DNA from: a virus
IMG/VR virus record: IMGVR_UViG_3300031952_000013
Location: 20,861-84,860 of that record
Direction: 5' to 3' (one strand)
DNA: 64,000 bases
In this document: one piece after another, positions 1 through 64,000 of the stretch
Layout of the letters: each line of letters begins with the position of its first letter
Numbering within the stretch: the first letter of the stretch is position 1
The notes under the pieces: generated by a model
The model's input: the letters and a program-made list of their open reading frames with translations, nothing else
The model's database searches: none
Told to the model about the DNA's origin: nothing
Position numbers and translations under genes: made by a program

Positions 1-296
1 TTGGGGGTTGCTGGCATGTGTGGGTTGTGAGTTGGAGAACAAGCCGGATTGCGGGGGTAAAGTCATACTGATGAGGATTCGCAAAGGTAGATTTCCTGTA
101 ACTGGCATCAAGGGGCGAGTTACGGTTGAAGGGAGGTTGATGGAATGAGTTGGGTAGAGAAACATTCAGTAAACTGTATTTATTGTGGCCGGTTGTTTGA
201 TGAGAGAGAGGGCATTCCAGGGCCAGAGTACGAAGGGACAGTTTGCCCAAAGTGTATTAAGGAAGGAAGAAAAACAATTCAGGAGGAGGAATAAAT

Positions 297-368
297 GGGT
301 AGGTAGCTTAATTAGTAAAGCACTCGGCTGTGAACCGACAGAACAAGGTGCAAATCCTTGCCTACCCT
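297..368 (+). tRNA. tRNA-His(GUG), atypical
   Basis: Cloverleaf read directly: acceptor GGGTAGG/CCTACCC, D stem GCTT/AAGC, anticodon arm CTCGG-CTGTGAA-CCGAC (GTG at 330-332), T arm CAAGG-TGCAAAT-CCTTG; no encoded CCA. Confidence 0.8.
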
Positions 369-402
369 GGATAGTTATATTTTGATTGAGAAGGAGGAAT
401 AA

Positions 403-933
403 ATGGGTAATCGTGCGTTTGTAATTTTTGCTAACAAGGATTGGACGAAGTTCTCTCCGGCTGTTTATCTTCACTGGAATGGTGGGCCAGAGAGCGTGTA
501 TGCTTTCCTTGAGGAATTGAATCATCGAGAGGTTAGAGCAGACCAAGAGTATGAGTGTGCTAGATTCGTTCAGATTGCAGGGGAATTCTTTGATTCTAAT
601 GGCCACTACACAGGTTTGTCTCTCGGTGTTCAGAGTGTGCCTGAGGGGGTTGATTTGGAACACCTGACGCAAAAGTTCGACCCCGGCGACAACGGATTGT
701 ATGTTGTCTGCCGAGAAGGAAGTCCTAAAGAGGGTATAGTAGTTAGAAGATTTGGTTATGGTGGTGCAGAAGTCTCAGAAAAGGTAGTTAAAGGGGAGCG
801 GGAGGCTGTTTTGCTGAACGATACATATTATGAGGGGATTAGAGGGCAATTCAGGGCGGCTGATAGAGGAAGAATCACTGAGTCTGAATGGATGAAGAAA
901 CTACATTTTTCTAAGAAAGGAGAGGTAAAATGA
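403..933 (+). CDS. hypothetical phage protein (VYLHWNGG motif)
   Basis: 176 aa ORF with strong AGGAGG RBS. Confidence 0.75.
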   Translation: MGNRAFVIFANKDWTKFSPAVYLHWNGGPESVYAFLEELNHREVRADQEYECARFVQIAGEFFDSNGHYTGLSLGVQSVPEGVDLEHLTQKFDPGDNGLYVVCREGSPKEGIVVRRFGYGGAEVSEKVVKGEREAVLLNDTYYEGIRGQFRAADRGRITESEWMKKLHFSKKGEVK

Positions 934-1061
934 TTCACTGGTTATGGCTGATTCCTGCAGCTGTTTTGGGAATGTTTGTTATGGCTCTCTGTTGTTCTTC
1001 AGGTAAGAGGAGCGACGCGGAAGATTGGATGAGGAGACACGGAAAGTTTTAGGAGGATTAA

Positions 1062-1298
1062 ATGGGAAACGATGTGATTATTATTGAGAAAACAGTTCCT
1101 CTGGATGAGTTGGTTCAGATGTCTCCTGATATGGGTGAGCAGATTCTTGATGCGATTAAGTACCACGTAAACTCGGAGATACTGCCGGAGTATGAATTAA
1201 CAGAGGATGATGTTGATACAATCTCATCTAGTGTGGTTGTGATGATTAGTTTGAGAACTACAGTTCCTTGGCCTGGACCTATTGAGAAAAAAGGCTAG
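1062..1298 (+). CDS. hypothetical protein
   Basis: ORF with AGGAGG RBS. Confidence 0.65.
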   Translation: MGNDVIIIEKTVPLDELVQMSPDMGEQILDAIKYHVNSEILPEYELTEDDVDTISSSVVVMISLRTTVPWPGPIEKKG

Positions 1299-1415
1299 AA
1301 TCCCTTGCCACATATCTGTGTGGTTAAACCTGTGAATATATTGAACAGCAGGGCTAGTTTAGGGCGGTGAATAGAAGGGGTTTAAAGACCGCCCCCTTAA
1401 TAAAGGAGAGAGAAG

Positions 1416-1706
1416 ATGGGTATGTATGACATTTATGGTGAAGAGGGGGCTCAGCTTAAAGTTGGGCCTTGTGATCTAAAGCATTATCTGATAGGTGAGG
1501 TTGTTTCTATTGAGGATGGAGTGTATGTTGCTCCCTATGAAGGTATTGTTGTGGTGTACAAGGGTATACTGGTAGCTGTGGTTAAAAAGATGTGGTCTAA
1601 GTGGGGACATGTTATTGACTGGACTGCGATTGTAGAGGAGATGAACCCTTTGATGGAGTATATAAAACAGTTTAAGGTTAAGGAGTCTGAGGATGAAGAT
1701 GTCTGA
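1416..1706 (+). CDS. hypothetical protein
   Basis: ORF with AGGAG RBS. Confidence 0.65.
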   Translation: MGMYDIYGEEGAQLKVGPCDLKHYLIGEVVSIEDGVYVAPYEGIVVVYKGILVAVVKKMWSKWGHVIDWTAIVEEMNPLMEYIKQFKVKESEDEDV

Positions 1707-1911
1707 GAAGGTTGAATTAAGCCGAGAACAGTTTATTAAGAATCAGGAGGCTTACTGTAAGGAGAAAGGTTATCCATTCTTCATGCCTTATAATGGGATG
1801 TGCTGGGCGTGTGGGCGTGATGTGGTTAAGTCATTGATTGAGCGTGGATTGAGAGGCAAAGAAGACTTAGTGACTGGTTGCCCTCTTTGTCATCGGTCGT
1901 ATTGTGATTAA
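1693..1911 (+). CDS. small Cys-rich (Zn-finger-like) protein, paralog of 15525..15722
   Basis: YPFFMP..G.C..CGRD and VTGCPLC..SYC motifs shared with 15525..15722. Confidence 0.75.
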   Translation: MKMSEKVELSREQFIKNQEAYCKEKGYPFFMPYNGMCWACGRDVVKSLIERGLRGKEDLVTGCPLCHRSYCD

Positions 1912-1973
1912 GATGATTTTATTGTTTCGTCCTGGTTGGTTGGTTTGGTTAGATTTCGTGTTTCCTTGGATTC

Positions 1974-2198
1974 ATGTTCGCAGAGGAAAGCGAGTTAAGG
2001 AGGTTTAATGTGATTACTTTTTACAGGGATGATTTTAGGCTCATGTCTGACGGCTCGTCTGGGTTTGATATGCTCTTGACAGCGTTAGGTTATGATTATA
2101 AGAAGACGAAGAAAGTGGATTGTGTTCAGTTGCATAATCCTAAGGAGGGAGGCTGGTGTCTTTGGGATGTAAATGATCGTCCAATAGAGAGAGGCTGA
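1974..2198 (+). CDS. hypothetical protein
   Basis: ORF in a run of co-oriented small genes. Confidence 0.5.
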   Translation: MFAEESELRRFNVITFYRDDFRLMSDGSSGFDMLLTALGYDYKKTKKVDCVQLHNPKEGGWCLWDVNDRPIERG

Positions 2199-2199
2199 G

Positions 2200-2439
2200 A
2201 TGAAATTACCAGGTAAGTGTCCTAGGTGCGGTGAGAAAACACTAAACTACGGCAGTTTCGATGTTGAAGGTGACGCTTGTTATTTTAAATGTGATTGTAA
2301 TGACTGTGGGTTTGTAGGTAAAGAGTGGTATCATTTACAGTTCATAGAGTTTACAGACAGTTCGACAGGTGACACTATGGAAGATGAAGAAAGGAGGTTA
2401 ATTAAAGATGAAAGCACTAATGATAAATCTTCAGGATGA
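2200..2439 (+). CDS. Zn-ribbon protein
   Basis: CPRCG ... CNDCG. Confidence 0.65.
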   Translation: MKLPGKCPRCGEKTLNYGSFDVEGDACYFKCDCNDCGFVGKEWYHLQFIEFTDSSTGDTMEDEERRLIKDESTNDKSSG

Positions 2440-2605
2440 AATCTTACGTCCTACAGGTAGGGTAATGTTCTGTAGGATTTGTGGAGCAAAGTATTCGGCT
2501 CATGCTGGAGATTACTTTATGGCAGGTTCGGAGCATAAGTTTACTTGTTGTGGGCAGACTATGGACATTGGAATTCCTTTTTCAGGGATTCATTCTATTA
2601 AGTAA
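2408..2605 (+). CDS. Zn-binding hypothetical protein
   Basis: CRICG ... CCG; AGGAGG RBS. Confidence 0.6.
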   Translation: MKALMINLQDEILRPTGRVMFCRICGAKYSAHAGDYFMAGSEHKFTCCGQTMDIGIPFSGIHSIK

Positions 2606-2616
2606 GGAGGCTAAAC

Positions 2617-2811
2617 ATGGATAGCTTAGGTAGTTGTAGGCACAATAAGTTTACGGTACTCAATTGTAGGGATGCGTATGGTCCCTATATGTTGGCTGTC
2701 TGTTCTGCCTGTAATAGGCCATTGTCTATGACATGGAATCTACTGCATCCTGTGGTAGGTAGAGTAAAACTAAGTCTAGGAGGTAACTATGGAAAACGTA
2801 ATCAAGTTTGA
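2617..2811 (+). CDS. hypothetical protein
   Basis: AAGGAGG RBS, CSAC motif. Confidence 0.55.
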   Translation: MDSLGSCRHNKFTVLNCRDAYGPYMLAVCSACNRPLSMTWNLLHPVVGRVKLSLGGNYGKRNQV

Positions 2812-3076
2812 TTCTATGGTTGCTCATAAGCCCCACAAGAAAGTGAAGGTTGAGCAGTCTATAGGTTATTTTGAGTGTAGAATTCGGATGTCGTTAAGCC
2901 CTAAGGATATCTTCTTGTTGGCTGTTTATGTTAGAGATGGAGAGGGCGGGTCTCAAGAGTATAGGGATGCCCTTCTAAACAGACTGGTAGATATGTGGGT
3001 TAGGCGTGGACTGTCTAGGTACTACGCACCTTCTACTGCTATCGAGGCTGTATTAAAGCAGCGTAACTTAGGCTAG
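2789..3076 (+). CDS. hypothetical protein
   Basis: AGGAGG RBS, 95 aa. Confidence 0.6.
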   Translation: MENVIKFDSMVAHKPHKKVKVEQSIGYFECRIRMSLSPKDIFLLAVYVRDGEGGSQEYRDALLNRLVDMWVRRGLSRYYAPSTAIEAVLKQRNLG

Positions 3077-3348
3077 CTTATTCTGTCACTTAAAAGGCTA
3101 AATGAGGTTAGTTACCCGTTTATTTTTTAGGGAATGGCACGTATATGGTTTTGAAGGACCACTGGCACCAATTCTATTTTGGTGGAGATAGGTGTCTTAT
3201 TGCAGGTAAGTTTATTCTATAGGATGTGTGGTGAGGTATTCTACGAAGGTTAAGAGGTAGTGGGTTCACGCAATAAAAGGAATGAGAATCATTCTCAATT
3301 AGGTTGATTTTCCAGGGGTAGATTGAGGCTACGAGAGAGGAGAAATAG

Positions 3349-3531
3349 GTGACAAAGCCCAGGGTAGTGTGGGATGGTTTCACTATATTTTGGGTAGGTG
3401 TATTCATGGCATTTATTATATCCTTAGTGGTTGTACTGTGGGTATTAGCGACTGCCTGGACAGGTATATGGCGCGAAAGTAAGGCTATGTGGCGTGGAGC
3501 GAACTCAGGGAGGAGGGGCCGTCGGGGGTGA
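3349..3531 (+). CDS. small membrane protein
   Basis: One hydrophobic helix and a basic C-tail; GAGGAG RBS. Confidence 0.4.
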   Translation: MTKPRVVWDGFTIFWVGVFMAFIISLVVVLWVLATAWTGIWRESKAMWRGANSGRRGRRG

Positions 3532-3960
3532 GGTTGTGGGGTTGTGTGGATAGGTTGACATAGGTTAGGTTGGTGGGTTGAACTGTCCTCAAAATAGGCC
3601 ATTGAATTCTACGGACATTTGAGTGTGGTAGGTTAGGTTATAAGTTCCGGTCTGTAGGGGGGTTGGATAGGTAGGGTTGGTCAGGTAGGTTAGGTTATAA
3701 GTGTGGGTCTGTGGGTGGGTTGGTAGGATGGGTAGGGGTAGGTTGGTTTGGTTGGGTTGGTAGGTTAGGTTATAGGTTCCGGTCTGGGAGGGGGATGGTA
3801 GGACGGGCAGGGCAGGTTGGTTAAGGTTAGGATGGAATAGGATGGGCTGGTTGGTTAGGTTGGCGGGCTTGAGGTGTGATAGTTTTATTTTTAGTTGGAA
3901 TTCTATTTTGGTTGGGTCGGTTTGTTCGTGGGCCTAGGACGGGATTGGTCTAGGGGAAAT
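3530..3960 (+). repeat. G/T-rich low-complexity tract with three ~28 bp direct repeats
   Basis: GGTAGGTTAGGTTATA(A/G)GT(TCC/GTG)GGTCTG at 3627, 3684 and 3759 within GGTT/GGTAG runs; very few C on the + strand. Confidence 0.85.
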
Positions 3961-4266
3961 TGGCTAGGTTGGAACCGGAAAGACGCTTGCGATAGGGTAG
4001 GGGAGGGGGCGGCTATGTAAAGTTAGTTTACTTAGTTGACATAATATAGAATAAGATGTTTTGGTATAGTTTTGTGCCAAAGTAGAATATAGGTAGAATA
4101 TATTAAAATATAGGCATAGAATATTTTGTTTGGCATAAAAATAGCCCCTTGTGTGGAATAAGGGGCAGTATATACTGAGGGTACAATACAATATAGTATT
4201 ACAGTATGATTCGCTGAAAGTCCGAGAGTAAGCTCAAAGAGGAATTGATGATTGATTAACTTTGTT

Positions 4267-4761
4267 GAGTGAGGATATATGCGCAAATAAGATAGGAGCG
4301 TATATCTAACATGTTGAATCCCATGAAAAAGGCCGGTTCCTTTGCGGAGTTTTTATACGATGTAAAAGCTCTCGGCAAGATTGTGCTCGTCGAAGCGTTC
4401 AAACATACCTTTATCGCCGATGTAACGGGGCAAGAAGGGGAGCGAGGATATATTGTCAAGGGAAAAGAGAAAACATGGACGGTAGGCGCGGATTGCTTGA
4501 CTAAAGCTAGTGTCCTCGACGGTCTCCCTATTGAAGGGGTGAACGGAAAGGTTAAAGTCAGTGTCAAGGGAAAGGATACTGTCACCATGAGTGAGGAGGC
4601 CTTTGAACGTCACCCGCTCTTTGGGGCGATAGTCTCAGCCCATGCGAGACAGCGAGAGTATAAAAAGACAAAAGAGAGTGAGTAGTTCTACTCTCTGGAG
4701 TGATACGGCTATATAGTGTGCTCGCCGTAGAGTAGCACACAAACAGCATATATCCTCACTC
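4267..4761. repeat. 16 bp perfect inverted repeat bounding ORF 4311..4685
   Basis: GAGTGAGGATATATGC (4267-4282) / GCATATATCCTCACTC (4746-4761). Confidence 0.9.
4311..4685 (+). CDS. hypothetical protein inside the inverted repeat
   Basis: 124 aa isolated ORF, AGGAG upstream, composition less G-skewed than the flanks. Confidence 0.7.
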   Translation: MLNPMKKAGSFAEFLYDVKALGKIVLVEAFKHTFIADVTGQEGERGYIVKGKEKTWTVGADCLTKASVLDGLPIEGVNGKVKVSVKGKDTVTMSEEAFERHPLFGAIVSAHARQREYKKTKESE

Positions 4762-4770
4762 TCTTTTTAT

Positions 4771-4819
4771 AACATGCTGATATAGAATAGAGTGTGGTTC
4801 TATCCTATATTAGCATGTT
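4771..4819. other. long hairpin / cruciform
   Basis: AACATGCTGATATAG (4771-4785) pairs with CTATATTAGCATGTT (4805-4819), extended by ATAGA/TCTAT; followed by T-rich sequence. Confidence 0.75.
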
Positions 4820-4829
4820 TTCTTTTATC

Positions 4830-4960
4830 TCTATATACTACTATTTATATAGGATATATAGAATAGATATACTCTATAGAATACATATACACTATAGAAT
4901 TGATAGAGTATATAGGATTTATAAAATATATAGACTATATACGATGTATAGAGTGAATAA
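4830..4960. repeat. AT-rich iterated TATAG/CTATAGAAT tract (candidate origin or packaging region)
   Basis: Repeated TATAGAAT/TATAGGAT units, very low GC; the overlapping ORF is low-complexity. Confidence 0.55.
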
Positions 4961-5279
4961 AACCGATAGGCAAATCAAGATTTTTATTGGTTGTTCGGAT
5001 ATATTATTTATAGATACCCTATATGAGTGGACACACAAAATTGTGGTTTTTAGCACTTCTCGGAAATAAATTTGGGTCCCATCTGGGGTAGCTGTGTATG
5101 TTCAGGTCTACAGGTATAAAAACGGGTAACTATCCTCTTTATCTCGGTATATGTAGTGAATTAAATGTTAAAAACTATTCTACAGGGGATAACATAAATG
5201 GAATTCATCCTCATGTTTATTGTTCTGGGTATTCTAGGAGGGTGGTCTGGGTTCTTCAGAGGGTTAAGAGGAAGGAAAG

Positions 5280-5531
5280 ATGAAATTTAAGGTTTATGGT
5301 TGGATTGGAATTAACCGTGATATTCACCCCGCTAAAGGGGAACGATTTGAGGATTATCGCCTTTCATTGATTCCAGGCGTTGATTTTTCTTTAGAAAAGG
5401 ACCAATGGTCACCAAACAAAGACGATCCGAATGGATTTAAAGGTGCTTGGTTTACGATTTGTTTTTCCTGGTTGATTTTTGGTTTCACCCTTGATTTTCG
5501 ATTTGGGGATCACGCCAAGGAAAACGCATGA
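5280..5531 (+). CDS. hypothetical protein
   Basis: 83 aa ORF, coupled to the next gene. Confidence 0.55.
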   Translation: MKFKVYGWIGINRDIHPAKGERFEDYRLSLIPGVDFSLEKDQWSPNKDDPNGFKGAWFTICFSWLIFGFTLDFRFGDHAKENA

Positions 5532-5716
5532 TCGAGGAGAGAGGTGGTTACAAAATCGAAGCTCTTAAAGATGCTATAAGAGAGTTGGTCGGTGCTCTTC
5601 ATCAAAAAACTATGGGGGCTTATGGAGTTGACTACTACGAAGGTCAGTATGAAGAAGAGATTGATGGTCTAGCAAGAGTTATTTTAAGTATAATGGAGAG
5701 AGGTAGAGGAGAATAA
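5528..5716 (+). CDS. hypothetical protein
   Basis: ATGA overlap with the upstream ORF. Confidence 0.55.
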   Translation: MIEERGGYKIEALKDAIRELVGALHQKTMGAYGVDYYEGQYEEEIDGLARVILSIMERGRGE

Positions 5717-6259
5717 ATGACTTTCCGTGATGAGGTGGGGTTTATTGAATCTGGTTCCTCAGTATAGGTGGTTGAAGAATGTGGTAGAATCCTGGCGGGA
5801 CGTTGAAACTGGGGATTATATGTTTAAGGTAATGGAAGACAATCTTAGGAGGAACGAATGAATACTTTAGGTATTGTTCTTGGTATTTTAGTCATCGGAT
5901 GCTTTATTTACTTTTTCGGTCGGTTGCTCTATCAGAAGTATTCCAAAAAGTAGCCTAAGGCGTTATGAGGGTCTGGGGTGAGAGGGGTTTACAGCCCTTC
6001 TAAGGCCTGCCTGATTAACATAACGATAAGAAGCGTGGAATGGGGCCGATGACGTTCCAGAGAGTGACGCAAGGGTATGGAATCGAGGCCCCCCTTAGGA
6101 TTAGAGGAAGGAAAGTGAAAAAGTGGACGTCTAAACAGAGGGCGAGATTGGCGAAGCGAAGGTCTGCTTACGAAGACGCATTGGGTAACCGGATGCTTTC
6201 TGAGAAAATTCAGAAGTCGCTGCATAAGCCAGGAAGTCAAAAGAGGTAGGGGGAGCGGG

Positions 6260-6583
6260 ATGAAAAAGGAACAGCGGTTTTATTTTCCTAAGGACGCTTG
6301 GGGTCTTACAGTAGTTAAGGCGGAGAATGGTTTTGTTGTTTGGGCTTTTCCTGGTTCCGAGGTTTTAGCTCTTGAGAATGACAAGGAGAGTGAGAGGGAA
6401 TGTGACGACGTGGATGCTGCTAAAAAACTCTTGTGGTATATTCTGGAGTATTTCAATATAAATCCCTCTAGGTATGTTAGGCGGAGGTTAGGAGTTATAG
6501 AAAAAGTAGGGGAGAAATACACGCTCGCAAAAGATGAGAAGTTTGAAACGGAAAAGATTTTGCGGGCTGTAAAAGAAAGGTGA
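6260..6583 (+). CDS. hypothetical protein
   Basis: 107 aa ORF with GGAG RBS. Confidence 0.65.
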   Translation: MKKEQRFYFPKDAWGLTVVKAENGFVVWAFPGSEVLALENDKESERECDDVDAAKKLLWYILEYFNINPSRYVRRRLGVIEKVGEKYTLAKDEKFETEKILRAVKER

Positions 6584-6613
6584 GAGGAAGAAACTTGATG
6601 GATAAAAAACAGA

Positions 6614-6856
6614 GTGAAGAAACTTCTCCAAGCAATCCTGTATCTGGTCACAGGGGCAGTCTTAGACCTCGCGGTAACAAGATGGTACATTTTGATTTCT
6701 GCCCGACAAAGTTTATTGGCGGCGTTGCTCGGAGGGGTATATACATTGGTGACGATATTCGTGTATAGTAGGATAGTGGTCAAATGGGACTGGGTATTGG
6801 CAGGGGCGTTCTCAGTAGGTACAGGAGTGGGAGTATATTTGGCGTTTCTATTTTAG
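6614..6856 (+). CDS. small multi-pass membrane protein
   Basis: Three hydrophobic segments, ending GTGVGVYL. Confidence 0.6.
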   Translation: MKKLLQAILYLVTGAVLDLAVTRWYILISARQSLLAALLGGVYTLVTIFVYSRIVVKWDWVLAGAFSVGTGVGVYLAFLF

Positions 6857-6865
6857 GAGGTTTTT

Positions 6866-7186
6866 ATGCCTATTACCAAAACTAAACAGATTACGTTGAC
6901 GGTGCTTGTGGAGGAAGGAGATTTCAATATTGTTTGTACGGACACCTTACAGGTGAAGGCAGGGAGTAATGTTGGATTCAGCCTTGACGTTACGCCGCTT
7001 TTGGGGTTCAATAAGCCGGTTACGTTTTCTCTTAGTGGTCTTCCTGCGGGAGCGGTTATGACGTGGAACGCTAAGGGGAACGTGTGGCAGCCTGGATTGG
7101 GCAGTCTTCAGTGTGATATAGCGATTCCTCTGAATAATGGTCTGGTTGGGACTTACACACTGGTTCTTACTGGTGTTTCTGCTTAA
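6866..7186 (+). CDS. Ig-like beta-sandwich protein
   Basis: VTPLLGFNKPVTFSLSGLPAG ... GTYTLVLTG Ig-like pattern; AGGAGG RBS. Confidence 0.65.
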   Translation: MPITKTKQITLTVLVEEGDFNIVCTDTLQVKAGSNVGFSLDVTPLLGFNKPVTFSLSGLPAGAVMTWNAKGNVWQPGLGSLQCDIAIPLNNGLVGTYTLVLTGVSA

Positions 7187-7274
7187 TGATTCAGAAGAGG
7201 CATCTGGTTAGGTTGACGGTGAAAAAGAAAGGTAGAAACATCTTTGTGGTTATCTGGAACTTTTTGAGGGGTGT

Positions 7275-7544
7275 ATGGGAAAAGATATTTTGAGTGGGTT
7301 GGAGGAGAAGAGCAGAGTCTCATTGGGTCTGACTAAGGCTGAGGCAGGCGTGTTTAGGTTGGTTGGTGCAGGTATGTCGAATGACGCGATTGCCGCAAAG
7401 TTATTTGTCAGCCTTGGCACTGTGCGTACTCATCTGAAAAGTATCTACAAACTGATTGGTTCTTCGGATAGGTATTCGATTGTATCTATCTGGTTCACTT
7501 TCCTGGCTGACCAGGGTAAAATAGATGGAGGAGAGAATGGATAA
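7275..7544 (+). CDS. LuxR/GerE-type HTH transcriptional regulator
   Basis: LTKAE..V..LVGAGMSN..IA.KLFVS.GTVRTHLKSIYK signature. Confidence 0.9.
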   Translation: MGKDILSGLEEKSRVSLGLTKAEAGVFRLVGAGMSNDAIAAKLFVSLGTVRTHLKSIYKLIGSSDRYSIVSIWFTFLADQGKIDGGENG

Positions 7545-7776
7545 CTTAAAAAGAATTTGCCGCAAGTGTAACAGCAACTTTCTACTCTGGCTGTTTGGGT
7601 GTAAGCAATACACAAAAGAGAGAAAAGTTTGTCTGGAGAGTGGCCGGTTTGCAAGAAGCACCTGTCCTAATGTGATGTTGGTTAGTCTTCGTATATCGCA
7701 ACTTCCTTCTGGTTATTGTAACATGAAACACGGGATGGTGCGGAATGAAGAACCGGCTGGAGAGACGAAAAAATGA
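7525..7776 (+). CDS. Cys-rich hypothetical protein
   Basis: ORF coupled to its neighbours. Confidence 0.5.
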   Translation: MEERMDNLKRICRKCNSNFLLWLFGCKQYTKERKVCLESGRFARSTCPNVMLVSLRISQLPSGYCNMKHGMVRNEEPAGETKK

Positions 7777-8921
7777 AAGATCAATTTCTTATTTTTCAAT
7801 CAGGGCTATGCGACTTCTCTACTGCTGAGTGGGGGGTCCTCAAGTTTAAGGATGGTATCTTTGACCTTGATGAACCGAAGGCCTTTAACAGACAGCGTAG
7901 GATGCTCAATGCGGGGGGCAATATGTCCCGAATCCTACGAAGCTCCCCTTGGGGGGTCCCCGCTGGACAGATGTTTGACTATACTCATCCTCAATACTTC
8001 TCTATCTTGAGGAGATACCTGAAGATTCTCAACAACCCCTGCCAGGCTGCACCAACAGGACAGGGAGCAAGGGTTGTCATCGAACCCTTTGATGGCTCAT
8101 CAGAGAAGTGGTTTTATACCGATCACAAGAAGGCAGGAGATTTGCTGAGGACTTTCCTGGCCAATACAGCCGACTTGGACTTCGTTGATATTGGGTCTGG
8201 GAATGAGTGCGAAGATGACCGCTATCCTTTTCTTTTCCGTGATACCATCATCCCCGCCTTCGATGATTTCAAAAAGATACCGTTCTCCTATGGCTCGACC
8301 TACAATTATAAGAACAGCGTAGAAAGTGAGAAGAGAATTCACGACTGCAAGGCAGTAGCTTCAAAGAAATGGGGCGATCTGACCTCATTCGCAATTTTCA
8401 AGCAGGTGCATGGATGCTGTGACAAGACCAGCGAGAACCTTATCCAAGCCGCTGAGTGGTGGGCCAAGCATAATATGGGCACTTTCTACTCTGTGGACGG
8501 ATGCAAGAGAAGCAAGAGTCCATGCGATTTCTACCAGGATCAGGTCCGTTCCTCTCCCGAGGAATTTGCGGGGACGGCAAAATACGTTCTTGACTACATC
8601 GAGACCATGCTTCATCCCAAGTTCAAGATGACAACCGGTCAGGTCAAGTGTGCTTTTGAGTTCATTAGTAAGGTCTGGAACAACGACGTTTGTGGTGCGT
8701 TGCCTATCATCGCAGTAAGCGAACTCCATAAAGCCGTCTTTGGTGAGTACCCATTCAACTGGGGCAAGTACCCGGATGATTGGGTCGAGCCTATTCCCCC
8801 GATACCGCCTGAACCCCCGACCCCACCGACACCCCCCGTCCAGATCAAACCCTGCTGCTACTTCTGGAACCGGCACAACTACCTTCATTGGATTAGGTGT
8901 ATCCTGTTCGGTAAGCATTAG
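7773..8921 (+). CDS. hypothetical protein, possible glycoside-hydrolase-like barrel, Pro-rich C-terminal linker
   Basis: 382 aa; GNE motif and PIPPIPPEPPTPPTPP linker; family not firmly recognised. Confidence 0.6.
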   Translation: MKDQFLIFQSGLCDFSTAEWGVLKFKDGIFDLDEPKAFNRQRRMLNAGGNMSRILRSSPWGVPAGQMFDYTHPQYFSILRRYLKILNNPCQAAPTGQGARVVIEPFDGSSEKWFYTDHKKAGDLLRTFLANTADLDFVDIGSGNECEDDRYPFLFRDTIIPAFDDFKKIPFSYGSTYNYKNSVESEKRIHDCKAVASKKWGDLTSFAIFKQVHGCCDKTSENLIQAAEWWAKHNMGTFYSVDGCKRSKSPCDFYQDQVRSSPEEFAGTAKYVLDYIETMLHPKFKMTTGQVKCAFEFISKVWNNDVCGALPIIAVSELHKAVFGEYPFNWGKYPDDWVEPIPPIPPEPPTPPTPPVQIKPCCYFWNRHNYLHWIRCILFGKH

Positions 8922-8934
8922 TTAGGAGAGTTTA

Positions 8935-9372
8935 ATGGCAATTCAGAGATTCATCCCCCCGATGATGGGGAGGGGGAAAGGGAGGATTCCCCAGGCCATA
9001 CCTGCTGTGAATATTACGGTTGGAAAGACGGCTAGGTTTCACTTCAATACGGCGGCTATCCTGAGGTATCTTGGTGATAAGACCTGTGTGGAGTATTTCT
9101 TTGATTCAGAAAAGGGGTTTATTGGATTTAAGTTCTACAAAGACAAGATGCCGAATACTTTTACTCTGACCTTGACAAAGGTTGGTACAAGTGCTACTGC
9201 TAGAGTAGTTGCTTCAGCGTCTACGTTTATAGACTACTATGGTTTGAGAGAGCGGTTGAAAATAGCACACAACAGGACATTTGTGTTGTATGTCTCTGAT
9301 GAGGATGCTGATTTGATACTGGGTGATATTAGCGAGGTTATGCATGAAAAAAGCGACAGTGAAGGTACTTGA
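8935..9372 (+). CDS. hypothetical protein
   Basis: 145 aa ORF with AGGAG RBS. Confidence 0.65.
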   Translation: MAIQRFIPPMMGRGKGRIPQAIPAVNITVGKTARFHFNTAAILRYLGDKTCVEYFFDSEKGFIGFKFYKDKMPNTFTLTLTKVGTSATARVVASASTFIDYYGLRERLKIAHNRTFVLYVSDEDADLILGDISEVMHEKSDSEGT

Positions 9373-9547
9373 TTTCATTATTATGTTTGTGATTTTGGTT
9401 CTTATTGCGGTTGGTGTGGTTGGTTTGTTTCCTTTTTATGTGATTCGTAAGGGATTGACTGGAGAAGACACACCAAAGTTAAAAGTAACTATGAAAGGTG
9501 AGGAAGGAGAGGAATCCTTTTCCCCATCGACAGATAAGCCGATGTAG
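9323..9547 (+). CDS. small membrane protein
   Basis: Single long hydrophobic helix. Confidence 0.5.
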   Translation: MILARLCMKKATVKVLDFIIMFVILVLIAVGVVGLFPFYVIRKGLTGEDTPKLKVTMKGEEGEESFSPSTDKPM

Positions 9548-9553
9548 GTCAAT

Positions 9554-10123
9554 GTGAGTGATGGAATTCTTCAGAGAGTTTCTTATGTGGCTGGTAACGA
9601 CGAACTGACTAAGGTATTTGTTGATTACTACCCCAAGGTAACAGCAACTGTAAAGAAACGTCTTGGTGATGATTGTGATTGGGAGGACGTTGTTGGCATC
9701 ATTTTTCTCGATTTGTGTGAGGAGGTTTTATCAGAGAGATTCAAAGGTGATTGCTCCCTGTCCACCTTGCTTTTTGTAATCACTCAAAGGCGAATAGCTG
9801 ACAGATTTCGTCAGAAGTACAAACAGGACAAGGTGATGTCAAGGTGTTCATTGGAGACAGCGGAGCGTTATAGGAGCGAGGATATGGATACAGGAAGATT
9901 TCAGGCATCTGGGATTGGCGTTTCGGAGTTTTATAAGGCGTTGATGAGACAACCTATGCGGAATCAAAATCTATTGGAGGATTATTTTGAGCAGGGTTTA
10001 ACTCGTTATGATTTATCCGAGAGGTATGGTTTGTCCCTGTCGAGAGTTAATTCGATTATCAGTAGGTTTCTACGTGTCATTTCTTATGGAAGAGAGAGGG
10101 TACATGCTAAAGATAATGCTTAA
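9554..10123 (+). CDS. ECF-type RNA polymerase sigma factor
   Basis: Region 2 (EDVV..IFL..FKGDCSLSTLLFVIT.RRIAD.FR) and region 4 HTH (GLT..DLSERYGLSLSRVNSIISR). Confidence 0.8.
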   Translation: MSDGILQRVSYVAGNDELTKVFVDYYPKVTATVKKRLGDDCDWEDVVGIIFLDLCEEVLSERFKGDCSLSTLLFVITQRRIADRFRQKYKQDKVMSRCSLETAERYRSEDMDTGRFQASGIGVSEFYKALMRQPMRNQNLLEDYFEQGLTRYDLSERYGLSLSRVNSIISRFLRVISYGRERVHAKDNA

Positions 10124-10319
10124 AGAGCCGGTCGGAGGGATGATTTCTCAGGGGCAGGCAGCTAGGTCTGCTAATTATCTGGAATCGGAGGGAACAGTGG
10201 AGGAGTTTATAAAGAATGTTGGAGCGGCTGGGACTCCGTGGGTTAAAGGAGTTTCACCTGCGGGTGAGCGTCTTCTGGTTCCTTTAAACAACATAGCTTT
10301 TATCATAGAGGTCAAATAG
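10008..10319 (+). CDS. hypothetical protein (true start probably at the internal MLKIM)
   Basis: ORF between sigma and the next gene. Confidence 0.5.
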   Translation: MIYPRGMVCPCRELIRLSVGFYVSFLMEERGYMLKIMLKEPVGGMISQGQAARSANYLESEGTVEEFIKNVGAAGTPWVKGVSPAGERLLVPLNNIAFIIEVK

Positions 10320-10868
10320 GTGGAAATTAAACACATACTGGAACTTCGGGACGGTGATTTCAATGTTCCCGTCCATGTCTTGAATCCTCACCAGAAGTAT
10401 AGAGGTGAGATTTGTTCCACCCTCAGGGAATATGTTTTTAATCCACTCACAAAGGTTATTTTACTGGTTGGGATGAAGAAGGGCCCTAAACAGTTTCGCT
10501 CGTTGCATATTTCAGAGGCCTCCCTAATTGCGATGGCTATGGAGAAGAGGGGTTATGAGACAATGATTATGGAGCAACCTGAATATGAATTCTTCGGTAG
10601 GGCGACCTGGGAGCCAGGGAGGGTTGTAGGTTTACCAGGAAGTCTGACGGTTGACAAAGGTTGTGGGGCTGTGACTCAGACGTTTGCGTTTGTCGAATCT
10701 ATCCCAGAAGTTCGGTTGCGCAGTATCGCTAGGCTTGTTATGGCTGTCCAAGGTTATTTGGACGCACCTGGTATCGAAATAGAATATGTTTGGTCTACGA
10801 ATTTTGTCGGGGTAAAACAATTAAAATTAATAATTTACGACTATAAGTTTTTGTCACATTCTTCTTGA
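10320..10868 (+). CDS. hypothetical protein
   Basis: 182 aa ORF. Confidence 0.65.
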   Translation: MEIKHILELRDGDFNVPVHVLNPHQKYRGEICSTLREYVFNPLTKVILLVGMKKGPKQFRSLHISEASLIAMAMEKRGYETMIMEQPEYEFFGRATWEPGRVVGLPGSLTVDKGCGAVTQTFAFVESIPEVRLRSIARLVMAVQGYLDAPGIEIEYVWSTNFVGVKQLKLIIYDYKFLSHSS

Positions 10869-10893
10869 CAAGAGGAACTCAAAATCCTATATT
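10865..10893 (+). promoter_or_regulatory. sigma70-type promoter
   Basis: TTGACA (10865-10870), 17 bp spacer, TATATT (10888-10893), upstream of the AAGGAG RBS of 10918. Confidence 0.7.
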
Positions 10894-10917
10894 ATAATTG
10901 TACGAAAGGAGTCAAAC

Positions 10918-11562
10918 GTGGCAGAAAATCTAACTCAGGAGTCTCTTTATTTTTTCCTGTTTAACAAAGCTGTAGATATTACGGCTAGGTCAATGGATTA
11001 TCTCCCGCCCACAAGGATAAAGGAGACGGCTCACGACATCACGGTGGATTTTTTGTTCTTCAGTCAGAGCTATAGGCTGACTTACGATGTATCTAGGGAT
11101 ATAATGCCGTTTTTCTCTTCCTATGTGAGGAAAAAGTTGCGGAGAGCCTGGGAGGTCTTTAATGCAGAGTTGGTTGGGAGCGGCTCCAACTGGAATGGGT
11201 CGGTGGAGAGGGTCCGGGGTTGTTCTAGGGTTGAAACTTGGATTGAATTTAAGGATTGTGTTGAACGGATTAGGAGTTTGGTGAGGGGGAAGGTCTATGA
11301 TGGGGTTTCTGTGGAATCAGTTTTGAAGGCTGGTTTGTATCTCCATGCTGACGAAGGGGTGTTGTCGATTGAGACAGTGTGTAATTACCTGGGTACTTCT
11401 AAGGTAGAGGGGGTTAGAAGCGGTCTCAAATTGATTCAAAGGCTTCTGATTTATTGTCTAGGAGCGTGTGATGAACCGTATTTTTATACAGAAAGGCCCA
11501 AAAGGGTTGGTAGAAAAGGTAACTCAGCAAGCAAAGGAAACGGCAAAGAGTCGGGGGTCTAG
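10918..11562 (+). CDS. hypothetical protein, possibly a divergent sigma-like factor
   Basis: YDVSRDIMPFFSSYVRKKL resembles sigma region 2; possible C-terminal HTH. Confidence 0.5.
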   Translation: MAENLTQESLYFFLFNKAVDITARSMDYLPPTRIKETAHDITVDFLFFSQSYRLTYDVSRDIMPFFSSYVRKKLRRAWEVFNAELVGSGSNWNGSVERVRGCSRVETWIEFKDCVERIRSLVRGKVYDGVSVESVLKAGLYLHADEGVLSIETVCNYLGTSKVEGVRSGLKLIQRLLIYCLGACDEPYFYTERPKRVGRKGNSASKGNGKESGV

Positions 11563-12262
11563 GTTTTGCTTTGACGCGTCTGATTTTTCGTGTTGGTTAG
11601 GTGAATGGCGAGATAAACTCAAAAGTTACGTTGAGTTCTCCCATCCAGGGGATATCTTTGTGGTGAATGTTGCTGGATTTGGTGAGGAACACTTTGCTTT
11701 GTTGTTAAAGAGTCTTGAAAGCCTTACAGTGGGGGAGTTTTGGTTGTATGGGCGGCTTCTTGCATCATATCCGTTAACTGTTCGCAGTCGTTGTCAAGTG
11801 ACTTTAGACCAAGAAGAAGGGGAAGTGGATATGGTGGGACTCCAGTTGGTTCTTGATGAAGTGAAAGCCATGAAGAAGTTGGATTCGGCATCCAAAGATG
11901 TTCCTAGGGCCGAATTTTTTGTCCCCTACTTATATAATCTTGGTCATTATGACACGTCGATGGCTGTTGCGATGGTGCTTCTGAAGGCGTCCTTTGTAGA
12001 TTTTTTGTATATGTTGGATGTGTCGAATTTGTCTTCATTTTCGGCACTGATGAGTTTTGCTGAAAGACTTAAAGATGAGAACGCGGTACTCAATCTATAT
12101 GAGGAATGGCTCGCTGAAAATCCTATTTTTAGTGAGAAGGAATTGCGAATTTGTCCTGCGATTCACGACCCTAAAATCAAGGCGGATTTGGACAATAAAT
12201 TGGTGCTTGGTAAATTTTTTGTTCCGTATTTAATCTGCGCCAAAATGGTCAAGTCGAAATGA
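11468..12262 (+). CDS. holB: DNA polymerase III delta-prime-like clamp loader subunit
   Basis: ALLLKSLE ... PLTVRSRCQ (SRC motif), no intact Walker A. Confidence 0.65.
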   Translation: MMNRIFIQKGPKGLVEKVTQQAKETAKSRGSRFCFDASDFSCWLGEWRDKLKSYVEFSHPGDIFVVNVAGFGEEHFALLLKSLESLTVGEFWLYGRLLASYPLTVRSRCQVTLDQEEGEVDMVGLQLVLDEVKAMKKLDSASKDVPRAEFFVPYLYNLGHYDTSMAVAMVLLKASFVDFLYMLDVSNLSSFSALMSFAERLKDENAVLNLYEEWLAENPIFSEKELRICPAIHDPKIKADLDNKLVLGKFFVPYLICAKMVKSK

Positions 12263-13218
12263 CGTATAGAAGATTCCTCACCGATTTCGATGTACAGTTA
12301 CGCACTAAGTCTGTGTGGCTAATTGAAGGGGGGGAAGAAATAGTGCGAAGTGACGCTCTTTATATTCTGAAAAAGAAGTTTCAGCACCCACTGGCTAGAA
12401 TAAAGACGAAGTTGCCTTTGCAGTATCGGGAAGTGACCTATCACCTGTCGGATATAGTGAATTTGCCGACTGCTGTATCGACTGAATCGGCTTTTACCCT
12501 GACTGTAATACGATGGGAGAAGGGGTTATTGAACGAGAAGGAGACTAAACTGTTCCTTCGTGGGTGCAGGGATTCAAAATACTGGTTTGCAATTGTTGAT
12601 GCGACGGGAGAGGTTGGTAAAGTTTTTAAAGAAGTGTTTCCAAAACTCTCAAAGGGGGTTTCTGTTGACTGTAGGAAGATTTCAGAGGATGAGGAGTCAA
12701 AAAAGTCTCTGGTGTCTAGGAGGCTGGGGATTGTTGGCGCGAGTCCGAATGAGGATGTGATTAAATACCTTGCATCGGGTGATGAGATTTACGGAGGGTG
12801 GTTGTTTAACATTTTTTATATCCTAGAGGCTCTTAAAGAACCGAAGGTAGATGTTGATATGCTTAGGAAGCACAGTCTGATGGTTCCTAACATCGAATAT
12901 TATTTGATGAAAACACTTCTTGACAAAGGTAAGTTGGCTTTTTTGTCACTCCCGACGATTGATTATGACGATGGAAAGCTATTACGGTGTATTATAAGAG
13001 AGTTAATTTTAATACTGAATTGCAAGACGGTTCGTGGGAATAGCGACCAGAAGAAGTGCGGTATGGTTGGACTTCCCTATATGACGTTTTTGGCGTATAA
13101 AGACAAGTTAAAGAAAGTTGACTTGTTGCTTCTTTACCGTAGGTTGTATCTGACTTTCAAGACGCTTCGTTATGGAGGCCTCAAGGGGTCGGTGCTTTTA
13201 TTGTTGTCTATGTGGTAG
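12259..13218 (+). CDS. holA: DNA polymerase III delta-like clamp loader subunit
   Basis: N-terminal VWLIEGGEE, 319 aa, HolA-like C-terminal helical pattern (GLPYM..AY..KLKK..L..TLRYG); coupled to the holB-like gene. Confidence 0.6.
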   Translation: MTYRRFLTDFDVQLRTKSVWLIEGGEEIVRSDALYILKKKFQHPLARIKTKLPLQYREVTYHLSDIVNLPTAVSTESAFTLTVIRWEKGLLNEKETKLFLRGCRDSKYWFAIVDATGEVGKVFKEVFPKLSKGVSVDCRKISEDEESKKSLVSRRLGIVGASPNEDVIKYLASGDEIYGGWLFNIFYILEALKEPKVDVDMLRKHSLMVPNIEYYLMKTLLDKGKLAFLSLPTIDYDDGKLLRCIIRELILILNCKTVRGNSDQKKCGMVGLPYMTFLAYKDKLKKVDLLLLYRRLYLTFKTLRYGGLKGSVLLLLSMW

Positions 13219-13227
13219 GAGGTAAAT

Positions 13228-13488
13228 ATGATGGGTATGCATCCGGTAACTAAGAAATTACTGTGTGATTTGAACTGTCATGTCTGTGGAGGGTGGAAAA
13301 AACAGGGTTGTATTATGGTTGGAGGTATGGTCACTATGGCTTTTGCTTATTTCAGATGTGTCGCCGAAGGGATTACAGTGGATAAGGTTGGGCATCCTAT
13401 TGAGTTTTGGGCTGACAATCTTGAGTTGAGTAAGGATACCTGTCCTACTACTGACTATATTTTATACGACAGGGAGGTAATAAATTGA
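13228..13488 (+). CDS. hypothetical protein
   Basis: AGGAGG RBS. Confidence 0.55.
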   Translation: MMGMHPVTKKLLCDLNCHVCGGWKKQGCIMVGGMVTMAFAYFRCVAEGITVDKVGHPIEFWADNLELSKDTCPTTDYILYDREVIN

Positions 13489-13561
13489 GTTTTGGGGGTT
13501 GTAGGGGGTATATGAATTGTTGTGTCACAAAAGAGTTTATAATAGAAGAAGGGGCGTCGGT

Positions 13562-13777
13562 ATGGAAATAAAAGCGTGTCCTTTTTGCGGAGAGAAGATA
13601 AAATTCTCAGTTAGGCACTTTGATGCGAGTCTTGTTAGTCAGGCTGAATTAGTAGAGTGGCCTGATTGGATGGTGGTGATTACGTGCGGAAATTGTGGGG
13701 CACAGGGTCCTTTAAAAGTGTGTACTGAGGAGGAGGCAGTAAAGGTTTGGAATGAAAGAGAAATGTCGGTTTTGTGA
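13562..13777 (+). CDS. Lar-family restriction alleviation-like Zn protein
   Basis: IKACPFCG ... CGNCGAQGP ... EEEAVKVWNER. Confidence 0.75.
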   Translation: MEIKACPFCGEKIKFSVRHFDASLVSQAELVEWPDWMVVITCGNCGAQGPLKVCTEEEAVKVWNEREMSVL

Positions 13778-13934
13778 CGGAACAGGTACATTTAGTATGA
13801 CTATGACAGACACCAACGGAGAAAACAAGGACATACACTTGGCTTGTCCTGCCTGTGGGGGGTCAGGCCAAGTTCCCAAGAGAAGTCAAGATAATCCGTT
13901 TCAGTCCAGGGTTGGAAAGTTGACATTGGATTAG
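13752..13934 (+). CDS. DnaJ-type CxxCxGxG Zn-finger protein
   Basis: CRFCDGTG ... CPACGGSG. Confidence 0.65.
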   Translation: MKEKCRFCDGTGTFSMTMTDTNGENKDIHLACPACGGSGQVPKRSQDNPFQSRVGKLTLD

Positions 13935-13960
13935 AATAGGTGAGAGGATAGAAACTCATC

Positions 13961-14167
13961 TTGGAGAGCGCGATGTCATCAACCAAAACGTATACTGATT
14001 CTTTGATAAAGACGGATTTTCATCATCTTCCTCTTTGCCTCCTTCCCAAATGGAGGGTGACAGGGGATGAGTTAAAACATTTTCTGGAGGAATTCCCTAA
14101 AACCGAGTATTCTGTGGAATTCCTGGTTAAGTTTTTAGAGGCTCATGGTTGTGAGGTAGACAGGTGA
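13961..14167 (+). CDS. hypothetical protein
   Basis: ORF. Confidence 0.45.
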   Translation: MESAMSSTKTYTDSLIKTDFHHLPLCLLPKWRVTGDELKHFLEEFPKTEYSVEFLVKFLEAHGCEVDR

Positions 14168-14288
14168 GCCGGAAAAAGTTAAATAGGAAGAAAAAAATAT
14201 TGAATAAAAAGAAACTGACAAGCCGTAGGGTAGGTAAGCAAATGGTATGGTGGAAACTAGATTCACTGCCTGAATCTTCACCTTATTT

Positions 14289-14546
14289 TTGGGTATGAAG
14301 ATGAGTCCTGATATTACTATGTGTCTAGAGAAGAAGTGTCCGATAAAGAGAAAATGCTATCGTCATATAGCAAAACCGGATAAGTGGCAGTCGTATTTTG
14401 TGGAAGTTCACTTTGAAAAGGGTCTTGGGAAGTCGGGAAAATGTGAATATTTTTGGGATGTTACGAAAGAAGGGGACCCGGTGCCGTACTGTACCGACTG
14501 CGGAGCGATAGAGCCGGAGGAAATTGAGGAGGAGGAAGATGAGTAA
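14289..14546 (+). CDS. Cys-rich hypothetical phage protein
   Basis: DITMC....CPIK..CYR ... QSYF ... CEYF. Confidence 0.65.
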   Translation: MGMKMSPDITMCLEKKCPIKRKCYRHIAKPDKWQSYFVEVHFEKGLGKSGKCEYFWDVTKEGDPVPYCTDCGAIEPEEIEEEEDE

Positions 14547-14760
14547 AATAATTGGAAGGTTACTTTGGTTTTTAAGTAAACATCATCTTTGGAAACGACC
14601 CACCGGTAGCATGGGGATAGGAGGAGAACCCACCTACGGATATGGGAAATTGTCTGATAATGGATATTGGCAATTTCCTGTGTATCCCCAAAAACGGGAG
14701 TCCCCCGATGACTGTCCCCGCAAACAAGGGGTGAAGGAGGAGAAAGATGAGCAAGCCTGA
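14524..14760 (+). CDS. hypothetical protein (cassette array)
   Basis: ORF with GGAGG RBS. Confidence 0.55.
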   Translation: MRRRKMSKIIGRLLWFLSKHHLWKRPTGSMGIGGEPTYGYGKLSDNGYWQFPVYPQKRESPDDCPRKQGVKEEKDEQA

Positions 14761-14962
14761 ATTTTGGTGGTGTGTGAAATCATTTGACAGATTGGTTCTC
14801 GAAAGTGTCCGTCGAACAAGAAAAATAGCCCTTGCAGACCGTATCGGAGAATGGAAAAAACAGGGGTACGCATGGACCACAAAAATCAAATTACCCGGCA
14901 ATGAGTCTATCGTCCGCATCCGCGTTGAGGAAGTGGGGAGGAAGAAAATTCCTAATGAGTAA
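14747..14962 (+). CDS. hypothetical protein, MSKPE start (cassette array)
   Basis: Starts with the repeated junction motif ATGAGCAAGCCTGA. Confidence 0.6.
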   Translation: MSKPEFWWCVKSFDRLVLESVRRTRKIALADRIGEWKKQGYAWTTKIKLPGNESIVRIRVEEVGRKKIPNE

Positions 14963-15113
14963 ACCATACAGTAATTCTAACTGGCATTGGTTTCTTTGGT
15001 TAATGGGTCAGTCCTTTAAATTCGCAAAGGTAGCATTTCAAATGCTTTTTAATGGTGGAGCGCGCGTGAAAGGAACCCGCCGATGACTGACCCGAGCAAG
15101 AGGGAGGAGGAGA

Positions 15114-15278
15114 ATGATGATTGAATTATCCTGCAATTGTGATGAATGTAAAAAGCGGTTGGGTGATGGAGATGCGGTTTATTGTGAAACCTGCGTAGCC
15201 GAACTTCGGCGGGAAATCGATGAACTGCAAAATGAGATTATCAAACTGAAAGAGGCCACTGATGAGCAGGCCGACTGA
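15114..15278 (+). CDS. Zn-finger plus coiled-coil protein (not in the ORF track)
   Basis: MMIELSCNCDEC...CETC...EIDELQNEIIKLKEATDEQAD; GGAGGAG RBS. Confidence 0.6.
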   Translation: MMIELSCNCDECKKRLGDGDAVYCETCVAELRREIDELQNEIIKLKEATDEQAD

Positions 15279-15522
15279 CCCGAGCGAGAAGGATTTGCTG
15301 GAATTCCTTGATGGGCATAAACCCATAGGGAAACAAAATCCCGACCATGTTTGCTTCGACGCCATCCGCCGCCTGATCGAGGAGCAGAGGGAGTTGGAAG
15401 AGAAAGTGAAAGAGTGGCAAAAAAGGGCGACAAGTATTATGGACGACCTGGACACGTCCGATTCGAGCGGCGTTCTTCTTAATGACATCCGCGACTTCGA
15501 CTTCGGGAAGGGGGGGAAATAA
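15262..15522 (+). CDS. cassette protein (IRRLIE / IRDFDFG family)
   Basis: Shares motifs with 16333..16659 and 16652..16939. Confidence 0.7.
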   Translation: MSRPTDPSEKDLLEFLDGHKPIGKQNPDHVCFDAIRRLIEEQRELEEKVKEWQKRATSIMDDLDTSDSSGVLLNDIRDFDFGKGGK

Positions 15523-15524
15523 AC

Positions 15525-15722
15525 ATGCCGATCTCAAGAGTAGAGTTTCTGGAAAATCAGAAGAATCTATGCAAGGAGAAGATCTATCCGTTTTTCATGC
15601 CCGGAAATGGGATTTGTTTCCGGTGCGGACGGGACATCATTCCAAGACTGATTGAAAAAGGCGAGAACGGGAAGTCGCTCGTGACCGGATGCCCGTTATG
15701 TATGTATTCATATTGCGAATAA
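15525..15722 (+). CDS. Cys-rich protein, paralog of 1693..1911
   Basis: Shared motifs throughout. Confidence 0.75.
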   Translation: MPISRVEFLENQKNLCKEKIYPFFMPGNGICFRCGRDIIPRLIEKGENGKSLVTGCPLCMYSYCE

Positions 15723-15748
15723 AAGAGGCCGCCGATGACCAAGCCTGA

Positions 15749-15958
15749 TTGCATCGGCAATGGGAGGGAAAGATGAAGGCCGTTTTATGTCCGGTTTGTT
15801 GTGGACGAGGAACGATTCCATCCCAACCCGTTGGGGTAAGTTTAACCGAAAATAAATGTCCTGGGTGTGGGGGTTTGGGATGGGTGACCGTTCCCGATGA
15901 TCTTTGGACTATGCCTTATCCAAAACAAAAGGAAAAAGATGATGATCCCAAAATATAA
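15749..15958 (+). CDS. CxxCxGxG Zn-finger protein
   Basis: CPVCCGRG ... CPGCGGLGWV. Confidence 0.65.
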   Translation: MHRQWEGKMKAVLCPVCCGRGTIPSQPVGVSLTENKCPGCGGLGWVTVPDDLWTMPYPKQKEKDDDPKI

Positions 15959-16118
15959 CCGCCTTTCCACCCTCGCCTGGGCCATCATCTTCCTCGCCGC
16001 GCTGTGGCTCTGCCTGGTTGCGATTCCGCAATTTACTGACAGGATTAGCCGCCATGAGGACACCTGGGCGAGGCAGACGGGGGATATTCCATCGGTGAAA
16101 TTAAGTGAGGAGGATTGA
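15897..16118 (+). CDS. small membrane protein
   Basis: Hydrophobic helix LAWAIIFLAALWLCLVAI. Confidence 0.45.
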   Translation: MIFGLCLIQNKRKKMMIPKYNRLSTLAWAIIFLAALWLCLVAIPQFTDRISRHEDTWARQTGDIPSVKLSEED

Positions 16119-16305
16119 GATGTGGTGCTGCAAATGTCAGAAGCAATTATCTGAGTGTACGTGTTCCGACCTACAAGAAAGACTCAGATCGGTTGCGGCA
16201 ATGGGTTCATTCGTATATCGCTACTGCCGGAAGTGCGGCAAGCATTATGTCAAGTGCAAATGTTCCGAGCCGATTTGGGCGATCAAGAAAAACGCCGATG
16301 GGTAA
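16105..16305 (+). CDS. Cys-rich protein
   Basis: Two CxxC...CxC units. Confidence 0.6.
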   Translation: MRRIEMWCCKCQKQLSECTCSDLQERLRSVAAMGSFVYRYCRKCGKHYVKCKCSEPIWAIKKNADG

Positions 16306-16332
16306 TAAGGTGAGCCATGAATGAGGCCGCCG

Positions 16333-16659
16333 ATGAGCAAGCCTGAAGTGACGAGGAAGGAAATGCTGGATGTACTTGAACGCATAGAAGATGAGACAAG
16401 GGACGAAATTCGGGTTATCAAAAAAGGGGAATGGGCAGAAACCCGGCTTCCGCTTATGGAAGAGAGAATAAGAGCCGTCGCAAGCCTCCGCCGCCTCATC
16501 AAGAATGGGCCGGAGGTGACGACCGAAGAAAGATTTGTCAGACATATCGAGAGTCACTTGTCAGGCAACCAAATTCCTGTCTGCAAAATATGTGGCAAAA
16601 CTATCTTGGAAATAGACGGTGAGGCCGGGGTGACGGTGAAGGAGACCGCCGATGAGTGA
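16333..16659 (+). CDS. cassette protein (MSKPE / LRRLI / GPEV / EAGV.VKE)
   Basis: Begins at the junction motif; shares motifs with its neighbours. Confidence 0.7.
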   Translation: MSKPEVTRKEMLDVLERIEDETRDEIRVIKKGEWAETRLPLMEERIRAVASLRRLIKNGPEVTTEERFVRHIESHLSGNQIPVCKICGKTILEIDGEAGVTVKETADE

Positions 16660-16939
16660 GCTGGGGGAGAAGAAAATGCTGAAGCCCATTGAGAAAGCGA
16701 TCCTATATCTCAACCATGTAAAAAATTGGTCAACACATGGACCAGCGGATATGAATGTAGGAGTTCTGGCAGTAGAATTAGGACGTTCATATGATACCAT
16801 CCGCCGCCTCGTTGAGAAGTAGGGGGAATGGCAAAAGAAAGCAGGCATGATTCTCTCTGTTCATAGAACCATGACTGAAGAAGAAACCGACGATTTACTT
16901 GAGAAAATCCGCGACTTCGACTTAGGCAAGGAAGGATAG
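16652..16939 (+). pseudogene. cassette gene interrupted by an in-frame TAG (16820-16822)
   Basis: Frame continues past the TAG as GEWQKKA...IRDFDLGKEG, matching the C-terminus of 15262..15522. Confidence 0.75.
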
Positions 16940-17155
16940 ATGAGCGCCAAGAACCGGCGGCGGGGGAAGGGACCGGAGGTGGATGAGGATTGGATAGAGA
17001 AGTGGCTGGACAAGAACGTTTCTTGTGACTGTCACGAAGCGTATAAATTGAGAAAGATGACTGACCCGAATTGCTTCCGGCACGGTCGAGTCGATGATGT
17101 CGATTGGAGGATAATGCTCCGCGAGGCCGGGATAAGGGTAAAGGAGAAGAAATGA
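16940..17155 (+). CDS. cassette protein (GPEV ... EAGIRVKE)
   Basis: Shares terminal motifs with 16333..16659. Confidence 0.6.
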   Translation: MSAKNRRRGKGPEVDEDWIEKWLDKNVSCDCHEAYKLRKMTDPNCFRHGRVDDVDWRIMLREAGIRVKEKK

Positions 17156-17406
17156 AAATGAACCCTCCTGCTCAGGCTATGATTAAGGTGATTGATGAGC
17201 AGATTGAGGCTTGTTCTCCTTACCAACTCAAGGAGAGGATTATGTGGGGCAGCATCAAACAGACCGTGAAAGCTGTAGAGGGTTGGAAGATAATTCTAGA
17301 AAGGGTGGATTTTAGCATCCTTCCGTGGAAAGAGACGGATGCGTTTTTAGCGAGGATACGTAATTTTTTAGAGGGTACGTGTGTGGCTATGGAGGGCAAG
17401 AAATGA
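17104..17406 (+). CDS. hypothetical protein (true start probably ~17152)
   Basis: ORF coupled to its neighbours. Confidence 0.55.
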   Translation: MEDNAPRGRDKGKGEEMKMNPPAQAMIKVIDEQIEACSPYQLKERIMWGSIKQTVKAVEGWKIILERVDFSILPWKETDAFLARIRNFLEGTCVAMEGKK

Positions 17407-17786
17407 ACAGAAGAGGATTTCTTGGTGTCGTGGGAGGCTCTGTTTCAGCGGCTTTTATAAGGTTAAAGCCGGAGAAACCAGTTTCTGCACCAAAACCGGT
17501 TGTCGAGAGTTTTGAATCTCTGGTGAAGATGCAATTGTTCAACGATAAGGGTAAGATGGTTGCTGAAAGTGTTAACCCTGTGGGTTGTGAGTTCCTCGAA
17601 AGGGGCGTAAGATTTTCGGATGCTCATTTTGCTACGGCGAAATCAAATTGGGGTACTCTGACAAGTTTTGTTATTTTGAATAGAAAGGGGAACAAAATCG
17701 TGGCTTGGGGGAATGTTACTGAAAAGAAAAGGGTTCGTAGAGGGGAGAGTGCTATTATGTCTGGGGTGTTTATTACCTTTAGTTAG
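17403..17786 (+). CDS. twin-arginine-signal protein carrying a virion-type domain
   Basis: MNRRGFLG start; C-terminal half aligns with 50678..51088 (F..A..NWGT.T.F.I...G..K....G). Confidence 0.7.
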   Translation: MNRRGFLGVVGGSVSAAFIRLKPEKPVSAPKPVVESFESLVKMQLFNDKGKMVAESVNPVGCEFLERGVRFSDAHFATAKSNWGTLTSFVILNRKGNKIVAWGNVTEKKRVRRGESAIMSGVFITFS

Positions 17787-17794
17787 GAGGCAGT

Positions 17795-18484
17795 ATGAAA
17801 ACACAAACTAAAATTATGGTTGGTCTAGGTCTAATCACTATTCTGATTCTGGTTGCCTGGGGTTACGAGTATGGTCGTAGCAATCAGATGAAGAAGACGA
17901 TTAATCTTATGGCGCAGGAAAGACAAGTAAAGATTGGGGAGTGGGAGGAGTGCCTGAGGTTGATGCAAGGGGAGATGAACACTCTTCTGGATAAAGCCGT
18001 GACAGCGCAGAAGGCTGCTGAGGATTTGCATGTTACTCTGGTGAAGGAGAGAGAAGCAAATCGTAGGGAGCGTGAAGCACGTTTGGCCGCTATGCCCCCG
18101 CAGGGTGTGGTTGAAGAAACACGGCGTATCTTGAATACTCAGGAAGTGTGGATTGTCACAACTAAAATAGAAATGACAGAGACGGCAGCCAGGATAAATT
18201 TGAGCAAGTTGTTGGATGGGGAGAATTTTGTTGAGGTGGAGAGACCGGCTTACGAGGCCACTATCACTCAACTGAAGATTTCCAATATCGAGTATTCCGA
18301 GGCTGTCAAAAAAGCACAGGCGCTGCTGAATATTCAGGAGTCGATTAAGAAGGTAAAGGATGATATTATCGGTGATGTCAAACTCTATGTCAAAGAGGTT
18401 GAATCATCAGCCAGGAAGAAGTTTGTCCTGTACTTCCTTGGTGGTATTGTTGCGGGTGGGGGTTTAGTTCTGTTAGCGAAGTAA
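17795..18484 (+). CDS. membrane-anchored coiled-coil protein (spanin-like?)
   Basis: N- and C-terminal hydrophobic helices around a long coiled coil. Confidence 0.6.
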   Translation: MKTQTKIMVGLGLITILILVAWGYEYGRSNQMKKTINLMAQERQVKIGEWEECLRLMQGEMNTLLDKAVTAQKAAEDLHVTLVKEREANRREREARLAAMPPQGVVEETRRILNTQEVWIVTTKIEMTETAARINLSKLLDGENFVEVERPAYEATITQLKISNIEYSEAVKKAQALLNIQESIKKVKDDIIGDVKLYVKEVESSARKKFVLYFLGGIVAGGGLVLLAK

Positions 18485-18527
18485 GGTCTATTGCGGTATA
18501 TGTTTTGACGCTTCACGATGTAATAAC

Positions 18528-20717
18528 ATGAAGTTTGTATCCGTAACTACCAAAGAGCAGTTAAGTAGGTTGTGTCAACGTCTGTCTGATTTTAAAGGGA
18601 TTGTCGCTCTGGATATTGAAACCGAGTCAACTAATCCGTGGAGAGACGATATTGTGGGCATTGGACTCTGTTGGGGGGAGGCAGGAAGTGCATACATACC
18701 TATAAAACATAGGTATGACCAACCTTTTGAGTCACAATACGCTCTGAATATGCTCAAGAAGCCGCTTGAGGCGGTTGATTTGTGTTGTTTTAACGCCCCT
18801 TTTGACCTTGAGTTTCTTGATTTGAGAGGCGGAATAAGACCAAAATTGCCTGTAGATGTGGCTATTTTGGCTTATATAAACGCAAAATATGAGGCTTTAA
18901 ACCTTAAACATGTCTGTTCTATCGAACTTCCTGGGGTTAAAACAAGCTCTTTTAAGGATTTAATGCTTGAATATGACCTGAAACCATCTAAAAACTCGAT
19001 TTCGGAACTTCCTATCGGGGTTGTAACCGATTATTGCGGTCGGGATGCCCTAGCTACGTTCCTTTTATACCGAAAATTGTTCGATTCGGTCAAAAATCAC
19101 CCTATTTACCCTCTGGAAAGCCGACTTTTGCCTGTAACTATGTGGTTGAGGCGAAACGGGGTGCTTATTGACCGGAGTTTCTTTGAAGATGAGGAAAAGA
19201 CGCTTTTGGAGGAGTTGGGAGAGGTAAAAAGCATTATAGGAGCACAAATTTCAGATGCTTCGGGTCAAAAAGTCGATTTTAACATTGGTTCGTCAAAACA
19301 ACTGGGTCAAGTCCTTTATAAGACCTTAAAATTGAGGTGTGACGAGTATACGCCGACTGGACAACCCAGGACTGACAAGGAACAGCTTGCAAAGTACAAA
19401 TGGAAGCACCCCGTGGTCAAAAATATTGTTACTTTCAAGGAAATTCAGAAACTCCTCTCGACTTATTACTCAAACTACATGAAATACGTCGAGAAGGATG
19501 GTCGAATCCATGCAAGTTATAATCAAACAGGCGTACCCACAGGTCGGTATAGTTGTTCTGACCCTAATTTGCAGAACATTCCTGATAAGAATGCGTGGGA
19601 AATTGAGACCCCGGCAGGTAAAAAAGCGGTTTGTGCCGGTATGCGAAATGGTTTCATAGTGCCTGAAGACTGTTGGTTTGTCGAATTTGATTATAGTCAG
19701 ATAGAAGCGAGACTAGCAGCAGGGGTGACACAGGAGCCGATTCTGCTAAATGCTTTTTCTGAGGGGATTGATTACCACACAAAGACCGCATCTTTGGTGT
19801 TCAGCATCCCTGTGGATAGCGTGACGAAAGAACAGAGGAGGATGGCCAAGAGATTGAACTTTGCTTTGTCCTATGGGATGGGAACAAACAAGTTGTGGCG
19901 GGTGCTTAATGAGGATATTCCTATTTCGTACAAGGATTCGGCGGGGTTCAGAGACACTTATGTGAAGTCTTATCCTACAATGTTTCACATGGCTGAGGTT
20001 ATCGGAAAGAACGCCGAGAGAACGAGGTATGTTGATACAATCTTCGGTAGGCGTATTCCTGTGTTTGAATTCCTTAAAGGGGATGAAAAGTCGTTGCAAG
20101 ACGGGAGGCGCATGGCTTATAATGGGGTAATCCAAGGTAGTGCCGCAGATATTTTAAAAAGAGGTCTGATTAAGACTTGGAATTTGATAAACCGCAAATA
20201 TGGGATGGATAACGTCAAATTGACCATGACGATACACGATTCGATGGAATTTGAGGTCAAAAAAGACATTCCGATGGTTGAGTTCGTTAAAGATGTGATT
20301 GCAGAGACGAGATTGTGCTTGAAAGGATTTCCTGTGATGTTTGTAGAACCCTCTGTTGGAAATGTCTGGGGCGGGTTGCAATCTCCTCAAAAAGAGGAGG
20401 ATTTTAACATGTTTTTCGCCCGATTGTCAGGAAAAACGACAGTTGACCTGTCGGTTAAGCCTGTGGTTGTGAATGGCTCAAATGGACGAATTTTTGTGGT
20501 TGAATTGCCGGAATTTACCAAAGATGGTAGTTTCCGTACTATGACCCAGGTTGTAACTCTGAGGAATTACCTTGTGGGGCATCCTGGGAAGAATAAAGTG
20601 GTCTTGAAGATAGGTTCCCGTGAAGAGACACTTCCCTTTGACACGGCGATTAATCTAGAAGACAAAGACAGGATTGCTTTGATGATAGGAGCGCGTTTCT
20701 ATGAGAGGGTAGGATGA
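18528..20717 (+). CDS. polA: family A DNA polymerase with 3'-5' exonuclease and C-terminal extension
   Basis: ExoI ALDIET, ExoII FNAPFD, ExoIII YCGRDA; TGRYS..PNLQNIP; motif A DYSQIEAR, B RRMAKRLNFALSYG, C TIHDS. Confidence 0.95.
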   Translation: MKFVSVTTKEQLSRLCQRLSDFKGIVALDIETESTNPWRDDIVGIGLCWGEAGSAYIPIKHRYDQPFESQYALNMLKKPLEAVDLCCFNAPFDLEFLDLRGGIRPKLPVDVAILAYINAKYEALNLKHVCSIELPGVKTSSFKDLMLEYDLKPSKNSISELPIGVVTDYCGRDALATFLLYRKLFDSVKNHPIYPLESRLLPVTMWLRRNGVLIDRSFFEDEEKTLLEELGEVKSIIGAQISDASGQKVDFNIGSSKQLGQVLYKTLKLRCDEYTPTGQPRTDKEQLAKYKWKHPVVKNIVTFKEIQKLLSTYYSNYMKYVEKDGRIHASYNQTGVPTGRYSCSDPNLQNIPDKNAWEIETPAGKKAVCAGMRNGFIVPEDCWFVEFDYSQIEARLAAGVTQEPILLNAFSEGIDYHTKTASLVFSIPVDSVTKEQRRMAKRLNFALSYGMGTNKLWRVLNEDIPISYKDSAGFRDTYVKSYPTMFHMAEVIGKNAERTRYVDTIFGRRIPVFEFLKGDEKSLQDGRRMAYNGVIQGSAADILKRGLIKTWNLINRKYGMDNVKLTMTIHDSMEFEVKKDIPMVEFVKDVIAETRLCLKGFPVMFVEPSVGNVWGGLQSPQKEEDFNMFFARLSGKTTVDLSVKPVVVNGSNGRIFVVELPEFTKDGSFRTMTQVVTLRNYLVGHPGKNKVVLKIGSREETLPFDTAINLEDKDRIALMIGARFYERVG

Positions 20718-21721
20718 AAGTACAATTCTTGACTGCTAAAGAGTTGGTAGATAAGATGGGGTACAGCTTGAAGTCTGGAGGGAATGTTTATGGATATGAA
20801 GTGGCTTCTGGTATTGCCTTGAATAGTTTAAAGGGAGCCGGAGTAGAAATTGCCGAGGATGCGAGGTTGTGTTTGCAGTACACCCCCCCACATTGGTTTA
20901 CTCCTATAGAGGGTAAAATTAATGTGATTTTCTCAATGTGGGAGGCTGAGAATATTCCACCTGATTTACTTGAATCGTTTGTTAAGGCTGACGCTATTAT
21001 TGTGCCATCTAAGAATTCAAAGGAGGCTTTGAAGAGAGGCGGGATATTGAAGCCTATCTATATTTGCCATCAGGCCTGTGATACAGATTTTTACTACTTC
21101 AAAGAACACGAAACGGCTGGTTTGGGAGGGACTGTTAGGTTTTTATGGGTTGGTGCGCCGAATGTTCGTAAGGGGTACGACTTGGCAATTCAGGCCTTCT
21201 ACGAGGCGTTCCATAACACAGGGGCTAACGTAGAATTGTATGTTAAGTCTACTCTGGAGGGGAAAGAAGGGGAAATCACTCCCATGACTAGATTTAATGC
21301 TGTTGTTGATACAAGGAATTTGCCGAAAGAGCAGTTGAGGGAGCTTTACTGGTCGTCTCAGGCGTTTCTATATCCATCTAGAGGAGAAGGGGCAGGGCTG
21401 CCCCCTATGGAGGCGATGTCAACGGGGCTGCCGGTTATTGGGCCTAGATATGGTGGGATGAGAGACTACATGTTTTCTGACTATTCTTATCCTGTGAAGT
21501 GGAAAATGGTGGAGTGCGAATATGGTATTAAAACTAGATTATGCGAAGTGGATATAGATGATTTGATTACTGTTCTGTGGAAGGTGTATAATAATATTCC
21601 TCAGGCTCTTGCTAAGGGAGAGGGCGCATCAAAGTTTGTCAATTGGGTATTCTCCCCTCAGATGATGGGGAAATCACTGACTGGTGTTTTAGAGACAATT
21701 GAGGAGAAATATAATGAGTGA
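20714..21721 (+). CDS. glycosyltransferase family 4 (GT-B)
   Basis: RKGYD; YPSRGEGAGLPPMEAMSTGLPVI (EX7E motif). Confidence 0.9.
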   Translation: MKVQFLTAKELVDKMGYSLKSGGNVYGYEVASGIALNSLKGAGVEIAEDARLCLQYTPPHWFTPIEGKINVIFSMWEAENIPPDLLESFVKADAIIVPSKNSKEALKRGGILKPIYICHQACDTDFYYFKEHETAGLGGTVRFLWVGAPNVRKGYDLAIQAFYEAFHNTGANVELYVKSTLEGKEGEITPMTRFNAVVDTRNLPKEQLRELYWSSQAFLYPSRGEGAGLPPMEAMSTGLPVIGPRYGGMRDYMFSDYSYPVKWKMVECEYGIKTRLCEVDIDDLITVLWKVYNNIPQALAKGEGASKFVNWVFSPQMMGKSLTGVLETIEEKYNE

Positions 21722-22106
21722 TAAGTCAGGGGTTCCACCCTCTGAGGTTGGTCCGAAAGGACCGAGGATGGGGAAGTTAAATCTTGGGGAGATGGTTGAA
21801 GCGGTAGTTCTAGCTACGTACATTAAGGTGCTTTGTCAAAAGCGTAATCTGCAAATGCAAGGGCAGTTCTTTGAGGGGCTGTTGGCTGGTTATGACCATT
21901 GGTTTAGAACTCTTAAAATTCCTCAGGATTTGTTTGATGAGCTTCAGGAGAAAATAGATAAAGATTTGGTTATGAAGAGGGCAGAAGAGTATATGGATAA
22001 GGCGATGGGTCAACAGGGTAGAATAATTGTTCCTGGTGTTCAGGATGTTGCGGCGGCAAAAGCGGCTAAATCCATTTTTGATCGTCAGTTTAAGGTGGCT
22101 AAATGA
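21699..22106 (+). CDS. hypothetical protein
   Basis: ORF coupled in the operon. Confidence 0.6.
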   Translation: MRRNIMSDKSGVPPSEVGPKGPRMGKLNLGEMVEAVVLATYIKVLCQKRNLQMQGQFFEGLLAGYDHWFRTLKIPQDLFDELQEKIDKDLVMKRAEEYMDKAMGQQGRIIVPGVQDVAAAKAAKSIFDRQFKVAK

Positions 22107-22447
22107 GTATGATTGTTTATGTTTTACTGCTTACATTTGTTATGACGGGAAGTGTTCTGACAGGTGTGGCATCTTGGTATGGACCTGGGTTTCATGGTAG
22201 GTTAACAGCTAGTGGAGAAGTTTTTGATATGCACGCTATGACTGCTGCACACAGGAAACTCCCATTGGGGACGATGGTTAGTATCAGAAATATGTTGAAT
22301 GGGAAGACTGTGGTAGTGACAATCAACGACAGAGGACCCTATATTGATGGCAGGATGCTTGATGTTTCGTATGGGGTGGCTGTAAAGTTAGATATGGTGG
22401 ATAGGGGGTTTTGTCCTGTGCAGGTTAAGGTTATGAGGTTACAATGA
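22103..22447 (+). CDS. rlpA: RlpA-like lytic transglycosylase (DPBB domain)
   Basis: GVASWYG..FHGRLTASGE.FDM.AMTAAHRKLP.GT ... INDRGPY...R.LDVS; N-terminal signal/TM. Confidence 0.92.
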   Translation: MSMIVYVLLLTFVMTGSVLTGVASWYGPGFHGRLTASGEVFDMHAMTAAHRKLPLGTMVSIRNMLNGKTVVVTINDRGPYIDGRMLDVSYGVAVKLDMVDRGFCPVQVKVMRLQ

Positions 22448-23172
22448 AGGTTAGTGCTGGATGGTTTGTTTCAACACCGTGTGATGTGGAGTTTATAAAG
22501 CATTTACATGGTCTGGAGAGGAATATTCAGGTGTCGTTCTATGAGAGACAGGATTTGTCGTGGACTTTGGCTCTGTCGCAGTATTCAGATAGAGTCACTT
22601 CTGTCCATCTTCCTAAAGGGCTGTCTGTGAGTGATTATCGAGAAGGGGGAGTGGTTGACAGTCTCATGGATGCTTTTAGTACAGACCTTTTTGTTGTGCA
22701 TCCTTGGGCTGAGGATTTAGAGATCATAGTTGATGTGGTACTGGAAAGAGAGAAGTTTTGTCTTTGTCTGGAGGGGTTTTCATTAGGGAAGGGTAAGGGA
22801 GGGGTGATTAATTTAATAGAGCGATTTGGTAAAGTTATGCGTACCTATCCTCACATTGGTTTGTGTGTGGATTTCTCCCATATCGAGACTGAGGTGATGA
22901 GTTGGCAGTTGGTTAAGGCGTTGTTGCCTTACACAAAGATGTTACATGTGTCTACGGTGGTTGATGGTAAACCGCATCGGCCTATGTATAGTACATTGTC
23001 AACAGTTTTAGTAAGGCCACTTTTGAATCAATTTTTACAGACACCGATAACTTCGGTGAAGGAGGTCGTGGTAGAGTACGATAAAGAATTTCAGAAAGAC
23101 CTGTTAAAAGATACGGCTCGTTTGAGTGAGTGGGTAGAGGAAAAAAGGAGGAAATTTAAAAATGACAAGTGA
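22444..23172 (+). CDS. xylose-isomerase-like TIM barrel (AP endonuclease 2 / sugar epimerase family)
   Basis: SVHLP, VVHP, CLE, VDFSH, LHVS, PHRP and VVEY metal-ligand pattern. Confidence 0.7.
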   Translation: MKVSAGWFVSTPCDVEFIKHLHGLERNIQVSFYERQDLSWTLALSQYSDRVTSVHLPKGLSVSDYREGGVVDSLMDAFSTDLFVVHPWAEDLEIIVDVVLEREKFCLCLEGFSLGKGKGGVINLIERFGKVMRTYPHIGLCVDFSHIETEVMSWQLVKALLPYTKMLHVSTVVDGKPHRPMYSTLSTVLVRPLLNQFLQTPITSVKEVVVEYDKEFQKDLLKDTARLSEWVEEKRRKFKNDK

Positions 23173-23401
23173 CAAGTATGAGTATCGCGTGTTTAGTCCC
23201 AATGCTTTTGTTACTCCTGAAGCTATGGAGGAAAGCATGAACGCTTTGGGTGAAGAGGGCTTCAGATTTATTTCGGCGTTTAAGTTTGGTACTTCTGACT
23301 TTTTGCTGTTCAGCAAGCCGAAATTTATGAAAATGCCTTATCGAGTGCAAGGAGATTCTACAGGAAAATTTACTATCAAAGGTGGAAGTTCGAGGGTATA
23401 G
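23162..23401 (+). CDS. DUF4177-like small protein
   Basis: KYEYRV ... MNALGEEGFRFI pattern. Confidence 0.55.
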   Translation: MTSDKYEYRVFSPNAFVTPEAMEESMNALGEEGFRFISAFKFGTSDFLLFSKPKFMKMPYRVQGDSTGKFTIKGGSSRV

Positions 23402-23418
23402 TAATAGGAGCGAAAATA

Positions 23419-23718
23419 ATGCGCCTAATGCAAAAGGTCAGTTTCCCAGGTGGTCGACAGTATGAACAATATACGGCAGAGTTCACGATTGAGGACCAGG
23501 ATGTTCCAAAAGAACTGCTTGGTGAGTGCAACTTATTGGAAAGGATGTTTTTGTTCAACACCTTGGTTTCAATTGAGGGACTTTTGTTTCAATACGCCAA
23601 GGGTTATATTTCCCTAGAAGAATACAAAGCACAAAAAGACAGGCTAATCAGTATTCTCTCGGACAAGTTGAAGAAGGTTCTTGGTGGGCTTTTGAGGGTG
23701 GAGAATGGCAAGCGTTGA
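23419..23718 (+). CDS. hypothetical protein
   Basis: ORF with AGGAG RBS. Confidence 0.6.
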   Translation: MRLMQKVSFPGGRQYEQYTAEFTIEDQDVPKELLGECNLLERMFLFNTLVSIEGLLFQYAKGYISLEEYKAQKDRLISILSDKLKKVLGGLLRVENGKR

Positions 23719-24115
23719 CCTGAGTAATCTTTCCTTGACTTTTAAATTGCTGACGGACGCAATCTGTGTCAAACAGTTTGAGGATGACCGTGACATTTTA
23801 GAAATTAGCAGGTTGCTTCTGAAGGCACTAGTTTTGGCGTATGAGGCTAGAGTTTTTTTGCTGCGGGGTAGGAAAGAGGATTCGGCAGAGCAGTATTTAA
23901 AGTCTACAGTTAATCTTGTGTTGAAGGGATTAGCGCAGGACGAGAGACGGGCCTACCGAAAACTAAGTGTATCTACAGAGGTAAGAGTCTATGAAGATGC
24001 TGTGGAGTATGTGGACGTAGTTTTAGAGGCCTGTAAGAGGTATGAATCAATGTTAAGGCTTGTTGCAGACTCAATGAAGTTAGGAGTAAAATTGGCCTTT
24101 GAAGGCCATAATTAG
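23705..24115 (+). CDS. helical protein, possible recombination mediator
   Basis: All-helical, located just before SSB and RecA; function inferred from position only. Confidence 0.5.
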   Translation: MASVDLSNLSLTFKLLTDAICVKQFEDDRDILEISRLLLKALVLAYEARVFLLRGRKEDSAEQYLKSTVNLVLKGLAQDERRAYRKLSVSTEVRVYEDAVEYVDVVLEACKRYESMLRLVADSMKLGVKLAFEGHN

Positions 24116-24128
24116 GAGGAATAAAAAT

Positions 24129-24974
24129 ATGAAACTGGATTTAGCGAACGCGAAACCAGAGGGCAGGGCTGAATTTCCACGGCTCTCTTTGAAAAAAGAT
24201 GAGACGGCTAGAATTTGCATCCTCTCGACAAAGGATTGGGAAGTCTCCCTAAGGCATTTTGTCAACGGTGCTGGTTATGTCCATTGTCATGCTATGAAGG
24301 ACGCTAAGGATGAGATTGACCTTCTTCGGATTGAGGAGGAGGGTGGTAATCCTGACAAGTGCATGATGTGTAAAATGGCTCTTCAGCAGGATAATGGACC
24401 TGTGGGTCGTCCTTACAGACGGTTTGCTTTGAGGGTACTTCGCTACGGGACTGACCTTTATGGGAAAGTCACTCTTCCTTTAAAGTTTTGGATGGAAATT
24501 TGGATTATCAGTAACGAGAAGTACCGGCAGCTTAGACGGATTGTAGATGAATGGGGAAAGTTGGCTGAGCATGACCTTACTCTGACCTGCTCGGATGCTT
24601 CTTATCAAAAGATTTCTATTGATGTGAAAAAGGAAGCGGCCTGGATGAAAGATAAGCAGGGTGTGGTTGGTTATTGGAAAGCTGAACTTGGGAAGTACAA
24701 GTTGGATGAGTGTCTGGGTAACTCCTATGACGAAAAGACTCTGGAGAAGAGGCTTTCTCTAGTTGCTCGCAGGGGTCAAAAAACGACTGCCGTCGAGTTA
24801 GAGGAAGACTCAGTTTTCTCCTCTGATGAGGCTAAACCCAAGCCGATTGGTGATGTATTTGGGGCGGGTGGTTCGGGAACAGCCTCACCGGTAGATAACG
24901 GAGAGGGTACTAAGACAGGGTTTAAAGAAGAAGCTGAAACCGTTGATTTCCTAAAGGAATTGGATATTTCCTGA
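24129..24974 (+). CDS. single-stranded DNA-binding protein (gp32-like)
   Basis: RHFV..YVHC ... CMMC Zn site, acidic flexible C-tail, immediately upstream of recA. Confidence 0.65.
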   Translation: MKLDLANAKPEGRAEFPRLSLKKDETARICILSTKDWEVSLRHFVNGAGYVHCHAMKDAKDEIDLLRIEEEGGNPDKCMMCKMALQQDNGPVGRPYRRFALRVLRYGTDLYGKVTLPLKFWMEIWIISNEKYRQLRRIVDEWGKLAEHDLTLTCSDASYQKISIDVKKEAAWMKDKQGVVGYWKAELGKYKLDECLGNSYDEKTLEKRLSLVARRGQKTTAVELEEDSVFSSDEAKPKPIGDVFGAGGSGTASPVDNGEGTKTGFKEEAETVDFLKELDIS

Positions 24975-26029
24975 TGGAAGATTGGCATAAGAGTATCGAA
25001 CAGGAGTTTGGTAGTGATGTTTTTTTGTCTGGTTTTAGTGGCGATGTGGTTCCTACTGGAAGTTGTATTGTGGATGCTCTTACTGGTATTGGGGGTTTCC
25101 CTATTGGCGGAATTGTGGAAGTCTGTGGTACAGAGGGTAGCGGAAAGACAACGTTAGCCCTCACATCTATGGTATCGGCGTTGAGGTCAGGTAAGTCGGT
25201 GATGTGGTTAGATTTTGAGCGGAAACTCAGCAGTACCTATGCTAAGAAACTTGGAGTTAATTTCGATTTGGTTAGGGATTATGTGTTATCTCCTGAATCT
25301 ATGGAAGATGGTTGGATGATGATTAATCGGTTTTGTGAGGCTCCTCAGCACAGAGGGGGTATGATTTTTGTGGATAGTGTGGCTGCTATGCCCCCTATCT
25401 CTGACCTAGAGAAAGTGAAACTGATTATCGGTCAGGTGCGTGTCGCAAGTATGGCACAAGTTATGTCGGTAGCGTTTCGTCAGATGATTAATGTCCTCAA
25501 AAAATCCCAGGTAGGGATAGTGTTTTTGAACCAAGAACGCAGTCTGATAGACACTACGGGAAGAAGCATAGGACAGAAAACAACCCCAGGAGGAGCGGCT
25601 CTTAAATTTTACAGTTCGTTGCGGTTGAAAATGGAGATTAAAGGGGCCATAAAAGAGCCTCAAATTGACCCTATATCGGGGGTTGTAGCCGAAATTGTGA
25701 CGGGATTAAACATTCAGGTGACTGTGTTGAAGAATACGTTGGCTCCAAGTTATCGAAAAGCGTGGGTTGTTCTCCGTATGGATGAGGGTATCGACAACCT
25801 TACATCGGCGGTGAAAATCGCGGAGAATCTGGGTTGGATAAAGAAAAAGGGTTCTTATTATGTTCTGGCAGACCGATTTAGTGGCAGTGACACACTAGGT
25901 GGTCACAAAGAACATGGTTTTGAGCGTTTGAGGAAGTTTTTTCTGAACAACTCTGATGTGATGGGTATTCTTATGAAGGACGTGAACGATTATCTAACGT
26001 CCAAACCAATAAAATCAATGGAGGAGTAA
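24974..26029 (+). CDS. recA: RecA/UvsX recombinase
   Basis: GTEGSGKTT, VDSVAA, FLNQER, TPGGAALKFYSSLRL. Confidence 0.95.
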   Translation: MEDWHKSIEQEFGSDVFLSGFSGDVVPTGSCIVDALTGIGGFPIGGIVEVCGTEGSGKTTLALTSMVSALRSGKSVMWLDFERKLSSTYAKKLGVNFDLVRDYVLSPESMEDGWMMINRFCEAPQHRGGMIFVDSVAAMPPISDLEKVKLIIGQVRVASMAQVMSVAFRQMINVLKKSQVGIVFLNQERSLIDTTGRSIGQKTTPGGAALKFYSSLRLKMEIKGAIKEPQIDPISGVVAEIVTGLNIQVTVLKNTLAPSYRKAWVVLRMDEGIDNLTSAVKIAENLGWIKKKGSYYVLADRFSGSDTLGGHKEHGFERLRKFFLNNSDVMGILMKDVNDYLTSKPIKSMEE

Positions 26030-27079
26030 ATGTCAACGGCTATTGAACGTGTAGAAAAACTCAGGGATGCTTTCCTGACTAAGGACCAGGCTCTAGAGAA
26101 GGCTGAGGTCTTTGAAAATTGTCAGGAGCTTCTTGTGAAGGGGAAAACTAAGTTTGAGTTTCATCCTTCAACGGCTAACACTTTTTTGATGCACTACAAC
26201 AACGGTGAGTATGTGGTGAGCCAGGAAAGTTTTGTGAAGTTAGGTCGTCTGGTGGGGATTCCCTCTACCTATGCTGAGAAGATTCCGGCTCAGTATTTGT
26301 TCCCCCATCTTAGTTACTGGTTTGCGGATGGTGACGTTGGCGTTAAGGCATTCATCCGTCCGACGAATGGCGGTGGGGATGTTCGGCCTAAGATTGCTGG
26401 TTTTGCCAAGGAAGACGCTTTCTACTATCCTCTGTCTCGCATTTTTGAGCAGATTGATAAGGTGCGTCCTGACTATCTTGTAGAGGGTTTGACAGATGTT
26501 ACATGGAGAGACACCACCTTTGGACTTGTTTTTCCTGAAACTGAATTTATAGTTGACGTAGGGAAAGGTGAATTGAAGAGAGGTGACCATCTATTCGGAG
26601 GGGTTAAGGTTAGGACTTCTCTACTGGGTGAGTTCCCCTCTAAGGTTGCGGCTTTCTTTATGACTCTGATTTGTCTGAATGGGATGATTAGCCGAGATGA
26701 GATTTATACATTCAATCGTCGTCTGGGGTTTGAGGGACTTGATGAGTGGTTGATAGACGGAATCACGAGTGCTATTGGTGCGCTTGAGTCTGAAATCGGT
26801 AAGGTTCGTAGGCTTACTGATATTGAGATTTCAGATGAGGCTATTCCCCCTTATGTATCCCATATGTTTGACCAGATGGGTATTAATCAGAAGACGAGGG
26901 AAGCAGTTTTAGGTAAGTTAGTTGAACGGCACCCCAGGAACCTGTATGACCTGATGAATGCTGTAACTGAGGTTGCTCATAGTATTGAGAACCGCAGGGA
27001 AGTGTATACTTTACAGGCTTTGGGTGGGTTTGTGGCGAGTCACGCTGAGTCCTGTGACCGTTGCCACAGACCATTTTGA
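26030..27079 (+). CDS. DUF932-like protein
   Basis: LICLNGMI motif; NLYDLMNAVTEVAH C-terminal pattern. Confidence 0.65.
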   Translation: MSTAIERVEKLRDAFLTKDQALEKAEVFENCQELLVKGKTKFEFHPSTANTFLMHYNNGEYVVSQESFVKLGRLVGIPSTYAEKIPAQYLFPHLSYWFADGDVGVKAFIRPTNGGGDVRPKIAGFAKEDAFYYPLSRIFEQIDKVRPDYLVEGLTDVTWRDTTFGLVFPETEFIVDVGKGELKRGDHLFGGVKVRTSLLGEFPSKVAAFFMTLICLNGMISRDEIYTFNRRLGFEGLDEWLIDGITSAIGALESEIGKVRRLTDIEISDEAIPPYVSHMFDQMGINQKTREAVLGKLVERHPRNLYDLMNAVTEVAHSIENRREVYTLQALGGFVASHAESCDRCHRPF

Positions 27080-27104
27080 TTCGTTCAGTTTTACCTCCTT
27101 GGGT

Positions 27105-27150
27105 GGGGGGAGAGGGCTTTATACTCCTTTCTTCCCTCTCCCCCCTTTTT
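27105..27150 (+). terminator. intrinsic terminator
   Basis: GGGGGGAGAGGG / CCCTCTCCCCCC 12 bp stem followed by TTTTT. Confidence 0.8.
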
Positions 27151-27185
27151 ATTAGAGGCTATATTATGAGAATAGGAAGAAGTAG

Positions 27186-27917
27186 ATGCATGATAAAAAA
27201 GAATGGAATCCTGAGCATTTTGATGTCAATTATTATGAGAGGAGTGAGAAAACTCCTTATGGTGGTTTCCAGGTTCCGTATACATGGGAAAACTTTAAGA
27301 ATCATGCTTACGCCAAAATCGCCTTTATTAGGAAGTATTTTGGTGGATTTGACATAAAGACAATCTTGTTCGGAGGTTGTGCTAAGGGATTTGAAGTGAG
27401 GGCAGCTAAAGAACTAGGTTACGACGCTTATGGGATTGATATATCAGAGTATGCTCTGGTTCATGCAGACCCGTCGGTGCTGTCTCAATGCACTCTTGGG
27501 TCTATTACTGATTTATCTAAGTTTTATAAGGATGATTCGTTTGATTTATTTGCTTCATTTGATGCGTGGCATACGATTCATCCTGATGAAAGGGAACAGG
27601 CAGCTAAAGAGATAAGTCGAATCACCAAGAAAGGTATTCTAATACGGACGGGGTTTTGTTCTGGTAAACAAGTTGGATTTATTTCATACGATGGTGACGT
27701 TGAATATATAGACCCTGAATTTAACGGTACGTATGACGGTAATCCGTCTTATCAGGATTCGATTGGTCTGTTCTTCAGACGGTTTGAAGAATTGGGTAAG
27801 TTTGCAGGTTTCTTTTCCCCTGTAGTCTGGGATAGGGATTACTTCATTTGGTACAGTCTGTGTCGTTCTGGTAATGACATGTTACGCAAGAATTATGGGG
27901 CAGGTGGTGGAGTTTGA
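27186..27917 (+). CDS. class I SAM-dependent methyltransferase
   Basis: ILFGGCAKG, YGIDIS, GSITDL..DDSFDL motifs. Confidence 0.85.
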   Translation: MHDKKEWNPEHFDVNYYERSEKTPYGGFQVPYTWENFKNHAYAKIAFIRKYFGGFDIKTILFGGCAKGFEVRAAKELGYDAYGIDISEYALVHADPSVLSQCTLGSITDLSKFYKDDSFDLFASFDAWHTIHPDEREQAAKEISRITKKGILIRTGFCSGKQVGFISYDGDVEYIDPEFNGTYDGNPSYQDSIGLFFRRFEELGKFAGFFSPVVWDRDYFIWYSLCRSGNDMLRKNYGAGGGV

Positions 27918-28858
27918 TTAAGACCATTGTAGTTAAGGGTTATCAGAGCCTCTATGACATCTCTCTGGAGATGGGGAAGTTCACAGTAATTTATGGTGAG
28001 TCAGATGTCGGCAAAAGTAGTTTATACCGGGCGATCAGGGGTCTGCTGACGACTGAAAGCGGGGATGCATTCATTTCTAGGGGGGAGAAAGGTGCTTTTG
28101 TCTCTCTGACGCTAGATTCAGGGGAGAAGGTTACTTGGGTTAAGAGGCGGGGTCAGAGCAGTGAATATACTCTGGGTAATCAAATTTACAGGCGGTCCAA
28201 GCAAATTCCAGACGAGATTGCGAAGGTGTTGAGGATTGCACCGATTGTTGTGGATGGTGACAAATTTTATCCCAATCTCAGGGGTCAGTTTGATAGTCTA
28301 TTTCTGTTGTTTGATTCATCGTTGAAGAGGGCAAGGGTTCTGGGTTCTTTGATTTCCAATATTCTGTTAACTGGTATCCGTCAAGTTAACTTAGAGAGGA
28401 ATCGGAACGAAGCCGATATTAGGGCAGCAGGAGATTTGAAGCAATCTTTAGAGGATAGAGTGAGTCAGAACTGGGATGGTCTACTTAGAGAGACGGATAC
28501 TTTAAAACAGACTTTGGTTGTGGCTAGAAAGATTCTTGACCGGATTGAAGAGATTAGAGTTGTAGTAGAGGAAATGGAGACGCTCAAACCCTATGAGTCT
28601 TTGATTTATGCTCTTTTGAACGAGAAAGATTTAGTGAACTTGGTTGAATTACTTGACAGGTATAGCGAGATTGCTGAGGTAGTTGCGGAAGTTTCTGGTG
28701 AAAAGAGTTCACTTGAGAGGAATGAATTTTTGATGGGAAAGGTAGAAAAGGACAGGGATGGGGCTAAGATTCTGTTGGATGATATGAAAGAAAAACTGAC
28801 AATTACCTGTCCGAATTGTAAGCGCCCGATTTCGTTGGTGGAGATGGGAATTGACTGA
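27914..28858 (+). CDS. SbcC/Rad50-like ATPase, N-terminal half
   Basis: KGYQSL, Walker A GESDVGKS, Q-loop GQFD, coiled coil ending in Zn-hook CPNC; lacks signature and Walker B. Confidence 0.85.
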   Translation: MIKTIVVKGYQSLYDISLEMGKFTVIYGESDVGKSSLYRAIRGLLTTESGDAFISRGEKGAFVSLTLDSGEKVTWVKRRGQSSEYTLGNQIYRRSKQIPDEIAKVLRIAPIVVDGDKFYPNLRGQFDSLFLLFDSSLKRARVLGSLISNILLTGIRQVNLERNRNEADIRAAGDLKQSLEDRVSQNWDGLLRETDTLKQTLVVARKILDRIEEIRVVVEEMETLKPYESLIYALLNEKDLVNLVELLDRYSEIAEVVAEVSGEKSSLERNEFLMGKVEKDRDGAKILLDDMKEKLTITCPNCKRPISLVEMGID

Positions 28859-29792
28859 GATATTGTTCTGGTCGGACCCCCATAATTCTGATACTCCCCC
28901 CCGTATGCGTAAGGATTCTTATTGTGAGGATATTCTTGCGAAGCAGGAGAAGATTGCCGAGTTGTCTAAGGGATATGATTTAGTTATTTGTGGTGGGGAC
29001 GTTTTTCACCAGAAAAGGGCTGACAGGATATCGTATCGTTTGGTGAACAGGTTGTGTGAGATTTATCGAGAGATGGGTAATCTGATTATCGTTCCTGGTA
29101 ATCATGATGTTGAGACAAGGTGGGATTTCAAAGTGCGCCCTTTGGGAATTCTGTCTCATCTTCCAAATGTAAGGTTGAGCCACGCGGAGTCTATTGAATT
29201 TGATGATTTTGTTATGCTGACGTATGGGGGGGCAGAATTCTTCCCTGAGGTAGAGTTTTTGAGTTGGTTAGAGGGTGAGTCTAGGTTGATTACTGTTAGA
29301 GATAAGAGACACAGGGTAGGGGTGTTTCATCAGGGTATTGGAAATACGGCATGGAATTTGCCTTTTCCTATGATTGATGCAAGGAAAGTTGAAAACTGGG
29401 TGGATTTTGGACTTATCGGTCATATTCACAGCCATGTAGGGTATGTTAGCGCAGGAAAGTTGTACTGTGCGGGGGCAATCAGCCGTGGTTCACTGACCGG
29501 TGATGAGGTGGATAGGCCGGTTTGTTATATGCATGTGGAGATTGGGAAAGACCAAATTTCCTGTGGTTTGCAGGAATTACCTATTAAAATGGGGGAGGAA
29601 GTTTTCAAGATTTCCGAGCGGATGGCTGAAAAAAAGACAGAGGCGGGGGTCAATCAATTTCTGTCTTACATAGAATCGTTTGACCTGCCCAAATCTATGA
29701 GTGCAGAGGAGATTATTTCCTATATCGAGTCCAATACAGAGATTGACAAGAAGGTTGCTCATAAGGCTGTGAGTGTCCTGAGGGGTTTGTGA
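28851..29792 (+). CDS. SbcD/Mre11-like metallophosphoesterase nuclease
   Basis: SDPH, GGDVFH, PGNHD, FHQ, GHIH. Confidence 0.9.
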   Translation: MTEILFWSDPHNSDTPPRMRKDSYCEDILAKQEKIAELSKGYDLVICGGDVFHQKRADRISYRLVNRLCEIYREMGNLIIVPGNHDVETRWDFKVRPLGILSHLPNVRLSHAESIEFDDFVMLTYGGAEFFPEVEFLSWLEGESRLITVRDKRHRVGVFHQGIGNTAWNLPFPMIDARKVENWVDFGLIGHIHSHVGYVSAGKLYCAGAISRGSLTGDEVDRPVCYMHVEIGKDQISCGLQELPIKMGEEVFKISERMAEKKTEAGVNQFLSYIESFDLPKSMSAEEIISYIESNTEIDKKVAHKAVSVLRGL

Positions 29793-30604
29793 TGAAGTTA
29801 TTTGAAACGACGCTTTCTTATACGTTTCTCTCAACCTACCAGAAGTGCCATCGTCGGGCTTGGTTGCAGTACGTTAAGAAGGTTGTTCCGCCTGAGAAGG
29901 TCAATCAGAGGCCGTTTATCGTGGGAATTTGCGCAGACTGGTTGTTTAAGAAGTGGGTTGCTGGTGGCTACCACTCCGATTGGATGGAGCAAGAAGCCAG
30001 GGGAATCTTTGAATGGTTTTCTACAAAAAGAGTGATTCGTTACCTAGATGGTTCAGATAAAGAGAAACTCATCCTCAAGTTGACTATGGCGGTGAAAGAC
30101 CTACAACAGGCTGCTTTAGACGAGAAGTTTCCTGATAGGGTGCTTAATCTTCAGAAAGAACTTAGGGTAGACTATAATCAATTTGTTATGTCAGGTAAGT
30201 TAGACATCTGGTTTCCTGAGGAGAAAGCTATCTGCGATTTGAAGATAACATCGTCTATGAAGTACCTGGATAGTTTTCAACTGAGGTATTTTGCGTGGCT
30301 GATGGAGCGTAAACACACTATTTTTGTTGAGAAACTCACGTTTCTCTCTCCTATGATGAGGCCGTATCTCAAGGAGGTTTCTTGGTTGCCTAATGATAAG
30401 ACAGAGTTTGACCTTCTGTTGTTTGACGTTCTGGGGCGGATTGCGTCGAATGATTGGTCTATAACAACTAAGGATTGCTGGAGTTGCCCTGTGGCATCCT
30501 TCTGCGAAGAGTTTACTGTGGAGGCTGAGAGAACGAAATCAGCTTCTGGTGGATTTAAGATAAAAATAGGAGTAGAAGATGGAGGTATCGAAGAAGAGTT
30601 ATAA
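29789..30604 (+). CDS. PD-(D/E)xK nuclease (RecB/Cas4-like)
   Basis: LSYT...YQKC, GKLD...ICDLK, QLRYF, C-terminal CWSCP...C. Confidence 0.85.
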   Translation: MMKLFETTLSYTFLSTYQKCHRRAWLQYVKKVVPPEKVNQRPFIVGICADWLFKKWVAGGYHSDWMEQEARGIFEWFSTKRVIRYLDGSDKEKLILKLTMAVKDLQQAALDEKFPDRVLNLQKELRVDYNQFVMSGKLDIWFPEEKAICDLKITSSMKYLDSFQLRYFAWLMERKHTIFVEKLTFLSPMMRPYLKEVSWLPNDKTEFDLLLFDVLGRIASNDWSITTKDCWSCPVASFCEEFTVEAERTKSASGGFKIKIGVEDGGIEEEL

Positions 30605-30872
30605 CGCGCTCTTGGCTCACTATCGGGAATTAGAGACGACGTTAGCCACTCTGTCGGGGAGAAAAGAGGAAGCCACGAAGAGGCTTAACACTTTAGAGGG
30701 GCAGTTAGAGAAGTTGACGAAAGGAATGGATGTTGATGAGGTGTTGGCGAGGTTGGAAAAAGAAGCGGAAGTGAGGATTGACACGCTAAGGGCCAAGGTG
30801 GTAGAATTGGAGCGGCTAGTGGCTGATTTTAAGGTTTCTAAAATTAACAATGATTTTGATGTGGAGGTTTAG
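30579..30872 (+). CDS. coiled-coil protein
   Basis: Heptad-rich 97 aa. Confidence 0.65.
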   Translation: MEVSKKSYNALLAHYRELETTLATLSGRKEEATKRLNTLEGQLEKLTKGMDVDEVLARLEKEAEVRIDTLRAKVVELERLVADFKVSKINNDFDVEV

Positions 30873-31964
30873 ATGAAGTTTATTATTCGCAGACCGTTTT
30901 TGTTGGCGTTATTGGAGAAAGCCTGGACTGTGACTATCGGGGGTACTCTTTCTACAACTAAGGGTTTTTACTTTGTCCAGAAAGACGATACCCTGACGGT
31001 TGCTCGTACTGACAGTATCTTGAGTGCGGTGGCTTCTACTAATGTGGTTAATTGGGTGAATAAAGAAGCTCCCAACGAATTCCTTGTGGATGCCGAAAAG
31101 TTCCTCCGGCTGATTAGAGGTCTTGCTTGCGATGAGGTTTCTCTTTCAGTTGAGGATAATGAAATTGCGATTTCTGGAGACAACTTCAATGCAGAGTGGC
31201 TCCTGTTCGATTTAAAAGACTTTCCGAAATTGCCTGTGTATCACAGGGAGATGAGCCTAGAAGTGCCTACAATCGAGTTTGTGGGGGCAGTAGACAGGAT
31301 TCGCTACGCTGCGTCGATTGAATCCCTGACTTCTGCTTATAAACAGATTTACTTTGAGAACGGGGCATGTTGGGCGACTGATGGTTATAACTACCAGGCT
31401 GTTGAAACTAAAATTACACTCCCAAATCAAGTTGCTCTGCCTCTTATCGGATTGGATGTTGTAAAGTTTTTGCGTCTCTCAGGTGTCAGTTCGTTCTTTT
31501 TGTCGTGGGATGATGACCACTACTATTTTATGATAGGGAATGACGCTTTTGTATGTCGGCGATCTCCGGTTCAACCTCCTAATCCTTTATTGGATTTCTA
31601 CGGTAAGTTGAGTATGGAGTATCATAAACTTCCCTATTTCACTTTTGAAGTCAGATTGCTTCGCCGGATTGTTGAGAGAGTGGCTATTACCGGTAGTTTT
31701 TCTAACAAACGAATCTGGTTTCATGTGACTCCTACAACTTTGACTATCAATGGGGTCGATGAGGACGGGAATTCCAGTTCAGAGGTGCTTATTATCACTT
31801 TAAATGGAGATAAGACAGATAGAACGCTTGGGATTCACTACGAAATGCTACTGTCTGCGTTAGCTTCTGTGAGGAAGGAATCAGCCAATTTTAGATTCAA
31901 CAAGAATCATTTTCTTATTACGTCGGAGGATAGTACAGCTATTCTCCCCTTGTTGAAAAAATGA
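30873..31964 (+). CDS. dnaN: DNA polymerase III beta sliding clamp
   Basis: 363 aa three-domain size; ARTD, DFPKLP, ATDGY, C-terminal AILPL. Confidence 0.88.
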   Translation: MKFIIRRPFLLALLEKAWTVTIGGTLSTTKGFYFVQKDDTLTVARTDSILSAVASTNVVNWVNKEAPNEFLVDAEKFLRLIRGLACDEVSLSVEDNEIAISGDNFNAEWLLFDLKDFPKLPVYHREMSLEVPTIEFVGAVDRIRYAASIESLTSAYKQIYFENGACWATDGYNYQAVETKITLPNQVALPLIGLDVVKFLRLSGVSSFFLSWDDDHYYFMIGNDAFVCRRSPVQPPNPLLDFYGKLSMEYHKLPYFTFEVRLLRRIVERVAITGSFSNKRIWFHVTPTTLTINGVDEDGNSSSEVLIITLNGDKTDRTLGIHYEMLLSALASVRKESANFRFNKNHFLITSEDSTAILPLLKK

Positions 31965-32605
31965 GTGAATTAGGCGACTTGGAAAAGAGGCTGGAGTTTA
32001 TTTCTAGCCTTATTACTAGAAATAAAATTGAGAAGGACGTTAATGAGAAAACGATGGTTCGTCTTGATCTGACTATGGAGGATAAGAGAGAGTCTAACGA
32101 GACTCTTCTCAAGGTAGCTGAGTTGTTTAAGTCTTTGGGTGGGTCACATGAGAAAGACCTGTTGGATAAACTTAGCAAATTTGTTAACTATGGGTTGGTG
32201 GTGGTGTTTGGTGGTCATGGGATTTTCGTTCCTGCCATGTCTCTTGACGGTAAGGATATCAGAGTAGATTTCTTTATCGAAGTGGAAGGCAGCCTTTGTG
32301 GTATTGCAGACGCTAAGGGAGGGGGAGTCGCAGAGGTTGTGAGCATTCTTCTTCAGCTTTTCTTCATGGTGGTAATGAGAGGTCAGGGGGTTGGTGATGT
32401 GCTGATAATGGATACGGCTCTTGTGCATCTTTCTGACCAGTATCACGAGAGGATGTCGGCTCTGTTGAAGGAGCTTTGCGATAAGTTAAACATTCAAATT
32501 ATCCTGATGATTCACTCGATGGCTTTCGGTAAATACGCTGACAAATTGTATCTGTTTAGACAAGAGGAAGGAAAGACGATAGTGACGGAGGAAATGAGTG
32601 GATAA
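31961..32605 (+). CDS. SbcC/Rad50-like ATPase, C-terminal half
   Basis: Coiled coil, then signature-like AKGGG, Walker B VLIMD and H-loop QIILMIHS. Confidence 0.8.
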   Translation: MSELGDLEKRLEFISSLITRNKIEKDVNEKTMVRLDLTMEDKRESNETLLKVAELFKSLGGSHEKDLLDKLSKFVNYGLVVVFGGHGIFVPAMSLDGKDIRVDFFIEVEGSLCGIADAKGGGVAEVVSILLQLFFMVVMRGQGVGDVLIMDTALVHLSDQYHERMSALLKELCDKLNIQIILMIHSMAFGKYADKLYLFRQEEGKTIVTEEMSG

Positions 32606-32751
32606 TAAAAGGTTTGGTTTTACACCTTGTTTTGTGAAAAGTTTTAAAGGATTTGATACGGCTGGACAACCTGTATTTGAGATGTCCTGTATCTGTCCCG
32701 AGTGTTTGGGGAGAACAACTCCCATCCACCCTTGGGTTGAGGAGAAGAAAG

Positions 32752-33264
32752 ATGAGCGAAGTGAGCCTGACGGGAAACGCTAAACTTATTAGGCTTTCTA
32801 CTAAACCGTTTAAAATTTTGGCTTTAGATTTAGGGACTCATTGTGGATGGGCAGTATCAACTCCTTGTTCTGTGGTTGAAAGTGGGGTGCAGATGTTTGA
32901 TTTGCGGAGGGGAGAAAGTCCTGGGATGCGGTTTATCAGATTTAATAAATGGTTATCTGAGATGTTGATTAATGTGTTTCCAGATATGGTTGTTTATGAG
33001 ACGATGTTTGCTTGTCGTGGTCCTGCTCTTGAAGTTTTATTGGGTATGTATACTAGGATACAGGAACAATGTGCTATGAAGAGTATTCCTTACGCTGGTA
33101 TGAACGCGATGACACTGAAGAAGCGGGCTGCGGGAAGTGGTAAAGCATCTAAAGACATGATGATGAAGGCGGCTTCCGAATTTATAGGCCATCTAATTTT
33201 AGATGATAATGAAGCAGACGCAATTATGCTTTTAAAAATTGCTATGGAAGACTATGCTACATGA
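32752..33264 (+). CDS. RuvC-like Holliday junction resolvase
   Basis: ILALDLG..GWA, VVYE, LKK.A.GSGKASK, DNEADAI. Confidence 0.88.
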   Translation: MSEVSLTGNAKLIRLSTKPFKILALDLGTHCGWAVSTPCSVVESGVQMFDLRRGESPGMRFIRFNKWLSEMLINVFPDMVVYETMFACRGPALEVLLGMYTRIQEQCAMKSIPYAGMNAMTLKKRAAGSGKASKDMMMKAASEFIGHLILDDNEADAIMLLKIAMEDYAT

Positions 33265-33829
33265 AGAATGGTATTCAATTTATCAGAAGGCGGTGTGGGG
33301 CTGTGAAGCCTGTTCCGCTAGGCATGAGTGTACCCGACCGGTTCCTGGTGAGGGAGATTTAAATTCGTCTTTTTTGGTTGTTGGTAGGAACCCAGGTAAG
33401 AACGAAGATATTCTAGGGCAGCCCTTTGTTGGACCTGCTGGTGAGGTGCTGGATAAGTTTTTGGAATTGTGTGGCGTGTCACGGAGTAAAGGTTGTTTCA
33501 TCACAAATATGTGCTTATGTCATACCAGAGAGGATAGGTTTTTATCTAAGGAAGAGGTGAAGACCTGTGTTAAGGGATTTTTAATACCGACTTTGGTTCA
33601 GTTGAAGCCGAAGGTCGTTATGGTATGTGGGACGCAGCCAAATTATTTTATAAACGGTATCAAGAAACCGTCTCATCATCATGGTGAACTGTTTGAGCAT
33701 AGGTCAGGATTCCACACTATCTGTAGTCTTCATCCGGCAGCAGTTTGTTACAATCCCGACTTGTGGGTTAGATTTGAGGTTCTGGCTCCGGTTGTCAAGA
33801 GGTTACTAGATGATAATACGGTCTCCTGA
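33254..33829 (+). CDS. family 4-like uracil-DNA glycosylase ([4Fe-4S])
   Basis: CEAC, VPGEG, VGRNPG..ED..G.PFVGPAG, ITN..LC, LHPAA. Confidence 0.88.
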   Translation: MLHEEWYSIYQKAVWGCEACSARHECTRPVPGEGDLNSSFLVVGRNPGKNEDILGQPFVGPAGEVLDKFLELCGVSRSKGCFITNMCLCHTREDRFLSKEEVKTCVKGFLIPTLVQLKPKVVMVCGTQPNYFINGIKKPSHHHGELFEHRSGFHTICSLHPAAVCYNPDLWVRFEVLAPVVKRLLDDNTVS

Positions 33830-36347
33830 GGAAGTTGAAGATTTTTTAACCCGACACAAGTTTGATTTTGGCGATTTGCCGCACGTATATTTAGGCCAAG
33901 AAGACGGGAGTTTTCATAAGGATTGGGGTTTAGCCAAATATAAGATTCTTTTCTCGATGCTATGGCGGTATCAGGATAGTCGTGGGAATCAAACTGTTCC
34001 ACTTCTCTATCAGATTATAAATGAGTGGCGACCAGGAGAAGTTCTGATGGAGAGGGCCAATGTACCTGAGACAGAGGAACACTATAAACTTTTCCGTAAA
34101 TATCAGATTCCTCTGTTCGGTGTGGAATCAAAGCACAGTGCAGGGGGCTACGATATGATAATGACCTCCCTTAGTTATGTTCCGGTCTGGTGGAATTTCC
34201 CCCTAATGTTGAAACTTAGTGGGATTCCAGTTCTTCAGAAAGATCGTTCTGATGAAGGGCAGTATCCTTTAATCATGGTTGGTGGTTCGTCTGTCTATGG
34301 TAACTTTGGGTTGGTGTTTCCTGTAGTTGACATAATCTATTTTGGTGACGCTGAAGATGAAGAAGATGGAGGGGTTTTGCATTTATTGGATTACATTATG
34401 GAGTTGAGGGGCCATGGGTTACAAAATTCGGAGGTTCTAGATGCTATTCAACCTAACTTCCCTTATATCATGTGCCCCAGGTTCTACACTCCTCACTATG
34501 AGAAAGAAAAGTTTACAGGATGGACATCGGCTCCGTCCAAGTTTCCCAAGAAGTTTGTCGTTAGGAAATGCAAAAATCTGGATGCGGTTCCTAAGTACAC
34601 GAAGCCAATTCTCTCCTATACTGATAATACGATGGGTCTGGGTGAAGTGGAGATTTCCAGGGGTTGTCGTGGGATGTGTGCCTTTTGTGGTATCGGATGG
34701 AAGTACCGTCCATATCGGGAACGGTCTGTGGAAGTTATGGTTGAAGCTCTGACTACGAATAAGCGAAACTCTGGGGCGGTTTCGTTATGTCCTATCGCAA
34801 CGGAATTTGCGTACTACTCACACAAACGCAAGTTAATTAACGAACTTGCCAAGCACAGCCGGTATGTTGACCCTCTTTCCATGAGGATAGATGCTTTTGC
34901 AAGCGACGAAGAATTTGATATTTTCCTGAGGAAATTGTGTATGAATCAAGTGGCTCTGGGAGTGGAAGGAGTTTCTCAAAGACTTAGGAATAGAATGATG
35001 AAGGGAATTTCTGAGGAGGAGATTCTGAAGGCTTGTAAGATTGCGATTGAGGCTGGTTTTGACAGGGCCAAGTTTTTTATGATTGCAAATACGGACGAGA
35101 CTTGGGAAGATTTTGAGGAGTTCTTTTCTCTCTTAAAGAAGGTTGTGGATATGAAGAACAGAGCTAGGTCTCGATTAAAGATTAGGGCTTCGTGGACTCC
35201 GCTTTTTGTGGAGGCTTGCACCCCGCTACAATGGAAGAGTCCTACGATTCTACAAGACAATATTGATTGGAAACAGGTATACAACAGGTTGAAAGAACTC
35301 GGTATTGAGATGAAGTACGGGGTGAAACGCAATTATAAATTTATGCGGGTTTCTCAGGCTATGCATATTGGAGATACTCGGTTTGCTGAAGCAGTTGCTC
35401 TGGCAGCAGAGGAATCTGATAGGCCATTCTATTCGGGGTTTGATGATAAGTGCATCCCTAGACTTGAAAAATATATGGAGCAGACTGGTTATTCTTGGGA
35501 TTATATGCTCAGAGAGAAGACCGAAGATGAGGAGTTTATATGGGATGTTGTTGACAGGGGGGTCAAGAAAGAGACTTTATTGAAGTTGTGGAAGAAGATT
35601 AAATCAGGGGAGATGGATATGAAGAAAGTCAAGATTGTTCCTACAATGGATAATTGTGAACTGACAAAGACTCTCTATAACGAACAGGAAGCATTCTTTT
35701 GGGCTGTAGTGAAGTACAGGGTTTCTAAAGGATTGGATACGGTTCCCAATGCTTACTGGACGGCACACATAAGCAGGGCTGGTTTGAGGAGCGGGGTCCC
35801 CCTGGCAGTGAATAAGATTCACTTCTTTAGTAATCACGATAATGGAAACTGGTATGGAGGATTTGATTATATCGGTATTGGTTTAAGAAGCACACCATCC
35901 CCTGATAGTTGGTCTAAATTTTGTTCTGAGTTACAGCCGTTGGAGTATCAGAATGTATTGTGGTTACTAAATATGAAACCTACGTGGAGCGATCTGGTTA
36001 GTTCCTACCGGGTTGAGACTGACATTTCTCCTGCGGAGTGGGCAAAGTACAGAATCAAATTTGATGAAGCTGATAAGGTTACTGTGCGGAATAAAGAAAC
36101 AAGATATTTTTCTGGTGCGTGGAGGCAGTTGGTTGATTTGAAAGAAATCAAGTATATTGATGTTCAGGTTTCTGCCGATGTTGCTCCTACGATTATTCTG
36201 AATATCTATATGAGCCATGAGGTAGGGATTAGGTTTGCCCTAGTTGGTCTCCTTCCTGGGGTTTCATCTCGTCGGATAAAGAAGTTTCTGGTTGAGAAAA
36301 CGGGTTTACACAGGGTAAAAGATTGGGCGGTGCAGGAGAGTTTCTGA
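33810..36347 (+). CDS. TIGR03960-like radical SAM protein fused to a DUF2344-like domain
   Basis: EISRGCRGMCAFC (CxxxCxxC); N-terminal PLFGVES..LSGIP..GG..GDAE; GVEGVSQRLR; C-terminal ISRAGLRSGVPLA resembles TIGR03936/DUF2344. Confidence 0.85.
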   Translation: MIIRSPEEVEDFLTRHKFDFGDLPHVYLGQEDGSFHKDWGLAKYKILFSMLWRYQDSRGNQTVPLLYQIINEWRPGEVLMERANVPETEEHYKLFRKYQIPLFGVESKHSAGGYDMIMTSLSYVPVWWNFPLMLKLSGIPVLQKDRSDEGQYPLIMVGGSSVYGNFGLVFPVVDIIYFGDAEDEEDGGVLHLLDYIMELRGHGLQNSEVLDAIQPNFPYIMCPRFYTPHYEKEKFTGWTSAPSKFPKKFVVRKCKNLDAVPKYTKPILSYTDNTMGLGEVEISRGCRGMCAFCGIGWKYRPYRERSVEVMVEALTTNKRNSGAVSLCPIATEFAYYSHKRKLINELAKHSRYVDPLSMRIDAFASDEEFDIFLRKLCMNQVALGVEGVSQRLRNRMMKGISEEEILKACKIAIEAGFDRAKFFMIANTDETWEDFEEFFSLLKKVVDMKNRARSRLKIRASWTPLFVEACTPLQWKSPTILQDNIDWKQVYNRLKELGIEMKYGVKRNYKFMRVSQAMHIGDTRFAEAVALAAEESDRPFYSGFDDKCIPRLEKYMEQTGYSWDYMLREKTEDEEFIWDVVDRGVKKETLLKLWKKIKSGEMDMKKVKIVPTMDNCELTKTLYNEQEAFFWAVVKYRVSKGLDTVPNAYWTAHISRAGLRSGVPLAVNKIHFFSNHDNGNWYGGFDYIGIGLRSTPSPDSWSKFCSELQPLEYQNVLWLLNMKPTWSDLVSSYRVETDISPAEWAKYRIKFDEADKVTVRNKETRYFSGAWRQLVDLKEIKYIDVQVSADVAPTIILNIYMSHEVGIRFALVGLLPGVSSRRIKKFLVEKTGLHRVKDWAVQESF

Positions 36348-36372
36348 TGACTAAAGTTGAAGGAAGGTTGGA

Positions 36373-37506
36373 TTGAGTCAGTGGAATATTTCTTGGCGGC
36401 CTCGTGGATTTGGCGGTGTAGTTGGGCAAGAGCATGTGGTTCTATTCTTTCAAAAAGTTCTGGCTAACTGGTTTGATAAAGGAGAAACTCTGCCTATTGG
36501 AGTTTTGTTTGGGGGGCCGAGTGGAGTCGGAAAAACGACAATTGCTAGGATAATAGGGGCATCTTTAAACTGTGATTGTCGAGTGGGGGTGGAACCGTGT
36601 GGGATGTGTAAATCGTGTAAGGATATTATAACAGGTACGGGAGGGATTTTAGAAATAGACGCAGCCTTTTTTGGTTTAGTTGATAATATTCGACAATTAA
36701 GGCAGCGATTAAGTTCATATGCTTTTAGTTCTTACCAGGTTGTTTTAATTGATGAGTGCCATGTTATGTCCCGCGAGGCATTTAATGTCTTACTCAAGTT
36801 GCTTGAGGAGCCATTGGACAGGGTATTCTTTATTCTGGTGACTACAGCGACAGATAAGGTTATAGAGACTGTAAGAAGTAGGTTGATTGAATTCCGCTTC
36901 AAGTCGCTAAAATGGGATGTGGTATTTCCTTACATTTCTAAACTCCTCCAGGCTGAAGGGATTTTGTGTGAGTCGGAGGACATTGTAAAAAAACTTTACA
37001 TGATAGCTGACCACAATTTTAGGGAGTTGCTGATGATGTTGGAGCAAGCTGCGGTTGTGGGTAATGGTAATATCTCGTCGGATGTTCTTCGGGGGCTTTA
37101 TGGGAATCTGATGGTCTTTGATTCTATCATTGATTCTCTGGTGGAAGGGGATTTTGTTGGAGCGATTTCGTATTACGATGAGTATAGGTCAATGCAGCCG
37201 GATTTTTCTATCTTCTTGTCGGGATTTTTAGATGTACTGACGGATAGGTTGAAGGTTGGTTTGAGGTCTGGTGATTCACGTTCTCCAATATATTTAGCAA
37301 TAATTAAGAGTGTGTATGAACTTTTAGGGATGCGTTTGACGACTAAAGGGGGTGTACAGGCCAAGTTGCTTTTTGCGAATGTGGTCCAACTGGTTAAAGG
37401 AGCAGAGGCTGGTCGTACTGGAACAGGGAAGTCATTAAATGAAGAAGATGTATTTAACTTACTGACTGGTAAAGGGAAGTCGGTAGGTGCTGAGTCGAAA
37501 CACTAA
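36373..37506 (+). CDS. dnaX: DNA polymerase III gamma/tau clamp-loader ATPase
   Basis: WRP..F..VVGQEH, GPSGVGKTT, Zn module PCGMCKSC, IDECH, FNVLLKLLEEP, TVRSR. Confidence 0.93.
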   Translation: MSQWNISWRPRGFGGVVGQEHVVLFFQKVLANWFDKGETLPIGVLFGGPSGVGKTTIARIIGASLNCDCRVGVEPCGMCKSCKDIITGTGGILEIDAAFFGLVDNIRQLRQRLSSYAFSSYQVVLIDECHVMSREAFNVLLKLLEEPLDRVFFILVTTATDKVIETVRSRLIEFRFKSLKWDVVFPYISKLLQAEGILCESEDIVKKLYMIADHNFRELLMMLEQAAVVGNGNISSDVLRGLYGNLMVFDSIIDSLVEGDFVGAISYYDEYRSMQPDFSIFLSGFLDVLTDRLKVGLRSGDSRSPIYLAIIKSVYELLGMRLTTKGGVQAKLLFANVVQLVKGAEAGRTGTGKSLNEEDVFNLLTGKGKSVGAESKH

Positions 37507-37882
37507 AGAAGCCTATGGTCCCTATGAGTCTGCCTATAAATCAATAACTCAAGACGCAGAAAAGGAGTTCCTGGCTAAGGTAGGAACCCTCACTGTGTTT
37601 CATAAAATCCTCATTGACCGAGTGGCTGATGCCTATGTTGCAGTCTTGAAGGCTGGTGAGATCACCCAAATTGGGGGGGATAATAAAGAGAAAGCGTCAG
37701 AACTCTTGACCAAGTGGTTAAGAGTTTCGTTAGCTGAACTGCATACGGCAGCCTTGGAAAAACAATCTAGGTTGCTATTTTTTGAGAAGGTTGTAGATAT
37801 TGCTGAAAAGTCCGTCGCTGATGTATACTCTAGGAAGGAGTTGCTGACAAAGTTACGGGACTTGGTTGAGGAGAGAGGGTAA
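37487..37882 (+). CDS. helical protein, candidate terminase small subunit
   Basis: Size and position upstream of TerL; inference only. Confidence 0.45.
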   Translation: MLSRNTKEAYGPYESAYKSITQDAEKEFLAKVGTLTVFHKILIDRVADAYVAVLKAGEITQIGGDNKEKASELLTKWLRVSLAELHTAALEKQSRLLFFEKVVDIAEKSVADVYSRKELLTKLRDLVEERG

Positions 37883-37903
37883 CTGGTATGTGGGAGGAGT
37901 CGG

Positions 37904-38932
37904 GTGAAAATTCGGGTAGATGTTTGTATCAATGGAGATAAGGTTGATATTGATTCGTCGTTTTTGGAGCGCAGGGAGTCGTGGCTGTCCGGTACAGGTG
38001 TGTATCTGGAATTTATACTGAAGGGTAGTTACTTGGAGCCGTTTGATTTTGATGTTGTGGTTGGTGGGGATGGGGCGACGGTGAGCCGCCATTCTTGGAA
38101 TCGGTTTTTCTTGAATCTCAAGTCCTCTGCTGAGGTTGTGTTTGTGGTGAAGGAATCTGGTAAGGTAGTGGCTGAAAAGAAACTAAATTTTAATGTTGTT
38201 CCTTTGTCTGTGCCTTTGCTCTTTACTGTGCCTTATCTGACCTATTATTCTGTCTCGGATATTCGATACTTTGCCAATCGGATTTCGGAGAATATGGTTG
38301 GTGGAACGAGATTTATTCTATTCTCGTCACGGACTCTTTCGTATCTTTCTAAGGTGGACATGAATCCAGAGGATGGTTTTTGGAAATTGCATGAGCTTGT
38401 TCTCTCAATTCTGACGGAAAGAGGATTGTCGGTTTATGTTTCTCCTTTTGACGATAAAACTCTCTATACGACTCATATTCTAAAACAACTGAGGCCGATG
38501 CTTTTGTCTTATGCAGAGCGGAATTTGAAGTTCAACTTGGTATGGGATTTGAGCAGTGGGATTTGGAAAAGCGGAGTTTCAGGGATAGTAGACAGTTTTT
38601 GTAATAAGTTTGGTAGGGAAATTAAGATCGCCACCTGTCCTGAGTTTGCGTCTAAATTGGGAGGGGAGGGGTTTGCTCAGATTGTGGTTCGTGGGCTAAT
38701 GACTGATGAGGTTGAGCCGAATACTATGGGAACGAAGATTTTTAGAGTCCATATTGTGACATCGGATTTCTATAAACTGCGGTCCTTTGTGGCTAGCCTG
38801 GTAAAGAATGGTTGGGGAGTGGAATGTGTGATGGAGGATGTTCCATCTTATATACGGAAGGTGCAATTTTCTCTTGGCAACGCTTTGTATAAGGGGTTTT
38901 TAGATGCAGGTGGTGGAAAAGCAGCTGATTGA
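37904..38932 (+). CDS. hypothetical protein
   Basis: 342 aa ORF overlapping the TerL start. Confidence 0.65.
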   Translation: MKIRVDVCINGDKVDIDSSFLERRESWLSGTGVYLEFILKGSYLEPFDFDVVVGGDGATVSRHSWNRFFLNLKSSAEVVFVVKESGKVVAEKKLNFNVVPLSVPLLFTVPYLTYYSVSDIRYFANRISENMVGGTRFILFSSRTLSYLSKVDMNPEDGFWKLHELVLSILTERGLSVYVSPFDDKTLYTTHILKQLRPMLLSYAERNLKFNLVWDLSSGIWKSGVSGIVDSFCNKFGREIKIATCPEFASKLGGEGFAQIVVRGLMTDEVEPNTMGTKIFRVHIVTSDFYKLRSFVASLVKNGWGVECVMEDVPSYIRKVQFSLGNALYKGFLDAGGGKAAD

Positions 38933-40574
38933 GTTAGCTCATCCTTTTGATCGAGCCTTGTCTCGGATGAGGAATGAGGTTGATACAGCTAGTTCTGTCT
39001 TTGAATTTGAGCCGGTTCCTCTGCAAACATTCGTTACAGATAAGGGATATTTGAGTCTTCCTCCTTTATCCTCTCGTCAGGCTGAGGCGGTGACTTACGC
39101 TACTCAGATTTATCGGGATGAGGAAATGAGGTTGTTGAAATGGAGAAAGCACCGTCAGGTTGATGAGTGTGTTTTTCTCTGGGGTAAAGGGTCTGGGAAG
39201 GATTTTGTAGCTCGCATTATTCTTATGAGGATTGCTTATCTTCTTCTAGCGTTGAAAAATCCTCAGGCCTACTTCTACCATCCTGATATGCCGTGTGGGG
39301 TTGAGCGGATTGATATGCTAAATACGGCGACTACGAAAGAGCAAGCGGCTAATGTATTCTTTGGACCGTTGAAGAAGTACATCTCGACATCTCCATTCTT
39401 CAGGAATCGGGCGCAGGCATTCAGGTCGGAGATTAAGTTTGATAAGGCTATTCATCTTATTAGTGGGCATTCTGAAGCGGAGGCCCAAGAAGGTCTTAAT
39501 TTGATTGCTGTTGTTCTGGATGAGATTGCGGCATTCAAGACAGACGAAGAAGTGGCTGATATTAAGAGGATGAAACTCAGGAAGAATGTGCCGCAGTCAG
39601 CGGCTTCTTTGTATGATTTTGCGAAAAGTACAGTTATCACTAGGTTTCCACAGGCAGGGAAAGTCATCTTGTTGTCCTTTCCTAGGTTCAATGGTGATTT
39701 CATTACGACTAAATATGAGGAAGGTAAAGACAAGCATCATGTCTACGTAAGTAAAGGTGCGACGTTTGAAATTAATCCTATACGGAAGAAGTCGGATTTT
39801 GTTAGAGAGTTGGAAGAAAACCCAGAGAGGTATAAGGCTAGAATTCTTTGCGACCCAGGTATTGCTGAGGATGCATTCTTTAAGAATATGGCAGCAGTGA
39901 AGAGGAGCTTTAAGACGGAATTTGAATGCCCTGTGGATGAAACGACTGGTAGATTGAAGTCTTGGTTTGTGTGTAAAGATAATTTCTACCGTTTTGGTCA
40001 TGTGGATTTAGCTAAGAACCGAGATAGGGCTGCTGTGGCTTTTTGTCACGCATTCCAGGTGGAGAAGAGACAGGTAGAAGTTAGGGAGGATAAAGAGGGC
40101 CAAGCAGAGACTAAAATTATTATTGTTGATTTGCCCCATGTTCGTCTTGATTGTCTGATGTACTTCAAAGCTCATCCTGGGGGAGAGGTTAATTTTGAGG
40201 TGGTTAGGGATAGTATCTTAGACTTTATTGATGCTCGTGGGTTCAAAGTTGAGTTAATTACTTTTGATGGTTATCAATCGGTCCAGATGAAACAGTCATT
40301 GGAGGCAAGGGGTATTGTGGTTGATGACCAATCAGTTGATAGGACTAGGGAGGCTTATGAGACATGGCAGGATGCTATGTACGAGGGGAGATTTGTTTCC
40401 TATTATATCTCCGATTTGGTGGACGACGAAATTCCTTTTTTGATTGATTTTAAAGGACGTAAAATTGAGCACAGAAAGGGCGGAGGAAAGGATGGTAGTG
40501 ATGCAGTTGCTGGTGCTGTCAATAACTGTGTGAAATCTGAGATGTGGGGATCGGTTGAATTTTGGACTGCATGA
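38904..40574 (+). CDS. terminase large subunit
   Basis: Walker A GKGSGKD, Walker B VVLDE, nuclease HVDLA...D, FDGYQS, KDGSDAVAG. Confidence 0.92.
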   Translation: MQVVEKQLIELAHPFDRALSRMRNEVDTASSVFEFEPVPLQTFVTDKGYLSLPPLSSRQAEAVTYATQIYRDEEMRLLKWRKHRQVDECVFLWGKGSGKDFVARIILMRIAYLLLALKNPQAYFYHPDMPCGVERIDMLNTATTKEQAANVFFGPLKKYISTSPFFRNRAQAFRSEIKFDKAIHLISGHSEAEAQEGLNLIAVVLDEIAAFKTDEEVADIKRMKLRKNVPQSAASLYDFAKSTVITRFPQAGKVILLSFPRFNGDFITTKYEEGKDKHHVYVSKGATFEINPIRKKSDFVRELEENPERYKARILCDPGIAEDAFFKNMAAVKRSFKTEFECPVDETTGRLKSWFVCKDNFYRFGHVDLAKNRDRAAVAFCHAFQVEKRQVEVREDKEGQAETKIIIVDLPHVRLDCLMYFKAHPGGEVNFEVVRDSILDFIDARGFKVELITFDGYQSVQMKQSLEARGIVVDDQSVDRTREAYETWQDAMYEGRFVSYYISDLVDDEIPFLIDFKGRKIEHRKGGGKDGSDAVAGAVNNCVKSEMWGSVEFWTA

Positions 40575-40588
40575 TTTAGGAGGATTTT

Positions 40589-41962
40589 ATGAACGCAGAA
40601 ACGACTGTAAAAATGCCTGAGGATGTAAAACAAGAACCACCTAAGAACACTCTGGCTGAGTTTGGTACTGTCGGTATGGTTACCGATATGATGACCTATC
40701 TCCAAGATGAGGTCTTGGACAGGAGAGACATTACTTTAGACCAACTCATTCAGATGACCAAGTGTGACGGTCAGGCCAGGGGTATCTTGAATGCAATTAA
40801 ATATCCTATTAAGATGGCCAGACCCACTGTTAAGGAAGCCGAAGGCGGGACTAAAGAGGCTGAATTTATTAAGAAAAATCTTTTAGGTCCACCCGCTTCT
40901 GGTGGTATGGATACAGCTATCCAGACGATTATTAGTAGAATGGCTTTGGCTATTCGAGACGGATATAAGATTTTTGAGAAGGTATGGGAGCAGAGGGAGG
41001 GCATGATATGGTTGAAGAGACTGGCTTATCGAAGCACTCTCTGTACGGATTTTATCTATGATGAAAGAGGGGTTATTAAAGGGGCTAGACAACAGACCTC
41101 CTTCCAGGGGAAGAGGTATGATGTGGAATGGGATAAAGAGAAAATTGCCTACTTTATTTATAACCCAGAGGAGAACCCATATAAGGGAGAGAGTGACTTT
41201 TATCCGGTATTTTATCATTATGATAAAAAACACAAGTTGTATGCGATTGCTCACTTGGCTTATCAGTTGAATGCCTGTCCCATAAGGATTGGTAAGCACC
41301 CACAGAACTTGGGGAAGGAAGAACTGGAAAAGTTTAGAGACGCTTTAAAGTCTCTAGGGACTACGGTTGTTATGACATTTCCTAACACTTGCGAGATTGA
41401 TTCTTTTGAAAGTGGTAGGAAATTGACCGAGTTTCTGGGGTTGATTCAGCATCACGATGGTATGATGTCTAGGGTTTTCTTGACTCAGTTTATGAATCTA
41501 GGTCAGGAGGGTAGAGGAGGCAGTTATGCTTTATCTTCAGACCAGAGCGACTTATTCCTTATGTCCCTCATGTCGTTACTGTTTGATGTTGCTGATGTGT
41601 TCAATACTCAGGTCATTCCTCAGTTGATTGACTGGAATTTTGGTACGGATAAGTACCCGAAATTGACCTTTACTCCATTCTCTGATACAATTAGAACAGC
41701 TATCATGGACACCTTCAAGACCATTCTGGCTGCGAGATTCCCGCAGGTTAGTGCCGAGATGGTTCTGGAGTTGGAAAAGAAGGTTGCTGAGGAACTGGGG
41801 TTGGAGATTGACTATGTAGCAGTACAGGCTAGGATAGAGAAAGAACGCGCTGCGCTACAGAATATTGAGACAAAAGCCACACCAAACAGTAAAAAAGGAG
41901 GTCCGGGTACGACTAAAGGGGCGAATGAGGAAGAATCTGACGGTGATTTGGCATCTCAATAG
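40589..41962 (+). CDS. portal protein (DUF935 / Mu gp29-like)
   Basis: Follows TerL; NPYKGES, PIRIGK, GSYAL, IPQLIDWNFG. Confidence 0.88.
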   Translation: MNAETTVKMPEDVKQEPPKNTLAEFGTVGMVTDMMTYLQDEVLDRRDITLDQLIQMTKCDGQARGILNAIKYPIKMARPTVKEAEGGTKEAEFIKKNLLGPPASGGMDTAIQTIISRMALAIRDGYKIFEKVWEQREGMIWLKRLAYRSTLCTDFIYDERGVIKGARQQTSFQGKRYDVEWDKEKIAYFIYNPEENPYKGESDFYPVFYHYDKKHKLYAIAHLAYQLNACPIRIGKHPQNLGKEELEKFRDALKSLGTTVVMTFPNTCEIDSFESGRKLTEFLGLIQHHDGMMSRVFLTQFMNLGQEGRGGSYALSSDQSDLFLMSLMSLLFDVADVFNTQVIPQLIDWNFGTDKYPKLTFTPFSDTIRTAIMDTFKTILAARFPQVSAEMVLELEKKVAEELGLEIDYVAVQARIEKERAALQNIETKATPNSKKGGPGTTKGANEEESDGDLASQ

Positions 41963-41972
41963 GAGAGGGTGA

Positions 41973-42686
41973 ATGCCGTTCCGAAATCAGCACTCCTGTA
42001 TGATTAACGAGAAGGTTACAGGTAATATCCAGTCGAAGAGAGCGAAGACACCGTTTGGAGAGGTTTGGGTGGTTACTGGTACAGGGCCAAACGGTAAGGA
42101 AGTAGTCAGGAGCATTAGATTTCCCGCTACGATGTCGGTTAGTTCGGCTTCAAGCATTTGCAAGCAACGTGGTGGGAGGTTTGAACCGGCTACACCTTCT
42201 GACCCAAAGGCTCAACTTCTTTCAGAGAATTATGGTTTTAATGAATTGTCGGCTTATGCGAAGAAAACCATTTTACGGTCTCTGATTGAGAGTTTTGATA
42301 TGCCTGAAGGTGATGATGTTCAGTTGGCTAAGTGGAAGTCAGCTTCAGTGAATGATTTGCCCGATTCTGCTTTTCTGATTATTCTTCCTGGGGGAAAGAA
42401 GGATAAGGAAGGTAAGACGGTTCCCAGGTCTAAACGGCTACTTCCTTACAAGAACGCTAATGGTCAGATTGACAAAGCGCATGTGCGGAATGCGATGGCC
42501 CGTGTTAATCAGGTACATGCGCCAGCTTCAGCAAAAAGGGCTGCTCTTGCTAAACTTATCAGGATTGCAAAAGCTCTTGGGATGGATGTGCAGGAGAGAA
42601 AGAAATTCAAACTGAGTGATGTTGATTATTACCTGGGTATCTTAGAAGGTCTGGAGAACTTAAATGCCACTTCCAACTCCAAATAA
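41973..42686 (+). CDS. head morphogenesis-associated protein
   Basis: VNDLPDSAF ... LPY....G.ID..HVRNA.AR motif; lies between portal and protease. Confidence 0.65.
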   Translation: MPFRNQHSCMINEKVTGNIQSKRAKTPFGEVWVVTGTGPNGKEVVRSIRFPATMSVSSASSICKQRGGRFEPATPSDPKAQLLSENYGFNELSAYAKKTILRSLIESFDMPEGDDVQLAKWKSASVNDLPDSAFLIILPGGKKDKEGKTVPRSKRLLPYKNANGQIDKAHVRNAMARVNQVHAPASAKRAALAKLIRIAKALGMDVQERKKFKLSDVDYYLGILEGLENLNATSNSK

Positions 42687-43971
42687 AGGCGAAAAGCAAC
42701 AGGATTTTGTTTCTCGCTGTATTTCGTTTGAAACGAAGGCTTCTCCTGATAGGGAAGCCAACCAGATTCAAGCGATGTGTTACGCCCAGTGGAGAAGGGC
42801 CAAGGCGGGAAAACTGTCTGAGGAGGATTTTGGTACTATGGAGCATTATGCCCTCTTTGCAGACAATCAGGGTTACGCCTCACAATTTGCTAAGAAGAAG
42901 GGCGTTAGATTGTGGAGGAAGCAGATTCTCAAATTTGGAACTTGGATTCATCCTGAAAATAAAGATATTACTTTTGATATTACTCCTAATGTGGTTAAGC
43001 AGATTATTGCTAATTTCAATTCTGGTGTTCCTGATGAAGCTCCGGTGACACTGACTCATTCGGATAATCCTAAGGATAAGACTGGTAAAATTAAGTCCTT
43101 TATTGAGACTTCTGGTGGGTTGGATGCTGTGTTTAGTTGTGACGATGAAGCTATCAATGAGAGAATTGAAATGAATAAGGACTCGGTTCCTGGGGTTAGT
43201 TGTTGGTTAGATTTGAACTATAAGGATAAACAAACCGGCGATGAGTTGGGGGCGGTAGTTAAACACGTCGCTCTGGTGAATCATCCTTACATTGAAGGCA
43301 TGTCAGGGTTCAATGCGGTTTTATCTGGTTTTGATGCGACGGATGGTAGCTCATATCTGCCTTTAGTAATGAGTGAGAAGGAAAAAGAAGAGGTTGATGA
43401 AACAATGCCTGACCTTACAAAAGATGAACTGATTAAGGTTTTAAAAGAGAAACACGATTTGGATGTGGCTACTCTACTTTCTGGTGCGGAGGAACTTACG
43501 ACTCTGCATGATAGGATTGATAAGGGTGAACTGGTTGATAGTAAATCTGTTTCTCTCGGTGAGGACTTGCTCAAGCAGATTAAGGAGAAACTTGCTCTGA
43601 GTGCTGCGGATAGCCTCAGTATTCCTGAGTTGGTCCAGAAATTGCTTGAGAAGGTCGCATCTCTCTCAATGGCTGAGTCCAAACTTTCTGATGCTGAGAA
43701 GCAGTTAACTGACCTCAAAGCGGATAAGGAAGTTGCTGCTCTTCTGTCGGAGGGTCGGATTCTTCCGGTTGAGAAAGACGTGTTCCTATCAATGTTTAAG
43801 AAATCTCCAGAGGTTTTTACTGAGATGGCAAAAGCTCGTAGGGACATGAAGAAGACTCTGGTTGAGTTAAGTGAGACGGGTGTGGCGTATGAACCGCAAG
43901 CTGATGACAAAACTAAAGCGGAACTGGCTAAGCAGATTGAGGCGGCCAAGGCTGAGGGCCGTGTTAAGTAG
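42664..43971 (+). CDS. prohead protease / scaffold (Mu gp32-like)
   Basis: VTLTH, HVALVNHPYIEGM, coiled-coil scaffold with GRILP. Confidence 0.85.
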   Translation: MPLPTPNKGEKQQDFVSRCISFETKASPDREANQIQAMCYAQWRRAKAGKLSEEDFGTMEHYALFADNQGYASQFAKKKGVRLWRKQILKFGTWIHPENKDITFDITPNVVKQIIANFNSGVPDEAPVTLTHSDNPKDKTGKIKSFIETSGGLDAVFSCDDEAINERIEMNKDSVPGVSCWLDLNYKDKQTGDELGAVVKHVALVNHPYIEGMSGFNAVLSGFDATDGSSYLPLVMSEKEKEEVDETMPDLTKDELIKVLKEKHDLDVATLLSGAEELTTLHDRIDKGELVDSKSVSLGEDLLKQIKEKLALSAADSLSIPELVQKLLEKVASLSMAESKLSDAEKQLTDLKADKEVAALLSEGRILPVEKDVFLSMFKKSPEVFTEMAKARRDMKKTLVELSETGVAYEPQADDKTKAELAKQIEAAKAEGRVK

Positions 43972-44006
43972 GATGAGTGAGGGGAAATCTTTGGAGGTAA
44001 TGAACA

Positions 44007-44618
44007 ATGCCTAGTATTAAACTTCCGAGTGTTGTTGATGTAGCAATCACCACTATTAAGGAACTGTTGGCTTTTACCACGCTTCCTTATTATCAGGTTC
44101 CAGGAGTTCTGAAAGCGGCAGAAGGTGCGGTGGTTGTTGGTGATCCGATTGCCTGGAACACAGGTACGGGTGAGTTTATTAAGTATGTGAGTGGTGAGAC
44201 CCAGGTTACGGATGAAGCGGTTTTTACTGGTACTGCGGCTACAGATGAGTTTGTGTTTGCCCTAGACCACAATAAAATTATTGCTGGTTCGGTTACAGTT
44301 AAGATTAACAGTGTTACCAAAGCAGAAGGTACGGACTATAGTCTTGACTATGCCACTGGTGTTCTCACTCTGGTTGCGGACCTGGGTACTGGACTTCCTT
44401 TGACGGCTACCTACAAGTATAAGGCTGGTACTAATACTCCTGTTATTGGGTTTGTGAGAATCCCTGGTGATTCCACCTCTGCTGCTGTTCCTATTGAGGT
44501 TGTGGTTGGTGGGGCTGTTAAGTATTCGGTGATTTCCGCCGCTTCTTTGTGGAAGAGTTATATTCTGGATGACATCAAGGGTCGTTATATTGTTGCGGCT
44601 GATGCGGTTATTTTCTAA
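44007..44618 (+). CDS. head decoration protein with inserted Ig-like domain
   Basis: Directly upstream of MCP; GTDYSLDYATGVLTL...ATYKY insert. Confidence 0.75.
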   Translation: MPSIKLPSVVDVAITTIKELLAFTTLPYYQVPGVLKAAEGAVVVGDPIAWNTGTGEFIKYVSGETQVTDEAVFTGTAATDEFVFALDHNKIIAGSVTVKINSVTKAEGTDYSLDYATGVLTLVADLGTGLPLTATYKYKAGTNTPVIGFVRIPGDSTSAAVPIEVVVGGAVKYSVISAASLWKSYILDDIKGRYIVAADAVIF

Positions 44619-44651
44619 GGTGAGAGTAGGAATCTGGTAAGAGGATAAACA

Positions 44652-45629
44652 ATGCCTGAACTAGCAATTCTTGAGCAGACTGTTTTGACTGGTTTAATCC
44701 AGAAATATGTGGCTCCGCCTGACCACGTAGCGACTGCCTTTTTCAATCGGCAGAGTCATCCTAACACGGTGGCTAAATGGGATGTTGTTTCTGGTAATCG
44801 GTACATCGCACATCCTACTCTCCCGAACAGGGAAGGTAAGATTGTCGGGCAGGCGGGAGTCGGGACGAAAACAGCTTCTTTTATTTATGTTAGAGAGAAG
44901 AAAGCCTTTGAGCCTACGACTCTTCGTTGGCTGAGAGAACCTGGGAATTTGGCCCAGAATAATGCAGAGGCCTGTGTGCGTCGGGAGACCCAAGACCTGA
45001 ATAACAGGCTTGAGCGACTTGTCGAACTTTATTGCTGGCAAGCACTCAAGGGGACGATTACTGTTAATGAACCTGATGTTAAGGCCGTGGTCAGCATGGG
45101 TATTCCTGGGACGCATACTCCTACAACTGGTGTTTCGTGGTCATCTACTACAGCCGATATTATCGGTGATGTGAAGGCGTGGAAGAAGTTGATTGCCGCA
45201 GATTGTGGGATGGCTGCTTCCGATGTTTATATTAATTCAGTTGTCATGGAGTATCTGTGGAAGAACACAGCTATTAAGACTTGGTTTACTGACAAGAACA
45301 AGGAAGAGTATTTCCGTACTGGTAGTATTTCTGGGTTGCTTGGGTTGAATTGGCATGTCTACGATGGTGGATATGTCAATGACTCTGATGTTTTTGTCAA
45401 CCACATTGGTGATGCTGAGTTGATTATGCTGGCCCAAGCTGCACCGGATACTTTTGTGCTGTTGGAAGGGCTGTCGGCTGATGAGGACGCTCCTAGAAAT
45501 CATACTGGTAAGTTCTCTAAGACGTGGCAGACAAGTGACCCGTCAGGCCGGTTTGTTCTGATTGAATACAATTTTATCCCGGTCCTGTTACAGCCCGAAG
45601 CTGTGGTTTTTGCTGATTTGACTCATTAA
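44652..45629 (+). CDS. major capsid protein (Phage_cap_E-like, HK97 fold)
   Basis: 325 aa; RLERLVE..CWQALKG.I, W....ADII.DV, DPSG...E...P. Confidence 0.9.
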   Translation: MPELAILEQTVLTGLIQKYVAPPDHVATAFFNRQSHPNTVAKWDVVSGNRYIAHPTLPNREGKIVGQAGVGTKTASFIYVREKKAFEPTTLRWLREPGNLAQNNAEACVRRETQDLNNRLERLVELYCWQALKGTITVNEPDVKAVVSMGIPGTHTPTTGVSWSSTTADIIGDVKAWKKLIAADCGMAASDVYINSVVMEYLWKNTAIKTWFTDKNKEEYFRTGSISGLLGLNWHVYDGGYVNDSDVFVNHIGDAELIMLAQAAPDTFVLLEGLSADEDAPRNHTGKFSKTWQTSDPSGRFVLIEYNFIPVLLQPEAVVFADLTH

Positions 45630-45635
45630 TTTGTG

Positions 45636-45690
45636 AGGAATTGGCTCTAACGAGCCGTTAATTCCTTTGCGACCTCTCCTTGTGGGAGGT
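45636..45690 (+). terminator. tandem hairpins after MCP
   Basis: AGGAATT-GGCTC/GAGCC-AATTCCT followed by ACCTC..GAGGT. Confidence 0.55.
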
Positions 45691-45726
45691 AGGGTGGGTG
45701 GAGGGAAATTACATGGAGGTCTCTGC

Positions 45727-46122
45727 ATGATTGCGATTTGCACGATTGATGGTCTCACTACAGGTGGTAAGTTATTGCGAGTGGGAGAATTTTTTGCGCT
45801 TTCTGAACACTTCTTAAAGGAGGTTGAAGGAAAGACAGATGAGCAGGTTGCTCGCTGGCAACTGAAGGTTTACAAAAAGTCTATCTTCAGAAGGCCTACT
45901 CCTGAGGAACTGGCGGATGGTCTGAAGGCTAAGAAATTTAATCTAGCTGACTGTGAACAGAAGGAGAAAACTATTATTGGCAGATTTAAGATGCAAGCAG
46001 CTGAAAGAGAAAAGAGGGCGGCAGCAGTTCTTATGGGAGATTTAACAGAGGATGTAGAGATTGGAGATGAGTTGAAAATGGCTGTTGGTAAGGAAGCAGT
46101 TAAATCGGTTGAGAAAAAATAG
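45727..46122 (+). CDS. hypothetical head-associated protein
   Basis: GGAGG RBS; position after MCP. Confidence 0.6.
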   Translation: MIAICTIDGLTTGGKLLRVGEFFALSEHFLKEVEGKTDEQVARWQLKVYKKSIFRRPTPEELADGLKAKKFNLADCEQKEKTIIGRFKMQAAEREKRAAAVLMGDLTEDVEIGDELKMAVGKEAVKSVEKK

Positions 46123-46141
46123 TCTTGTATAGGTCAGCCGG

Positions 46142-46687
46142 ATGTCTTTAACTACTCTGGCTAATGAGACAGACGTTAGAAGCGCGGGTAACTTCTCTGA
46201 TAGGGTGGCTCAGGGAACGATTGTGTTTTACCTTGAGCTAACTTCTTTCTTGATGCGGGATTTGATTACTGATACGGTCTATCAGACTGCGTATCCAGAT
46301 GGAAGTATGTCTATGTCGAACAAACTTCGACTGGTAAAGGCTGAAGCCCTGATGACGGTTGGTCTAGCTTTACCTGCTGTTGCTGCTCCAACGACACAGG
46401 CGGGTACTTTGCAGTCGTTTAATATCGGTCGTACCGTTGATATTGAAGTTAAATCGTTTGCTAAAGAAATTATGGATATGGCAGCTAATTTTATTACTCT
46501 GGCCAAGGGTATTATCCCTGCTGGTATGATTACCGAAGAGGGTCAGCAGAGTGTTTGGTCTAGAGTGTATATGCGAGTGTTTCCTAGCTTGTCTGAGATG
46601 CCGACTGTGGCTGATATGCACAGCCTGGCTGAGGCTGCGATTCAGGAAGTTCGTGGAGAAGATTTCTTTGAAACGGGTCAGGGATAA
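46142..46687 (+). CDS. putative head-tail adaptor
   Basis: Position and size. Confidence 0.55.
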   Translation: MSLTTLANETDVRSAGNFSDRVAQGTIVFYLELTSFLMRDLITDTVYQTAYPDGSMSMSNKLRLVKAEALMTVGLALPAVAAPTTQAGTLQSFNIGRTVDIEVKSFAKEIMDMAANFITLAKGIIPAGMITEEGQQSVWSRVYMRVFPSLSEMPTVADMHSLAEAAIQEVRGEDFFETGQG

Positions 46688-47208
46688 TGAATATTTGGCA
46701 TGGTCACACAGGTCTTGATTTTCCACCGGATGTTGCGGGGAGATCGTGGAAGGTAGCAGTTCAGATGCTTGATTCTCGACTTCCTAGGATAATGAGAACG
46801 ACGGAGAGATTTTTGCAGGATGTTACACCTGAACAAACTGGTTTGATGAAAAAGATGGTCCGTTCTTGGGACCCACGCATAGCAGCTAATGGTGGTTGGC
46901 GTTTTGCTTATGGTTGGAAAAAGACAGAATGGCCTGGGAGGGTTTTTTATCCTTTGTTTGTGCTTGGTGGAACTGGTTTGTACGGTCCTAGACACAAGCC
47001 CATTAGACCTATCCAAGCTCCCTTTTTGGTTTGGAGAGACACGGAAGGTGAGGTATACGTGCGGTCTGAGGTTGCTGGTCAGCATCCCCAGGATTTATTT
47101 GCTGCCTGTGCTGGAAATGTGGATGAACTTATGACTAAAGAGATGAACTTGGCTATGATGGCTGGTTTTAGGTCGATTAAAAATACGACATGTGTTATTA
47201 AGGGATAA
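46687..47208 (+). CDS. HK97 gp10-like neck / tail completion protein
   Basis: TP..TG.M, GTGLYGP..PIRP..A..L.W ... V.GQ.P. Confidence 0.7.
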   Translation: MNIWHGHTGLDFPPDVAGRSWKVAVQMLDSRLPRIMRTTERFLQDVTPEQTGLMKKMVRSWDPRIAANGGWRFAYGWKKTEWPGRVFYPLFVLGGTGLYGPRHKPIRPIQAPFLVWRDTEGEVYVRSEVAGQHPQDLFAACAGNVDELMTKEMNLAMMAGFRSIKNTTCVIKG

Positions 47209-47210
47209 AG

Positions 47211-47681
47211 ATGCCGATTACTGTTCTGAAGCACAAACAGGCTTTGTATGAAATCTTTACTGCGGCTATGGAAGCCAGTCAACCCCTGGATGGATACTGT
47301 GAGGGCGTACTGAAAAGTTCGTTAAAGAAAGTCCCTGGGTGGGATAAGTTTATTACACTGGGAGAGTTTTCGGCTTCAGATGTGGTGACGGGTTTTATGA
47401 ATAAGAAGTGGAGAGTTGTAACCCAGCTTATCCTGGCTGTTTCTCCTGTGAGGGATATCAGCGAAGGAGAGGAATTGGCTGAGGTGTACAGTTATGAATT
47501 GTCCCGTAAGATTAGGACAATTTTGGCTGGTAACAAAATTTTGGTATCCGCATCCTATCCTTCAGGTATATGTATTGAAAGTGTACATTCGGATTCAGAG
47601 TTGTTTTTTGTGGTGATACAGGATTTGATTTGTGCCGTTCAGCAGTCTTCTTTACGGATGAAGATGGTTGAGGAGGATTAG
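47211..47681 (+). CDS. putative neck / tail terminator protein
   Basis: Position before the tail tube. Confidence 0.55.
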   Translation: MPITVLKHKQALYEIFTAAMEASQPLDGYCEGVLKSSLKKVPGWDKFITLGEFSASDVVTGFMNKKWRVVTQLILAVSPVRDISEGEELAEVYSYELSRKIRTILAGNKILVSASYPSGICIESVHSDSELFFVVIQDLICAVQQSSLRMKMVEED

Positions 47682-48178
47682 TGCCTATTTTTCCTGCTAG
47701 TACCTACGCGGCGGTTAAGTCGACGTTGGAGGGTTCTGCTTATCTGACGTATGTGGAAATAGTTACTGTCAGGAAATATCGTCATGGTAATCTTCCTGCT
47801 TTTAATCACCATGCTATTGTTATCAGTCCATCTTTCTCACAGGCTGTTACATATCCGGCGAATCAGAAGTATATTATGAACAGCATGCATCTTATATTGC
47901 TAGTGGTTATGCATTATGGTGAGGAGGATGCAATTTTGGGGAATACCCCAGGGCTTAACCCGCCTAAGGTTGGTATTTTGCCTATGTATGAGGGTGTTTT
48001 TAAGACTCTATTTGAGAACAATTTAGGTGACGAAATTTCGTTAATTCCTGGTATGGAAGAGTTGGATGAACCTTCATTTTTTGACGTTGTTGTGGATGAG
48101 GAAAGGGAAGGGTTTATGATGGAAGCTCGTATAGAATACAGGCCTAAGGGAGAAAGATTTGTTGGACAGCCCTTTTAA
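47681..48178 (+). CDS. putative neck / tail terminator protein
   Basis: Position before the tail tube. Confidence 0.55.
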   Translation: MPIFPASTYAAVKSTLEGSAYLTYVEIVTVRKYRHGNLPAFNHHAIVISPSFSQAVTYPANQKYIMNSMHLILLVVMHYGEEDAILGNTPGLNPPKVGILPMYEGVFKTLFENNLGDEISLIPGMEELDEPSFFDVVVDEEREGFMMEARIEYRPKGERFVGQPF

Positions 48179-48190
48179 GTAGGAGGAAGT

Positions 48191-48421
48191 ATGGTTGACG
48201 TAAAGAAAGTCAAGGTCAGACTCAGGCCACCTATGGGTTATTTGTGTGTAACTACCCCCTCAACTTCGATTATACTACATTCAGGTGAAACGGTGGAAGT
48301 GGATGTGGATACTTATAACAAGAAGTTGAAAGAATTTGCGGACATTGTTCCAGAAAAAGAAAAGAAAGAAAAGAGCGAGAAGAAAACTGTATCTTTTTTA
48401 TTTAAGGATGAAGAGAAATGA
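48191..48421 (+). CDS. small hypothetical structural protein
   Basis: AGGAGG RBS, coupled to the tail tube gene. Confidence 0.55.
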   Translation: MVDVKKVKVRLRPPMGYLCVTTPSTSIILHSGETVEVDVDTYNKKLKEFADIVPEKEKKEKSEKKTVSFLFKDEEK

Positions 48422-49482
48422 CGCTGCCAGGATATGAAGCTCAACGAGTGGAGGATATGTGGTGGGCGTTTTCTACCAAGAAGCAGAAGGATTATGATGA
48501 TGTTCTTGAAAACACTGACATTACTCTTATGCATCCTATCAGAGAGGCTTCGATTGCTGAGATTACTAGGGAAATACGCTCTGATAAGGAAGCCTACGGG
48601 AAGGGTCATGAGTTCACTACTGCTATGTGGGAAGTCGCCAGGGATGTGCGTTTCTCTAGGACGCTGGATGGTAGTTCGACCATTCTGGGTTGGGCATTGG
48701 CGTTTGCTCTGGGTAAAGTTGTTACGACTCAGCCTAATCCGGTAGGTGCGGCTAACACGTATCTGCATACAATGACATTTTTTAGCCCCGTTACGGAAGC
48801 CACGGCACAACTTCCTGTTACGTCTGTTGTTGAATATGTGAGTGCTGGTATCGAGAGATTGTTATATGCGCTGGCTGTAGGTAGTGTGACGATTTCGGCA
48901 GAAGGATTTGAGCAGCTGTCTGTTGCTATCGAGATGATTGGTAGTGGTATGACAGCTACTAATACTATGGTTAAGCCTTCGATGCCCACACTGGCCTATC
49001 TGTCCTCAAACGCTGCAATTATTAAGATGGGTGATTCCTCAGAGGATATCAGTACCCGTATTCGCAGTTGGCAGGTGGCGATTAACAACAATCCAAGAGA
49101 AGCGCGTGGTTATTTCCCTGGTAGTGGTTTGTACCGTGGTCGTATGGAAATTGGAAGCAGGTCTATTCTACCTAGTTTTGTTTTGGATGTGGCGGCAGAT
49201 GACGATTTACTGGCTGATTTCTTAGCTGGAACGGAAGTTGCTCTGGATTTAAGATGCGACGGTGACTTCACGGAAGGTACGACTTATAAACACTACCTGC
49301 GGATTCGTATTCCATCTGCTAAATATCGTGCATTACCTATCGAAGAGAGTGATGGAATTTTCACCTACGCGGTGACGTTTGATGAGGAAAGTGTTATTTA
49401 TGATGCGAATGATACTCCTAATCCTATCTGTACTGTTGAGGTTCAGAATAAGATTGGAAGTTATCTAGTGGAAGGTTCTTAA
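48418..49482 (+). CDS. major tail tube protein
   Basis: 354 aa beta-rich; GWALAFALG, YLHT, INNN, LRIRIP..KY; no sheath gene seen. Confidence 0.8.
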   Translation: MTLPGYEAQRVEDMWWAFSTKKQKDYDDVLENTDITLMHPIREASIAEITREIRSDKEAYGKGHEFTTAMWEVARDVRFSRTLDGSSTILGWALAFALGKVVTTQPNPVGAANTYLHTMTFFSPVTEATAQLPVTSVVEYVSAGIERLLYALAVGSVTISAEGFEQLSVAIEMIGSGMTATNTMVKPSMPTLAYLSSNAAIIKMGDSSEDISTRIRSWQVAINNNPREARGYFPGSGLYRGRMEIGSRSILPSFVLDVAADDDLLADFLAGTEVALDLRCDGDFTEGTTYKHYLRIRIPSAKYRALPIEESDGIFTYAVTFDEESVIYDANDTPNPICTVEVQNKIGSYLVEGS

Positions 49483-49505
49483 TATATTTTAGGAGGGAGA
49501 ATTTT

Positions 49506-50243
49506 ATGTATGAATTGATGCTTCCTGAATGTTGGTTTAAAGTGAGGGAGGAGAGAGGAGACCGAGTAGTGGTGGTTACTCATCACTTCAGGTCTCCCTC
49601 TTCCGAAGACTGGTTGGAGTATTTTAAAGGGATGAGCCAACTTGGACTGAGCAAAGGCCGAGATATTGTAGAACTGTCGGCAGCAGGACAGGAAAAAGAT
49701 GAAGAACTCTGGGATAAGCTCATCCTTCGGGTATCTGGGTATGCGGTTTCTGGTAAGGACCTGATGGGGTTGGAGGACTGGAAGACTAGAATTCCGTTAT
49801 CTCACAAACTGAATGCGGTCTCTGGTTTTCTGTATTTCTCCCGCACGGATGTGGGCGAGAATCCCGTGGAAGAAACTGTGCTGGATTTGGGTGAGTCATC
49901 GAGAACAATGAATTTTGATGTGCTTCAATTGAGTAAGTCTCACACAGTGGTTTTCACGTTTAATCCTCCAGAATCATCTGATTATATCCGCTATAGCAGA
50001 GCTTCGGCCAGGATGCAGGTTGTACGTACCAAGCAGAAAGGGGTTAGCAAATTGCTGGTTCCTTTCAATGCTCCGTTGATGATTGACCTGTTTGACAAGT
50101 TAATCGCTTCTGCGGAGGGTTATTCTTATCAGGGAAAGCCTTTGATGGATGTACCTGATTGGAAGTCGAAGATTGATGCTTATCATAAGAGAGAAGCAAT
50201 CCGAGAACTGTTTGGTATGTCTATGCAGGAAGAGGAGGCTTGA
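49506..50243 (+). CDS. tail assembly chaperone-like protein (internally duplicated)
   Basis: Follows the tail tube; two homologous halves. Confidence 0.65.
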   Translation: MYELMLPECWFKVREERGDRVVVVTHHFRSPSSEDWLEYFKGMSQLGLSKGRDIVELSAAGQEKDEELWDKLILRVSGYAVSGKDLMGLEDWKTRIPLSHKLNAVSGFLYFSRTDVGENPVEETVLDLGESSRTMNFDVLQLSKSHTVVFTFNPPESSDYIRYSRASARMQVVRTKQKGVSKLLVPFNAPLMIDLFDKLIASAEGYSYQGKPLMDVPDWKSKIDAYHKREAIRELFGMSMQEEEA

Positions 50244-50255
50244 GAAGGAGGGGCT

Positions 50256-50648
50256 TTGAACGAGCTACTCCGGCAAGCCGCCAAAGTTATAGTTTCGGAG
50301 GATACAGGAAAGAGGGTTTGCCCTGGAGAGGAAAAATGCAACACCTTTCGTACATCGGTAGACTCGGAGGTTTGCAAAACATGTCCGAGAAATTTATCAA
50401 AGAGCAAACTGTACTCTATCGAAGGGGTGAATGCAGTGCTTCCTTGGTTGTTTCATTTGATGTATCTATATGGACTGACCAAGGTAGGGGCTACCTTTTT
50501 AATTGATGACCTGACAAGAGGGGAATGGGATGGATTGCTTATGTTAGAATCGGTGAAGAACGAAGTGGAACATGAAAAATATGAAGCGGAAAGGTTGAAG
50601 CAGAAAGCTACATCGGCTATTGCAAGCAGCCGAACAAAAAAGAGGTGA
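50256..50648 (+). CDS. second tail assembly chaperone (gpT-like), Cys-containing
   Basis: TTG start with AAGGAGG, same frame as the upstream gene; DLT..EW..L..LE pattern. Confidence 0.6.
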   Translation: MNELLRQAAKVIVSEDTGKRVCPGEEKCNTFRTSVDSEVCKTCPRNLSKSKLYSIEGVNAVLPWLFHLMYLYGLTKVGATFLIDDLTRGEWDGLLMLESVKNEVEHEKYEAERLKQKATSAIASSRTKKR

Positions 50649-50677
50649 GAGAAAGATAACCCGTTGAGGTTATACAA

Positions 50678-51088
50678 ATGGGCAGTTTTTCCGACTATTT
50701 GGAACTTGAACTTCTTGACCATGTATTTAAGGTTGGGGCTTATACTCAACCTACCAAATTGTGTATTGCCCTGTGTAAGTCGACTATTGCAGAAGACGAC
50801 ACTGGTTCGACGCTTCCTACTGAAGTTGCTAATGCCGGTGCTTACGCAAGGAAGCAGTGCAATACGTGGCAAACGGCAGCGGCTGGTGCTACCCAGAACA
50901 ATATTGCCATTACTTTTGTTGAAGCAACAACTAATTGGGGTACTGTTACTGATTTCGCTATCGTTGACAGTGCCACGTATGCTCAGGGTAACATGATTGC
51001 TTATGGTAAATTGACCACGTTCAAGAAGATTGGTACAGGAGACACGGCTAAGTTTGCTACCGGTGACATTGACGTTACTTTGACCTAA
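50678..51088 (+). CDS. virion structural (tail/fibre anchor) domain protein
   Basis: SDYLE..LLDHVF ... YARK ... NWGTVTDFAI ... GD..KF. Confidence 0.75.
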   Translation: MGSFSDYLELELLDHVFKVGAYTQPTKLCIALCKSTIAEDDTGSTLPTEVANAGAYARKQCNTWQTAAAGATQNNIAITFVEATTNWGTVTDFAIVDSATYAQGNMIAYGKLTTFKKIGTGDTAKFATGDIDVTLT

Positions 51089-51110
51089 TGTTTGTTGGAA
51101 GGAGTGAGAT

Positions 51111-52295
51111 GTGTCTGATAAGCCTATTGGATTGCACGTAGCTATACTGAACAAGGGTTGGCTTAGGAGGGAGATGTATGCTATTCTTGATAGGATGAAG
51201 AATACGGCGGGGGTTCAAGTAACTCTTGAACCCCTTAACCGTTGTTGGCATAATCCTATTTTTGCTAACAGAAATATTCTTTCTAAGAGATTTCTGGATA
51301 CGGATTGTGATTTCACTCTTCAGATTGATGATGATATTATTCCGATAAACCATAATCCGGCTGAAATGGTATTTGCTAATAAAGATGTTGTAGGTTTTCC
51401 TGCTAAAGTTCGGCAATACGGTAGGTCTATTAACTGGGTTGCCTTCGTCAAGCATCCAACAGAGGAAGGTTACGCTCCCGTGGATTTTTCTTCCGTTGAT
51501 GATACAGTGGACTTGCTAAAGGTAGATGTTGTAGGAACGGGTATGATTATGGTAAAGAGGAATGTCATGGAGACTCTGTGGAAGAAGGGAGGCGGTCCGT
51601 TTACTCTCGAATTGGACAAGTTTGGGGTTCCTGATTTTGGGACTGATTTTGCTTTTTGTCGCAGGGTTAAGGCGGCTGGTTTTGAGGTTTTCACAACCCC
51701 TCAAAGGCTCTGTGAACATTTTAAAGAGTTCGGTTTACTTGATATTCAGGGGTATGACGAGAGTGACAGCCGAGACCCCGCATCCCATAAGTATGCAATT
51801 CCTTGGGGGGAGTGGGCTATTTCTCAGAAGGATTGGGAATTCTTGCGGAATATCGTTCAGCGGGAAGGAGTTAAGAAAATCTTAGAGTTTGGTTCTGGTC
51901 TTTCGTCTCTCCTTTTATCTGAATTCGCTGAGGTTGTGAGTTATGAGACTGACGCTGAGTGGCTGAAACTTATAGAGGAGAAGAAAATTCCTGGTTACAA
52001 TAATCTTACTTTGAGAAAATGGTCAGGGGTAGATGAGCCGGAAGAACTTTTGTATGGAAAGTATGATATGGTATTTGTTGATGGGCCTCCTGGTAAAGTA
52101 ACCGGGGGTCCTGGCAGAGATATTTCAATTCGTCTGGCGACTAAACTATCTGATAGAGTTGTAGTCCACGATGGTCAAAGGGCTGAAGAACTTGGATTAC
52201 AGCTAAAGTATTTGCGTGGAGAGGCATTTAAGCTGGTTTCTAGAAGTGGTTATTATAGTTCCTGCTGTCACCATTGGCTGAAACGAGTGGAGTGA
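51111..52295 (+). CDS. GT2-like glycosyltransferase fused to a class I methyltransferase
   Basis: NRN..FL, QIDDDI (DxD), GTGMIMVKR.V, GTDFAFC; then ILEFGSG.SS, VFVDGP, VVVHD. Confidence 0.85.
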   Translation: MSDKPIGLHVAILNKGWLRREMYAILDRMKNTAGVQVTLEPLNRCWHNPIFANRNILSKRFLDTDCDFTLQIDDDIIPINHNPAEMVFANKDVVGFPAKVRQYGRSINWVAFVKHPTEEGYAPVDFSSVDDTVDLLKVDVVGTGMIMVKRNVMETLWKKGGGPFTLELDKFGVPDFGTDFAFCRRVKAAGFEVFTTPQRLCEHFKEFGLLDIQGYDESDSRDPASHKYAIPWGEWAISQKDWEFLRNIVQREGVKKILEFGSGLSSLLLSEFAEVVSYETDAEWLKLIEEKKIPGYNNLTLRKWSGVDEPEELLYGKYDMVFVDGPPGKVTGGPGRDISIRLATKLSDRVVVHDGQRAEELGLQLKYLRGEAFKLVSRSGYYSSCCHHWLKRVE

Positions 52296-52552
52296 TGATT
52301 AAAGTACAGAGGACGGTTGAGGAACAGTTGGAGATTCTTATGGGATTGATGTTAGATTTGCAGAAGCAGATAGCTCAAGACCGCCATAAGATGATGGAAA
52401 CGATTGAAAAGCAGGTTGATAAATCTTTTGAAAGCAAGTTGCCGGTTATTGAAGGACGTTTAGCCTTGAGGGAAGCAGTAAAGCTCCGGCAGTTGTTAGT
52501 TGAAAAAGGCATTATAAGAGAGGAAGAATTTTTAGCGAAACTACGGGGGTAG
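52295..52552 (+). CDS. small helical protein
   Basis: LLVEKGII.EEEF motif. Confidence 0.55.
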   Translation: MIKVQRTVEEQLEILMGLMLDLQKQIAQDRHKMMETIEKQVDKSFESKLPVIEGRLALREAVKLRQLLVEKGIIREEEFLAKLRG

Positions 52553-52556
52553 TGAC

Positions 52557-54491
52557 ATGGCTACTCCATATTACGTCTCGCAAGTAGACGGGAACGATAG
52601 TTATAATGGGTTGTACCCTACCTTTATAAGTGGTTCTGACGGTCCTTGGCTGACTATCTCTAAGGCCGACAACCTATCTGGGAGCCAGTCTGATAACTCT
52701 GTTCTTTTCAATCGTGGAGGAACCTGGAGAGAACAGTATGCCTTGGAGTGCTATGGTATATCGGGTCATCCATTCACGGTTGGAGCCTATGGAACGGGGA
52801 ATAAACCAAAGATTTATGGGTCTGACCAACTTACCGGATGGACAGTTTATAGCGGCAATATTTGGCAAGCCACAACGAGTATTAACCCCAACAAATCAAT
52901 CTATTTTGTAAACACAGACGGATCAGTTAAATGGGGGACCAAACAGGCCAATGCCGATGCCTGTGATGCGGAGTATGAGTTTTTTTCCAACGGCACAACG
53001 ATGTACTGCTATGCATTAACCGACCCAGACAGCAGATACACAAGCGTAGAAGTACCAACCAGGGCATATTGCATTGGTGCGACCGGACAATCTTACATCA
53101 CTATTGATGGTCTCGACATAAGACATTTTACTGATAATGGAATTAGGATTTATACCGACGCTGTCTATAATACGGTCCAAAATTGCCAGATATCTTATGG
53201 CGGAGAAAGTGTTTCCGGGGCGGGACAGGGTATTATAATCAGAGGAAGTTATCATCAGATAATCGGCAACACAATCCACGATTGTAGCATTCACGGCATA
53301 AGAACCTCGACAGCTAGTGGTAAGACCACATCGAACATAACCATTTCCGAGAATGAAGTTTATGACTGTTATCATAGCCTAATCGACTTGTCCAACGGTA
53401 ATGCTACTGGAGTAAGTACCGATCATACGGTCACCAGGAACTTCCTATATACCACGTCGAATTATGCTTATCCATCAACGCTTGATTGTAACGGAATCTA
53501 TGTGGCAGGTGCTAGTGCTGACCAACAAAATATTGAAATTTCCTACAATGTCATAATCAATATCTTTGCTGCCGCCATTCAGATTCAAAACAATGTTGTA
53601 AATTGCAACATCTATAACAACACTTGTTACGGAACTAATCCGGTTAATAATTGGAGTTGGACTTCCGGAATTTCCATAGGCGGAAGCGGCTCAAGCGGAA
53701 TAGCGGTGAAAAATAATATCGCAGCTAATTTTTATAGTGGGGCAGGAGGAGGGGATTCTTGCTTCGGTTGCTCGAATTCTGCGTTTATGAGTAGCGTGGA
53801 CAATAATTGCTGGTATCAAGCCACAGGGGGAAGGATATTTGCTCATATCAATACTACTAACTATTATTCCGGTGATTTTGTCGCCTATAAAGCTGCTACG
53901 GGATGGGATACTCATGGGAAATGGGAAGACCCAAAGTTTGTAAACGCTGGTGGGAGTAACCCCGAGGACTATAAATTGACAGCTACTTCCCCTTGTATCA
54001 ACGCCGGAGTAGATGTTGGTTTGACACAGGATTATGAGGGGAATGCTGTTATTGGATTTCCTGATATCGGGGCGCAGGAATACGGGTTGGGGGTTGCTTC
54101 AGATTATCTGGAGAACAAACTTCTTGACCATGTTTTTAAGGTTGCTTCTTTTTCTGTTCCTACTAATTTATACATAGCTTTGTGTAAAGCTACGGTTGAA
54201 GATGACGACACAGGAAGTACATTACCGAGTGAGGTTTCTGGTGGGTCTTATGCTAGGAAACGTTGTAATACTTGGACTGCGGCTTCTGTTGGTGGGACTT
54301 TATCAAATAATATGGCTATTCAGTTTGTAGAGGCCTCAGCTACTTGGGGTACTGTAACTGATTTTGCTGTAGTGGATAGTGGTTCTGGTGGAAATATGTT
54401 GGTTTATGGTAAGTTGTCTTACGCTAAACGGGTTTTGTCTGGAGATATTTTTAAGTTTGCGACAAATGATTTGGATGTGGCAGTGAATTAG
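52557..54491 (+). CDS. right-handed beta-helix (pectin-lyase-like) spike with C-terminal virion anchor domain
   Basis: YYVS..GNDS, Asn-ladder repeats, DYKL...SPCINAG..PDIGA.E; last ~130 aa homologous to 50678..51088. Confidence 0.85.
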   Translation: MATPYYVSQVDGNDSYNGLYPTFISGSDGPWLTISKADNLSGSQSDNSVLFNRGGTWREQYALECYGISGHPFTVGAYGTGNKPKIYGSDQLTGWTVYSGNIWQATTSINPNKSIYFVNTDGSVKWGTKQANADACDAEYEFFSNGTTMYCYALTDPDSRYTSVEVPTRAYCIGATGQSYITIDGLDIRHFTDNGIRIYTDAVYNTVQNCQISYGGESVSGAGQGIIIRGSYHQIIGNTIHDCSIHGIRTSTASGKTTSNITISENEVYDCYHSLIDLSNGNATGVSTDHTVTRNFLYTTSNYAYPSTLDCNGIYVAGASADQQNIEISYNVIINIFAAAIQIQNNVVNCNIYNNTCYGTNPVNNWSWTSGISIGGSGSSGIAVKNNIAANFYSGAGGGDSCFGCSNSAFMSSVDNNCWYQATGGRIFAHINTTNYYSGDFVAYKAATGWDTHGKWEDPKFVNAGGSNPEDYKLTATSPCINAGVDVGLTQDYEGNAVIGFPDIGAQEYGLGVASDYLENKLLDHVFKVASFSVPTNLYIALCKATVEDDDTGSTLPSEVSGGSYARKRCNTWTAASVGGTLSNNMAIQFVEASATWGTVTDFAVVDSGSGGNMLVYGKLSYAKRVLSGDIFKFATNDLDVAVN

Positions 54492-54503
54492 TGGGGGTAA
54501 ATA

Positions 54504-57500
54504 TTGGCCCACACTTATGATACCAAAGTCCAGTTCCTGACGGGGGCAACTGACCCGAGGGAATTCGCCTACACTTGCGGGTCGGGGACGACGCTCCTCA
54601 CCTTACTCATCGTTGCGTCAGGGCTTACGCAACGGACCGGCGGTGCGCCGACTTATAATAATGTCGCCTTCACGCTCGGTGATAAGCAAATAGCCACAAC
54701 TGAGACGAATGTCGAATTCTGGTATATGGTCGGCCCGCCAACTGGGTCATCTCTTACGATACAGATTCAGAATGATAACACCAGGACAATCTTCGGATGT
54801 GCAGCTTCGTTTAAAGCTGCTACTGGTAAAATCTCGGCATTGAGGACTTGTTCAAAAACAACAGGATCAACTGCCAATCCTGGTGGTCCAACAATGACGG
54901 GATTGAAGGCGGGTGATGTTATAGTTTCTATCCTTGGTACTGGTGATAATACTTTTGCTCCTACGGCATTTTCTGGAACTGACGTCTTATACACATATGA
55001 TCCTGCAGCTTATGGAATGGGGTCACAATATTTTTTTGTTCCTAGTACAGCAGATAAATCGCTGACATGGACTGAGGTAACAGCAGCTGATTGGGCAACA
55101 GTGTGTGCGTCGTTCATGGAGAGGGTACCATTGGTTGGTACGGTGGGGGCATCTTCTAATGTTCCGAATACTCCTTACGTTCATAGAACTAGGAAGGCCG
55201 CTGGTATTTCTGGGGCATCTTCTAATGTTCCGAATACTCCTTACATTCATAGAATTAGGAAGTTTGCTGGTATCGTTGGAAGTGAGGAAGTAGAAGACGG
55301 CGGACTTGAGAGTTGGGACGATGCTTTTACTCCGTCCTACTGGAATACGTGGATTGGCGGCGGTACTACTACCATCAATAAAGAGACGAGCAGCCAGCAT
55401 AGCGGTTCTGCTTGCCTCAGATTCGATGTTGATGCGAGCAATAACGCTGCGACCGTCAGCAAGCATCCTGATTACCACACCCAACCAATAACGGCGGGTT
55501 GCTTATATAGGTTGTCTTTCTGGTACAAAACGACGAACGGTGGGGCATGTTGTTTCTTCTTCTATGCTACAGTGCCGTCAACATTTGGCTTGAAGTCAGA
55601 TGGAACGTTCGCTTCCGGTTATCAGGAGATTTACCTAGCTCCTGCCGCTTCATGGACTCAGTTCAGCATTAACTTCGTGGCTCCTGTAGGATACACAGAT
55701 TACAATCTGTTTTTGTTTGGGGGGGGTTATGAGCCAGCCCCGTCAAGTTCGATTTTCTACGATGATGCTTCGTTAACTAGTATTGCTGGTGTCCAGGCGG
55801 TATCTTCAAGTTCTGCTGTATTCAGGAAGGTTAGACCTCTTGCCGGTATTTCTGGGGCATCTTCTAGTGTTCCTAATATTTCTTATATTCGTAGGATTAG
55901 GCATGTTACGGCTCCTGTGATAGCTTCAGTTAGTGCGGCTACTGGTAGTATTACTAAGTCTATAGCTCCTAAATTATTGGTTGGTACTTCTGCTGCTCAG
56001 GCTGCGATAGAGGGTATAGTTGAGCGAGTAAGAAGGCTTTTAGGTATTACCCAGGTGGCTTCTGGCGCACTTGGGATTTTGAAGGAAACTAGAGAGGTTG
56101 TTGGTTCCTTCGCTGCTACTTCTTCAGTAAGTGGCACAACGAAAAGCACCAAAAAACTTGCTGGTACTTCGGTTGCTCTTTCTTCTACTTCTGGAGTTCT
56201 TAGTAGAGCAAAGAAACTTATTGGTTCTTTGGCTGTTGTTTCTTCTACTTCTGGAGTTTTGAAAAAGGTTGGGAAGTTTGCTGGTATATCTGACGCGAAT
56301 TTTTCTGCTTCTGGAATTTCTAAAATAAGCAGAGAGTTTGTTGGTACTTCGGCTGCCGTTTCTTCTGCCTCTGGGGTTTTAAAAGAGGTTAATAAACTTA
56401 TTGGTACTTCGGCTGCTCTTTCTTCTGTTTCTGGAGTTTTGAAAAAGACTAGGAAGTTTGTTGGAACTTCGGCTGCTCTTTCTTCTGTTTCTGGAGTTCT
56501 AAAAAGACAAAGAAGAATTATTGGAACTTCGGTTGTTATCTCGTCTGTTTCTGGTGGGTTAACTACTGGGGGTTCCGCCTCACTTTATGGGGATATATCT
56601 GCGGTTTCGTCTGTATCTGGAATTTCAAAGGTTCGTAAAGAGTTTATTGGGACTTCGGCTGCAGTTGCTTCTTTGTCTGGAATTTTAGAAAGAGTAAGAG
56701 AACTTGTCGGTACTTCAACTGCGGTTTCCTCTACTTCTGGAATCCTGAAGAAGAGAAGGAAGCTCGTCGGTACTTCAACTGCGGTAGCTTCTGTTTCTGG
56801 AATCTTAAAGAGAAGAAGAGAACTTATTGGTACTTCGGCTGCTATCTCGTCTACGACAGGTGTTTTAACAACACAAGGTCAGGTTTCTCTGTATGGGACA
56901 GTTAGTATTGTCTCGTCTGTAACAGCTGTTGCTAAGGTTAAGAAGGAGTTTGCTGGTGTTGTTGCTGGTGTGAGTTCTGTCCCTGCTGTTCCTTATACCC
57001 ATAGAACCAGAGAGGTCTCTTCTATTATTGCTTCTCAGTCGAGTGTATCTGGAAAGGTTAGTCCTAGACGAAAACTTATTGGGTCTGCGGTATCTGTCTC
57101 ATCTACTTCTGGAATTATGAAGGTGGCTAAACCCCTGAAGGGGGTTGTTGGTGGAGTGTCAGTTGTGTCTGGGTATGCTAAAACTAGAAGGGAGTTGGTT
57201 GGGTCTGTAAGTTCTACATCTTCTGTGTTTGGGGTTCTACATCCAAGGAAGAAACTGGTAGGAGCTATTGGTTCTGTATCTGCGGTCACCGGAAGTTTGA
57301 GAAAGTTCTTTTACTTCTCTGGTTTGGTATCATCAGGTTCATCCACTATTGGTATTTTAAAAAGAGCAAGACGGATTCTTGGAGTGGTGGATGGTGTTTC
57401 TAGTCTTGATGCTTATTTGGTTACTGGACAGGAGGCAAGAATACGGGGAAAGATTGATGCAACCTCCTCTGTATCTGGTAGTTGGAATGTTGATTATCGT

Positions 57501-57800
57501 TTATTTGGAGTCTCTACACCGTCGAGTTCAGTTGTAGGGGCGACTAAACTATTGATAGAGGTTTCTGGTGTTGTTACAGCTTCTTCCTCTCTGGTTGCGC
57601 TACAGAGAGTTACGTATCCTCTTCATGGTTCTTTTGCTGTTGTTAGTTCTGTTAGTGGTATTCTTGAATGGGTATTCCGTGGTCTTATTAAGAGGTTTGT
57701 GCGTGATGTTCCCAGATTCTTTGAGCGTGATGTCAAGCGTATGCATGAATTGAATAAGGATAGAGAGAGGATATTCGACAGGTCGTCTGGAGATGAGTAG
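54504..57800 (+). CDS. Ser/Thr-rich repeat fibre-like protein with inserted CBM-like domain
   Basis: Dozens of ~19 aa repeats (RKLIGTSAAVSSVSGIL); DGGLESW...YRLSFWYK...YDDASL CBM4/9-like insert. Confidence 0.8.
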   Translation: MAHTYDTKVQFLTGATDPREFAYTCGSGTTLLTLLIVASGLTQRTGGAPTYNNVAFTLGDKQIATTETNVEFWYMVGPPTGSSLTIQIQNDNTRTIFGCAASFKAATGKISALRTCSKTTGSTANPGGPTMTGLKAGDVIVSILGTGDNTFAPTAFSGTDVLYTYDPAAYGMGSQYFFVPSTADKSLTWTEVTAADWATVCASFMERVPLVGTVGASSNVPNTPYVHRTRKAAGISGASSNVPNTPYIHRIRKFAGIVGSEEVEDGGLESWDDAFTPSYWNTWIGGGTTTINKETSSQHSGSACLRFDVDASNNAATVSKHPDYHTQPITAGCLYRLSFWYKTTNGGACCFFFYATVPSTFGLKSDGTFASGYQEIYLAPAASWTQFSINFVAPVGYTDYNLFLFGGGYEPAPSSSIFYDDASLTSIAGVQAVSSSSAVFRKVRPLAGISGASSSVPNISYIRRIRHVTAPVIASVSAATGSITKSIAPKLLVGTSAAQAAIEGIVERVRRLLGITQVASGALGILKETREVVGSFAATSSVSGTTKSTKKLAGTSVALSSTSGVLSRAKKLIGSLAVVSSTSGVLKKVGKFAGISDANFSASGISKISREFVGTSAAVSSASGVLKEVNKLIGTSAALSSVSGVLKKTRKFVGTSAALSSVSGVLKRQRRIIGTSVVISSVSGGLTTGGSASLYGDISAVSSVSGISKVRKEFIGTSAAVASLSGILERVRELVGTSTAVSSTSGILKKRRKLVGTSTAVASVSGILKRRRELIGTSAAISSTTGVLTTQGQVSLYGTVSIVSSVTAVAKVKKEFAGVVAGVSSVPAVPYTHRTREVSSIIASQSSVSGKVSPRRKLIGSAVSVSSTSGIMKVAKPLKGVVGGVSVVSGYAKTRRELVGSVSSTSSVFGVLHPRKKLVGAIGSVSAVTGSLRKFFYFSGLVSSGSSTIGILKRARRILGVVDGVSSLDAYLVTGQEARIRGKIDATSSVSGSWNVDYRLFGVSTPSSSVVGATKLLIEVSGVVTASSSLVALQRVTYPLHGSFAVVSSVSGILEWVFRGLIKRFVRDVPRFFERDVKRMHELNKDRERIFDRSSGDE

Positions 57801-58090
57801 TGGTTAAGAAAGAGTTTTTAATAAACAAATTTTCTGGGGAAGAGTGGGGAGTAGGATTTAAATTTTTTCCCCCTGACCTGAATGTAGGTGAAACGATAAC
57901 AACTTGTGTAGCAACGGTTACTCCTTCGGGTTTGGAGATTCATGGAGACGCGATTATTGATAAGGATGACCGGACAGTTACTCAGGTGATTAGAGGAGGC
58001 ACTTCTGGTATCACCTACACGGTGACGTTTACGACAGAGATTTCTAACGGTTACGTTTTTATTGACCAAGTTCTCGTCCGAATAAAGTAA
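57800..58090 (+). CDS. small Ig-like fibre/tail adaptor protein
   Basis: GETIT ... IRGGTSGITYTV pattern. Confidence 0.6.
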   Translation: MVKKEFLINKFSGEEWGVGFKFFPPDLNVGETITTCVATVTPSGLEIHGDAIIDKDDRTVTQVIRGGTSGITYTVTFTTEISNGYVFIDQVLVRIK

Positions 58091-58094
58091 CTTT

Positions 58095-61000
58095 ATGGCT
58101 ACGTCTAGCAGTTCGCATGTTGCTTTAGTTGTATTTAATACCAGTGGTGCTATTACTGGTCTGAATTATTTAAATTCAGCCTTGGGTCGTACTAGACAAA
58201 GGATGAGTGAGTTTGTAGCGCAGTCTGGTTATTTGGTTTTGGCTTTGACTCGTATTGCAACATACACAGGAATTTTTACCTTCTTTGGTCTTATGGCTAA
58301 GGCTATTAAAGACAATATTGAACTTGAAAGAAGGTTTGCTGAAGTTTCTACCCTGATTAATATGGCTAATGCCGAGCAGGCTAGGGGTTTTGAGGAGGTT
58401 AAACAACAGATTTTGGAATTGAATCCTGCATTGGGTTCTGCAATAGATTTGACTAAGGGTTTGTACGAAATTATGTCAGCTGGTATTAATGAGCCTCAAG
58501 AAGCCATGAAGATTCTTGTGCAGTCAGCCAAGTATGCTAAGGCTGGTTTGACTGATTTAGGTACGTCTGCGGCTACGTTGACTTCAATTATTAAAGCCTA
58601 CCGTCTATCGGCTGATAAGGCTAGAGAATCTTCTGACTATATGTTTGCATCGGTTATGGAAGGTAAATTCCACGCTGAGGATTTGAACGAGGCCTTGGGT
58701 AGAGTTCTTCCTACGGCTGCGGCCATGGGAGTAGGTATTGATGAGGTTGGCGCGGCATTGGCTGTCTTGAGCCAAAGAGGTCTAGACGCTAGTGAGGCTG
58801 CTACAGCGCTGAATAGGATGATGATTTCATTTTTGAAACCGCAGGAGAAATCGGCTAAGGTAATGCATAGTTTGGGGATAGAAACTGGTATAACCGCATT
58901 TCAATCGGGTGGTTTGTTGGGAGCTATGAGACAATTGACTACAGCTATGGCTTCTCATGCTGACCTTTTGCCGATAGTATTTACAAGGGAGAGAGGTCTT
59001 CGTGGTGCATTTATTATGACTGGTAGAGGGGCTGATGAATATGCGAGGATGTTAGAAAAGGTGAGAGCATCAGCTGAGGGAGAAGGTGAGACTGAGAGGG
59101 CTTATCAGAAGATTATTGCGACGACATCTGAAAGGTGGAAGGCTTTAGGCGCACATATTCAGCAGACTATGGCTCAGTCTCATCAGTCAATGACTGGTTT
59201 GAAAAGTCTTATCGGGGTATTAGATGTGGTTTCGACCACGCTGATTACACTTTCTCGTGGGATTGTTTGGGTGGGTTTGGGTTTTCTTGGATTGAAAATA
59301 TCTACTGCGTTGATAACCTCACTGCTGGCTGGGTTGTATAGAACATTAACTATTGTGTTTGCTCAGTTTGAGGCTGCCGGTGGTATGATGGGTAGGTTTG
59401 TTCCTGCACAAATTAACAAGCAAATGAATACGTTAAATCGGGTTATCCCACGGTGGGAAGCGTTAAAAGGGGTTATGTCGTCTGTATTTACTGGTTTGAT
59501 AATTGGTGCTATCGCTTATCAACTAGCTAAACTTGCTATAGAAGCGGTTAATAAAGCTCTTGATGCGGCTATTCAGAGGCAAATTGACTATGGGAATCAA
59601 TTAAGAGCGCGAACTGTAGAGTTAAAAAGGTTGTCCCAGGCGCATAAAGAGGCAACAGGAGAAATAGTCAATTATTCTAAAGAAGTTGAAAACATGGTTG
59701 TTGTATGGACTATGTGGGAGCTTGGTTTGATGGCAGATAAAGTTGATCGGTTGGTTTTTATTATGAATAAAATGGGAGGGGCGGTTAAGTATAGTTTTTC
59801 TGAATCAAGGAAATTTAGGGATGAAGTAGCAGAACTTCTTACAACGATGGAATTGGGTGAGCCGCTTACTCGAAGGCAGTATCAGATTTTACTCGACTTG
59901 GGTAGGGTTTTAGGTTATGATAGTAAGGCTTATAAAACTATTACAGAGTATTCAAAAAAGTACAGTCAGGAGACTGAATATCTCGCTACCCAACAGAGGA
60001 AACTTAATCAATTGTTTGTTCTTCTGGGTAATGCTATGCCTTATGAGTCAATGGACGCGATGGGATTGGCAACAGAGTTGTCTAAAGACGACCTTGTTAA
60101 ATATGGTGATGCAGTCAAGAGAGCGTTGGATACTATGAAAAAAGTGGGAACTACGGACTTTAATGACTTTGTGAAGTGGTTGGAGGCTAGTGGAGAAGAA
60201 ACAGGTGCGTTTAGAAAGAAGCTGGAGGAATTTGATAAGCAACTTACTGCGGCTCGAGGTTTAAAATACCAGGTTGATTTGATGCAGATGGCTAAAGAGG
60301 AAACGAACAGGTTGAGTGCGGCTATGGAAGAATTGTCATTGTCTGACCAGCAGGCGACGGCTAGGGCGAAGGGATTGGCTGATGCCTACGCGGAATACAG
60401 TAAAGTTCTTTCTGATAGCGTGATTGCTAATATCCCTGAGGTCAAGAAGGCTGTTGAAATCTTGATCGCTAACCTGGCCCGTGTTCCGACTGAGTATCAG
60501 GCTTTAATTCTTAAATTGAATGCTATTGCTGAAAAAGACAAGACGGCTGAGATTGCGGCTAAGAAAGCTGAGAACGCACGAGAGTGGGTTATGGATGCCT
60601 GGACTCGGCTGAGTGCTGACTTAGAGACGCTTCAGAATAAGATTAATCAAGACGAAACGAAAAATATAATTACGGATGCTAAAGAGAAAAACGCATTATT
60701 GAAGAAGGATTTGGCAGACAGGTTGGACACTCTTGGTGCTTATTATGCCTATTCAAAGGTTTATCTTGTTCTTAATGCTGTGTTTGCGGCGGCAATGGCT
60801 AAGAGGGAACAAGATGCTCGTACAGCGTCTCTTGCGGACACAATGAAAGAATACGCTGAAGCTCAACAGAAAATGATTCAATCCCATTACGATGGTACTA
60901 CTCAGCGGTTGGCTATTGCTAAGAGAGAGTATCTTGGGATGATGCAGTTTCTAATGGTTTTTGGTTATAAATTTTTCCCTGGAATGGTTGGCTATATGAT

Positions 61001-62849
61001 GACGTTGTGGGAAAAGTTGTGGGGTAATTTTAATGCAAATTTGGAGGATACCAGAACTCCAATGCAGAAGATGATAGAGCGGTTTCAAACTTTGGGTTCT
61101 ATGATTTCGGCTATAACTACCAATTTGCGTGATATGTTTGATACGTTTGGGATTGGAGAATCCAAGGTTCTAGATGTTTTGGATGCGGTTGCTAAGGGGT
61201 TTAATGCTATTGAGCAGTCGTTGAGAGCGGTTGAGGCGGCTGAGTCGGCTGCTGCTGAAGAAGGGGCTAATTTTATTGATAAACTTAATAGAGTAACAAG
61301 TGAAATAGGTTTGGCTATTGCTGTTATTACTACAATAATCAGTTTGTTTTCAAAATTATTTGCAGGAAAAACGGAAGCGGAGAAACTGGCTGATGCGATT
61401 AAGGATATAAAAGAAGAGATGGGATGGTTGGGTGAGATAACGGATGCGACGGCTGAAAAGATTGCGAAGCTCAGAGAGGCGATGGGGGAAGCTGCGGTTG
61501 AGGCTAGAACTCTTGCTGATATGATGAAGGATACTGGAATCAACACTAACAATTATGGGCAATACTTAAACAGAATGATTGATTCTCTTAATGAACTTGT
61601 GTCTGCTTGGAAATTGGCGCAAGATTTGGGGTTTGGTGAGTTTGATATTCAACAGGAACTTGAAGGTCTTGGTAAGGCTTTTGAGGAGATGATTGGTTAT
61701 CTTCAAAGGATAGGGAAAGAGGGGGACGCTGGTATTTTGATATTCATAAAGCGGTTGAGAGAACTTGGTATTACTATAAAAGAAGTAGATGATTATGTTT
61801 ATGGTTGGTTAGAGAGGGCGGCTAAGGGTCTTACTGATATGATTACTGCTGTGACGGGGGCTGGTCCTCAGTTGGAGATTGCTGGCAATCTACTGCTCTC
61901 TGTGTTTAATGCGGCTCTTGCTCAGGGGATGTCTTTGCTTGATGCTTTGAATCTGATAGCTGACCCGTTGGCAGCCCTGTCAGCAAAGTATACGGAACTG
62001 GGTTTGGCTGGTAGTGGAGCGATTGCAGAACTTCTTAAAATTCAGAAGGTTAAGGAAGCAAATGAAGGTTTGTTTGAGGCCATCTCTGGTTTGAATGAGG
62101 TTCTACAGGCTCTTGGAAATACAGGGTTCTTGACGGCTGAAGATTTTTCGGCTATGCAGAGTAGTGTGGGTGAATACTTCAAACAATTAACGGCAGCCGG
62201 ATTGACTTCAAAAGAAGCTCTGGCTGTTCTTGCTCCTATCTTGGCTAACCTTGAATATTATGCCAAGCAGTATGGGTTTGCTCTTGACCCCGCTACTCAG
62301 GCTCTTATTGACCAAGCCAAGGAAGCCGGAGTGTATAAAGAAAAAGCAAAGACTATGGCTGAAGTTCTGGAGGAAGGTTTTGGTAATATCTGCGACAGGT
62401 TAGACCAGATTGTGAAGTATTTTACTGGTGATAATGGTATTCTGGATAACATAGATAAATTTAAGAAGCGGGGGGCTTGGGATGAGTTCAATGAAGGGGC
62501 GAGGGATGCGATAGATAATCTTGATGAAGTTAATAGACGAATGCCAAAAGGTCCTGGGCGTTATGATGGAGGTAACGGGTCAGCGCAGTTTGGAATGACT
62601 AATGTTGGACAGACTCAACTTATTAAAGTTCATCGGGGTGAGTCGATTATTCCTGAAAATATTTCGTCGGTTCTCAGATCGTTCTTTGGAGGGATGTCTA
62701 CTCCTGCGGCTACAGGAGGCCAGGCTGATATGGCACAGGTAACGGTGGAAATAGATGGAATGGCAGTTTATAAGGCTCTAGTTCCTATTATGCGAAAGGG
62801 TATGGGTAAATACGGAGACGTAGAAATACAAGGTGGTGGGGTATTTTAA
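58095..62849 (+). CDS. tape measure protein (TP901-like core)
   Basis: 1584 aa helical; GLYEIMSAG, LG.VLPTAAAMGV..DEVGAALA.LS..G..ASEA.T.L; C-terminal VHRGE.IIP. Confidence 0.93.
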   Translation: MATSSSSHVALVVFNTSGAITGLNYLNSALGRTRQRMSEFVAQSGYLVLALTRIATYTGIFTFFGLMAKAIKDNIELERRFAEVSTLINMANAEQARGFEEVKQQILELNPALGSAIDLTKGLYEIMSAGINEPQEAMKILVQSAKYAKAGLTDLGTSAATLTSIIKAYRLSADKARESSDYMFASVMEGKFHAEDLNEALGRVLPTAAAMGVGIDEVGAALAVLSQRGLDASEAATALNRMMISFLKPQEKSAKVMHSLGIETGITAFQSGGLLGAMRQLTTAMASHADLLPIVFTRERGLRGAFIMTGRGADEYARMLEKVRASAEGEGETERAYQKIIATTSERWKALGAHIQQTMAQSHQSMTGLKSLIGVLDVVSTTLITLSRGIVWVGLGFLGLKISTALITSLLAGLYRTLTIVFAQFEAAGGMMGRFVPAQINKQMNTLNRVIPRWEALKGVMSSVFTGLIIGAIAYQLAKLAIEAVNKALDAAIQRQIDYGNQLRARTVELKRLSQAHKEATGEIVNYSKEVENMVVVWTMWELGLMADKVDRLVFIMNKMGGAVKYSFSESRKFRDEVAELLTTMELGEPLTRRQYQILLDLGRVLGYDSKAYKTITEYSKKYSQETEYLATQQRKLNQLFVLLGNAMPYESMDAMGLATELSKDDLVKYGDAVKRALDTMKKVGTTDFNDFVKWLEASGEETGAFRKKLEEFDKQLTAARGLKYQVDLMQMAKEETNRLSAAMEELSLSDQQATARAKGLADAYAEYSKVLSDSVIANIPEVKKAVEILIANLARVPTEYQALILKLNAIAEKDKTAEIAAKKAENAREWVMDAWTRLSADLETLQNKINQDETKNIITDAKEKNALLKKDLADRLDTLGAYYAYSKVYLVLNAVFAAAMAKREQDARTASLADTMKEYAEAQQKMIQSHYDGTTQRLAIAKREYLGMMQFLMVFGYKFFPGMVGYMMTLWEKLWGNFNANLEDTRTPMQKMIERFQTLGSMISAITTNLRDMFDTFGIGESKVLDVLDAVAKGFNAIEQSLRAVEAAESAAAEEGANFIDKLNRVTSEIGLAIAVITTIISLFSKLFAGKTEAEKLADAIKDIKEEMGWLGEITDATAEKIAKLREAMGEAAVEARTLADMMKDTGINTNNYGQYLNRMIDSLNELVSAWKLAQDLGFGEFDIQQELEGLGKAFEEMIGYLQRIGKEGDAGILIFIKRLRELGITIKEVDDYVYGWLERAAKGLTDMITAVTGAGPQLEIAGNLLLSVFNAALAQGMSLLDALNLIADPLAALSAKYTELGLAGSGAIAELLKIQKVKEANEGLFEAISGLNEVLQALGNTGFLTAEDFSAMQSSVGEYFKQLTAAGLTSKEALAVLAPILANLEYYAKQYGFALDPATQALIDQAKEAGVYKEKAKTMAEVLEEGFGNICDRLDQIVKYFTGDNGILDNIDKFKKRGAWDEFNEGARDAIDNLDEVNRRMPKGPGRYDGGNGSAQFGMTNVGQTQLIKVHRGESIIPENISSVLRSFFGGMSTPAATGGQADMAQVTVEIDGMAVYKALVPIMRKGMGKYGDVEIQGGGVF

Positions 62850-63949
62850 TGGGAAGCAACAGATTTCTGTATGATACGATTACCCGAAGTGGTGTGATTG
62901 CTCCTCTTTATTCTGCCGACTACCATCCTTCCCACCCTGTAGAGAACCTGAGGAGTCTTTGGAGTGATTATGCTTATCGGACAAAGTATGGTAGTGGGTC
63001 TGGATGGGGGTATTTTAAGATTGATGCGACTAATAACTACATAGATTTTAATGATGGTTCAGTACGTGCGGCTAATCTGACTATAGGTGATTATGATGGA
63101 GACTCTCTTGCTTCTCATATAGCTGCTAGGATGACAGCTGTTGGTGGTCAAACTTATACTTGCGTTTACTCAAATACGACAAATAAGTTTACAATTTCGG
63201 CTTCAGGGACTTTCTCTATTCTGTGGTCTACAGGGTCTCATCATTCAACTACTGTTGGAGAGCACATTGGATTTTATATTTCTCAAGATGATACGGGGAC
63301 TAATACTTACACGGCTGATTATGTTAGGTCACATAATTATGGTGGATTTCAGATTGATTCTTGGGATGGTTCATCTATTGCGACAACGGGGTGTGTACTT
63401 ATTGGATTGAATTTGACTTCTAGTTATCAGATATTGAGATTGGAGAGGTGGTATAATTCTGTTTGGGAGAGTATAGGAGACCTTACTTACAGCAGCACCG
63501 ATGGTAGGGCTTATATTTTTTATGCTCCTAAAAGTGCTACTAAGTACAGGGTAGTTGCTAGGGATTGGACTAATCCTGATAAGTATCTTGAATTTGGTGT
63601 GCCTATTCTTGGTGGTTATGTTGATTTGAGTCGGGGTTATGAATATGGGGCTACTGTTACTCACGATGATACTTCTCAAAAAGCCTACTCTAAGCATGGA
63701 TATTTGAATATTGTGGTGGGATTTGAGCAGGTGGTTCGGGCTGTTCAGTATGAGGTTATGACAGCGGATGAGACTAAGATTGATACGTTTTGGGATAGTG
63801 TAATGGAGAGGTACCCGTTTGTTTTTATTGGGGATTCAGCTGTTCCTTTCTCAGATATGACTTATGCTATTCTGAGAGCGGGGATTGAGAAAACAAGGTT
63901 AGATGAGTATTTTCAGAAGGTTACTATGGTTTGGGAGAAAGTTCTATAG
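62849..63949 (+). CDS. distal tail / tail structural protein
   Basis: Directly after TMP; beta-rich. Confidence 0.65.
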   Translation: MGSNRFLYDTITRSGVIAPLYSADYHPSHPVENLRSLWSDYAYRTKYGSGSGWGYFKIDATNNYIDFNDGSVRAANLTIGDYDGDSLASHIAARMTAVGGQTYTCVYSNTTNKFTISASGTFSILWSTGSHHSTTVGEHIGFYISQDDTGTNTYTADYVRSHNYGGFQIDSWDGSSIATTGCVLIGLNLTSSYQILRLERWYNSVWESIGDLTYSSTDGRAYIFYAPKSATKYRVVARDWTNPDKYLEFGVPILGGYVDLSRGYEYGATVTHDDTSQKAYSKHGYLNIVVGFEQVVRAVQYEVMTADETKIDTFWDSVMERYPFVFIGDSAVPFSDMTYAILRAGIEKTRLDEYFQKVTMVWEKVL

Positions 63950-64000
63950 GGAGAATTGAGTGGCAGTAGTTGGTTTGTCTGGGACTTCTGCTGCGTCATT

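Follow-up and report, generated by a model that had tools for sequence, protein, structure and literature searches.

The window analysed here is a 64,000-nucleotide stretch of the genome of an uncultured phage, whose complete record measures 84,860 bp (~85 kb; 100% complete according to CheckV). Five replication ORFs were confirmed in the window, all of them on the + strand. They encode a HolB-like protein (from 11468), a HolA-like protein (from 12259), a family A DNA polymerase (PolA, from 18528), DnaN (from 30873) and DnaX (from 36373), and are the same genes, at the same coordinates, that had been named in a sequence-only reading of this DNA. A DnaB-like helicase (1.4e-22) and a DnaG zinc ribbon (4.9e-14) are also encoded by the phage, upstream of the window.

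The polymerase (18528..20717, + strand; 729 aa) consists of a 3'-5' exonuclease (PF01612, 5.3e-15, residues 4-185), a polymerase domain (PF00476, 2.7e-89, residues 226-581) and a C-terminal extension. The 5' nuclease domain is absent, because the alignment with NF004397 (5.1e-111) begins only at position 302 of this Pol I model. An exonuclease without a 5' nuclease characterises replicative phage PolAs and not repair Pol I. The best matches of the protein among GenBank phages were at most 32% identical. Neither a canonical QxxLF or Q-type clamp-binding motif, searched for with regular expressions, nor a thumb-tip motif was present in PolA. Matches to PF07733 (DnaE/PolC), PF02811 (PHP) and PF00136 (PolB) were absent from the complete 84,860-bp genome, and the PHP model was positive in 14 of 14 controls. 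The family A enzyme is the sole polymerase of the entire record, which extends beyond the window what the sequence-only reading had claimed; the dnaE/polC gene elsewhere in the genome, which that reading had named as a refutation of its interpretation, was searched for and not found. A 1470-aa protein at the start of the genome had phrog_8917 (function unknown) as its only match and none in Pfam or the PDB; it was treated as putatively structural rather than as a polymerase.

The β sliding clamp (DnaN; 30873..31964, + strand; 363 aa) matched PF00712 (7.5e-8; 33.0 bits against a cut-off of 24.4), phrog_947 'DNA polymerase processivity factor' (2.7e-23) and, end-to-end, TIGR00663 (9.4e-16; residues 1-352 to positions 1-353 of 367). 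The score with the latter model, 57.7 bits, is under the equivalog cut-off of 137.65, and the clamp is therefore divergent. No match to it was found by tblastn in 50,697 GenBank phage records. The neighbours of dnaN are SbcCD-like, Cas4-like, RuvC-like, UDG and RecA genes.

The DnaX protein (36373..37506, + strand; 377 aa) is of gamma length: it is the ATPase motor of the clamp loader and lacks tau domains IV-V, which bind DnaB and Pol III alpha. Matches were obtained with TIGR02397 (4.8e-64; residues 7-295 to positions 7-293 of 355; 216.8 bits, below the cut-off of 250), PF13177 (5.4e-27; 95.2 bits against a cut-off of 27) and phrog_5846 (5.5e-46), and the protein was 28-42% identical to DnaX from many bacterial phyla. 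Walker A (GPSGVGKT) was located at residue 48 and SRL at residue 169, along with a Cys cluster resembling the Zn module. Domains I-III are represented by the AAA+ motor with Walker A/B, the Zn module and the SRC-type motif. PF12170 (tau) was absent from the genome, with a model that was positive in just 3 of 14 control genomes.

The delta'-like (HolB-like) subunit (11468..12262, + strand; 264 aa) has an ATG at 11471 after AGGAG. It is a compact AAA+-like module and carries the SRC arginine-finger motif that had been reported for it (TVRSRCQ, SRC at residue 107). SRC was kept in all six delta'-like relatives, and Walker A (G-x4-GK[ST]) occurred in none of the six sequences. At threshold, the protein matched nothing in Pfam (including PF13177) or PHROG and no TIGR00678-type model, and the NCBIfam delta' model reached only E 0.12 and 11.3 bits. 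Single-sequence searches of the PDB with the delta'-like and delta-like proteins returned noise only. A profile of six homologues matched E. coli gamma/tau in the PDB at E 8.8e-6 to 4e-5 and delta' at 0.049; its best matches were thus gamma/tau and not delta'. Alignment with the phage's own DnaX by hhalign gave E 6.2e-5 and a probability of 65%, and the Atlas features gave 0.91 to viral PF13177 clusters. At the level of sequence comparison, the protein is a clamp-loader AAA+ with an SRC finger and an apparently defective ATP site.

The gene for the delta-like (HolA-like) subunit (12259..13218, + strand; 319 aa) starts within the delta' gene, overlapping its stop by 4 nt. The subunit was identified by fold alone. 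Its sequence had no match in Pfam, PHROG, NCBIfam or the PDB, and none of the 35 aligned family members matched Pfam (including PF06144 / PF21694) at E<=0.01. Among 1.84 billion representatives, 33 homologues were found; a profile of the family reached E. coli delta in the PDB at E 0.1 only. Structure prediction from 6 sequences was uninformative (pLDDT 49.7), and AF2 with 35 sequences yielded a model with pLDDT 91.6 and pTM 0.71. Foldseek, a check proposed in the sequence-only reading, retrieved B. subtilis delta 3zh9 (E 2.3e-7) and E. coli delta as the best matches. With VIA, the model scored Z 15.1 to 1jr3_D (303 aligned) and 14.7 to 3zh9; the top 7 PDB matches were all delta chains (Z 15.1-13.2), followed by gamma/tau (Z 11-13) and RFC (~10-11). 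Domain I alone superimposed on 1jql_B with Z 12.4 and an rmsd of 2.8 over 124. Walker A was absent in 6 of 6 sequences. The predicted structure is a three-domain clamp-loader fold without a P-loop, nearer to delta than to gamma or RFC. Position 79 of the protein (P0002) was aromatic in 6 of 6 sequences and lies directly before strand 81-86; it may correspond to L73/F74, the hydrophobic plug in domain I with which E. coli delta opens the beta clamp. Judged by its modelled fold, the product of 12259-13218 is a delta-like (HolA-like) subunit. A Pfam-invisible delta family with 33 representative clusters is an addition from this genome.

The delta' and delta genes close a conserved block, which is opened by the gene of a sigma-70-like factor (9554..10123, + strand; PF04542 3.8e-6, PF04545 8.9e-6), itself part of the context and outside the loader. 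In L002, a relative with 49% identity, the genes follow each other in the same order (a sigma-like gene, homologues of 10320-10868 and 10918-11562, delta' and delta), and the delta'-delta pair and the upstream block were conserved in a relative at 35-53% identity. No close relatives were found in IMG/VR scans with the delta alignment, PolA or P0017 as the query; a scan of JGI metagenomes for relatives yielded one 8-kb contig.

The C-terminal extension of PolA (residues 620-729, 110 aa; 20385..20714, + strand) is made up of a linker and a domain of ~80 aa. The linker carries DFNMFF at residues 625-630, a candidate clamp motif. The domain, with a core at residues 677-712, weakly resembles the C-terminal domain through which Pol III alpha binds tau, placed at residues 1079-1160 in E. 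coli in the available part of the source (Fernandez-Leiro et al. 2015, PMC4703070). Like that domain, it has ~80 aa, lies at the extreme end of a replicative polymerase and contains an L..L...L..HPG pattern followed by alternating hydrophobic strands. Unlike it, the PolA domain belongs to an unrelated polymerase family, is not preceded by an OB domain as in alpha, and is not matched by PF20914. An HMM built from 38 DnaE C-terminal domains ranked the PolA tail 1st among 617 phage six-frame segments (E 0.0048; runner-up 0.37) and 1st among 2767 segments (E 0.021; next 10.4 and 9.8 bits). Decoys scored just 2 bits below the tail, and 0 of 5000 shuffles matched its score. The hhalign probability against the DnaE tail was 36% over 35 columns. 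PF20914, which passes its own cut-off in just 1 of 14 control genomes, had no match to the tail at E<=10; no match was found in Pfam or, with phmmer, in the PDB, and reciprocal phmmer was not significant. As far as sequence comparison goes, the likeness to the alpha domain is suggestive only. A limited literature search found no PolA tail resembling this domain in print.

The combination of PolA, clamp and loader genes is already known from other phages, and the present genome is a very divergent example of it, not a new machine. The sequence-only reading had proposed a PolA replicase within a self-encoded Pol III-like set and had called the architecture unfamiliar. The first part is the simplest reading of the gene content, which was confirmed including the delta and delta' calls, and of the lack of DnaE/PolC; the second fails beyond the classic model phages, with precedents in Ma-LMM01, RSL1, MS1 and 2AV2. 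In the part of their paper available to us, Kazlauskas & Venclovas (2011; PMC3201878) described two phages with PolA, polIII-beta and polIII-gamma, Ma-LMM01 of Microcystis and RSL1 of Ralstonia, and suggested that PolA has beta as its processivity factor. Our phage belongs to this gene-content class, having PolA and homologues of polIII-beta and polIII-gamma and no family B/C polymerase. In Ma-LMM01 and RSL1, as in the present phage, the genome that encodes the family-A polymerase also encodes a DnaX homologue and a beta clamp of bacterial type. Their genomes, however, exceed 150 kb, and the same part of the paper describes one loader subunit found and the remainder left open in 2011, whereas in the 85-kb genome studied here both a delta-like and a delta'-like subunit were identified.

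For the cultured Streptococcus pneumophage MS1 (KY629621, 56 kb), the annotation lists DnaN, DnaX and delta'; the phage also has a third loader-like gene, RecA, a RecB/Cas4-type nuclease, a resolvase and a sigma factor. In MS1, PolA was present (4.1e-64), and neither PF07733 (DnaE) nor PF06144 (delta) was found. The orf18 of its relative Dp-1 is listed as HolB in the accessible part of PMC4840434. The gene order of MS1 differs from that of our phage, and its delta' is Pfam-recognisable according to the annotation, whereas ours is not. Gp16 of MS1 was considered as a relative of the delta family and rejected for having no similarity (hhalign probability 0.07%), and tblastn with the phage delta or DnaN gave no match in GenBank phages. 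In Nodularia phage 2AV2, PolA lies ~1.5 kb from DnaX.

The same five-part logic is found in the gamma3-delta-delta' loader and beta2 clamp of E. coli and B. subtilis. Common to these systems and the phage are a DnaX with Walker A, a Cys cluster and SR[CL], the delta fold (Z 15.1 and 14.7), and a putatively ATPase-dead delta' with SRC. The phage differs from them in having no tau domains IV-V and no Pol III alpha or epsilon, and its delta' is ~70 residues shorter than that of E. coli (264 aa vs 334 aa).

No DnaE/PolC is encoded in the complete genome, and with this gene content the reading that assumes least is therefore a replicase centred on PolA. With the five protein identities and the absence of other polymerases established, we consider it probable that the replication set of the phage is bacterial in style and self-sufficient, with a proofreading polymerase of family A in the role of Pol III alpha. 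The phage DnaB and DnaG would unwind and prime the DNA, and a minimal loader would place the beta clamp encoded by the phage at primed sites. We infer that this loader consists of three gamma-length DnaX motors, one delta-like 'wrench' and one delta'-like 'stator', and that the ATPase-dead stator would provide the last arginine finger. PolA, as the sole polymerase, would be the client of the phage clamp and gain processivity from it. A possible link between them is the 110-aa PolA tail with its DFNMFF linker peptide and weakly alpha-like ~80-aa domain. According to the available part of PMC3201878, beta stimulates E. coli Pol I, and phages with PolA, beta and gamma exist. In the part of the literature searched, no reconstituted phage replicase of PolA and beta clamp was found. 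The 85-kb genome constitutes a compact and complete parts list for such a reconstitution: PolA, beta, gamma-only DnaX, delta, delta', DnaB and DnaG.

Alternatively, the host Pol III (DnaE/PolC) could be what the clamp and loader of the phage serve; it would copy most of the phage DNA and leave gap filling, Okazaki maturation or repair to PolA. Family-C polymerases are the usual clients of the beta clamp and the DnaX complex, no clamp motif was seen in PolA, and its alpha-like tail, if real, could equally dock on host tau. However, PolA is without the 5' nuclease required for primer removal, the phage has a helicase and a primase of its own, and its DnaX is without the alpha-binding tau part. 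Recognition of the phage clamp by host alpha is also not a given, because the clamp is so divergent (57.7 vs 137.65 bits), and we regard this division of labour as unlikely.

It also appears improbable that the clamp is in the main not a processivity factor but a mobile platform, be it for late transcription, like T4 gp45 with gp55/gp33, or for recombination and repair enzymes. The two roles are compatible, since in T4 one clamp serves both replication and late transcription. What speaks for a platform in this genome is gene neighbourhood alone, namely the position of delta' and delta at the end of a block opened by a sigma-70-like gene, and that of DnaN amid SbcCD-like, Cas4-like, RuvC-like, UDG and RecA genes. 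A role of the beta clamp in late transcription has been published for phage Mu (PMC12867686, available in part).

We consider it very unlikely that the delta- and delta'-like proteins descend from AAA+ proteins but do something else, with a loader made of DnaX only or of DnaX and the host's delta/delta'. PF06144 and PF13177 are matched by neither of the two at threshold, and the available part of PMC3201878 considers that Ma-LMM01 and RSL1 might recruit host subunits, but the full-length match to the delta fold stands ~2 Z above gamma and RFC, SRC is invariant in delta', and the delta' and delta genes overlap and travel together.

Within the PolA-centred replicase, we tentatively suggest, as a possibility somewhat short of an even chance, that PolA acquired the small loader-holding domain of Pol III alpha. 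The result would be one chimeric holoenzyme, in which a polymerase of an unrelated family is physically wired to a beta clamp and a loader of the DnaX type. PolA might dock on host tau or on the short tail that ends the gamma-length DnaX, and the delta/delta' family would be so diverged that only structure exposes its kinship. If the PolA tail is truly an alpha-type docking domain, a docking module would have moved between unrelated polymerase families. The PolA of MS1, unlike that of our phage, stops where PolA proteins normally end and has no such tail.

The window spans positions 20861–84860 of an IMG/VR virus record. The 84,860-bp record was rated 100% complete by CheckV, and no PF07733, PHP domain, or PF00136 was detected in a domain search of the whole genome; the PHP model detected its domain in 14 of 14 control genomes. 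The sequence-only reading had proposed that PolA works here inside a self-encoded Pol III-like holoenzyme, with a dnaE or polC gene elsewhere in the genome as one finding that would refute it; no such gene was found, and this test does not refute the proposal. PolA (18528–20717, + strand; 729 aa) contains the polymerase domain PF00476 (2.7e-89) and a 3'-5' exonuclease domain, PF01612 (5.3e-15). Since the Pol I equivalog NF004397 aligned only from model position 302, the protein lacks a 5' nuclease domain. DnaN (30873–31964, + strand) scored 33.0 bits with PF00712, above the cut-off of 24.4 bits, and matched phrog_947 (2.7e-23); its alignment to TIGR00663 was end-to-end (E 9.4e-16), with a score under that model's cut-off. 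DnaX (36373–37506, + strand) matched TIGR02397 (4.8e-64) and PF13177 (5.4e-27), carries Walker A at residue 48 and SRL at residue 169, and at 377 aa has the length of gamma. Another P-loop-like string, GRTGTGKS (residues 347–354, window positions 37411–37434), lies in the C-terminal tail of DnaX and is followed by an acidic/hydrophobic peptide; this tail may serve for docking.

The delta-like protein (12259–13218, + strand; 319 aa) gave no match in Pfam, PHROGs, NCBIfam, or PDB sequence searches. Word-indexed search found five relatives, and the structure model from these six sequences reached a pLDDT of only 49.7. Exhaustive profile search yielded 33 representative homologues; none of the 35 aligned members matched a Pfam family. 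The model obtained with this 35-member alignment was confident (pLDDT 91.6, pTM 0.71). Foldseek placed Bacillus subtilis delta (3zh9) at the top (E 2.3e-7), followed by Escherichia coli delta chains. VIA-align gave Z 15.1 to 1jr3_D over 303 residues and 14.7 to 3zh9; rows 1–7 were all delta, followed by gamma/tau (Z 11–13) and RFC (about 10–11). For domain I alone, the alignment with residues 1–140 of delta, as seen in its complex with beta, had Z 12.4 and an rmsd of 2.8 Å over 124 residues, and the ESM Atlas was in accord (TM 0.61–0.67 to PF06144 clusters). The predicted fold thus bears out the earlier HolA-like call. The sequence link of the profile to E. coli delta was marginal (E 0.1), and Walker A was absent from all six close relatives. 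By tblastn, neither the delta-like protein nor DnaN had a match among the GenBank phages (50,697 records), which places both far from anything in cultured phages.

The delta'-like gene (11468–12262, + strand; 264 aa) has a good AGGAG ahead of its GTG/ATG start and overlaps the 3' end of the upstream ORF. No family matched the protein at threshold; the NCBIfam delta' model aligned with residues 78–111 at E 0.12. A profile of six relatives matched E. coli gamma/tau in PDB (E 8.8e-6 to 4e-5) and delta' (E 0.049), spanning the AAA+ core from the second strand through the Walker-B-like motif, LLKSLE, and TVRSRC. By hhalign the protein also matched the phage's own DnaX (E 6.2e-5). SRC is kept in all six sequences and G-x4-GK[ST] in none. 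Supplying an arginine finger is the role of delta', and we read the protein from these motifs as a compact, ATPase-dead stator that would provide one. The two genes occur together on the relatives' contigs, and in L002, a relative with 49% identity, the delta'-delta order is kept behind a sigma-like gene.

The most economical model that we propose is a gamma3-delta-delta' loader that would load the phage beta clamp, with PolA as the replicase. No Q-type clamp motif was found in PolA; the peptide DFNMFF in its linker (residues 625–630) is a clamp-motif candidate only. The C-terminal extension of PolA (residues 620–729) was compared with the tau-binding end of DnaE, described as the last ~80 residues of alpha (PMC4703070). 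Among 40 sampled bacterial DnaE genes, an HMM from 18 found the tail in 38 of the 40 ORFs. The HMM of these 38 tails ranked the PolA segment first of 617 phage six-frame segments (E 0.0048, next 0.37) and first among 2767 segments (E 0.021). Its score of 15.2 bits was reached by 0 of 5000 shuffles (maximum 7.6); two decoys lay just ~2 bits below. hhalign gave a probability of 36% over 35 columns, and Pfam PF20914 and phmmer against PDB gave no match. Reciprocal phmmer was non-significant, with DnaE tails, aligned at the right place, in three of the first rows. PolA of Streptococcus phage MS1 and of Nodularia phage 2AV2 has no tail of this kind. We give about an even chance that the extension is a grafted tau-binding domain of alpha.

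The architecture, unfamiliar to the sequence-only reading, is not new in gene content. Kazlauskas and Venclovas (2011; PMC3201878) described PolA with polIII-beta and polIII-gamma in Microcystis phage Ma-LMM01 and Ralstonia phage RSL1, suggested that beta serves PolA as its processivity factor, and raised the question of what completes the loader; their 2016 survey (PMC4889955) gives the same general picture. In GenBank, 289 phage records carry a DnaX-like gene. Like the present phage, MS1 has annotated DnaN, DnaX, and delta', and a PolA, with DnaE not found; a third loader-like gene is also annotated there. In 2AV2, PolA lies ~1.5 kb from DnaX.

A less likely reading has host Pol III as the client of the clamp. 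Another less likely one is a clamp serving mainly transcription or recombination, which sigma-like genes upstream of delta'/delta and repair genes around DnaN suggest. These readings do not exclude one another. The block directly upstream of delta'/delta comprises a sigma-70-like gene with regions 2 and 4 (9554–10123, + strand) and a second conserved ORF (10918–11562, + strand), which by eye may be sigma-like; its order with delta'/delta is kept in L002. By analogy with T4, late transcription could be coupled to clamp loading through this block. Just upstream of DnaN lie genes for an SbcC-like ATPase, an SbcD-like phosphoesterase, and a Cas4/RecB-type nuclease (27914–30604, + strand); MS1, similarly, has a RecB-type nuclease directly 3' of DnaN.

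A 382-aa ORF (7773–8921, + strand) without Pfam, PHROG, or PDB-type match has a clamp-binding-like pentapeptide, QFLIF, at residue 4, and is absent from the same spot in L002. The replication operon also includes, at 33239–36347 (+ strand), a UDG-family gene whose end overlaps the beginning of the gene for a radical SAM protein of 845 aa (PF19864 and PF04055). A second radical SAM gene is located upstream of the window (genome 5376–6908); DNA modification and peptide maturation are possible functions. A GT4-type glycosyltransferase gene (20714–21721, + strand), which matches PF20706 ('GT4 in conflict systems') at 8.7e-8, begins 4 nt within the PolA stop; its product may glycosylate DNA or a surface.

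All long ORFs of the window are on the + strand, with the replication region followed by terminase, portal, and tail genes; SNF2 helicase, DnaB-like helicase, and DnaG zinc ribbon are encoded in the 20 kb upstream of the window. Between the loader genes and PolA (13800–17100) only short ORFs (under ~135 aa) occur, on both strands. The G+C content is ~0.44, and GC skew across 1–64000 is strongly and uniformly positive (+0.14 to +0.42 in 4-kb windows). The single tRNA found in the whole window is tRNA-His (297–368).

Follow-up and report, generated by a model that had tools for sequence, protein, structure and literature searches.

A predicted DnaE-like C-terminal domain on a phage family A DNA polymerase and its possible role in coupling to the clamp loader

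We analyzed a 64,000-nucleotide stretch of viral DNA (the window), in which the PolA, DnaX, and DnaN genes described here and their parts lie on the plus strand. The gene at 18528..20717, identified from the open reading frame list, its translation, and Pfam, encodes a family A DNA polymerase (PolA) of 729 aa plus stop, and its stop codon overlaps the start ATG of the following gene at 20714. Pfam matches the protein to DNA_pol_A (PF00476, 2.7e-89) and to the 3'-5' exonuclease family (PF01612, 5.3e-15); the presence of PF00476 together with an N-terminal PF01612 places it among family A (Pol I type) enzymes. The exonuclease domain spans residues 4-185 (18537..19082) and the polymerase domain residues 226 to ~615 (19203..20372), with the sequence VGNVWG as its end. 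The PF00476 match itself covers residues 226-581, which correspond to profile positions 7-345 of 381, and in PolA relatives the model reaches its end (380-381 of 381) immediately before the C-terminal extension that is the subject of this analysis. The initial annotation had remarked on about 110 extra amino acids past VGNVWG, and these are real: because VGNVWG occupies residues 610-615, residues 616-729 (~114 residues; 20373-20714) lie past the usual PolA end, and the span it gave, 20400-20717, falls within the stretch of PolA beyond that end. Alignments and an AF2 model define a linker of residues 616-651 (20373..20480), which is followed by a DnaE-CTD-like domain at residues 652-729 (20481..20714), the latter delimited by the AF2 model, VIA-align, and an ESM Atlas search. 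In alignments of relatives, the linker contains one amphipathic helix that is conserved (residues 626-634; 20403-20429; motif E-x-hydrophobic-E-x-F-hydrophobic-x-R), which corresponds to H16-24 of the AF2 model at a low pLDDT of ~55-60; the remainder of the linker is variable.

A tblastn search with PolA against 50,697 phage records matched at least 5,000 of them; among the 30 matches listed, none aligned beyond query residue 677 and most stopped at 572-626. At least 14 metagenomic PolA relatives share the extension. Metagenomic relatives were recovered in a profile search that covered 1.84 billion proteins exhaustively, in which the extension sits at the PolA C-terminus in 11 of 14 matches at E <= 1e-3 (P0014, P0016, and P0017, as short multi-stretch matches, were left out of the extension count). 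Four short matches (P0005, P0007, P0008, and P0012) have their start within the PolA domain and appear to be fragments from contig ends, and no stand-alone form of the domain was found among the 1.84 billion proteins. The protein as a whole is 75% identical to P0002, in which the extension is 67% identical. Because the extension is conserved in P0002 and recurs at the C-terminus of PolA relatives, it is, on these sequence comparisons, not a read-through artefact. PHROGs contains no family for it; the same architecture of PolA plus domain occurs in gp69 of the cultured Microbacterium phage Magritte.

The AF2 model of the extension was built on a 15-sequence alignment, an earlier two-sequence run (pLDDT 50.6) having been set aside. 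Its mean pLDDT is 68.5, with values of 72-84 in the core blocks, and the terminal domain has a predicted beta-alpha-beta-beta-alpha-beta topology. Foldseek comparison with DnaE C-terminal domains, a check proposed along with the initial annotation, came out as that annotation had anticipated: against 350,542 PDB chains, ranks 1-7 of 296 matches are Pol III alpha (2hpi, 4iqj, 3e0d, 5fku), the best with E 3.6e-2 and a probability of 0.99, and no match among these chains has E <= 1e-3. VIA-align, run against 48,161 PDB representatives, ranks Taq alpha 1127-1201 first (2hpi; Z 6.0, which is middling by the tool's own note, rmsd 2.5, 70 aligned, 20% identity) and E. coli alpha 1076-1156 second (5fku; Z 4.4, rmsd 3.5, 73 aligned). 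Model residues 42-119 form the aligned part in these comparisons; rank 3 falls to Z 2.7, and just 32 of the 48,161 chains have Z >= 2. In an ESM Atlas model of the whole PolA (pLDDT 0.81), residues 651-729 match DnaE clusters with TM 0.66-0.75. The extension can be superposed on solved DnaE C-terminal domains, as judged from predictions whose confidence is moderate. A pair of independently predicted structures, the three structure searches, and the profile-profile comparison described below support the suspected resemblance to the extreme C-terminal domain of DnaE, and they support a reading of the last 78 PolA residues as the predicted structural equivalent of that domain in DnaE (Pol III alpha).

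Sequence identity between the phage domain and any DnaE C-terminal domain is low, at ~20%. The pattern L..L...L..HPG...V.L...LP...L..L.G, first picked out by eye, nonetheless holds up, lying in register with the DnaE C-termini of Actinomycetota, Bacillota, and Fusobacteriota. A 23-sequence profile of the phage C-terminal domains scores 15.8, 13.7, 11.5, 10.4, and 10.1 bits on five of eight non-Pseudomonadota DnaE C-termini, all in one register, and only 3 of 40,000 shuffles attain 10 bits; the top two matches are the cellular DnaE1 C-termini of Rhodococcus (15.8 bits) and Streptomyces (13.7 bits). Alignment of the phage domain to a 12-sequence DnaE CTD profile with hhalign gives a probability of 65%, P 6.1e-5, and a score of 28.7, versus a maximum of 16.9 for 200 column-permuted control profiles. 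The profile-profile match to non-proteobacterial DnaE C-termini thus appears modestly significant, and the PolA tail domain is probably a distant homologue of the DnaE C-terminal domain.

Several other sequence comparisons gave no match. Pfam PF20914 (DNA_pol_IIIA_C; cut-off 22.5 bits) does not match PolA at E <= 1, nor anything at E <= 10 in a six-frame search of the genome; this model is narrow, its cut-off being passed in E. coli only among 14 control genomes. A profile search of PDB sequences with the extension alignment returned no DnaE at E <= 10, and BLASTP between the extension and the tail of E. coli DnaE found nothing better than E 0.35 across 11 residues. With hmmsearch, the top score against 76 Pseudomonadota DnaE C-termini was 9.7 bits, no better than the controls (10.0 shuffled, 8.8 reversed). 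Two further comparisons were likewise negative: an hhalign comparison with a 50-sequence gammaproteobacterial DnaE C-terminal alignment (~1% probability), whose register is wrong in that it lays the first half of the phage domain on the second half of the DnaE domain, and the plasma kallikrein matches obtained when the single extension sequence was run with phmmer against the PDB, which at E ~1 are due to chance.

A skeptic could take this weak sequence signal, with no PF20914 match and no significance against Pseudomonadota DnaE, together with the middling Z of 6, the moderate model confidence, and the two DnaX-encoding phages that do without the domain (see below), to mean that the fold arose by convergence. 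Alternatively, it could be a very old module without a tethering role, for example a stabilizing cap or a DNA-binding or dimerization domain of this PolA clade. We consider either version very unlikely. Two DnaE representatives alone stand at the top of 48,161 chains, far ahead of rank 3; an independent model and library (ESM Atlas) concur; and none of the 200 permuted controls scores as high as the profile-profile match, whose register is correct. The domain also sits where its DnaE counterpart does, at the very end of a replicase, in phages that have Pol III accessory proteins but no DnaE.

The window encodes a DnaN-type beta sliding clamp of 363 aa at 30873..31964 (PF00712, 7.5e-8; PHROG 947, 2.7e-23; genome profile search, 1.4e-9) and a DnaX-type clamp-loader ATPase of 377 aa, thus of gamma length, at 36373..37506 (PF13177, 5.4e-27; PHROG 5846, 5.5e-46), which shares 36% identity with residues 10-260 of E. 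coli DnaX. Pfam matches in this DnaX are limited to PF13177 and AAA families. At E <= 1, Pfam recognizes nothing in the last 137 aa of the protein, although the E. coli tau control gives PF12170 at 8.8e-58; the domains IV (PF12168) and V (PF12170) that follow the gamma core in tau are absent from the window DnaX, and PF12170 has no match in the phage genome at E <= 10. Because DnaX is of gamma length and has neither tau domain IV nor V, the canonical partner of the DnaE C-terminal domain is not encoded by the phage. An ORF of 131 aa at 37487-37882, which lies in the +1 frame and overlaps the DnaX stop, was considered as a separate tau domain V or a frameshift extension of DnaX; it has no Pfam or PHROG match, and the genome is without PF12170. 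Genes at 11468 and 12259, candidates for HolA-like and HolB-like proteins, are not relied on here because they have no Pfam or PHROG match.

The C-terminus of DnaX contains a short motif at residues 354-366 (37432..37470), a candidate docking peptide that comes after a variable linker and is found across a 47-member phage DnaX clade, with L364 conserved in at least 90% of the members. All the phage DnaX proteins compared are short, are without tau domains IV/V, and end in a linker followed by a conserved short motif. In E. coli, tau is reported to contact the tail of alpha through its final 18-22 residues, which are unstructured (Jergic et al. 2007; Fernandez-Leiro et al. 2015). The phage DnaX resembles this C-terminus in ending with a flexible linker and then a short conserved amphipathic motif, and by eye its tail could be taken for the alpha-binding segment of bacterial tau. 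That identification was rejected, and the likeness is kept as one of layout only, because an HMM of ~40 tau C-termini scores <= 2.5 bits on the phage tails, below shuffles. Folded domains IV and V, present in E. coli tau, are moreover missing from the phage DnaX.

The extension and DnaX tend to occur together. Among 48 viral records with a related PolA, PF13177 DnaX is present in 7/8 that bear the extension versus 2/40 that do not (Fisher p 3.7e-6, for records that are not phylogenetically independent). Twelve records were also checked for DnaE (PF07733), present in none, and for DnaN, present in 10; DnaN is found in every complete carrier phage. In G005 and G008, two phages that encode DnaX, PolA lacks the domain, and a search of their records for a stand-alone copy found none. 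In some PolA relatives, a tail similar to the DnaX tail follows the domain, and in a high-GC lineage the tails of the two proteins resemble each other.

Based on these results, we propose that the PolA tail is a DnaE-CTD-like domain that most likely tethers PolA to the phage clamp-loader/clamp machinery via the motif at the end of DnaX, a reading to which we assign a probability of roughly 0.5. The domain would dock the polymerase on the phage's own clamp loader and clamp. Its partner would be the short conserved motif that closes the flexible linker at the DnaX C-terminus, which we propose in place of tau domain V because the phage has no tau domain V, and the phage DnaX would thereby act as a "mini-tau". 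The initial annotation had spoken of a domain graft by which a family A polymerase is linked to the clamp loader, which is plausible; that the domain binds anything, and which partner, is what we infer. Docking gains plausibility from the co-occurrence of the extension with DnaX, along with the presence of DnaN and the absence of DnaE, and from the conserved DnaX C-terminal motif. Against it count, besides the negative sequence comparisons and the middling structural scores given above, G005 and G008, whose DnaX is accompanied by no domain-bearing PolA, and the lack of tau domains IV/V in DnaX.

That lack could also direct attention to the host. According to PMC4703070 and PMC3919608, tau is the only established partner of this fold, and the phage itself has no tau domain V; the domain might then be a DnaE-CTD mimic that binds host tau and plugs PolA into the host clamp loader/DnaB helicase hub, displacing or joining host Pol III. 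The best matches of the phage profile, to the cellular DnaE1 C-termini of Rhodococcus and Streptomyces, would suit such a mimic, as would the carrier Magritte, which infects an actinobacterium. However, phage-encoded DnaX and DnaN co-occur with the domain and would be superfluous if the host loader were used, and ~20% identity to any DnaE C-terminal domain is poor for mimicking the interface of one host, so that we judge recruitment by host tau to be improbable.

For the DnaX-like tails on some PolA relatives, a third partner common to both proteins, such as the clamp, is no worse an explanation than docking on DnaX. The domain and the short acidic-hydrophobic motifs would then serve the beta clamp, the SSB tail, or the helicase instead of a DnaX-PolA contact; DnaX, the linker of PolA, and certain PolA tails would all bear motifs of a clamp-binding type, with the domain either placing these peptides or touching the clamp itself. 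Similar motifs do occur on DnaX and PolA of one lineage, in the window as the tail of DnaX and the helix in the PolA linker, and the resemblance of PolA to DnaX tails in the high-GC lineage and the DnaN genes of all complete carrier phages point the same way. E. coli provides a precedent, since its polymerase and loader compete for a single site on the clamp. By eye, on the other hand, the motifs are unlike the bacterial clamp-binding consensus QL[SD]LF. PMC3919608 adds that B. subtilis DnaE3 needs the SSB tail to be retained at the fork and that the role of the CTD differs there, which would favor a shared hub, but the clamp contact in PMC4703070 is made via an OB domain, and the phage protein has none. 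Overall, we regard a shared partner of this kind as unlikely.

Returning to docking on DnaX, we tentatively entertain a broader form of it, in which the tau-alpha tether is a portable two-piece module, its docking domain moved onto a family A polymerase and its tau reduced to a mini-tau DnaX, in at least three divergent phage lineages: the clade of the window, phages of high GC and 125-152 kb, and the group of Microbacterium phage Magritte and its relatives. In each lineage a family A polymerase, non-homologous, would have received the DnaE docking domain, and tau would have been cut down to a gamma-length DnaX bearing just the C-terminal docking peptide. Such a mini-tau could hold at least one PolA on the clamp loader, which would yield a Pol III-style coupled replisome with a Pol I-type enzyme.

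Family A phage replicases such as that of T7 are textbook clamp-independent polymerases, and to our knowledge the tau-alpha contact is considered a feature of family C replicases alone. PolA with a DnaE-type tail places a known domain in a new architecture. A full-text literature search found no description of PolA joined to a DnaE CTD, of which domain tables in supplementary files could hold an instance. The terms "C-terminal domain", "C-terminal extension", "Pol III", and "tau" are absent from the main text of the 2023 PolA reclassification (PMC10201439), as are "DnaE", "Pol III", and "tau" from the 2021 jumbo-phage survey (PMC7824862) and "phage" from the 2014 Pol III alpha survey (PMC3919608). 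Current annotation has overlooked the domain because the carrier genes are all simply labelled "DNA polymerase I". If docking on DnaX is true, the catalytic polymerase could be swapped while the replisome architecture is kept (beta clamp and DnaX retained, DnaE lost or never present), with coupling achieved via a small transferable adaptor, and this would suggest how a polymerase of the "wrong" family is built into the Pol III-style replication machine of this phage. The PolA/DnaX pair would offer a compact, testable system for the minimal elements that couple a polymerase to a clamp loader, with a cultured carrier at hand in Magritte.

Among known systems, the point of reference is the tau-binding domain of DnaE1/Pol III alpha (E. 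coli 1079-1160, Taq ~1127-1201; PF20914), which is the "CTD" of Timinskas et al. 2014. The phage domain shares its predicted beta-alpha-beta-beta-alpha-beta fold and its location at the extreme C-terminus of a replicative polymerase, has the pattern L..L..hPG..V.L in common with DnaE of Actinomycetota, Bacillota, and Fusobacteriota, and likewise occurs in a genome with a beta clamp and a DnaX loader. Unlike the DnaE1 domain, it sits on a family A and not a family C polymerase, is preceded by only a 36-residue linker with no OB domain, is not recognized by PF20914, and is found in a phage from which the tau domain V partner is absent. Other phage replicases also carry add-ons: in T7 gp5 an insertion in the thumb, the thioredoxin-binding loop, binds host thioredoxin, and the family B polymerase gp43 of T4/RB69 has a short C-terminal clamp-binding peptide. 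The PolA domain would be a further, putative add-on of this kind that recruits a processivity or coupling factor, and it differs from those of T7 and T4/RB69 in being a folded domain, apparently of family C origin, on a family A polymerase.

The family A polymerase ORF of the window (18528-20717, 729 aa) contains a 3'-5' exonuclease domain at residues 4-185 and a DNA_pol_A domain at residues 226-581, which covers profile positions 7-345 of 381. VGNVWG, the usual PolA end, lies at residues 610-615 and is followed by 114 further residues, confirming the extra C-terminal sequence noted in the initial annotation, which is moreover conserved in relatives. When 50,697 phage records were searched by tblastn, none of the 30 best rows aligned beyond residue 677 and most ended at 572-626, indicating that the extension is real and unusual. 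A word-indexed search with residues 611-729 as query returned, among 123 candidates, the protein itself and one relative (67% identity in the extension, 75% overall), while searching 1.84 billion representatives exhaustively with a profile produced 14 hits (E ≤ 1e-3). In 11 of these, the matched stretch lies at the C-terminus of a PolA or of a fragment of one; the remaining three, short and multi-stretch, were left out. PF00476 was present in nine of ten scanned carriers of the stretch, no stand-alone form of the domain was seen, and further searching gained two more members. In the resulting 15-sequence alignment, G77, N79, G111, F114, and E116 (extension numbering) are invariant. The polymerase domain of one metagenomic relative (P0006, 1078 aa) is interrupted by a LAGLIDADG homing-endonuclease intein (Pfam PF14528 and PF05204), despite which the C-terminal domain is retained.

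To characterize the fold, we modeled the extension with AlphaFold2, which from two sequences reached a pLDDT of only 50.6 and from the 15-sequence alignment a mean of 68.5 (72-84 across the last ~60 residues), with the order beta1-alpha1-beta2-beta3-alpha2-beta4. Comparison with DnaE C-terminal domains (CTDs) had been proposed by the initial annotation. Among 350,542 PDB chains, Foldseek matched 296 with E ≤ 10, of which none reached 1e-3; the seven best are all Pol III alpha (Taq 2hpi, 4iqj, and 3e0d; E. coli 5fku), the best with an E of 3.6e-2 and a probability of 0.99. For model residues 42-119, VIA-align finds a superposition with Taq alpha 1127-1201 at Z 6.0 (rmsd 2.5 over 70 residues, 20% identical) and another with E. 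coli alpha 1076-1156 at Z 4.4 (rmsd 3.5 over 73 residues, 19% identical). In a Foldseek-independent search of 48,161 representatives, only 32 chains reached Z ≥ 2, the Taq and E. coli alpha chains ranked first and second, and the next scored 2.7; a Z of 6 is middling in absolute terms, yet the two DnaE representatives stand alone. An independent model of the whole protein in the ESM Atlas (pLDDT 0.81) agrees: structure search with residues 645-729 returned clusters of DnaE as well as C-terminal fragments of it, matching residues 651-729 at TM 0.66-0.75, and the feature search listed a PF20914-bearing cluster (score 0.91). The likeness to the tau-binding domain of DnaE claimed in the initial annotation is supported, and structural equivalence to the DnaE CTD is well supported for a predicted model.

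The relationship is fainter at the level of sequence. PF20914, the Pfam model of the DnaE CTD, does not match the extension; this model is narrow, its cut-off being passed only by E. coli among 14 control genomes. DnaE was not found in a profile search of the PDB, and hhalign against 50 gammaproteobacterial DnaE C-termini, drawn from 80 loci, gave a probability of only ~1%. A 23-sequence phage profile scored at most 9.7 bits by hmmsearch against 76 Pseudomonadota DnaE C-termini, compared with maxima of 10.0 bits for 1,520 shuffles and 8.8 bits for 76 reversed sequences. Timinskas et al. (PMC3919608) describe the DnaE CTD as poorly conserved and often missed by detection. A further test set was made up of DnaE-type C-termini from eight PLSDB sequences of other phyla, among which the Sulfurovum protein ends without such a domain. 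Rhodococcus (15.8 bits), Streptomyces (13.7), Fusobacterium (11.5), Nonomuraea (10.4), and Paenibacillus (10.1) scored highest and the remaining two reached 3.9 and 3.7 bits, with all alignments in the beta1-alpha1-beta2 register; three of 40,000 composition-matched shuffles reach 10 bits and one reaches 11.5 (an outlier at 18.4). Alignment of the phage profile by hhalign to a 12-sequence DnaE CTD profile, comprising the other-phyla and five betaproteobacterial-type C-termini, gave a probability of 64.9% (P 6.1e-5, score 28.7, 50 columns), against a maximum of 16.9 and median of 8.6 for 200 column-permuted queries and 10.5 for the reversed query. Distant homology to the DnaE CTD is likely, though not proven.

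Scanned with the full-length alignment, IMG/VR yielded 80 loci, eight of which encode PolA with at least 97 residues past the normal end (the other 72 have at most 62). These eight, whose C-termini can be aligned with the window's domain, are L085 (a window-clade relative), L088, L161, and five high-GC phages of 125-152 kb. Among the 48 records of at least 21 kb, the clamp-loader ATPase DnaX (PF13177) was found in nine: seven of the eight with the extension, the exception being a fragment (27% complete), and two of the 40 others (Fisher p 3.7e-6, the seven positives representing perhaps three or four independent lineages). Those two, G005 (locus L086) and G008 (L090), have a DnaX-type loader and a PolA reaching only 25-30 residues past the normal end; neither record showed a copy of the domain at any other site, and G005 also encodes the beta clamp, DnaN. 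In the cultured Microbacterium phage Magritte (OR553905.1), a "DNA polymerase I" of 888 aa carries the same kind of C-terminal domain; this phage also has a DnaX-type ORF and matches DnaN weakly. Across the eight carriers, G005, G008, Magritte, and the genome from which the window comes, DnaE was found in none and DnaN in 10 of 12, both records without it being fragments. The extension places a known domain in a new architecture and setting; no description of a PolA with a DnaE-type CTD was found in the main texts of the literature searched.

The window, whose source record is 84,860 bp and 100% complete by CheckV (IMG/VR), encodes a DnaN-type clamp (30873-31964), DnaX (36373-37506; 377 aa, sharing 36% identity with residues 10-260 of E. 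coli DnaX), RecA, and further DNA-metabolism genes, with no DnaE among them. Neither of two ORFs at 11468-13218, HolB-like and HolA-like candidates, matched a Pfam or PHROG family at the thresholds applied. The phage DnaX proteins that were found all measure 346-443 aa and lack Pfam tau domains IV and V; domain III is followed by a variable linker and a short conserved acidic-hydrophobic motif at the end, and an HMM built from bacterial tau C-termini fails to recognize these tails. In the window the motif occupies residues 354-366 (37432-37470), and it recurs throughout a clade of 47 short DnaX proteins from phages, at least 90% of which conserve L364; high-GC phages have a Pro/Ala/Gly-rich linker and a different form of the motif. 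Because E. coli tau cannot bind alpha without its unstructured last 18 residues (PMC1888804), and because the C-terminal domains of E. coli tau and Taq tau are described as mutually unrelated while both bind the alpha tail (PMC4703070), a short docking peptide on phage DnaX is, by analogy, a reasonable candidate partner for the PolA domain. On the other hand, a conserved amphipathic helix in the PolA linker (residues 626-634; 20403-20429) resembles the same phage's DnaX tail motif, and several PolA relatives have a similar motif as a tail after the domain; such similar motifs on DnaX and PolA point equally to a third partner that both would share, for example the clamp. We infer that coupling to the clamp loader is the most likely function of the extension, at about even odds.

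The 3' end of DnaX shares 20 nt with a 131-aa ORF in the +1 frame (37487-37882), which matches neither Pfam nor PHROG families and probably encodes a separate helical protein ahead of putative packaging genes. Within the replication gene block, a GT4-type glycosyltransferase (PF13692 and PF00534; 20714-21721) begins in an ATGA that overlaps the PolA stop. Nearly all long ORFs of the window lie on the + strand, and every 2-kb bin has a strongly positive GC skew (0.14-0.44).

Follow-up and report, generated by a model that had tools for sequence, protein, structure and literature searches.

A family-4-type Fe-S UDG homologue and a radical SAM fusion protein, encoded by overlapping genes of a phage, are probably two separate replication-block genes that are neighbours in this lineage, a reading to which we give a probability of roughly 0.6. 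The UDG would act together with the polymerase on template DNA. There it would serve as a uracil-type glycosylase whose chemistry or specificity has changed, or else as a binder. The radical SAM protein would be a viral offshoot of a cellular enzyme, TIGR03960, joined in one chain with its DUF2344 partner; it most likely acts on a strand of nucleic acid.

The window (the whole stretch of DNA analysed, 64,000 nucleotides) comes from an uncultured 85-kb phage. The relevant features are as follows.

18528..20717, + strand: family A DNA polymerase (PolA) without a fused UDG domain (PF00476, 2.7e-89; PF01612); context
30873..31964, + strand: beta-type sliding clamp (PF00712, 7.5e-8); context
32653..33264, + strand: orf203, whose homologues in two related loci (L008, L012) weakly match RuvC; context
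33254..33829, + strand: family-4-type Fe-S UDG homologue of the G[RQ]NPG clade, 191 aa, ATG start, Pfam UDG match
33383..33397, + strand: UDG motif A, GRNPG in place of GE(A/G)PG, aligned to GEGPG of 1ui0
33810..36347, + strand: radical SAM fusion protein P0002, 845 aa, ATG start
34002..34451, + strand: its N-terminal Rossmann-like domain, Radical_SAM_N2, residues 65-214 (PF19864, 8.2e-21)
34647..35135, + strand: its radical SAM core, residues 280-442 (PF04055, 3.6e-22)
34665..34688, + strand: CxxxCxxC of the core, C286-x3-C290-x2-C293
35643..36344, + strand: its putative divergent DUF2344-like domain with a predicted TruA-type fold, residues 612-845 (hhalign, AF2 model and fold matches)
36373..37506, + strand: DnaX/delta'-type clamp-loader subunit (PF13177, 5.4e-27); context

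An earlier note on this DNA reported that the UDG stop codon overlaps the start of the radical SAM gene inside a DNA-metabolism operon, and this is so. The stop (33827-33829) lies within the radical SAM frame, the overlap is 20 nt, and the surrounding block encodes PolA, RecA, SbcCD-like proteins, a PD-(D/E)XK nuclease, the beta clamp and the clamp loader. The sequence AAGAGG stands 7 nt 5' of the radical SAM ATG, and a TTG at 33239 is in frame with the UDG, upstream of its ATG at 33254. Real as it is, the overlap does not set this pair apart, for such junctions are usual in the operon: of the 17 successive ones between 24099 and 41962, 10 have genes that share 1-29 nt.

The UDG matches Pfam UDG (PF03167, 2.2e-21) and the family 4 model TIGR00758 (1.9e-31), the latter at 109.1 bits, under the cut-off of 125.3. 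Its closest relative in the PDB is Thermus thermophilus UDGA (1ui0, 2.4e-21). Like family 4 UdgA and UdgX, which share its fold family, it keeps four Fe-S cysteines, the pocket Asn (ITN) and the motif-B HPA; at the sequence level, the cysteines and the motif-B His line up with those of 1ui0. Residues C17, C20, C89, C105, N85 and H160-P161-A162 are invariant in all 14 lineage sequences. Motif A is where they differ: GE(A/G)PG or GEQPG in UdgA and UdgX, GRNPG in the phage protein. The altered motif recognized in the earlier note thus does change the catalytic position, and it is invariant as well, both in the 14 lineage sequences and in all 11 rows covering motif A. Arg followed by Asn resembles the GxNPG motifs of MUG and SMUG1. 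Because motif A reads GRNPG, the water-activating Glu is absent from the phage UDG. In one study this residue, E52, is described as conserved in family 4 UDG and as activating water, and an E52N change, made in an H109S background, as lowering kcat/Km about 75-fold (PMC10359453).

GRNPG is the mark of a broad phage UDG clade that is mainly PolA-linked. Motifs of the form G[RQ][NA]PG occur in 38 of the best 150 cluster representatives (30 GRNPG, 6 GQNPG, 2 GRAPG). Among 80 viral loci with a G[RQ]NPG UDG, PolA lies within 6 kb in 53 and directly downstream on the same strand in 51. Phage PolA-UDG fusions are known, and an active one is described as scanning the template ahead of the polymerase (PMC10201439; bioRxiv 10.1101/2025.03.26.645540); for the fused UDG domain of phiLo, the second of these names E53, P55 and H178. 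The PolA-associated UDG domains of phages (SPO1-like, SP15-like/phiLo, and N4-like UDG-PolA) share with the clade of the present protein a family-4 type and a tie to a family A replicase. Here, however, the UDG is a separate, stand-alone protein, PolA lies 12.5 kb off, and motif A is unlike that of the active fused domains.

The earlier note had gone further, treating UDG and radical SAM as one coupled Fe-S module for making, recognizing or repairing an unusual phage DNA base, or for modifying tRNA. In one version, a base derived from uracil would be the substrate of the radical SAM enzyme, and recognizing or sparing it would fall to the Glu-less UDG. An invariant motif A that has lost the general-base Glu next to retained pocket residues is consistent with such a role, as is the lineage itself: of its 13 distinct loci that could be assessed, 10 have a UDG upstream of the radical SAM gene. 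In G001 and G002, two viral records further removed, a GRNPG UDG likewise lies about 5 kb or less from a TIGR03960-like radical SAM gene, and G001 encodes a pyrimidine-dimer glycosylase three genes past the latter. (G001 is not independent of the lineage, because the two share homologous SbcCD and clamp genes.) Against these stand the wider comparisons. No UDG adjoins the radical SAM gene in three lineage loci (L008, L012, L013), each judged from part of a contig that may carry a UDG elsewhere; in the first two, orf203 homologues lie directly 5' of the radical SAM gene where the UDG is missing. (The window copy of orf203 has no Pfam match.) A radical SAM gene lies within 6 kb of the G[RQ]NPG UDG in just 6 of the 80 viral loci, 4 of them from this lineage, and is absent from the other 74. 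Cellular homologues of the radical SAM protein have a UDG nearby in one locus of 80. The ORFs scanned include no thymidylate-synthase-like, kinase or other base-modification genes, and the gene overlap is typical of the operon. The earlier note had itself named genes unlinked in relatives as one outcome that would count against it, and this is largely what the neighbourhood comparison shows; the coupled module is thus unlikely. Because the genes are adjacent in most lineage loci and near each other in G001 and G002, some functional tie between them may exist nonetheless.

The radical SAM gene itself holds a constant position. It is present in 6/6 TerL-anchored close relatives with enough upstream DNA, the clamp-loader gene directly follows it in 11/11 lineage loci with downstream DNA, and the beta clamp gene is syntenic in 6/6 lineage loci with enough upstream DNA.

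As the earlier note proposed, its product belongs with the uncharacterized TIGR03960/DUF2344 proteins, a large radical SAM family present in many bacterial phyla; our literature search found no paper assigning the family a reaction. Residues 24-602 match TIGR03960 (1.1e-65; HMM positions 10-584 of 605), though the score of 222.3 bits is under the curated cut-off of 462.3, and C286, C290 and C293 are invariant in 22/22 sequences. The N-terminus and cluster motif perceived in the letters alone are therefore borne out. The domain order (Radical_SAM_N2, CxxxCxxC core, probable DUF2344-like domain) is that of cellular TIGR03960 and TIGR03936/PF10105 (DUF2344) proteins, whether fused or paired, but across its N-terminal 68% the phage protein shares only some 27% identity with them. 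A Cys-rich stretch after the core, CX4-5CX2CG(V/I/L/A), is present in 11/11 cellular fusions and absent from all 10 phage-clade sequences aligned (of the 22 in alignment A1); the pattern was drawn from these 11 fusions and is not a published criterion. Because this stretch is missing, the phage protein may follow a chemistry other than the cellular one.

The full-length AF2 model (pLDDT 86.3, pTM 0.88) has as its nearest solved structures in Foldseek MgmA (7.6e-10), OxsB, TsrM, CysS and MiaB/MtaB, at a query-normalized TM of about 0.3. Cobalamin-dependent (class B) radical SAM enzymes and the methylthiotransferases MiaB, MtaB and RimO likewise place a Rossmann-like N-terminal domain before the radical SAM barrel. 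Unlike the class B enzymes, the phage protein has no match to the B12-binding domain PF02310 at E<=0.01, and the phrase "B12-binding" in the family name is no evidence of cobalamin binding. Unlike the methylthiotransferases, it has no recognized UPF0004-type N-terminal cluster and ends in a predicted TruA-like domain rather than TRAM.

Pfam is silent on these C-terminal 234 residues: no model matches, DUF2344 included, even at E<=10. The DUF2344-like C-terminus of the earlier note is nonetheless supported from two other directions, by sequence profiles and by predicted fold. In hhalign, the phage C-termini match the DUF2344 part of the 11 cellular fusions at 89.8% probability (E 1.8e-6, 204 columns), and one relative, P0016, carries a precomputed PF10105 match. 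The C-terminal AF2 model (pLDDT 85.4) has structural neighbours in the ESM Atlas that belong to DUF2344 or radical SAM clusters (TM 0.39-0.47). The domain is thus probably DUF2344-like, with a profile match below 95% and a moderate fold match (TM about 0.5).

The note's further suggestion of a TruA-like fold agrees with the same model. Its best Foldseek match is TruA 8q70 (E 2e-6, TM 0.50); its best VIA-align match is TruA 1vs3 (Z 9.9, rmsd 4.3, 190 residues), with 8q70 at Z 9.8. The model thus appears to share its fold with the pseudouridine synthases TruA, Pus1 and Pus3 (Z 9.9 to 8.2, 190-200 residues aligned; TruA and Pus1 lead at Z 9.9 to 9.2), yet identity is just 7-10% and kinship is undetectable at the level of sequence. 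The catalytic Asp of TruA-type enzymes lies in an active-site loop. In sequence alignments of the phage domain every Asp position varies, with conservation reaching at least 90% at D686, and loop position A3 64, acidic in 9/11 sequences, is Asn in the window protein.

These features suggest how the protein might work. The [4Fe-4S]/SAM core would generate a 5'-deoxyadenosyl radical; with the TruA-fold domain holding the substrate, this radical would then take a hydrogen from it. A nucleic-acid target is reasonable, because of the altered UDG, the TIGR03960/DUF2344 kinship and the TruA-type C-terminal fold. To this extent the nucleic-acid modification envisaged in the earlier note stands, but not with UDG and radical SAM as a single module. 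DNA at the fork and RNA are about equally likely targets; protein is less likely than either.

The cellular neighbourhood points to RNA or ribosome biology. RNase E/G is encoded directly downstream of cellular fused homologues in 43/68 loci, with L21, Prp, L27 and Obg beyond. The phage protein may, like its cellular relatives probably, modify rRNA, tRNA or a ribosome- or RNase-associated protein; it would then remodel host translation or RNA turnover, and its gene would sit in the replication block for no other reason than the timing of expression. This tentative reading fits the C-terminal fold, which is that of RNA pseudouridine synthases, and also the N-terminal and core parts, whose closest solved structures include the tRNA enzymes MiaB and MtaB. 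It fits the phage less well: the genome has one tRNA gene, about 33 kb from the radical SAM gene; no RNA-processing genes were found near the latter; and the phage clade combines low identity to cellular members with the loss of their Cys-rich stretch.

The phage context, between clamp and clamp loader rather than beside RNase E/G-L21-L27-Obg, points to DNA. By analogy, the radical SAM protein could be a replisome-associated enzyme, independent of the UDG, that is recruited to the fork and modifies or repairs phage DNA during replication. (Spore photoproduct lyase is a radical SAM enzyme that acts on DNA.) The fixed position of the gene agrees with this equally tentative possibility. In G001 and G002, too, it lies in replication/recombination/repair blocks, although there no clamp-loader homologue directly follows it. 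About half of the clade have a C-terminal tail with a [VIL]-x-x-x-F-like ending, but the motif is not conserved clade-wide. Moreover, no TruA-fold relative among the VIA-align matches listed acts on DNA, and the cellular homologues adjoin RNase E/G and ribosomal genes.

A speculative combination, about as improbable as the coupled module, would make the radical SAM-TruA-fold protein a fork enzyme for radical pyrimidine modification or repair, with the Glu-less GRNPG UDG as its reader or proofreader. If true, this would add a new type of system for DNA base modification or repair, and the chemistry of the TIGR03960/DUF2344 pair, widespread in cells, would come to light with it.

On the favoured reading, of two separate replication-block genes, each gene has its own interest. 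That the pairing is probably not one system spares experiments built on a false pairing. The G[RQ]NPG clade, PolA-adjacent, common in phages and lacking the family-4 catalytic Glu, is a candidate variant of the polymerase-coupled uracil surveillance described recently for phage PolA-UDG fusions. And the fused viral TIGR03960/DUF2344 protein, compact and with a set place in a replication block, is a tractable subject through which to learn the function of its family.

UDG, a 191-aa homologue of the family-4-type Fe-S uracil-DNA glycosylases, and rSAM, an 845-aa TIGR03960-like radical SAM protein, are encoded in the right-hand 64 kb (the window) of a viral record of 84,860 bp, complete according to CheckV. 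Nearly all long ORFs in the window lie on the plus strand; G+C content is about 0.44, and GC skew is strongly positive. Both genes belong to a replication and recombination block, listed here through to a probable large terminase and a portal gene (window positions):

18528-20717, PolA, without a UDG domain
24974-26029, RecA
27186-27917, SAM methyltransferase
27914-29792, SbcC-like and SbcD-like proteins
29789-30604, PD-(D/E)XK nuclease
30873-31964, beta-type clamp
31961-32605 and 32653-33264, two genes of unknown product between clamp and UDG
33254-33829, UDG
33810-36347, rSAM
36373-37506, DnaX/delta'-type clamp loader
38904-40574, probable large terminase, judged from position and from its counterparts in relatives (55-74% identical), without a Pfam match
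40589-41962, Mu-type portal, after the probable large terminase

Elsewhere, the window carries a tRNA-His (GTG) gene at 297-368, the only tRNA gene in the 85-kb genome, and, at 9554-10123, a gene for a small sigma-70-like protein that has regions 2 and 4. Directly after PolA lies a GT4 glycosyltransferase (20714-22447), which also matches the Pfam model "GT4 in conflict systems". A DNA-glycosylation pathway was considered for this gene. However, the next gene but one encodes a protein with a DPBB lytic-transglycosylase domain, so that cell-wall work seems more likely.

The earlier note proposed that UDG and rSAM form one coupled Fe-S module for nucleic-acid modification, starting from a correct observation: within this DNA-metabolism block, the UDG stop overlaps the rSAM start. 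The overlap is 20 nt, the UDG stop falling 20 nt into the rSAM frame, and the Shine-Dalgarno-like sequence AAGAGG precedes the rSAM ATG. Overlaps of 1-29 nt occur at 10 of the 17 gene junctions in the block, however, so this one is uninformative about the pair specifically.

Linkage was examined across the lineage, meaning phage relatives with a homologous rSAM. An rSAM-anchored scan yielded 16 contig loci, two of them (L001 and L007) identical in sequence, and 13 distinct loci with upstream DNA. UDG lies upstream of rSAM in 10 of these 13, at a gap of 377 nt in L015. Two of the remainder, L008 and L012, contain no UDG in the 8 kb upstream of rSAM; the third, L013, has just 1.4 kb upstream. 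The gene upstream of rSAM in L008 (7528-7989) and L012 (7529-7999) is instead a homologue of orf203, the window gene at 32653-33264 that precedes UDG. These homologues have weak RuvC matches (E 0.002 and 0.007), and orf203 itself has no Pfam match.

The clamp loader follows rSAM in all 11 loci with downstream DNA, and the clamp lies upstream in all six with enough DNA. A TerL-anchored scan added one further lineage locus (L196) and found rSAM in 6/6 close relatives with enough upstream DNA; no close relative without rSAM was found, and the remaining matches were unrelated phages (40% TerL identity) with none of these genes. A clamp-loader-anchored scan of viral contigs gave no additional loci. 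Because rSAM (6/6) and its clamp loader (11/11) are constant, and UDG is not (10/13), rSAM is fixed in the lineage, with UDG as a variable insertion at this site.

UDG itself is of the family 4 type (Pfam UDG, 2.2e-21; TIGR00758, 1.9e-31, under its cut-off). Its closest solved relative is Thermus thermophilus UDGA (1ui0), whose motif A, GEGPG, aligns with GRNPG. No variation occurs among 14 lineage UDGs at the four cysteines of the cluster, the Asn of ITN, GRNPG, or the HPA of motif B. The available text of PMC10359453 describes the motif-A Glu of family 4 as conserved and as activating water; E52N, in an H109S background, lowers kcat/Km about 75-fold. By that account, UDG was rightly called altered: GRNPG replaces the GEGPG of 1ui0 and lacks the conserved Glu. 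The GINPG and GMNPG motifs of UDG families 2 and 3 also have Asn in third position, as does GRNPG, and a GRNPG enzyme may keep its activity by another route.

A simpler homologue search reached just six proteins, whereas an exhaustive search with the lineage-UDG profile picked up 37,969 relatives from 1.84 billion cluster representatives. Of the 150 top-ranking ones, 38 carry G[RQ][NA]PG (30 GRNPG, 6 GQNPG, and 2 GRAPG), a count that shows the clade exists and, the profile being biased to its own kind, says nothing of its frequency. GRNPG is thus not confined to this phage. In one protein from the search (P0137, 526 aa), also a G[RQ]NPG UDG, GRNPG is immediately followed by about 330 inserted residues, the first of them Cys; UDG homology picks up again near residue 347-380. 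The insertion looks intein-like, but phmmer against PDB gave no intein match.

The genomic company of this clade is mostly a polymerase. A viral-contig scan for G[RQ]NPG UDGs turned up 97 relatives, from which a set of 80 loci was retained. A PolA homologue lies within 6 kb in 53/80, and is immediately downstream and co-directional in 51/80; a TIGR03960-like rSAM lies within 6 kb in only 6/80, and four of these six are from the present lineage. Although the clade is common in viral contigs, PHROGs (E<=0.001) has no family for UDG, nor for rSAM. The association with PolA fits published PolA-UDG fusions, as far as the available portions of two sources describe them: phage PolA fused to family 4 UDG domains (PMC10201439), and an active PolA-fused UDG that scans template DNA in front of the polymerase (bioRxiv 10.1101/2025.03.26.645540). 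Unlike those fusions, the window UDG stands alone, encoded 12.5 kb away from PolA, which itself lacks a UDG domain; this UDG looks like a stand-alone relative of the PolA-UDG arrangement.

In each of two more distant viral records, G001 and G002, a GRNPG UDG lies about 5 kb from a TIGR03960-like rSAM. The order is SbcC-UDG-SbcD-nuclease-...-clamp-...-rSAM (1027 aa) in G001, and Pol III alpha ... UDG-SbcD ... RusA ... rSAM (650 aa) in G002. G001 is not an independent case, since its SbcCD and clamp genes are homologous to those of the window. This co-occurrence gives a functional link between UDG and rSAM a low residual probability. (G001, a provirus, also encodes a LAGLIDADG-domain protein and a T4-endoV-type pyrimidine-dimer glycosylase, both a few positions past its rSAM, at 3770-4857 on the minus strand of locus L184.)

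With UDG missing beside rSAM in 3/13 lineage loci and rSAM near just 6/80 clade UDGs, the single coupled module is not supported. Most likely, UDG and rSAM are two independent genes of the replication block. In this two-gene picture UDG would most likely be a polymerase-type accessory of an uncharacterised Glu-less clade.

Pfam assigns Radical_SAM_N2 to residues 65-214 of rSAM and the radical SAM core to 280-442, and C286-x3-C290-x2-C293 is invariant in 22/22 sequences. TIGR03960 matches residues 24-602 (1.1e-65, well under the curated cut-off). In a large protein database the rSAM clade comprises 34 proteins with 45-82% full-length identity, on contigs of up to 89 kb. Beyond these lies a gap (the database protein P0037, 31%), and then come cellular TIGR03960 proteins, whose identity, about 27%, is limited to the N-terminal 68%. 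Megablast of the UDG/rSAM region against a phage collection gave no match, and tblastn gave only partial matches of 25-27% (Microcystis phage MaAM05 and faecal contigs). The whole-protein model (pLDDT 86.3, pTM 0.88) is nearest to cobalamin-type radical SAM structures (MgmA, OxsB, TsrM, CysS, and TokK) and to MiaB/MtaB. These matches confirm a general plan of Rossmann-like domain plus barrel; they do not identify the reaction.

The C-terminus has no Pfam match even at E<=10. Nevertheless, a profile of the phage C-termini matches the DUF2344 part of 11 cellular fusions (89.8% probability, E 1.8e-6, 204 columns), and precomputed annotation lists a PF10105 match for one member of the clade. The model of residues 612-845 (pLDDT 85.4, pTM 0.82) has TruA (8q70) as first Foldseek rank (E 2e-6, TM 0.50, rmsd 7.2). 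An independent structure search against representatives placed TruA, Pus1, and PUS10 on top (Z 9.9 to 8.6, with the next unrelated row at 7.3; rmsd 3.9-6.7 over 190-200 residues). The four nearest ESM Atlas clusters, one viral rSAM and three DUF2344, match weakly (TM 0.39-0.47). The profile and fold matches together support the DUF2344-like, TruA-like C-terminus put forward previously. As to the Asp of pseudouridine synthases, this domain has no invariant Asp, and a loop position that is mostly acidic is Asn in the window protein. The C-terminal tails are not uniform; a [VIL]-x-x-x-F-like peptide closes about half of them. Complex prediction for the clamp with this domain scored 0.00 in both runs, which, run without controls, speak neither for nor against docking.

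The cellular fusions differ in having a Cys-rich CX4-5CX2CG(V/I/L/A) between core and DUF2344 (11/11) that is absent from 10 aligned phage sequences. Three further cysteines, C327, C409, and C470, show full or nearly full conservation across the phage clade; no Cys was seen in the cellular consensus where these stretches seem to correspond (by eye, not by residue-level alignment).

Neighborhoods differ as well. Cellular fused homologues were examined at 80 loci spread over many phyla, 68 of which have 1.8 kb or more of downstream DNA; in 43 of these 68 the gene immediately downstream, in the same orientation, encodes RNase E/G. L21, Prp, L27, and Obg follow at a greater distance, and PBP2 and RodA lie upstream in some. 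A UDG homologue occurs in only 1/80, on the opposite strand. The cellular neighborhood suggests a role in RNA or ribosome biology; its phage counterpart suggests DNA replication.

Literature searches found no paper on the Glu-less UDG or the viral rSAM variant (PolA-UDG supplements may list GRNPG-type domains), no relevant paper on TIGR03960/TIGR03936/DUF2344 or its RNase E-L21-Obg neighborhood, and none on a phage radical SAM gene beside a sliding clamp or clamp loader. Most likely, rSAM belongs to a viral branch of a so far uncharacterised radical SAM family and carries a substrate domain with the TruA fold. The compact viral protein could help settle the chemistry of its family.
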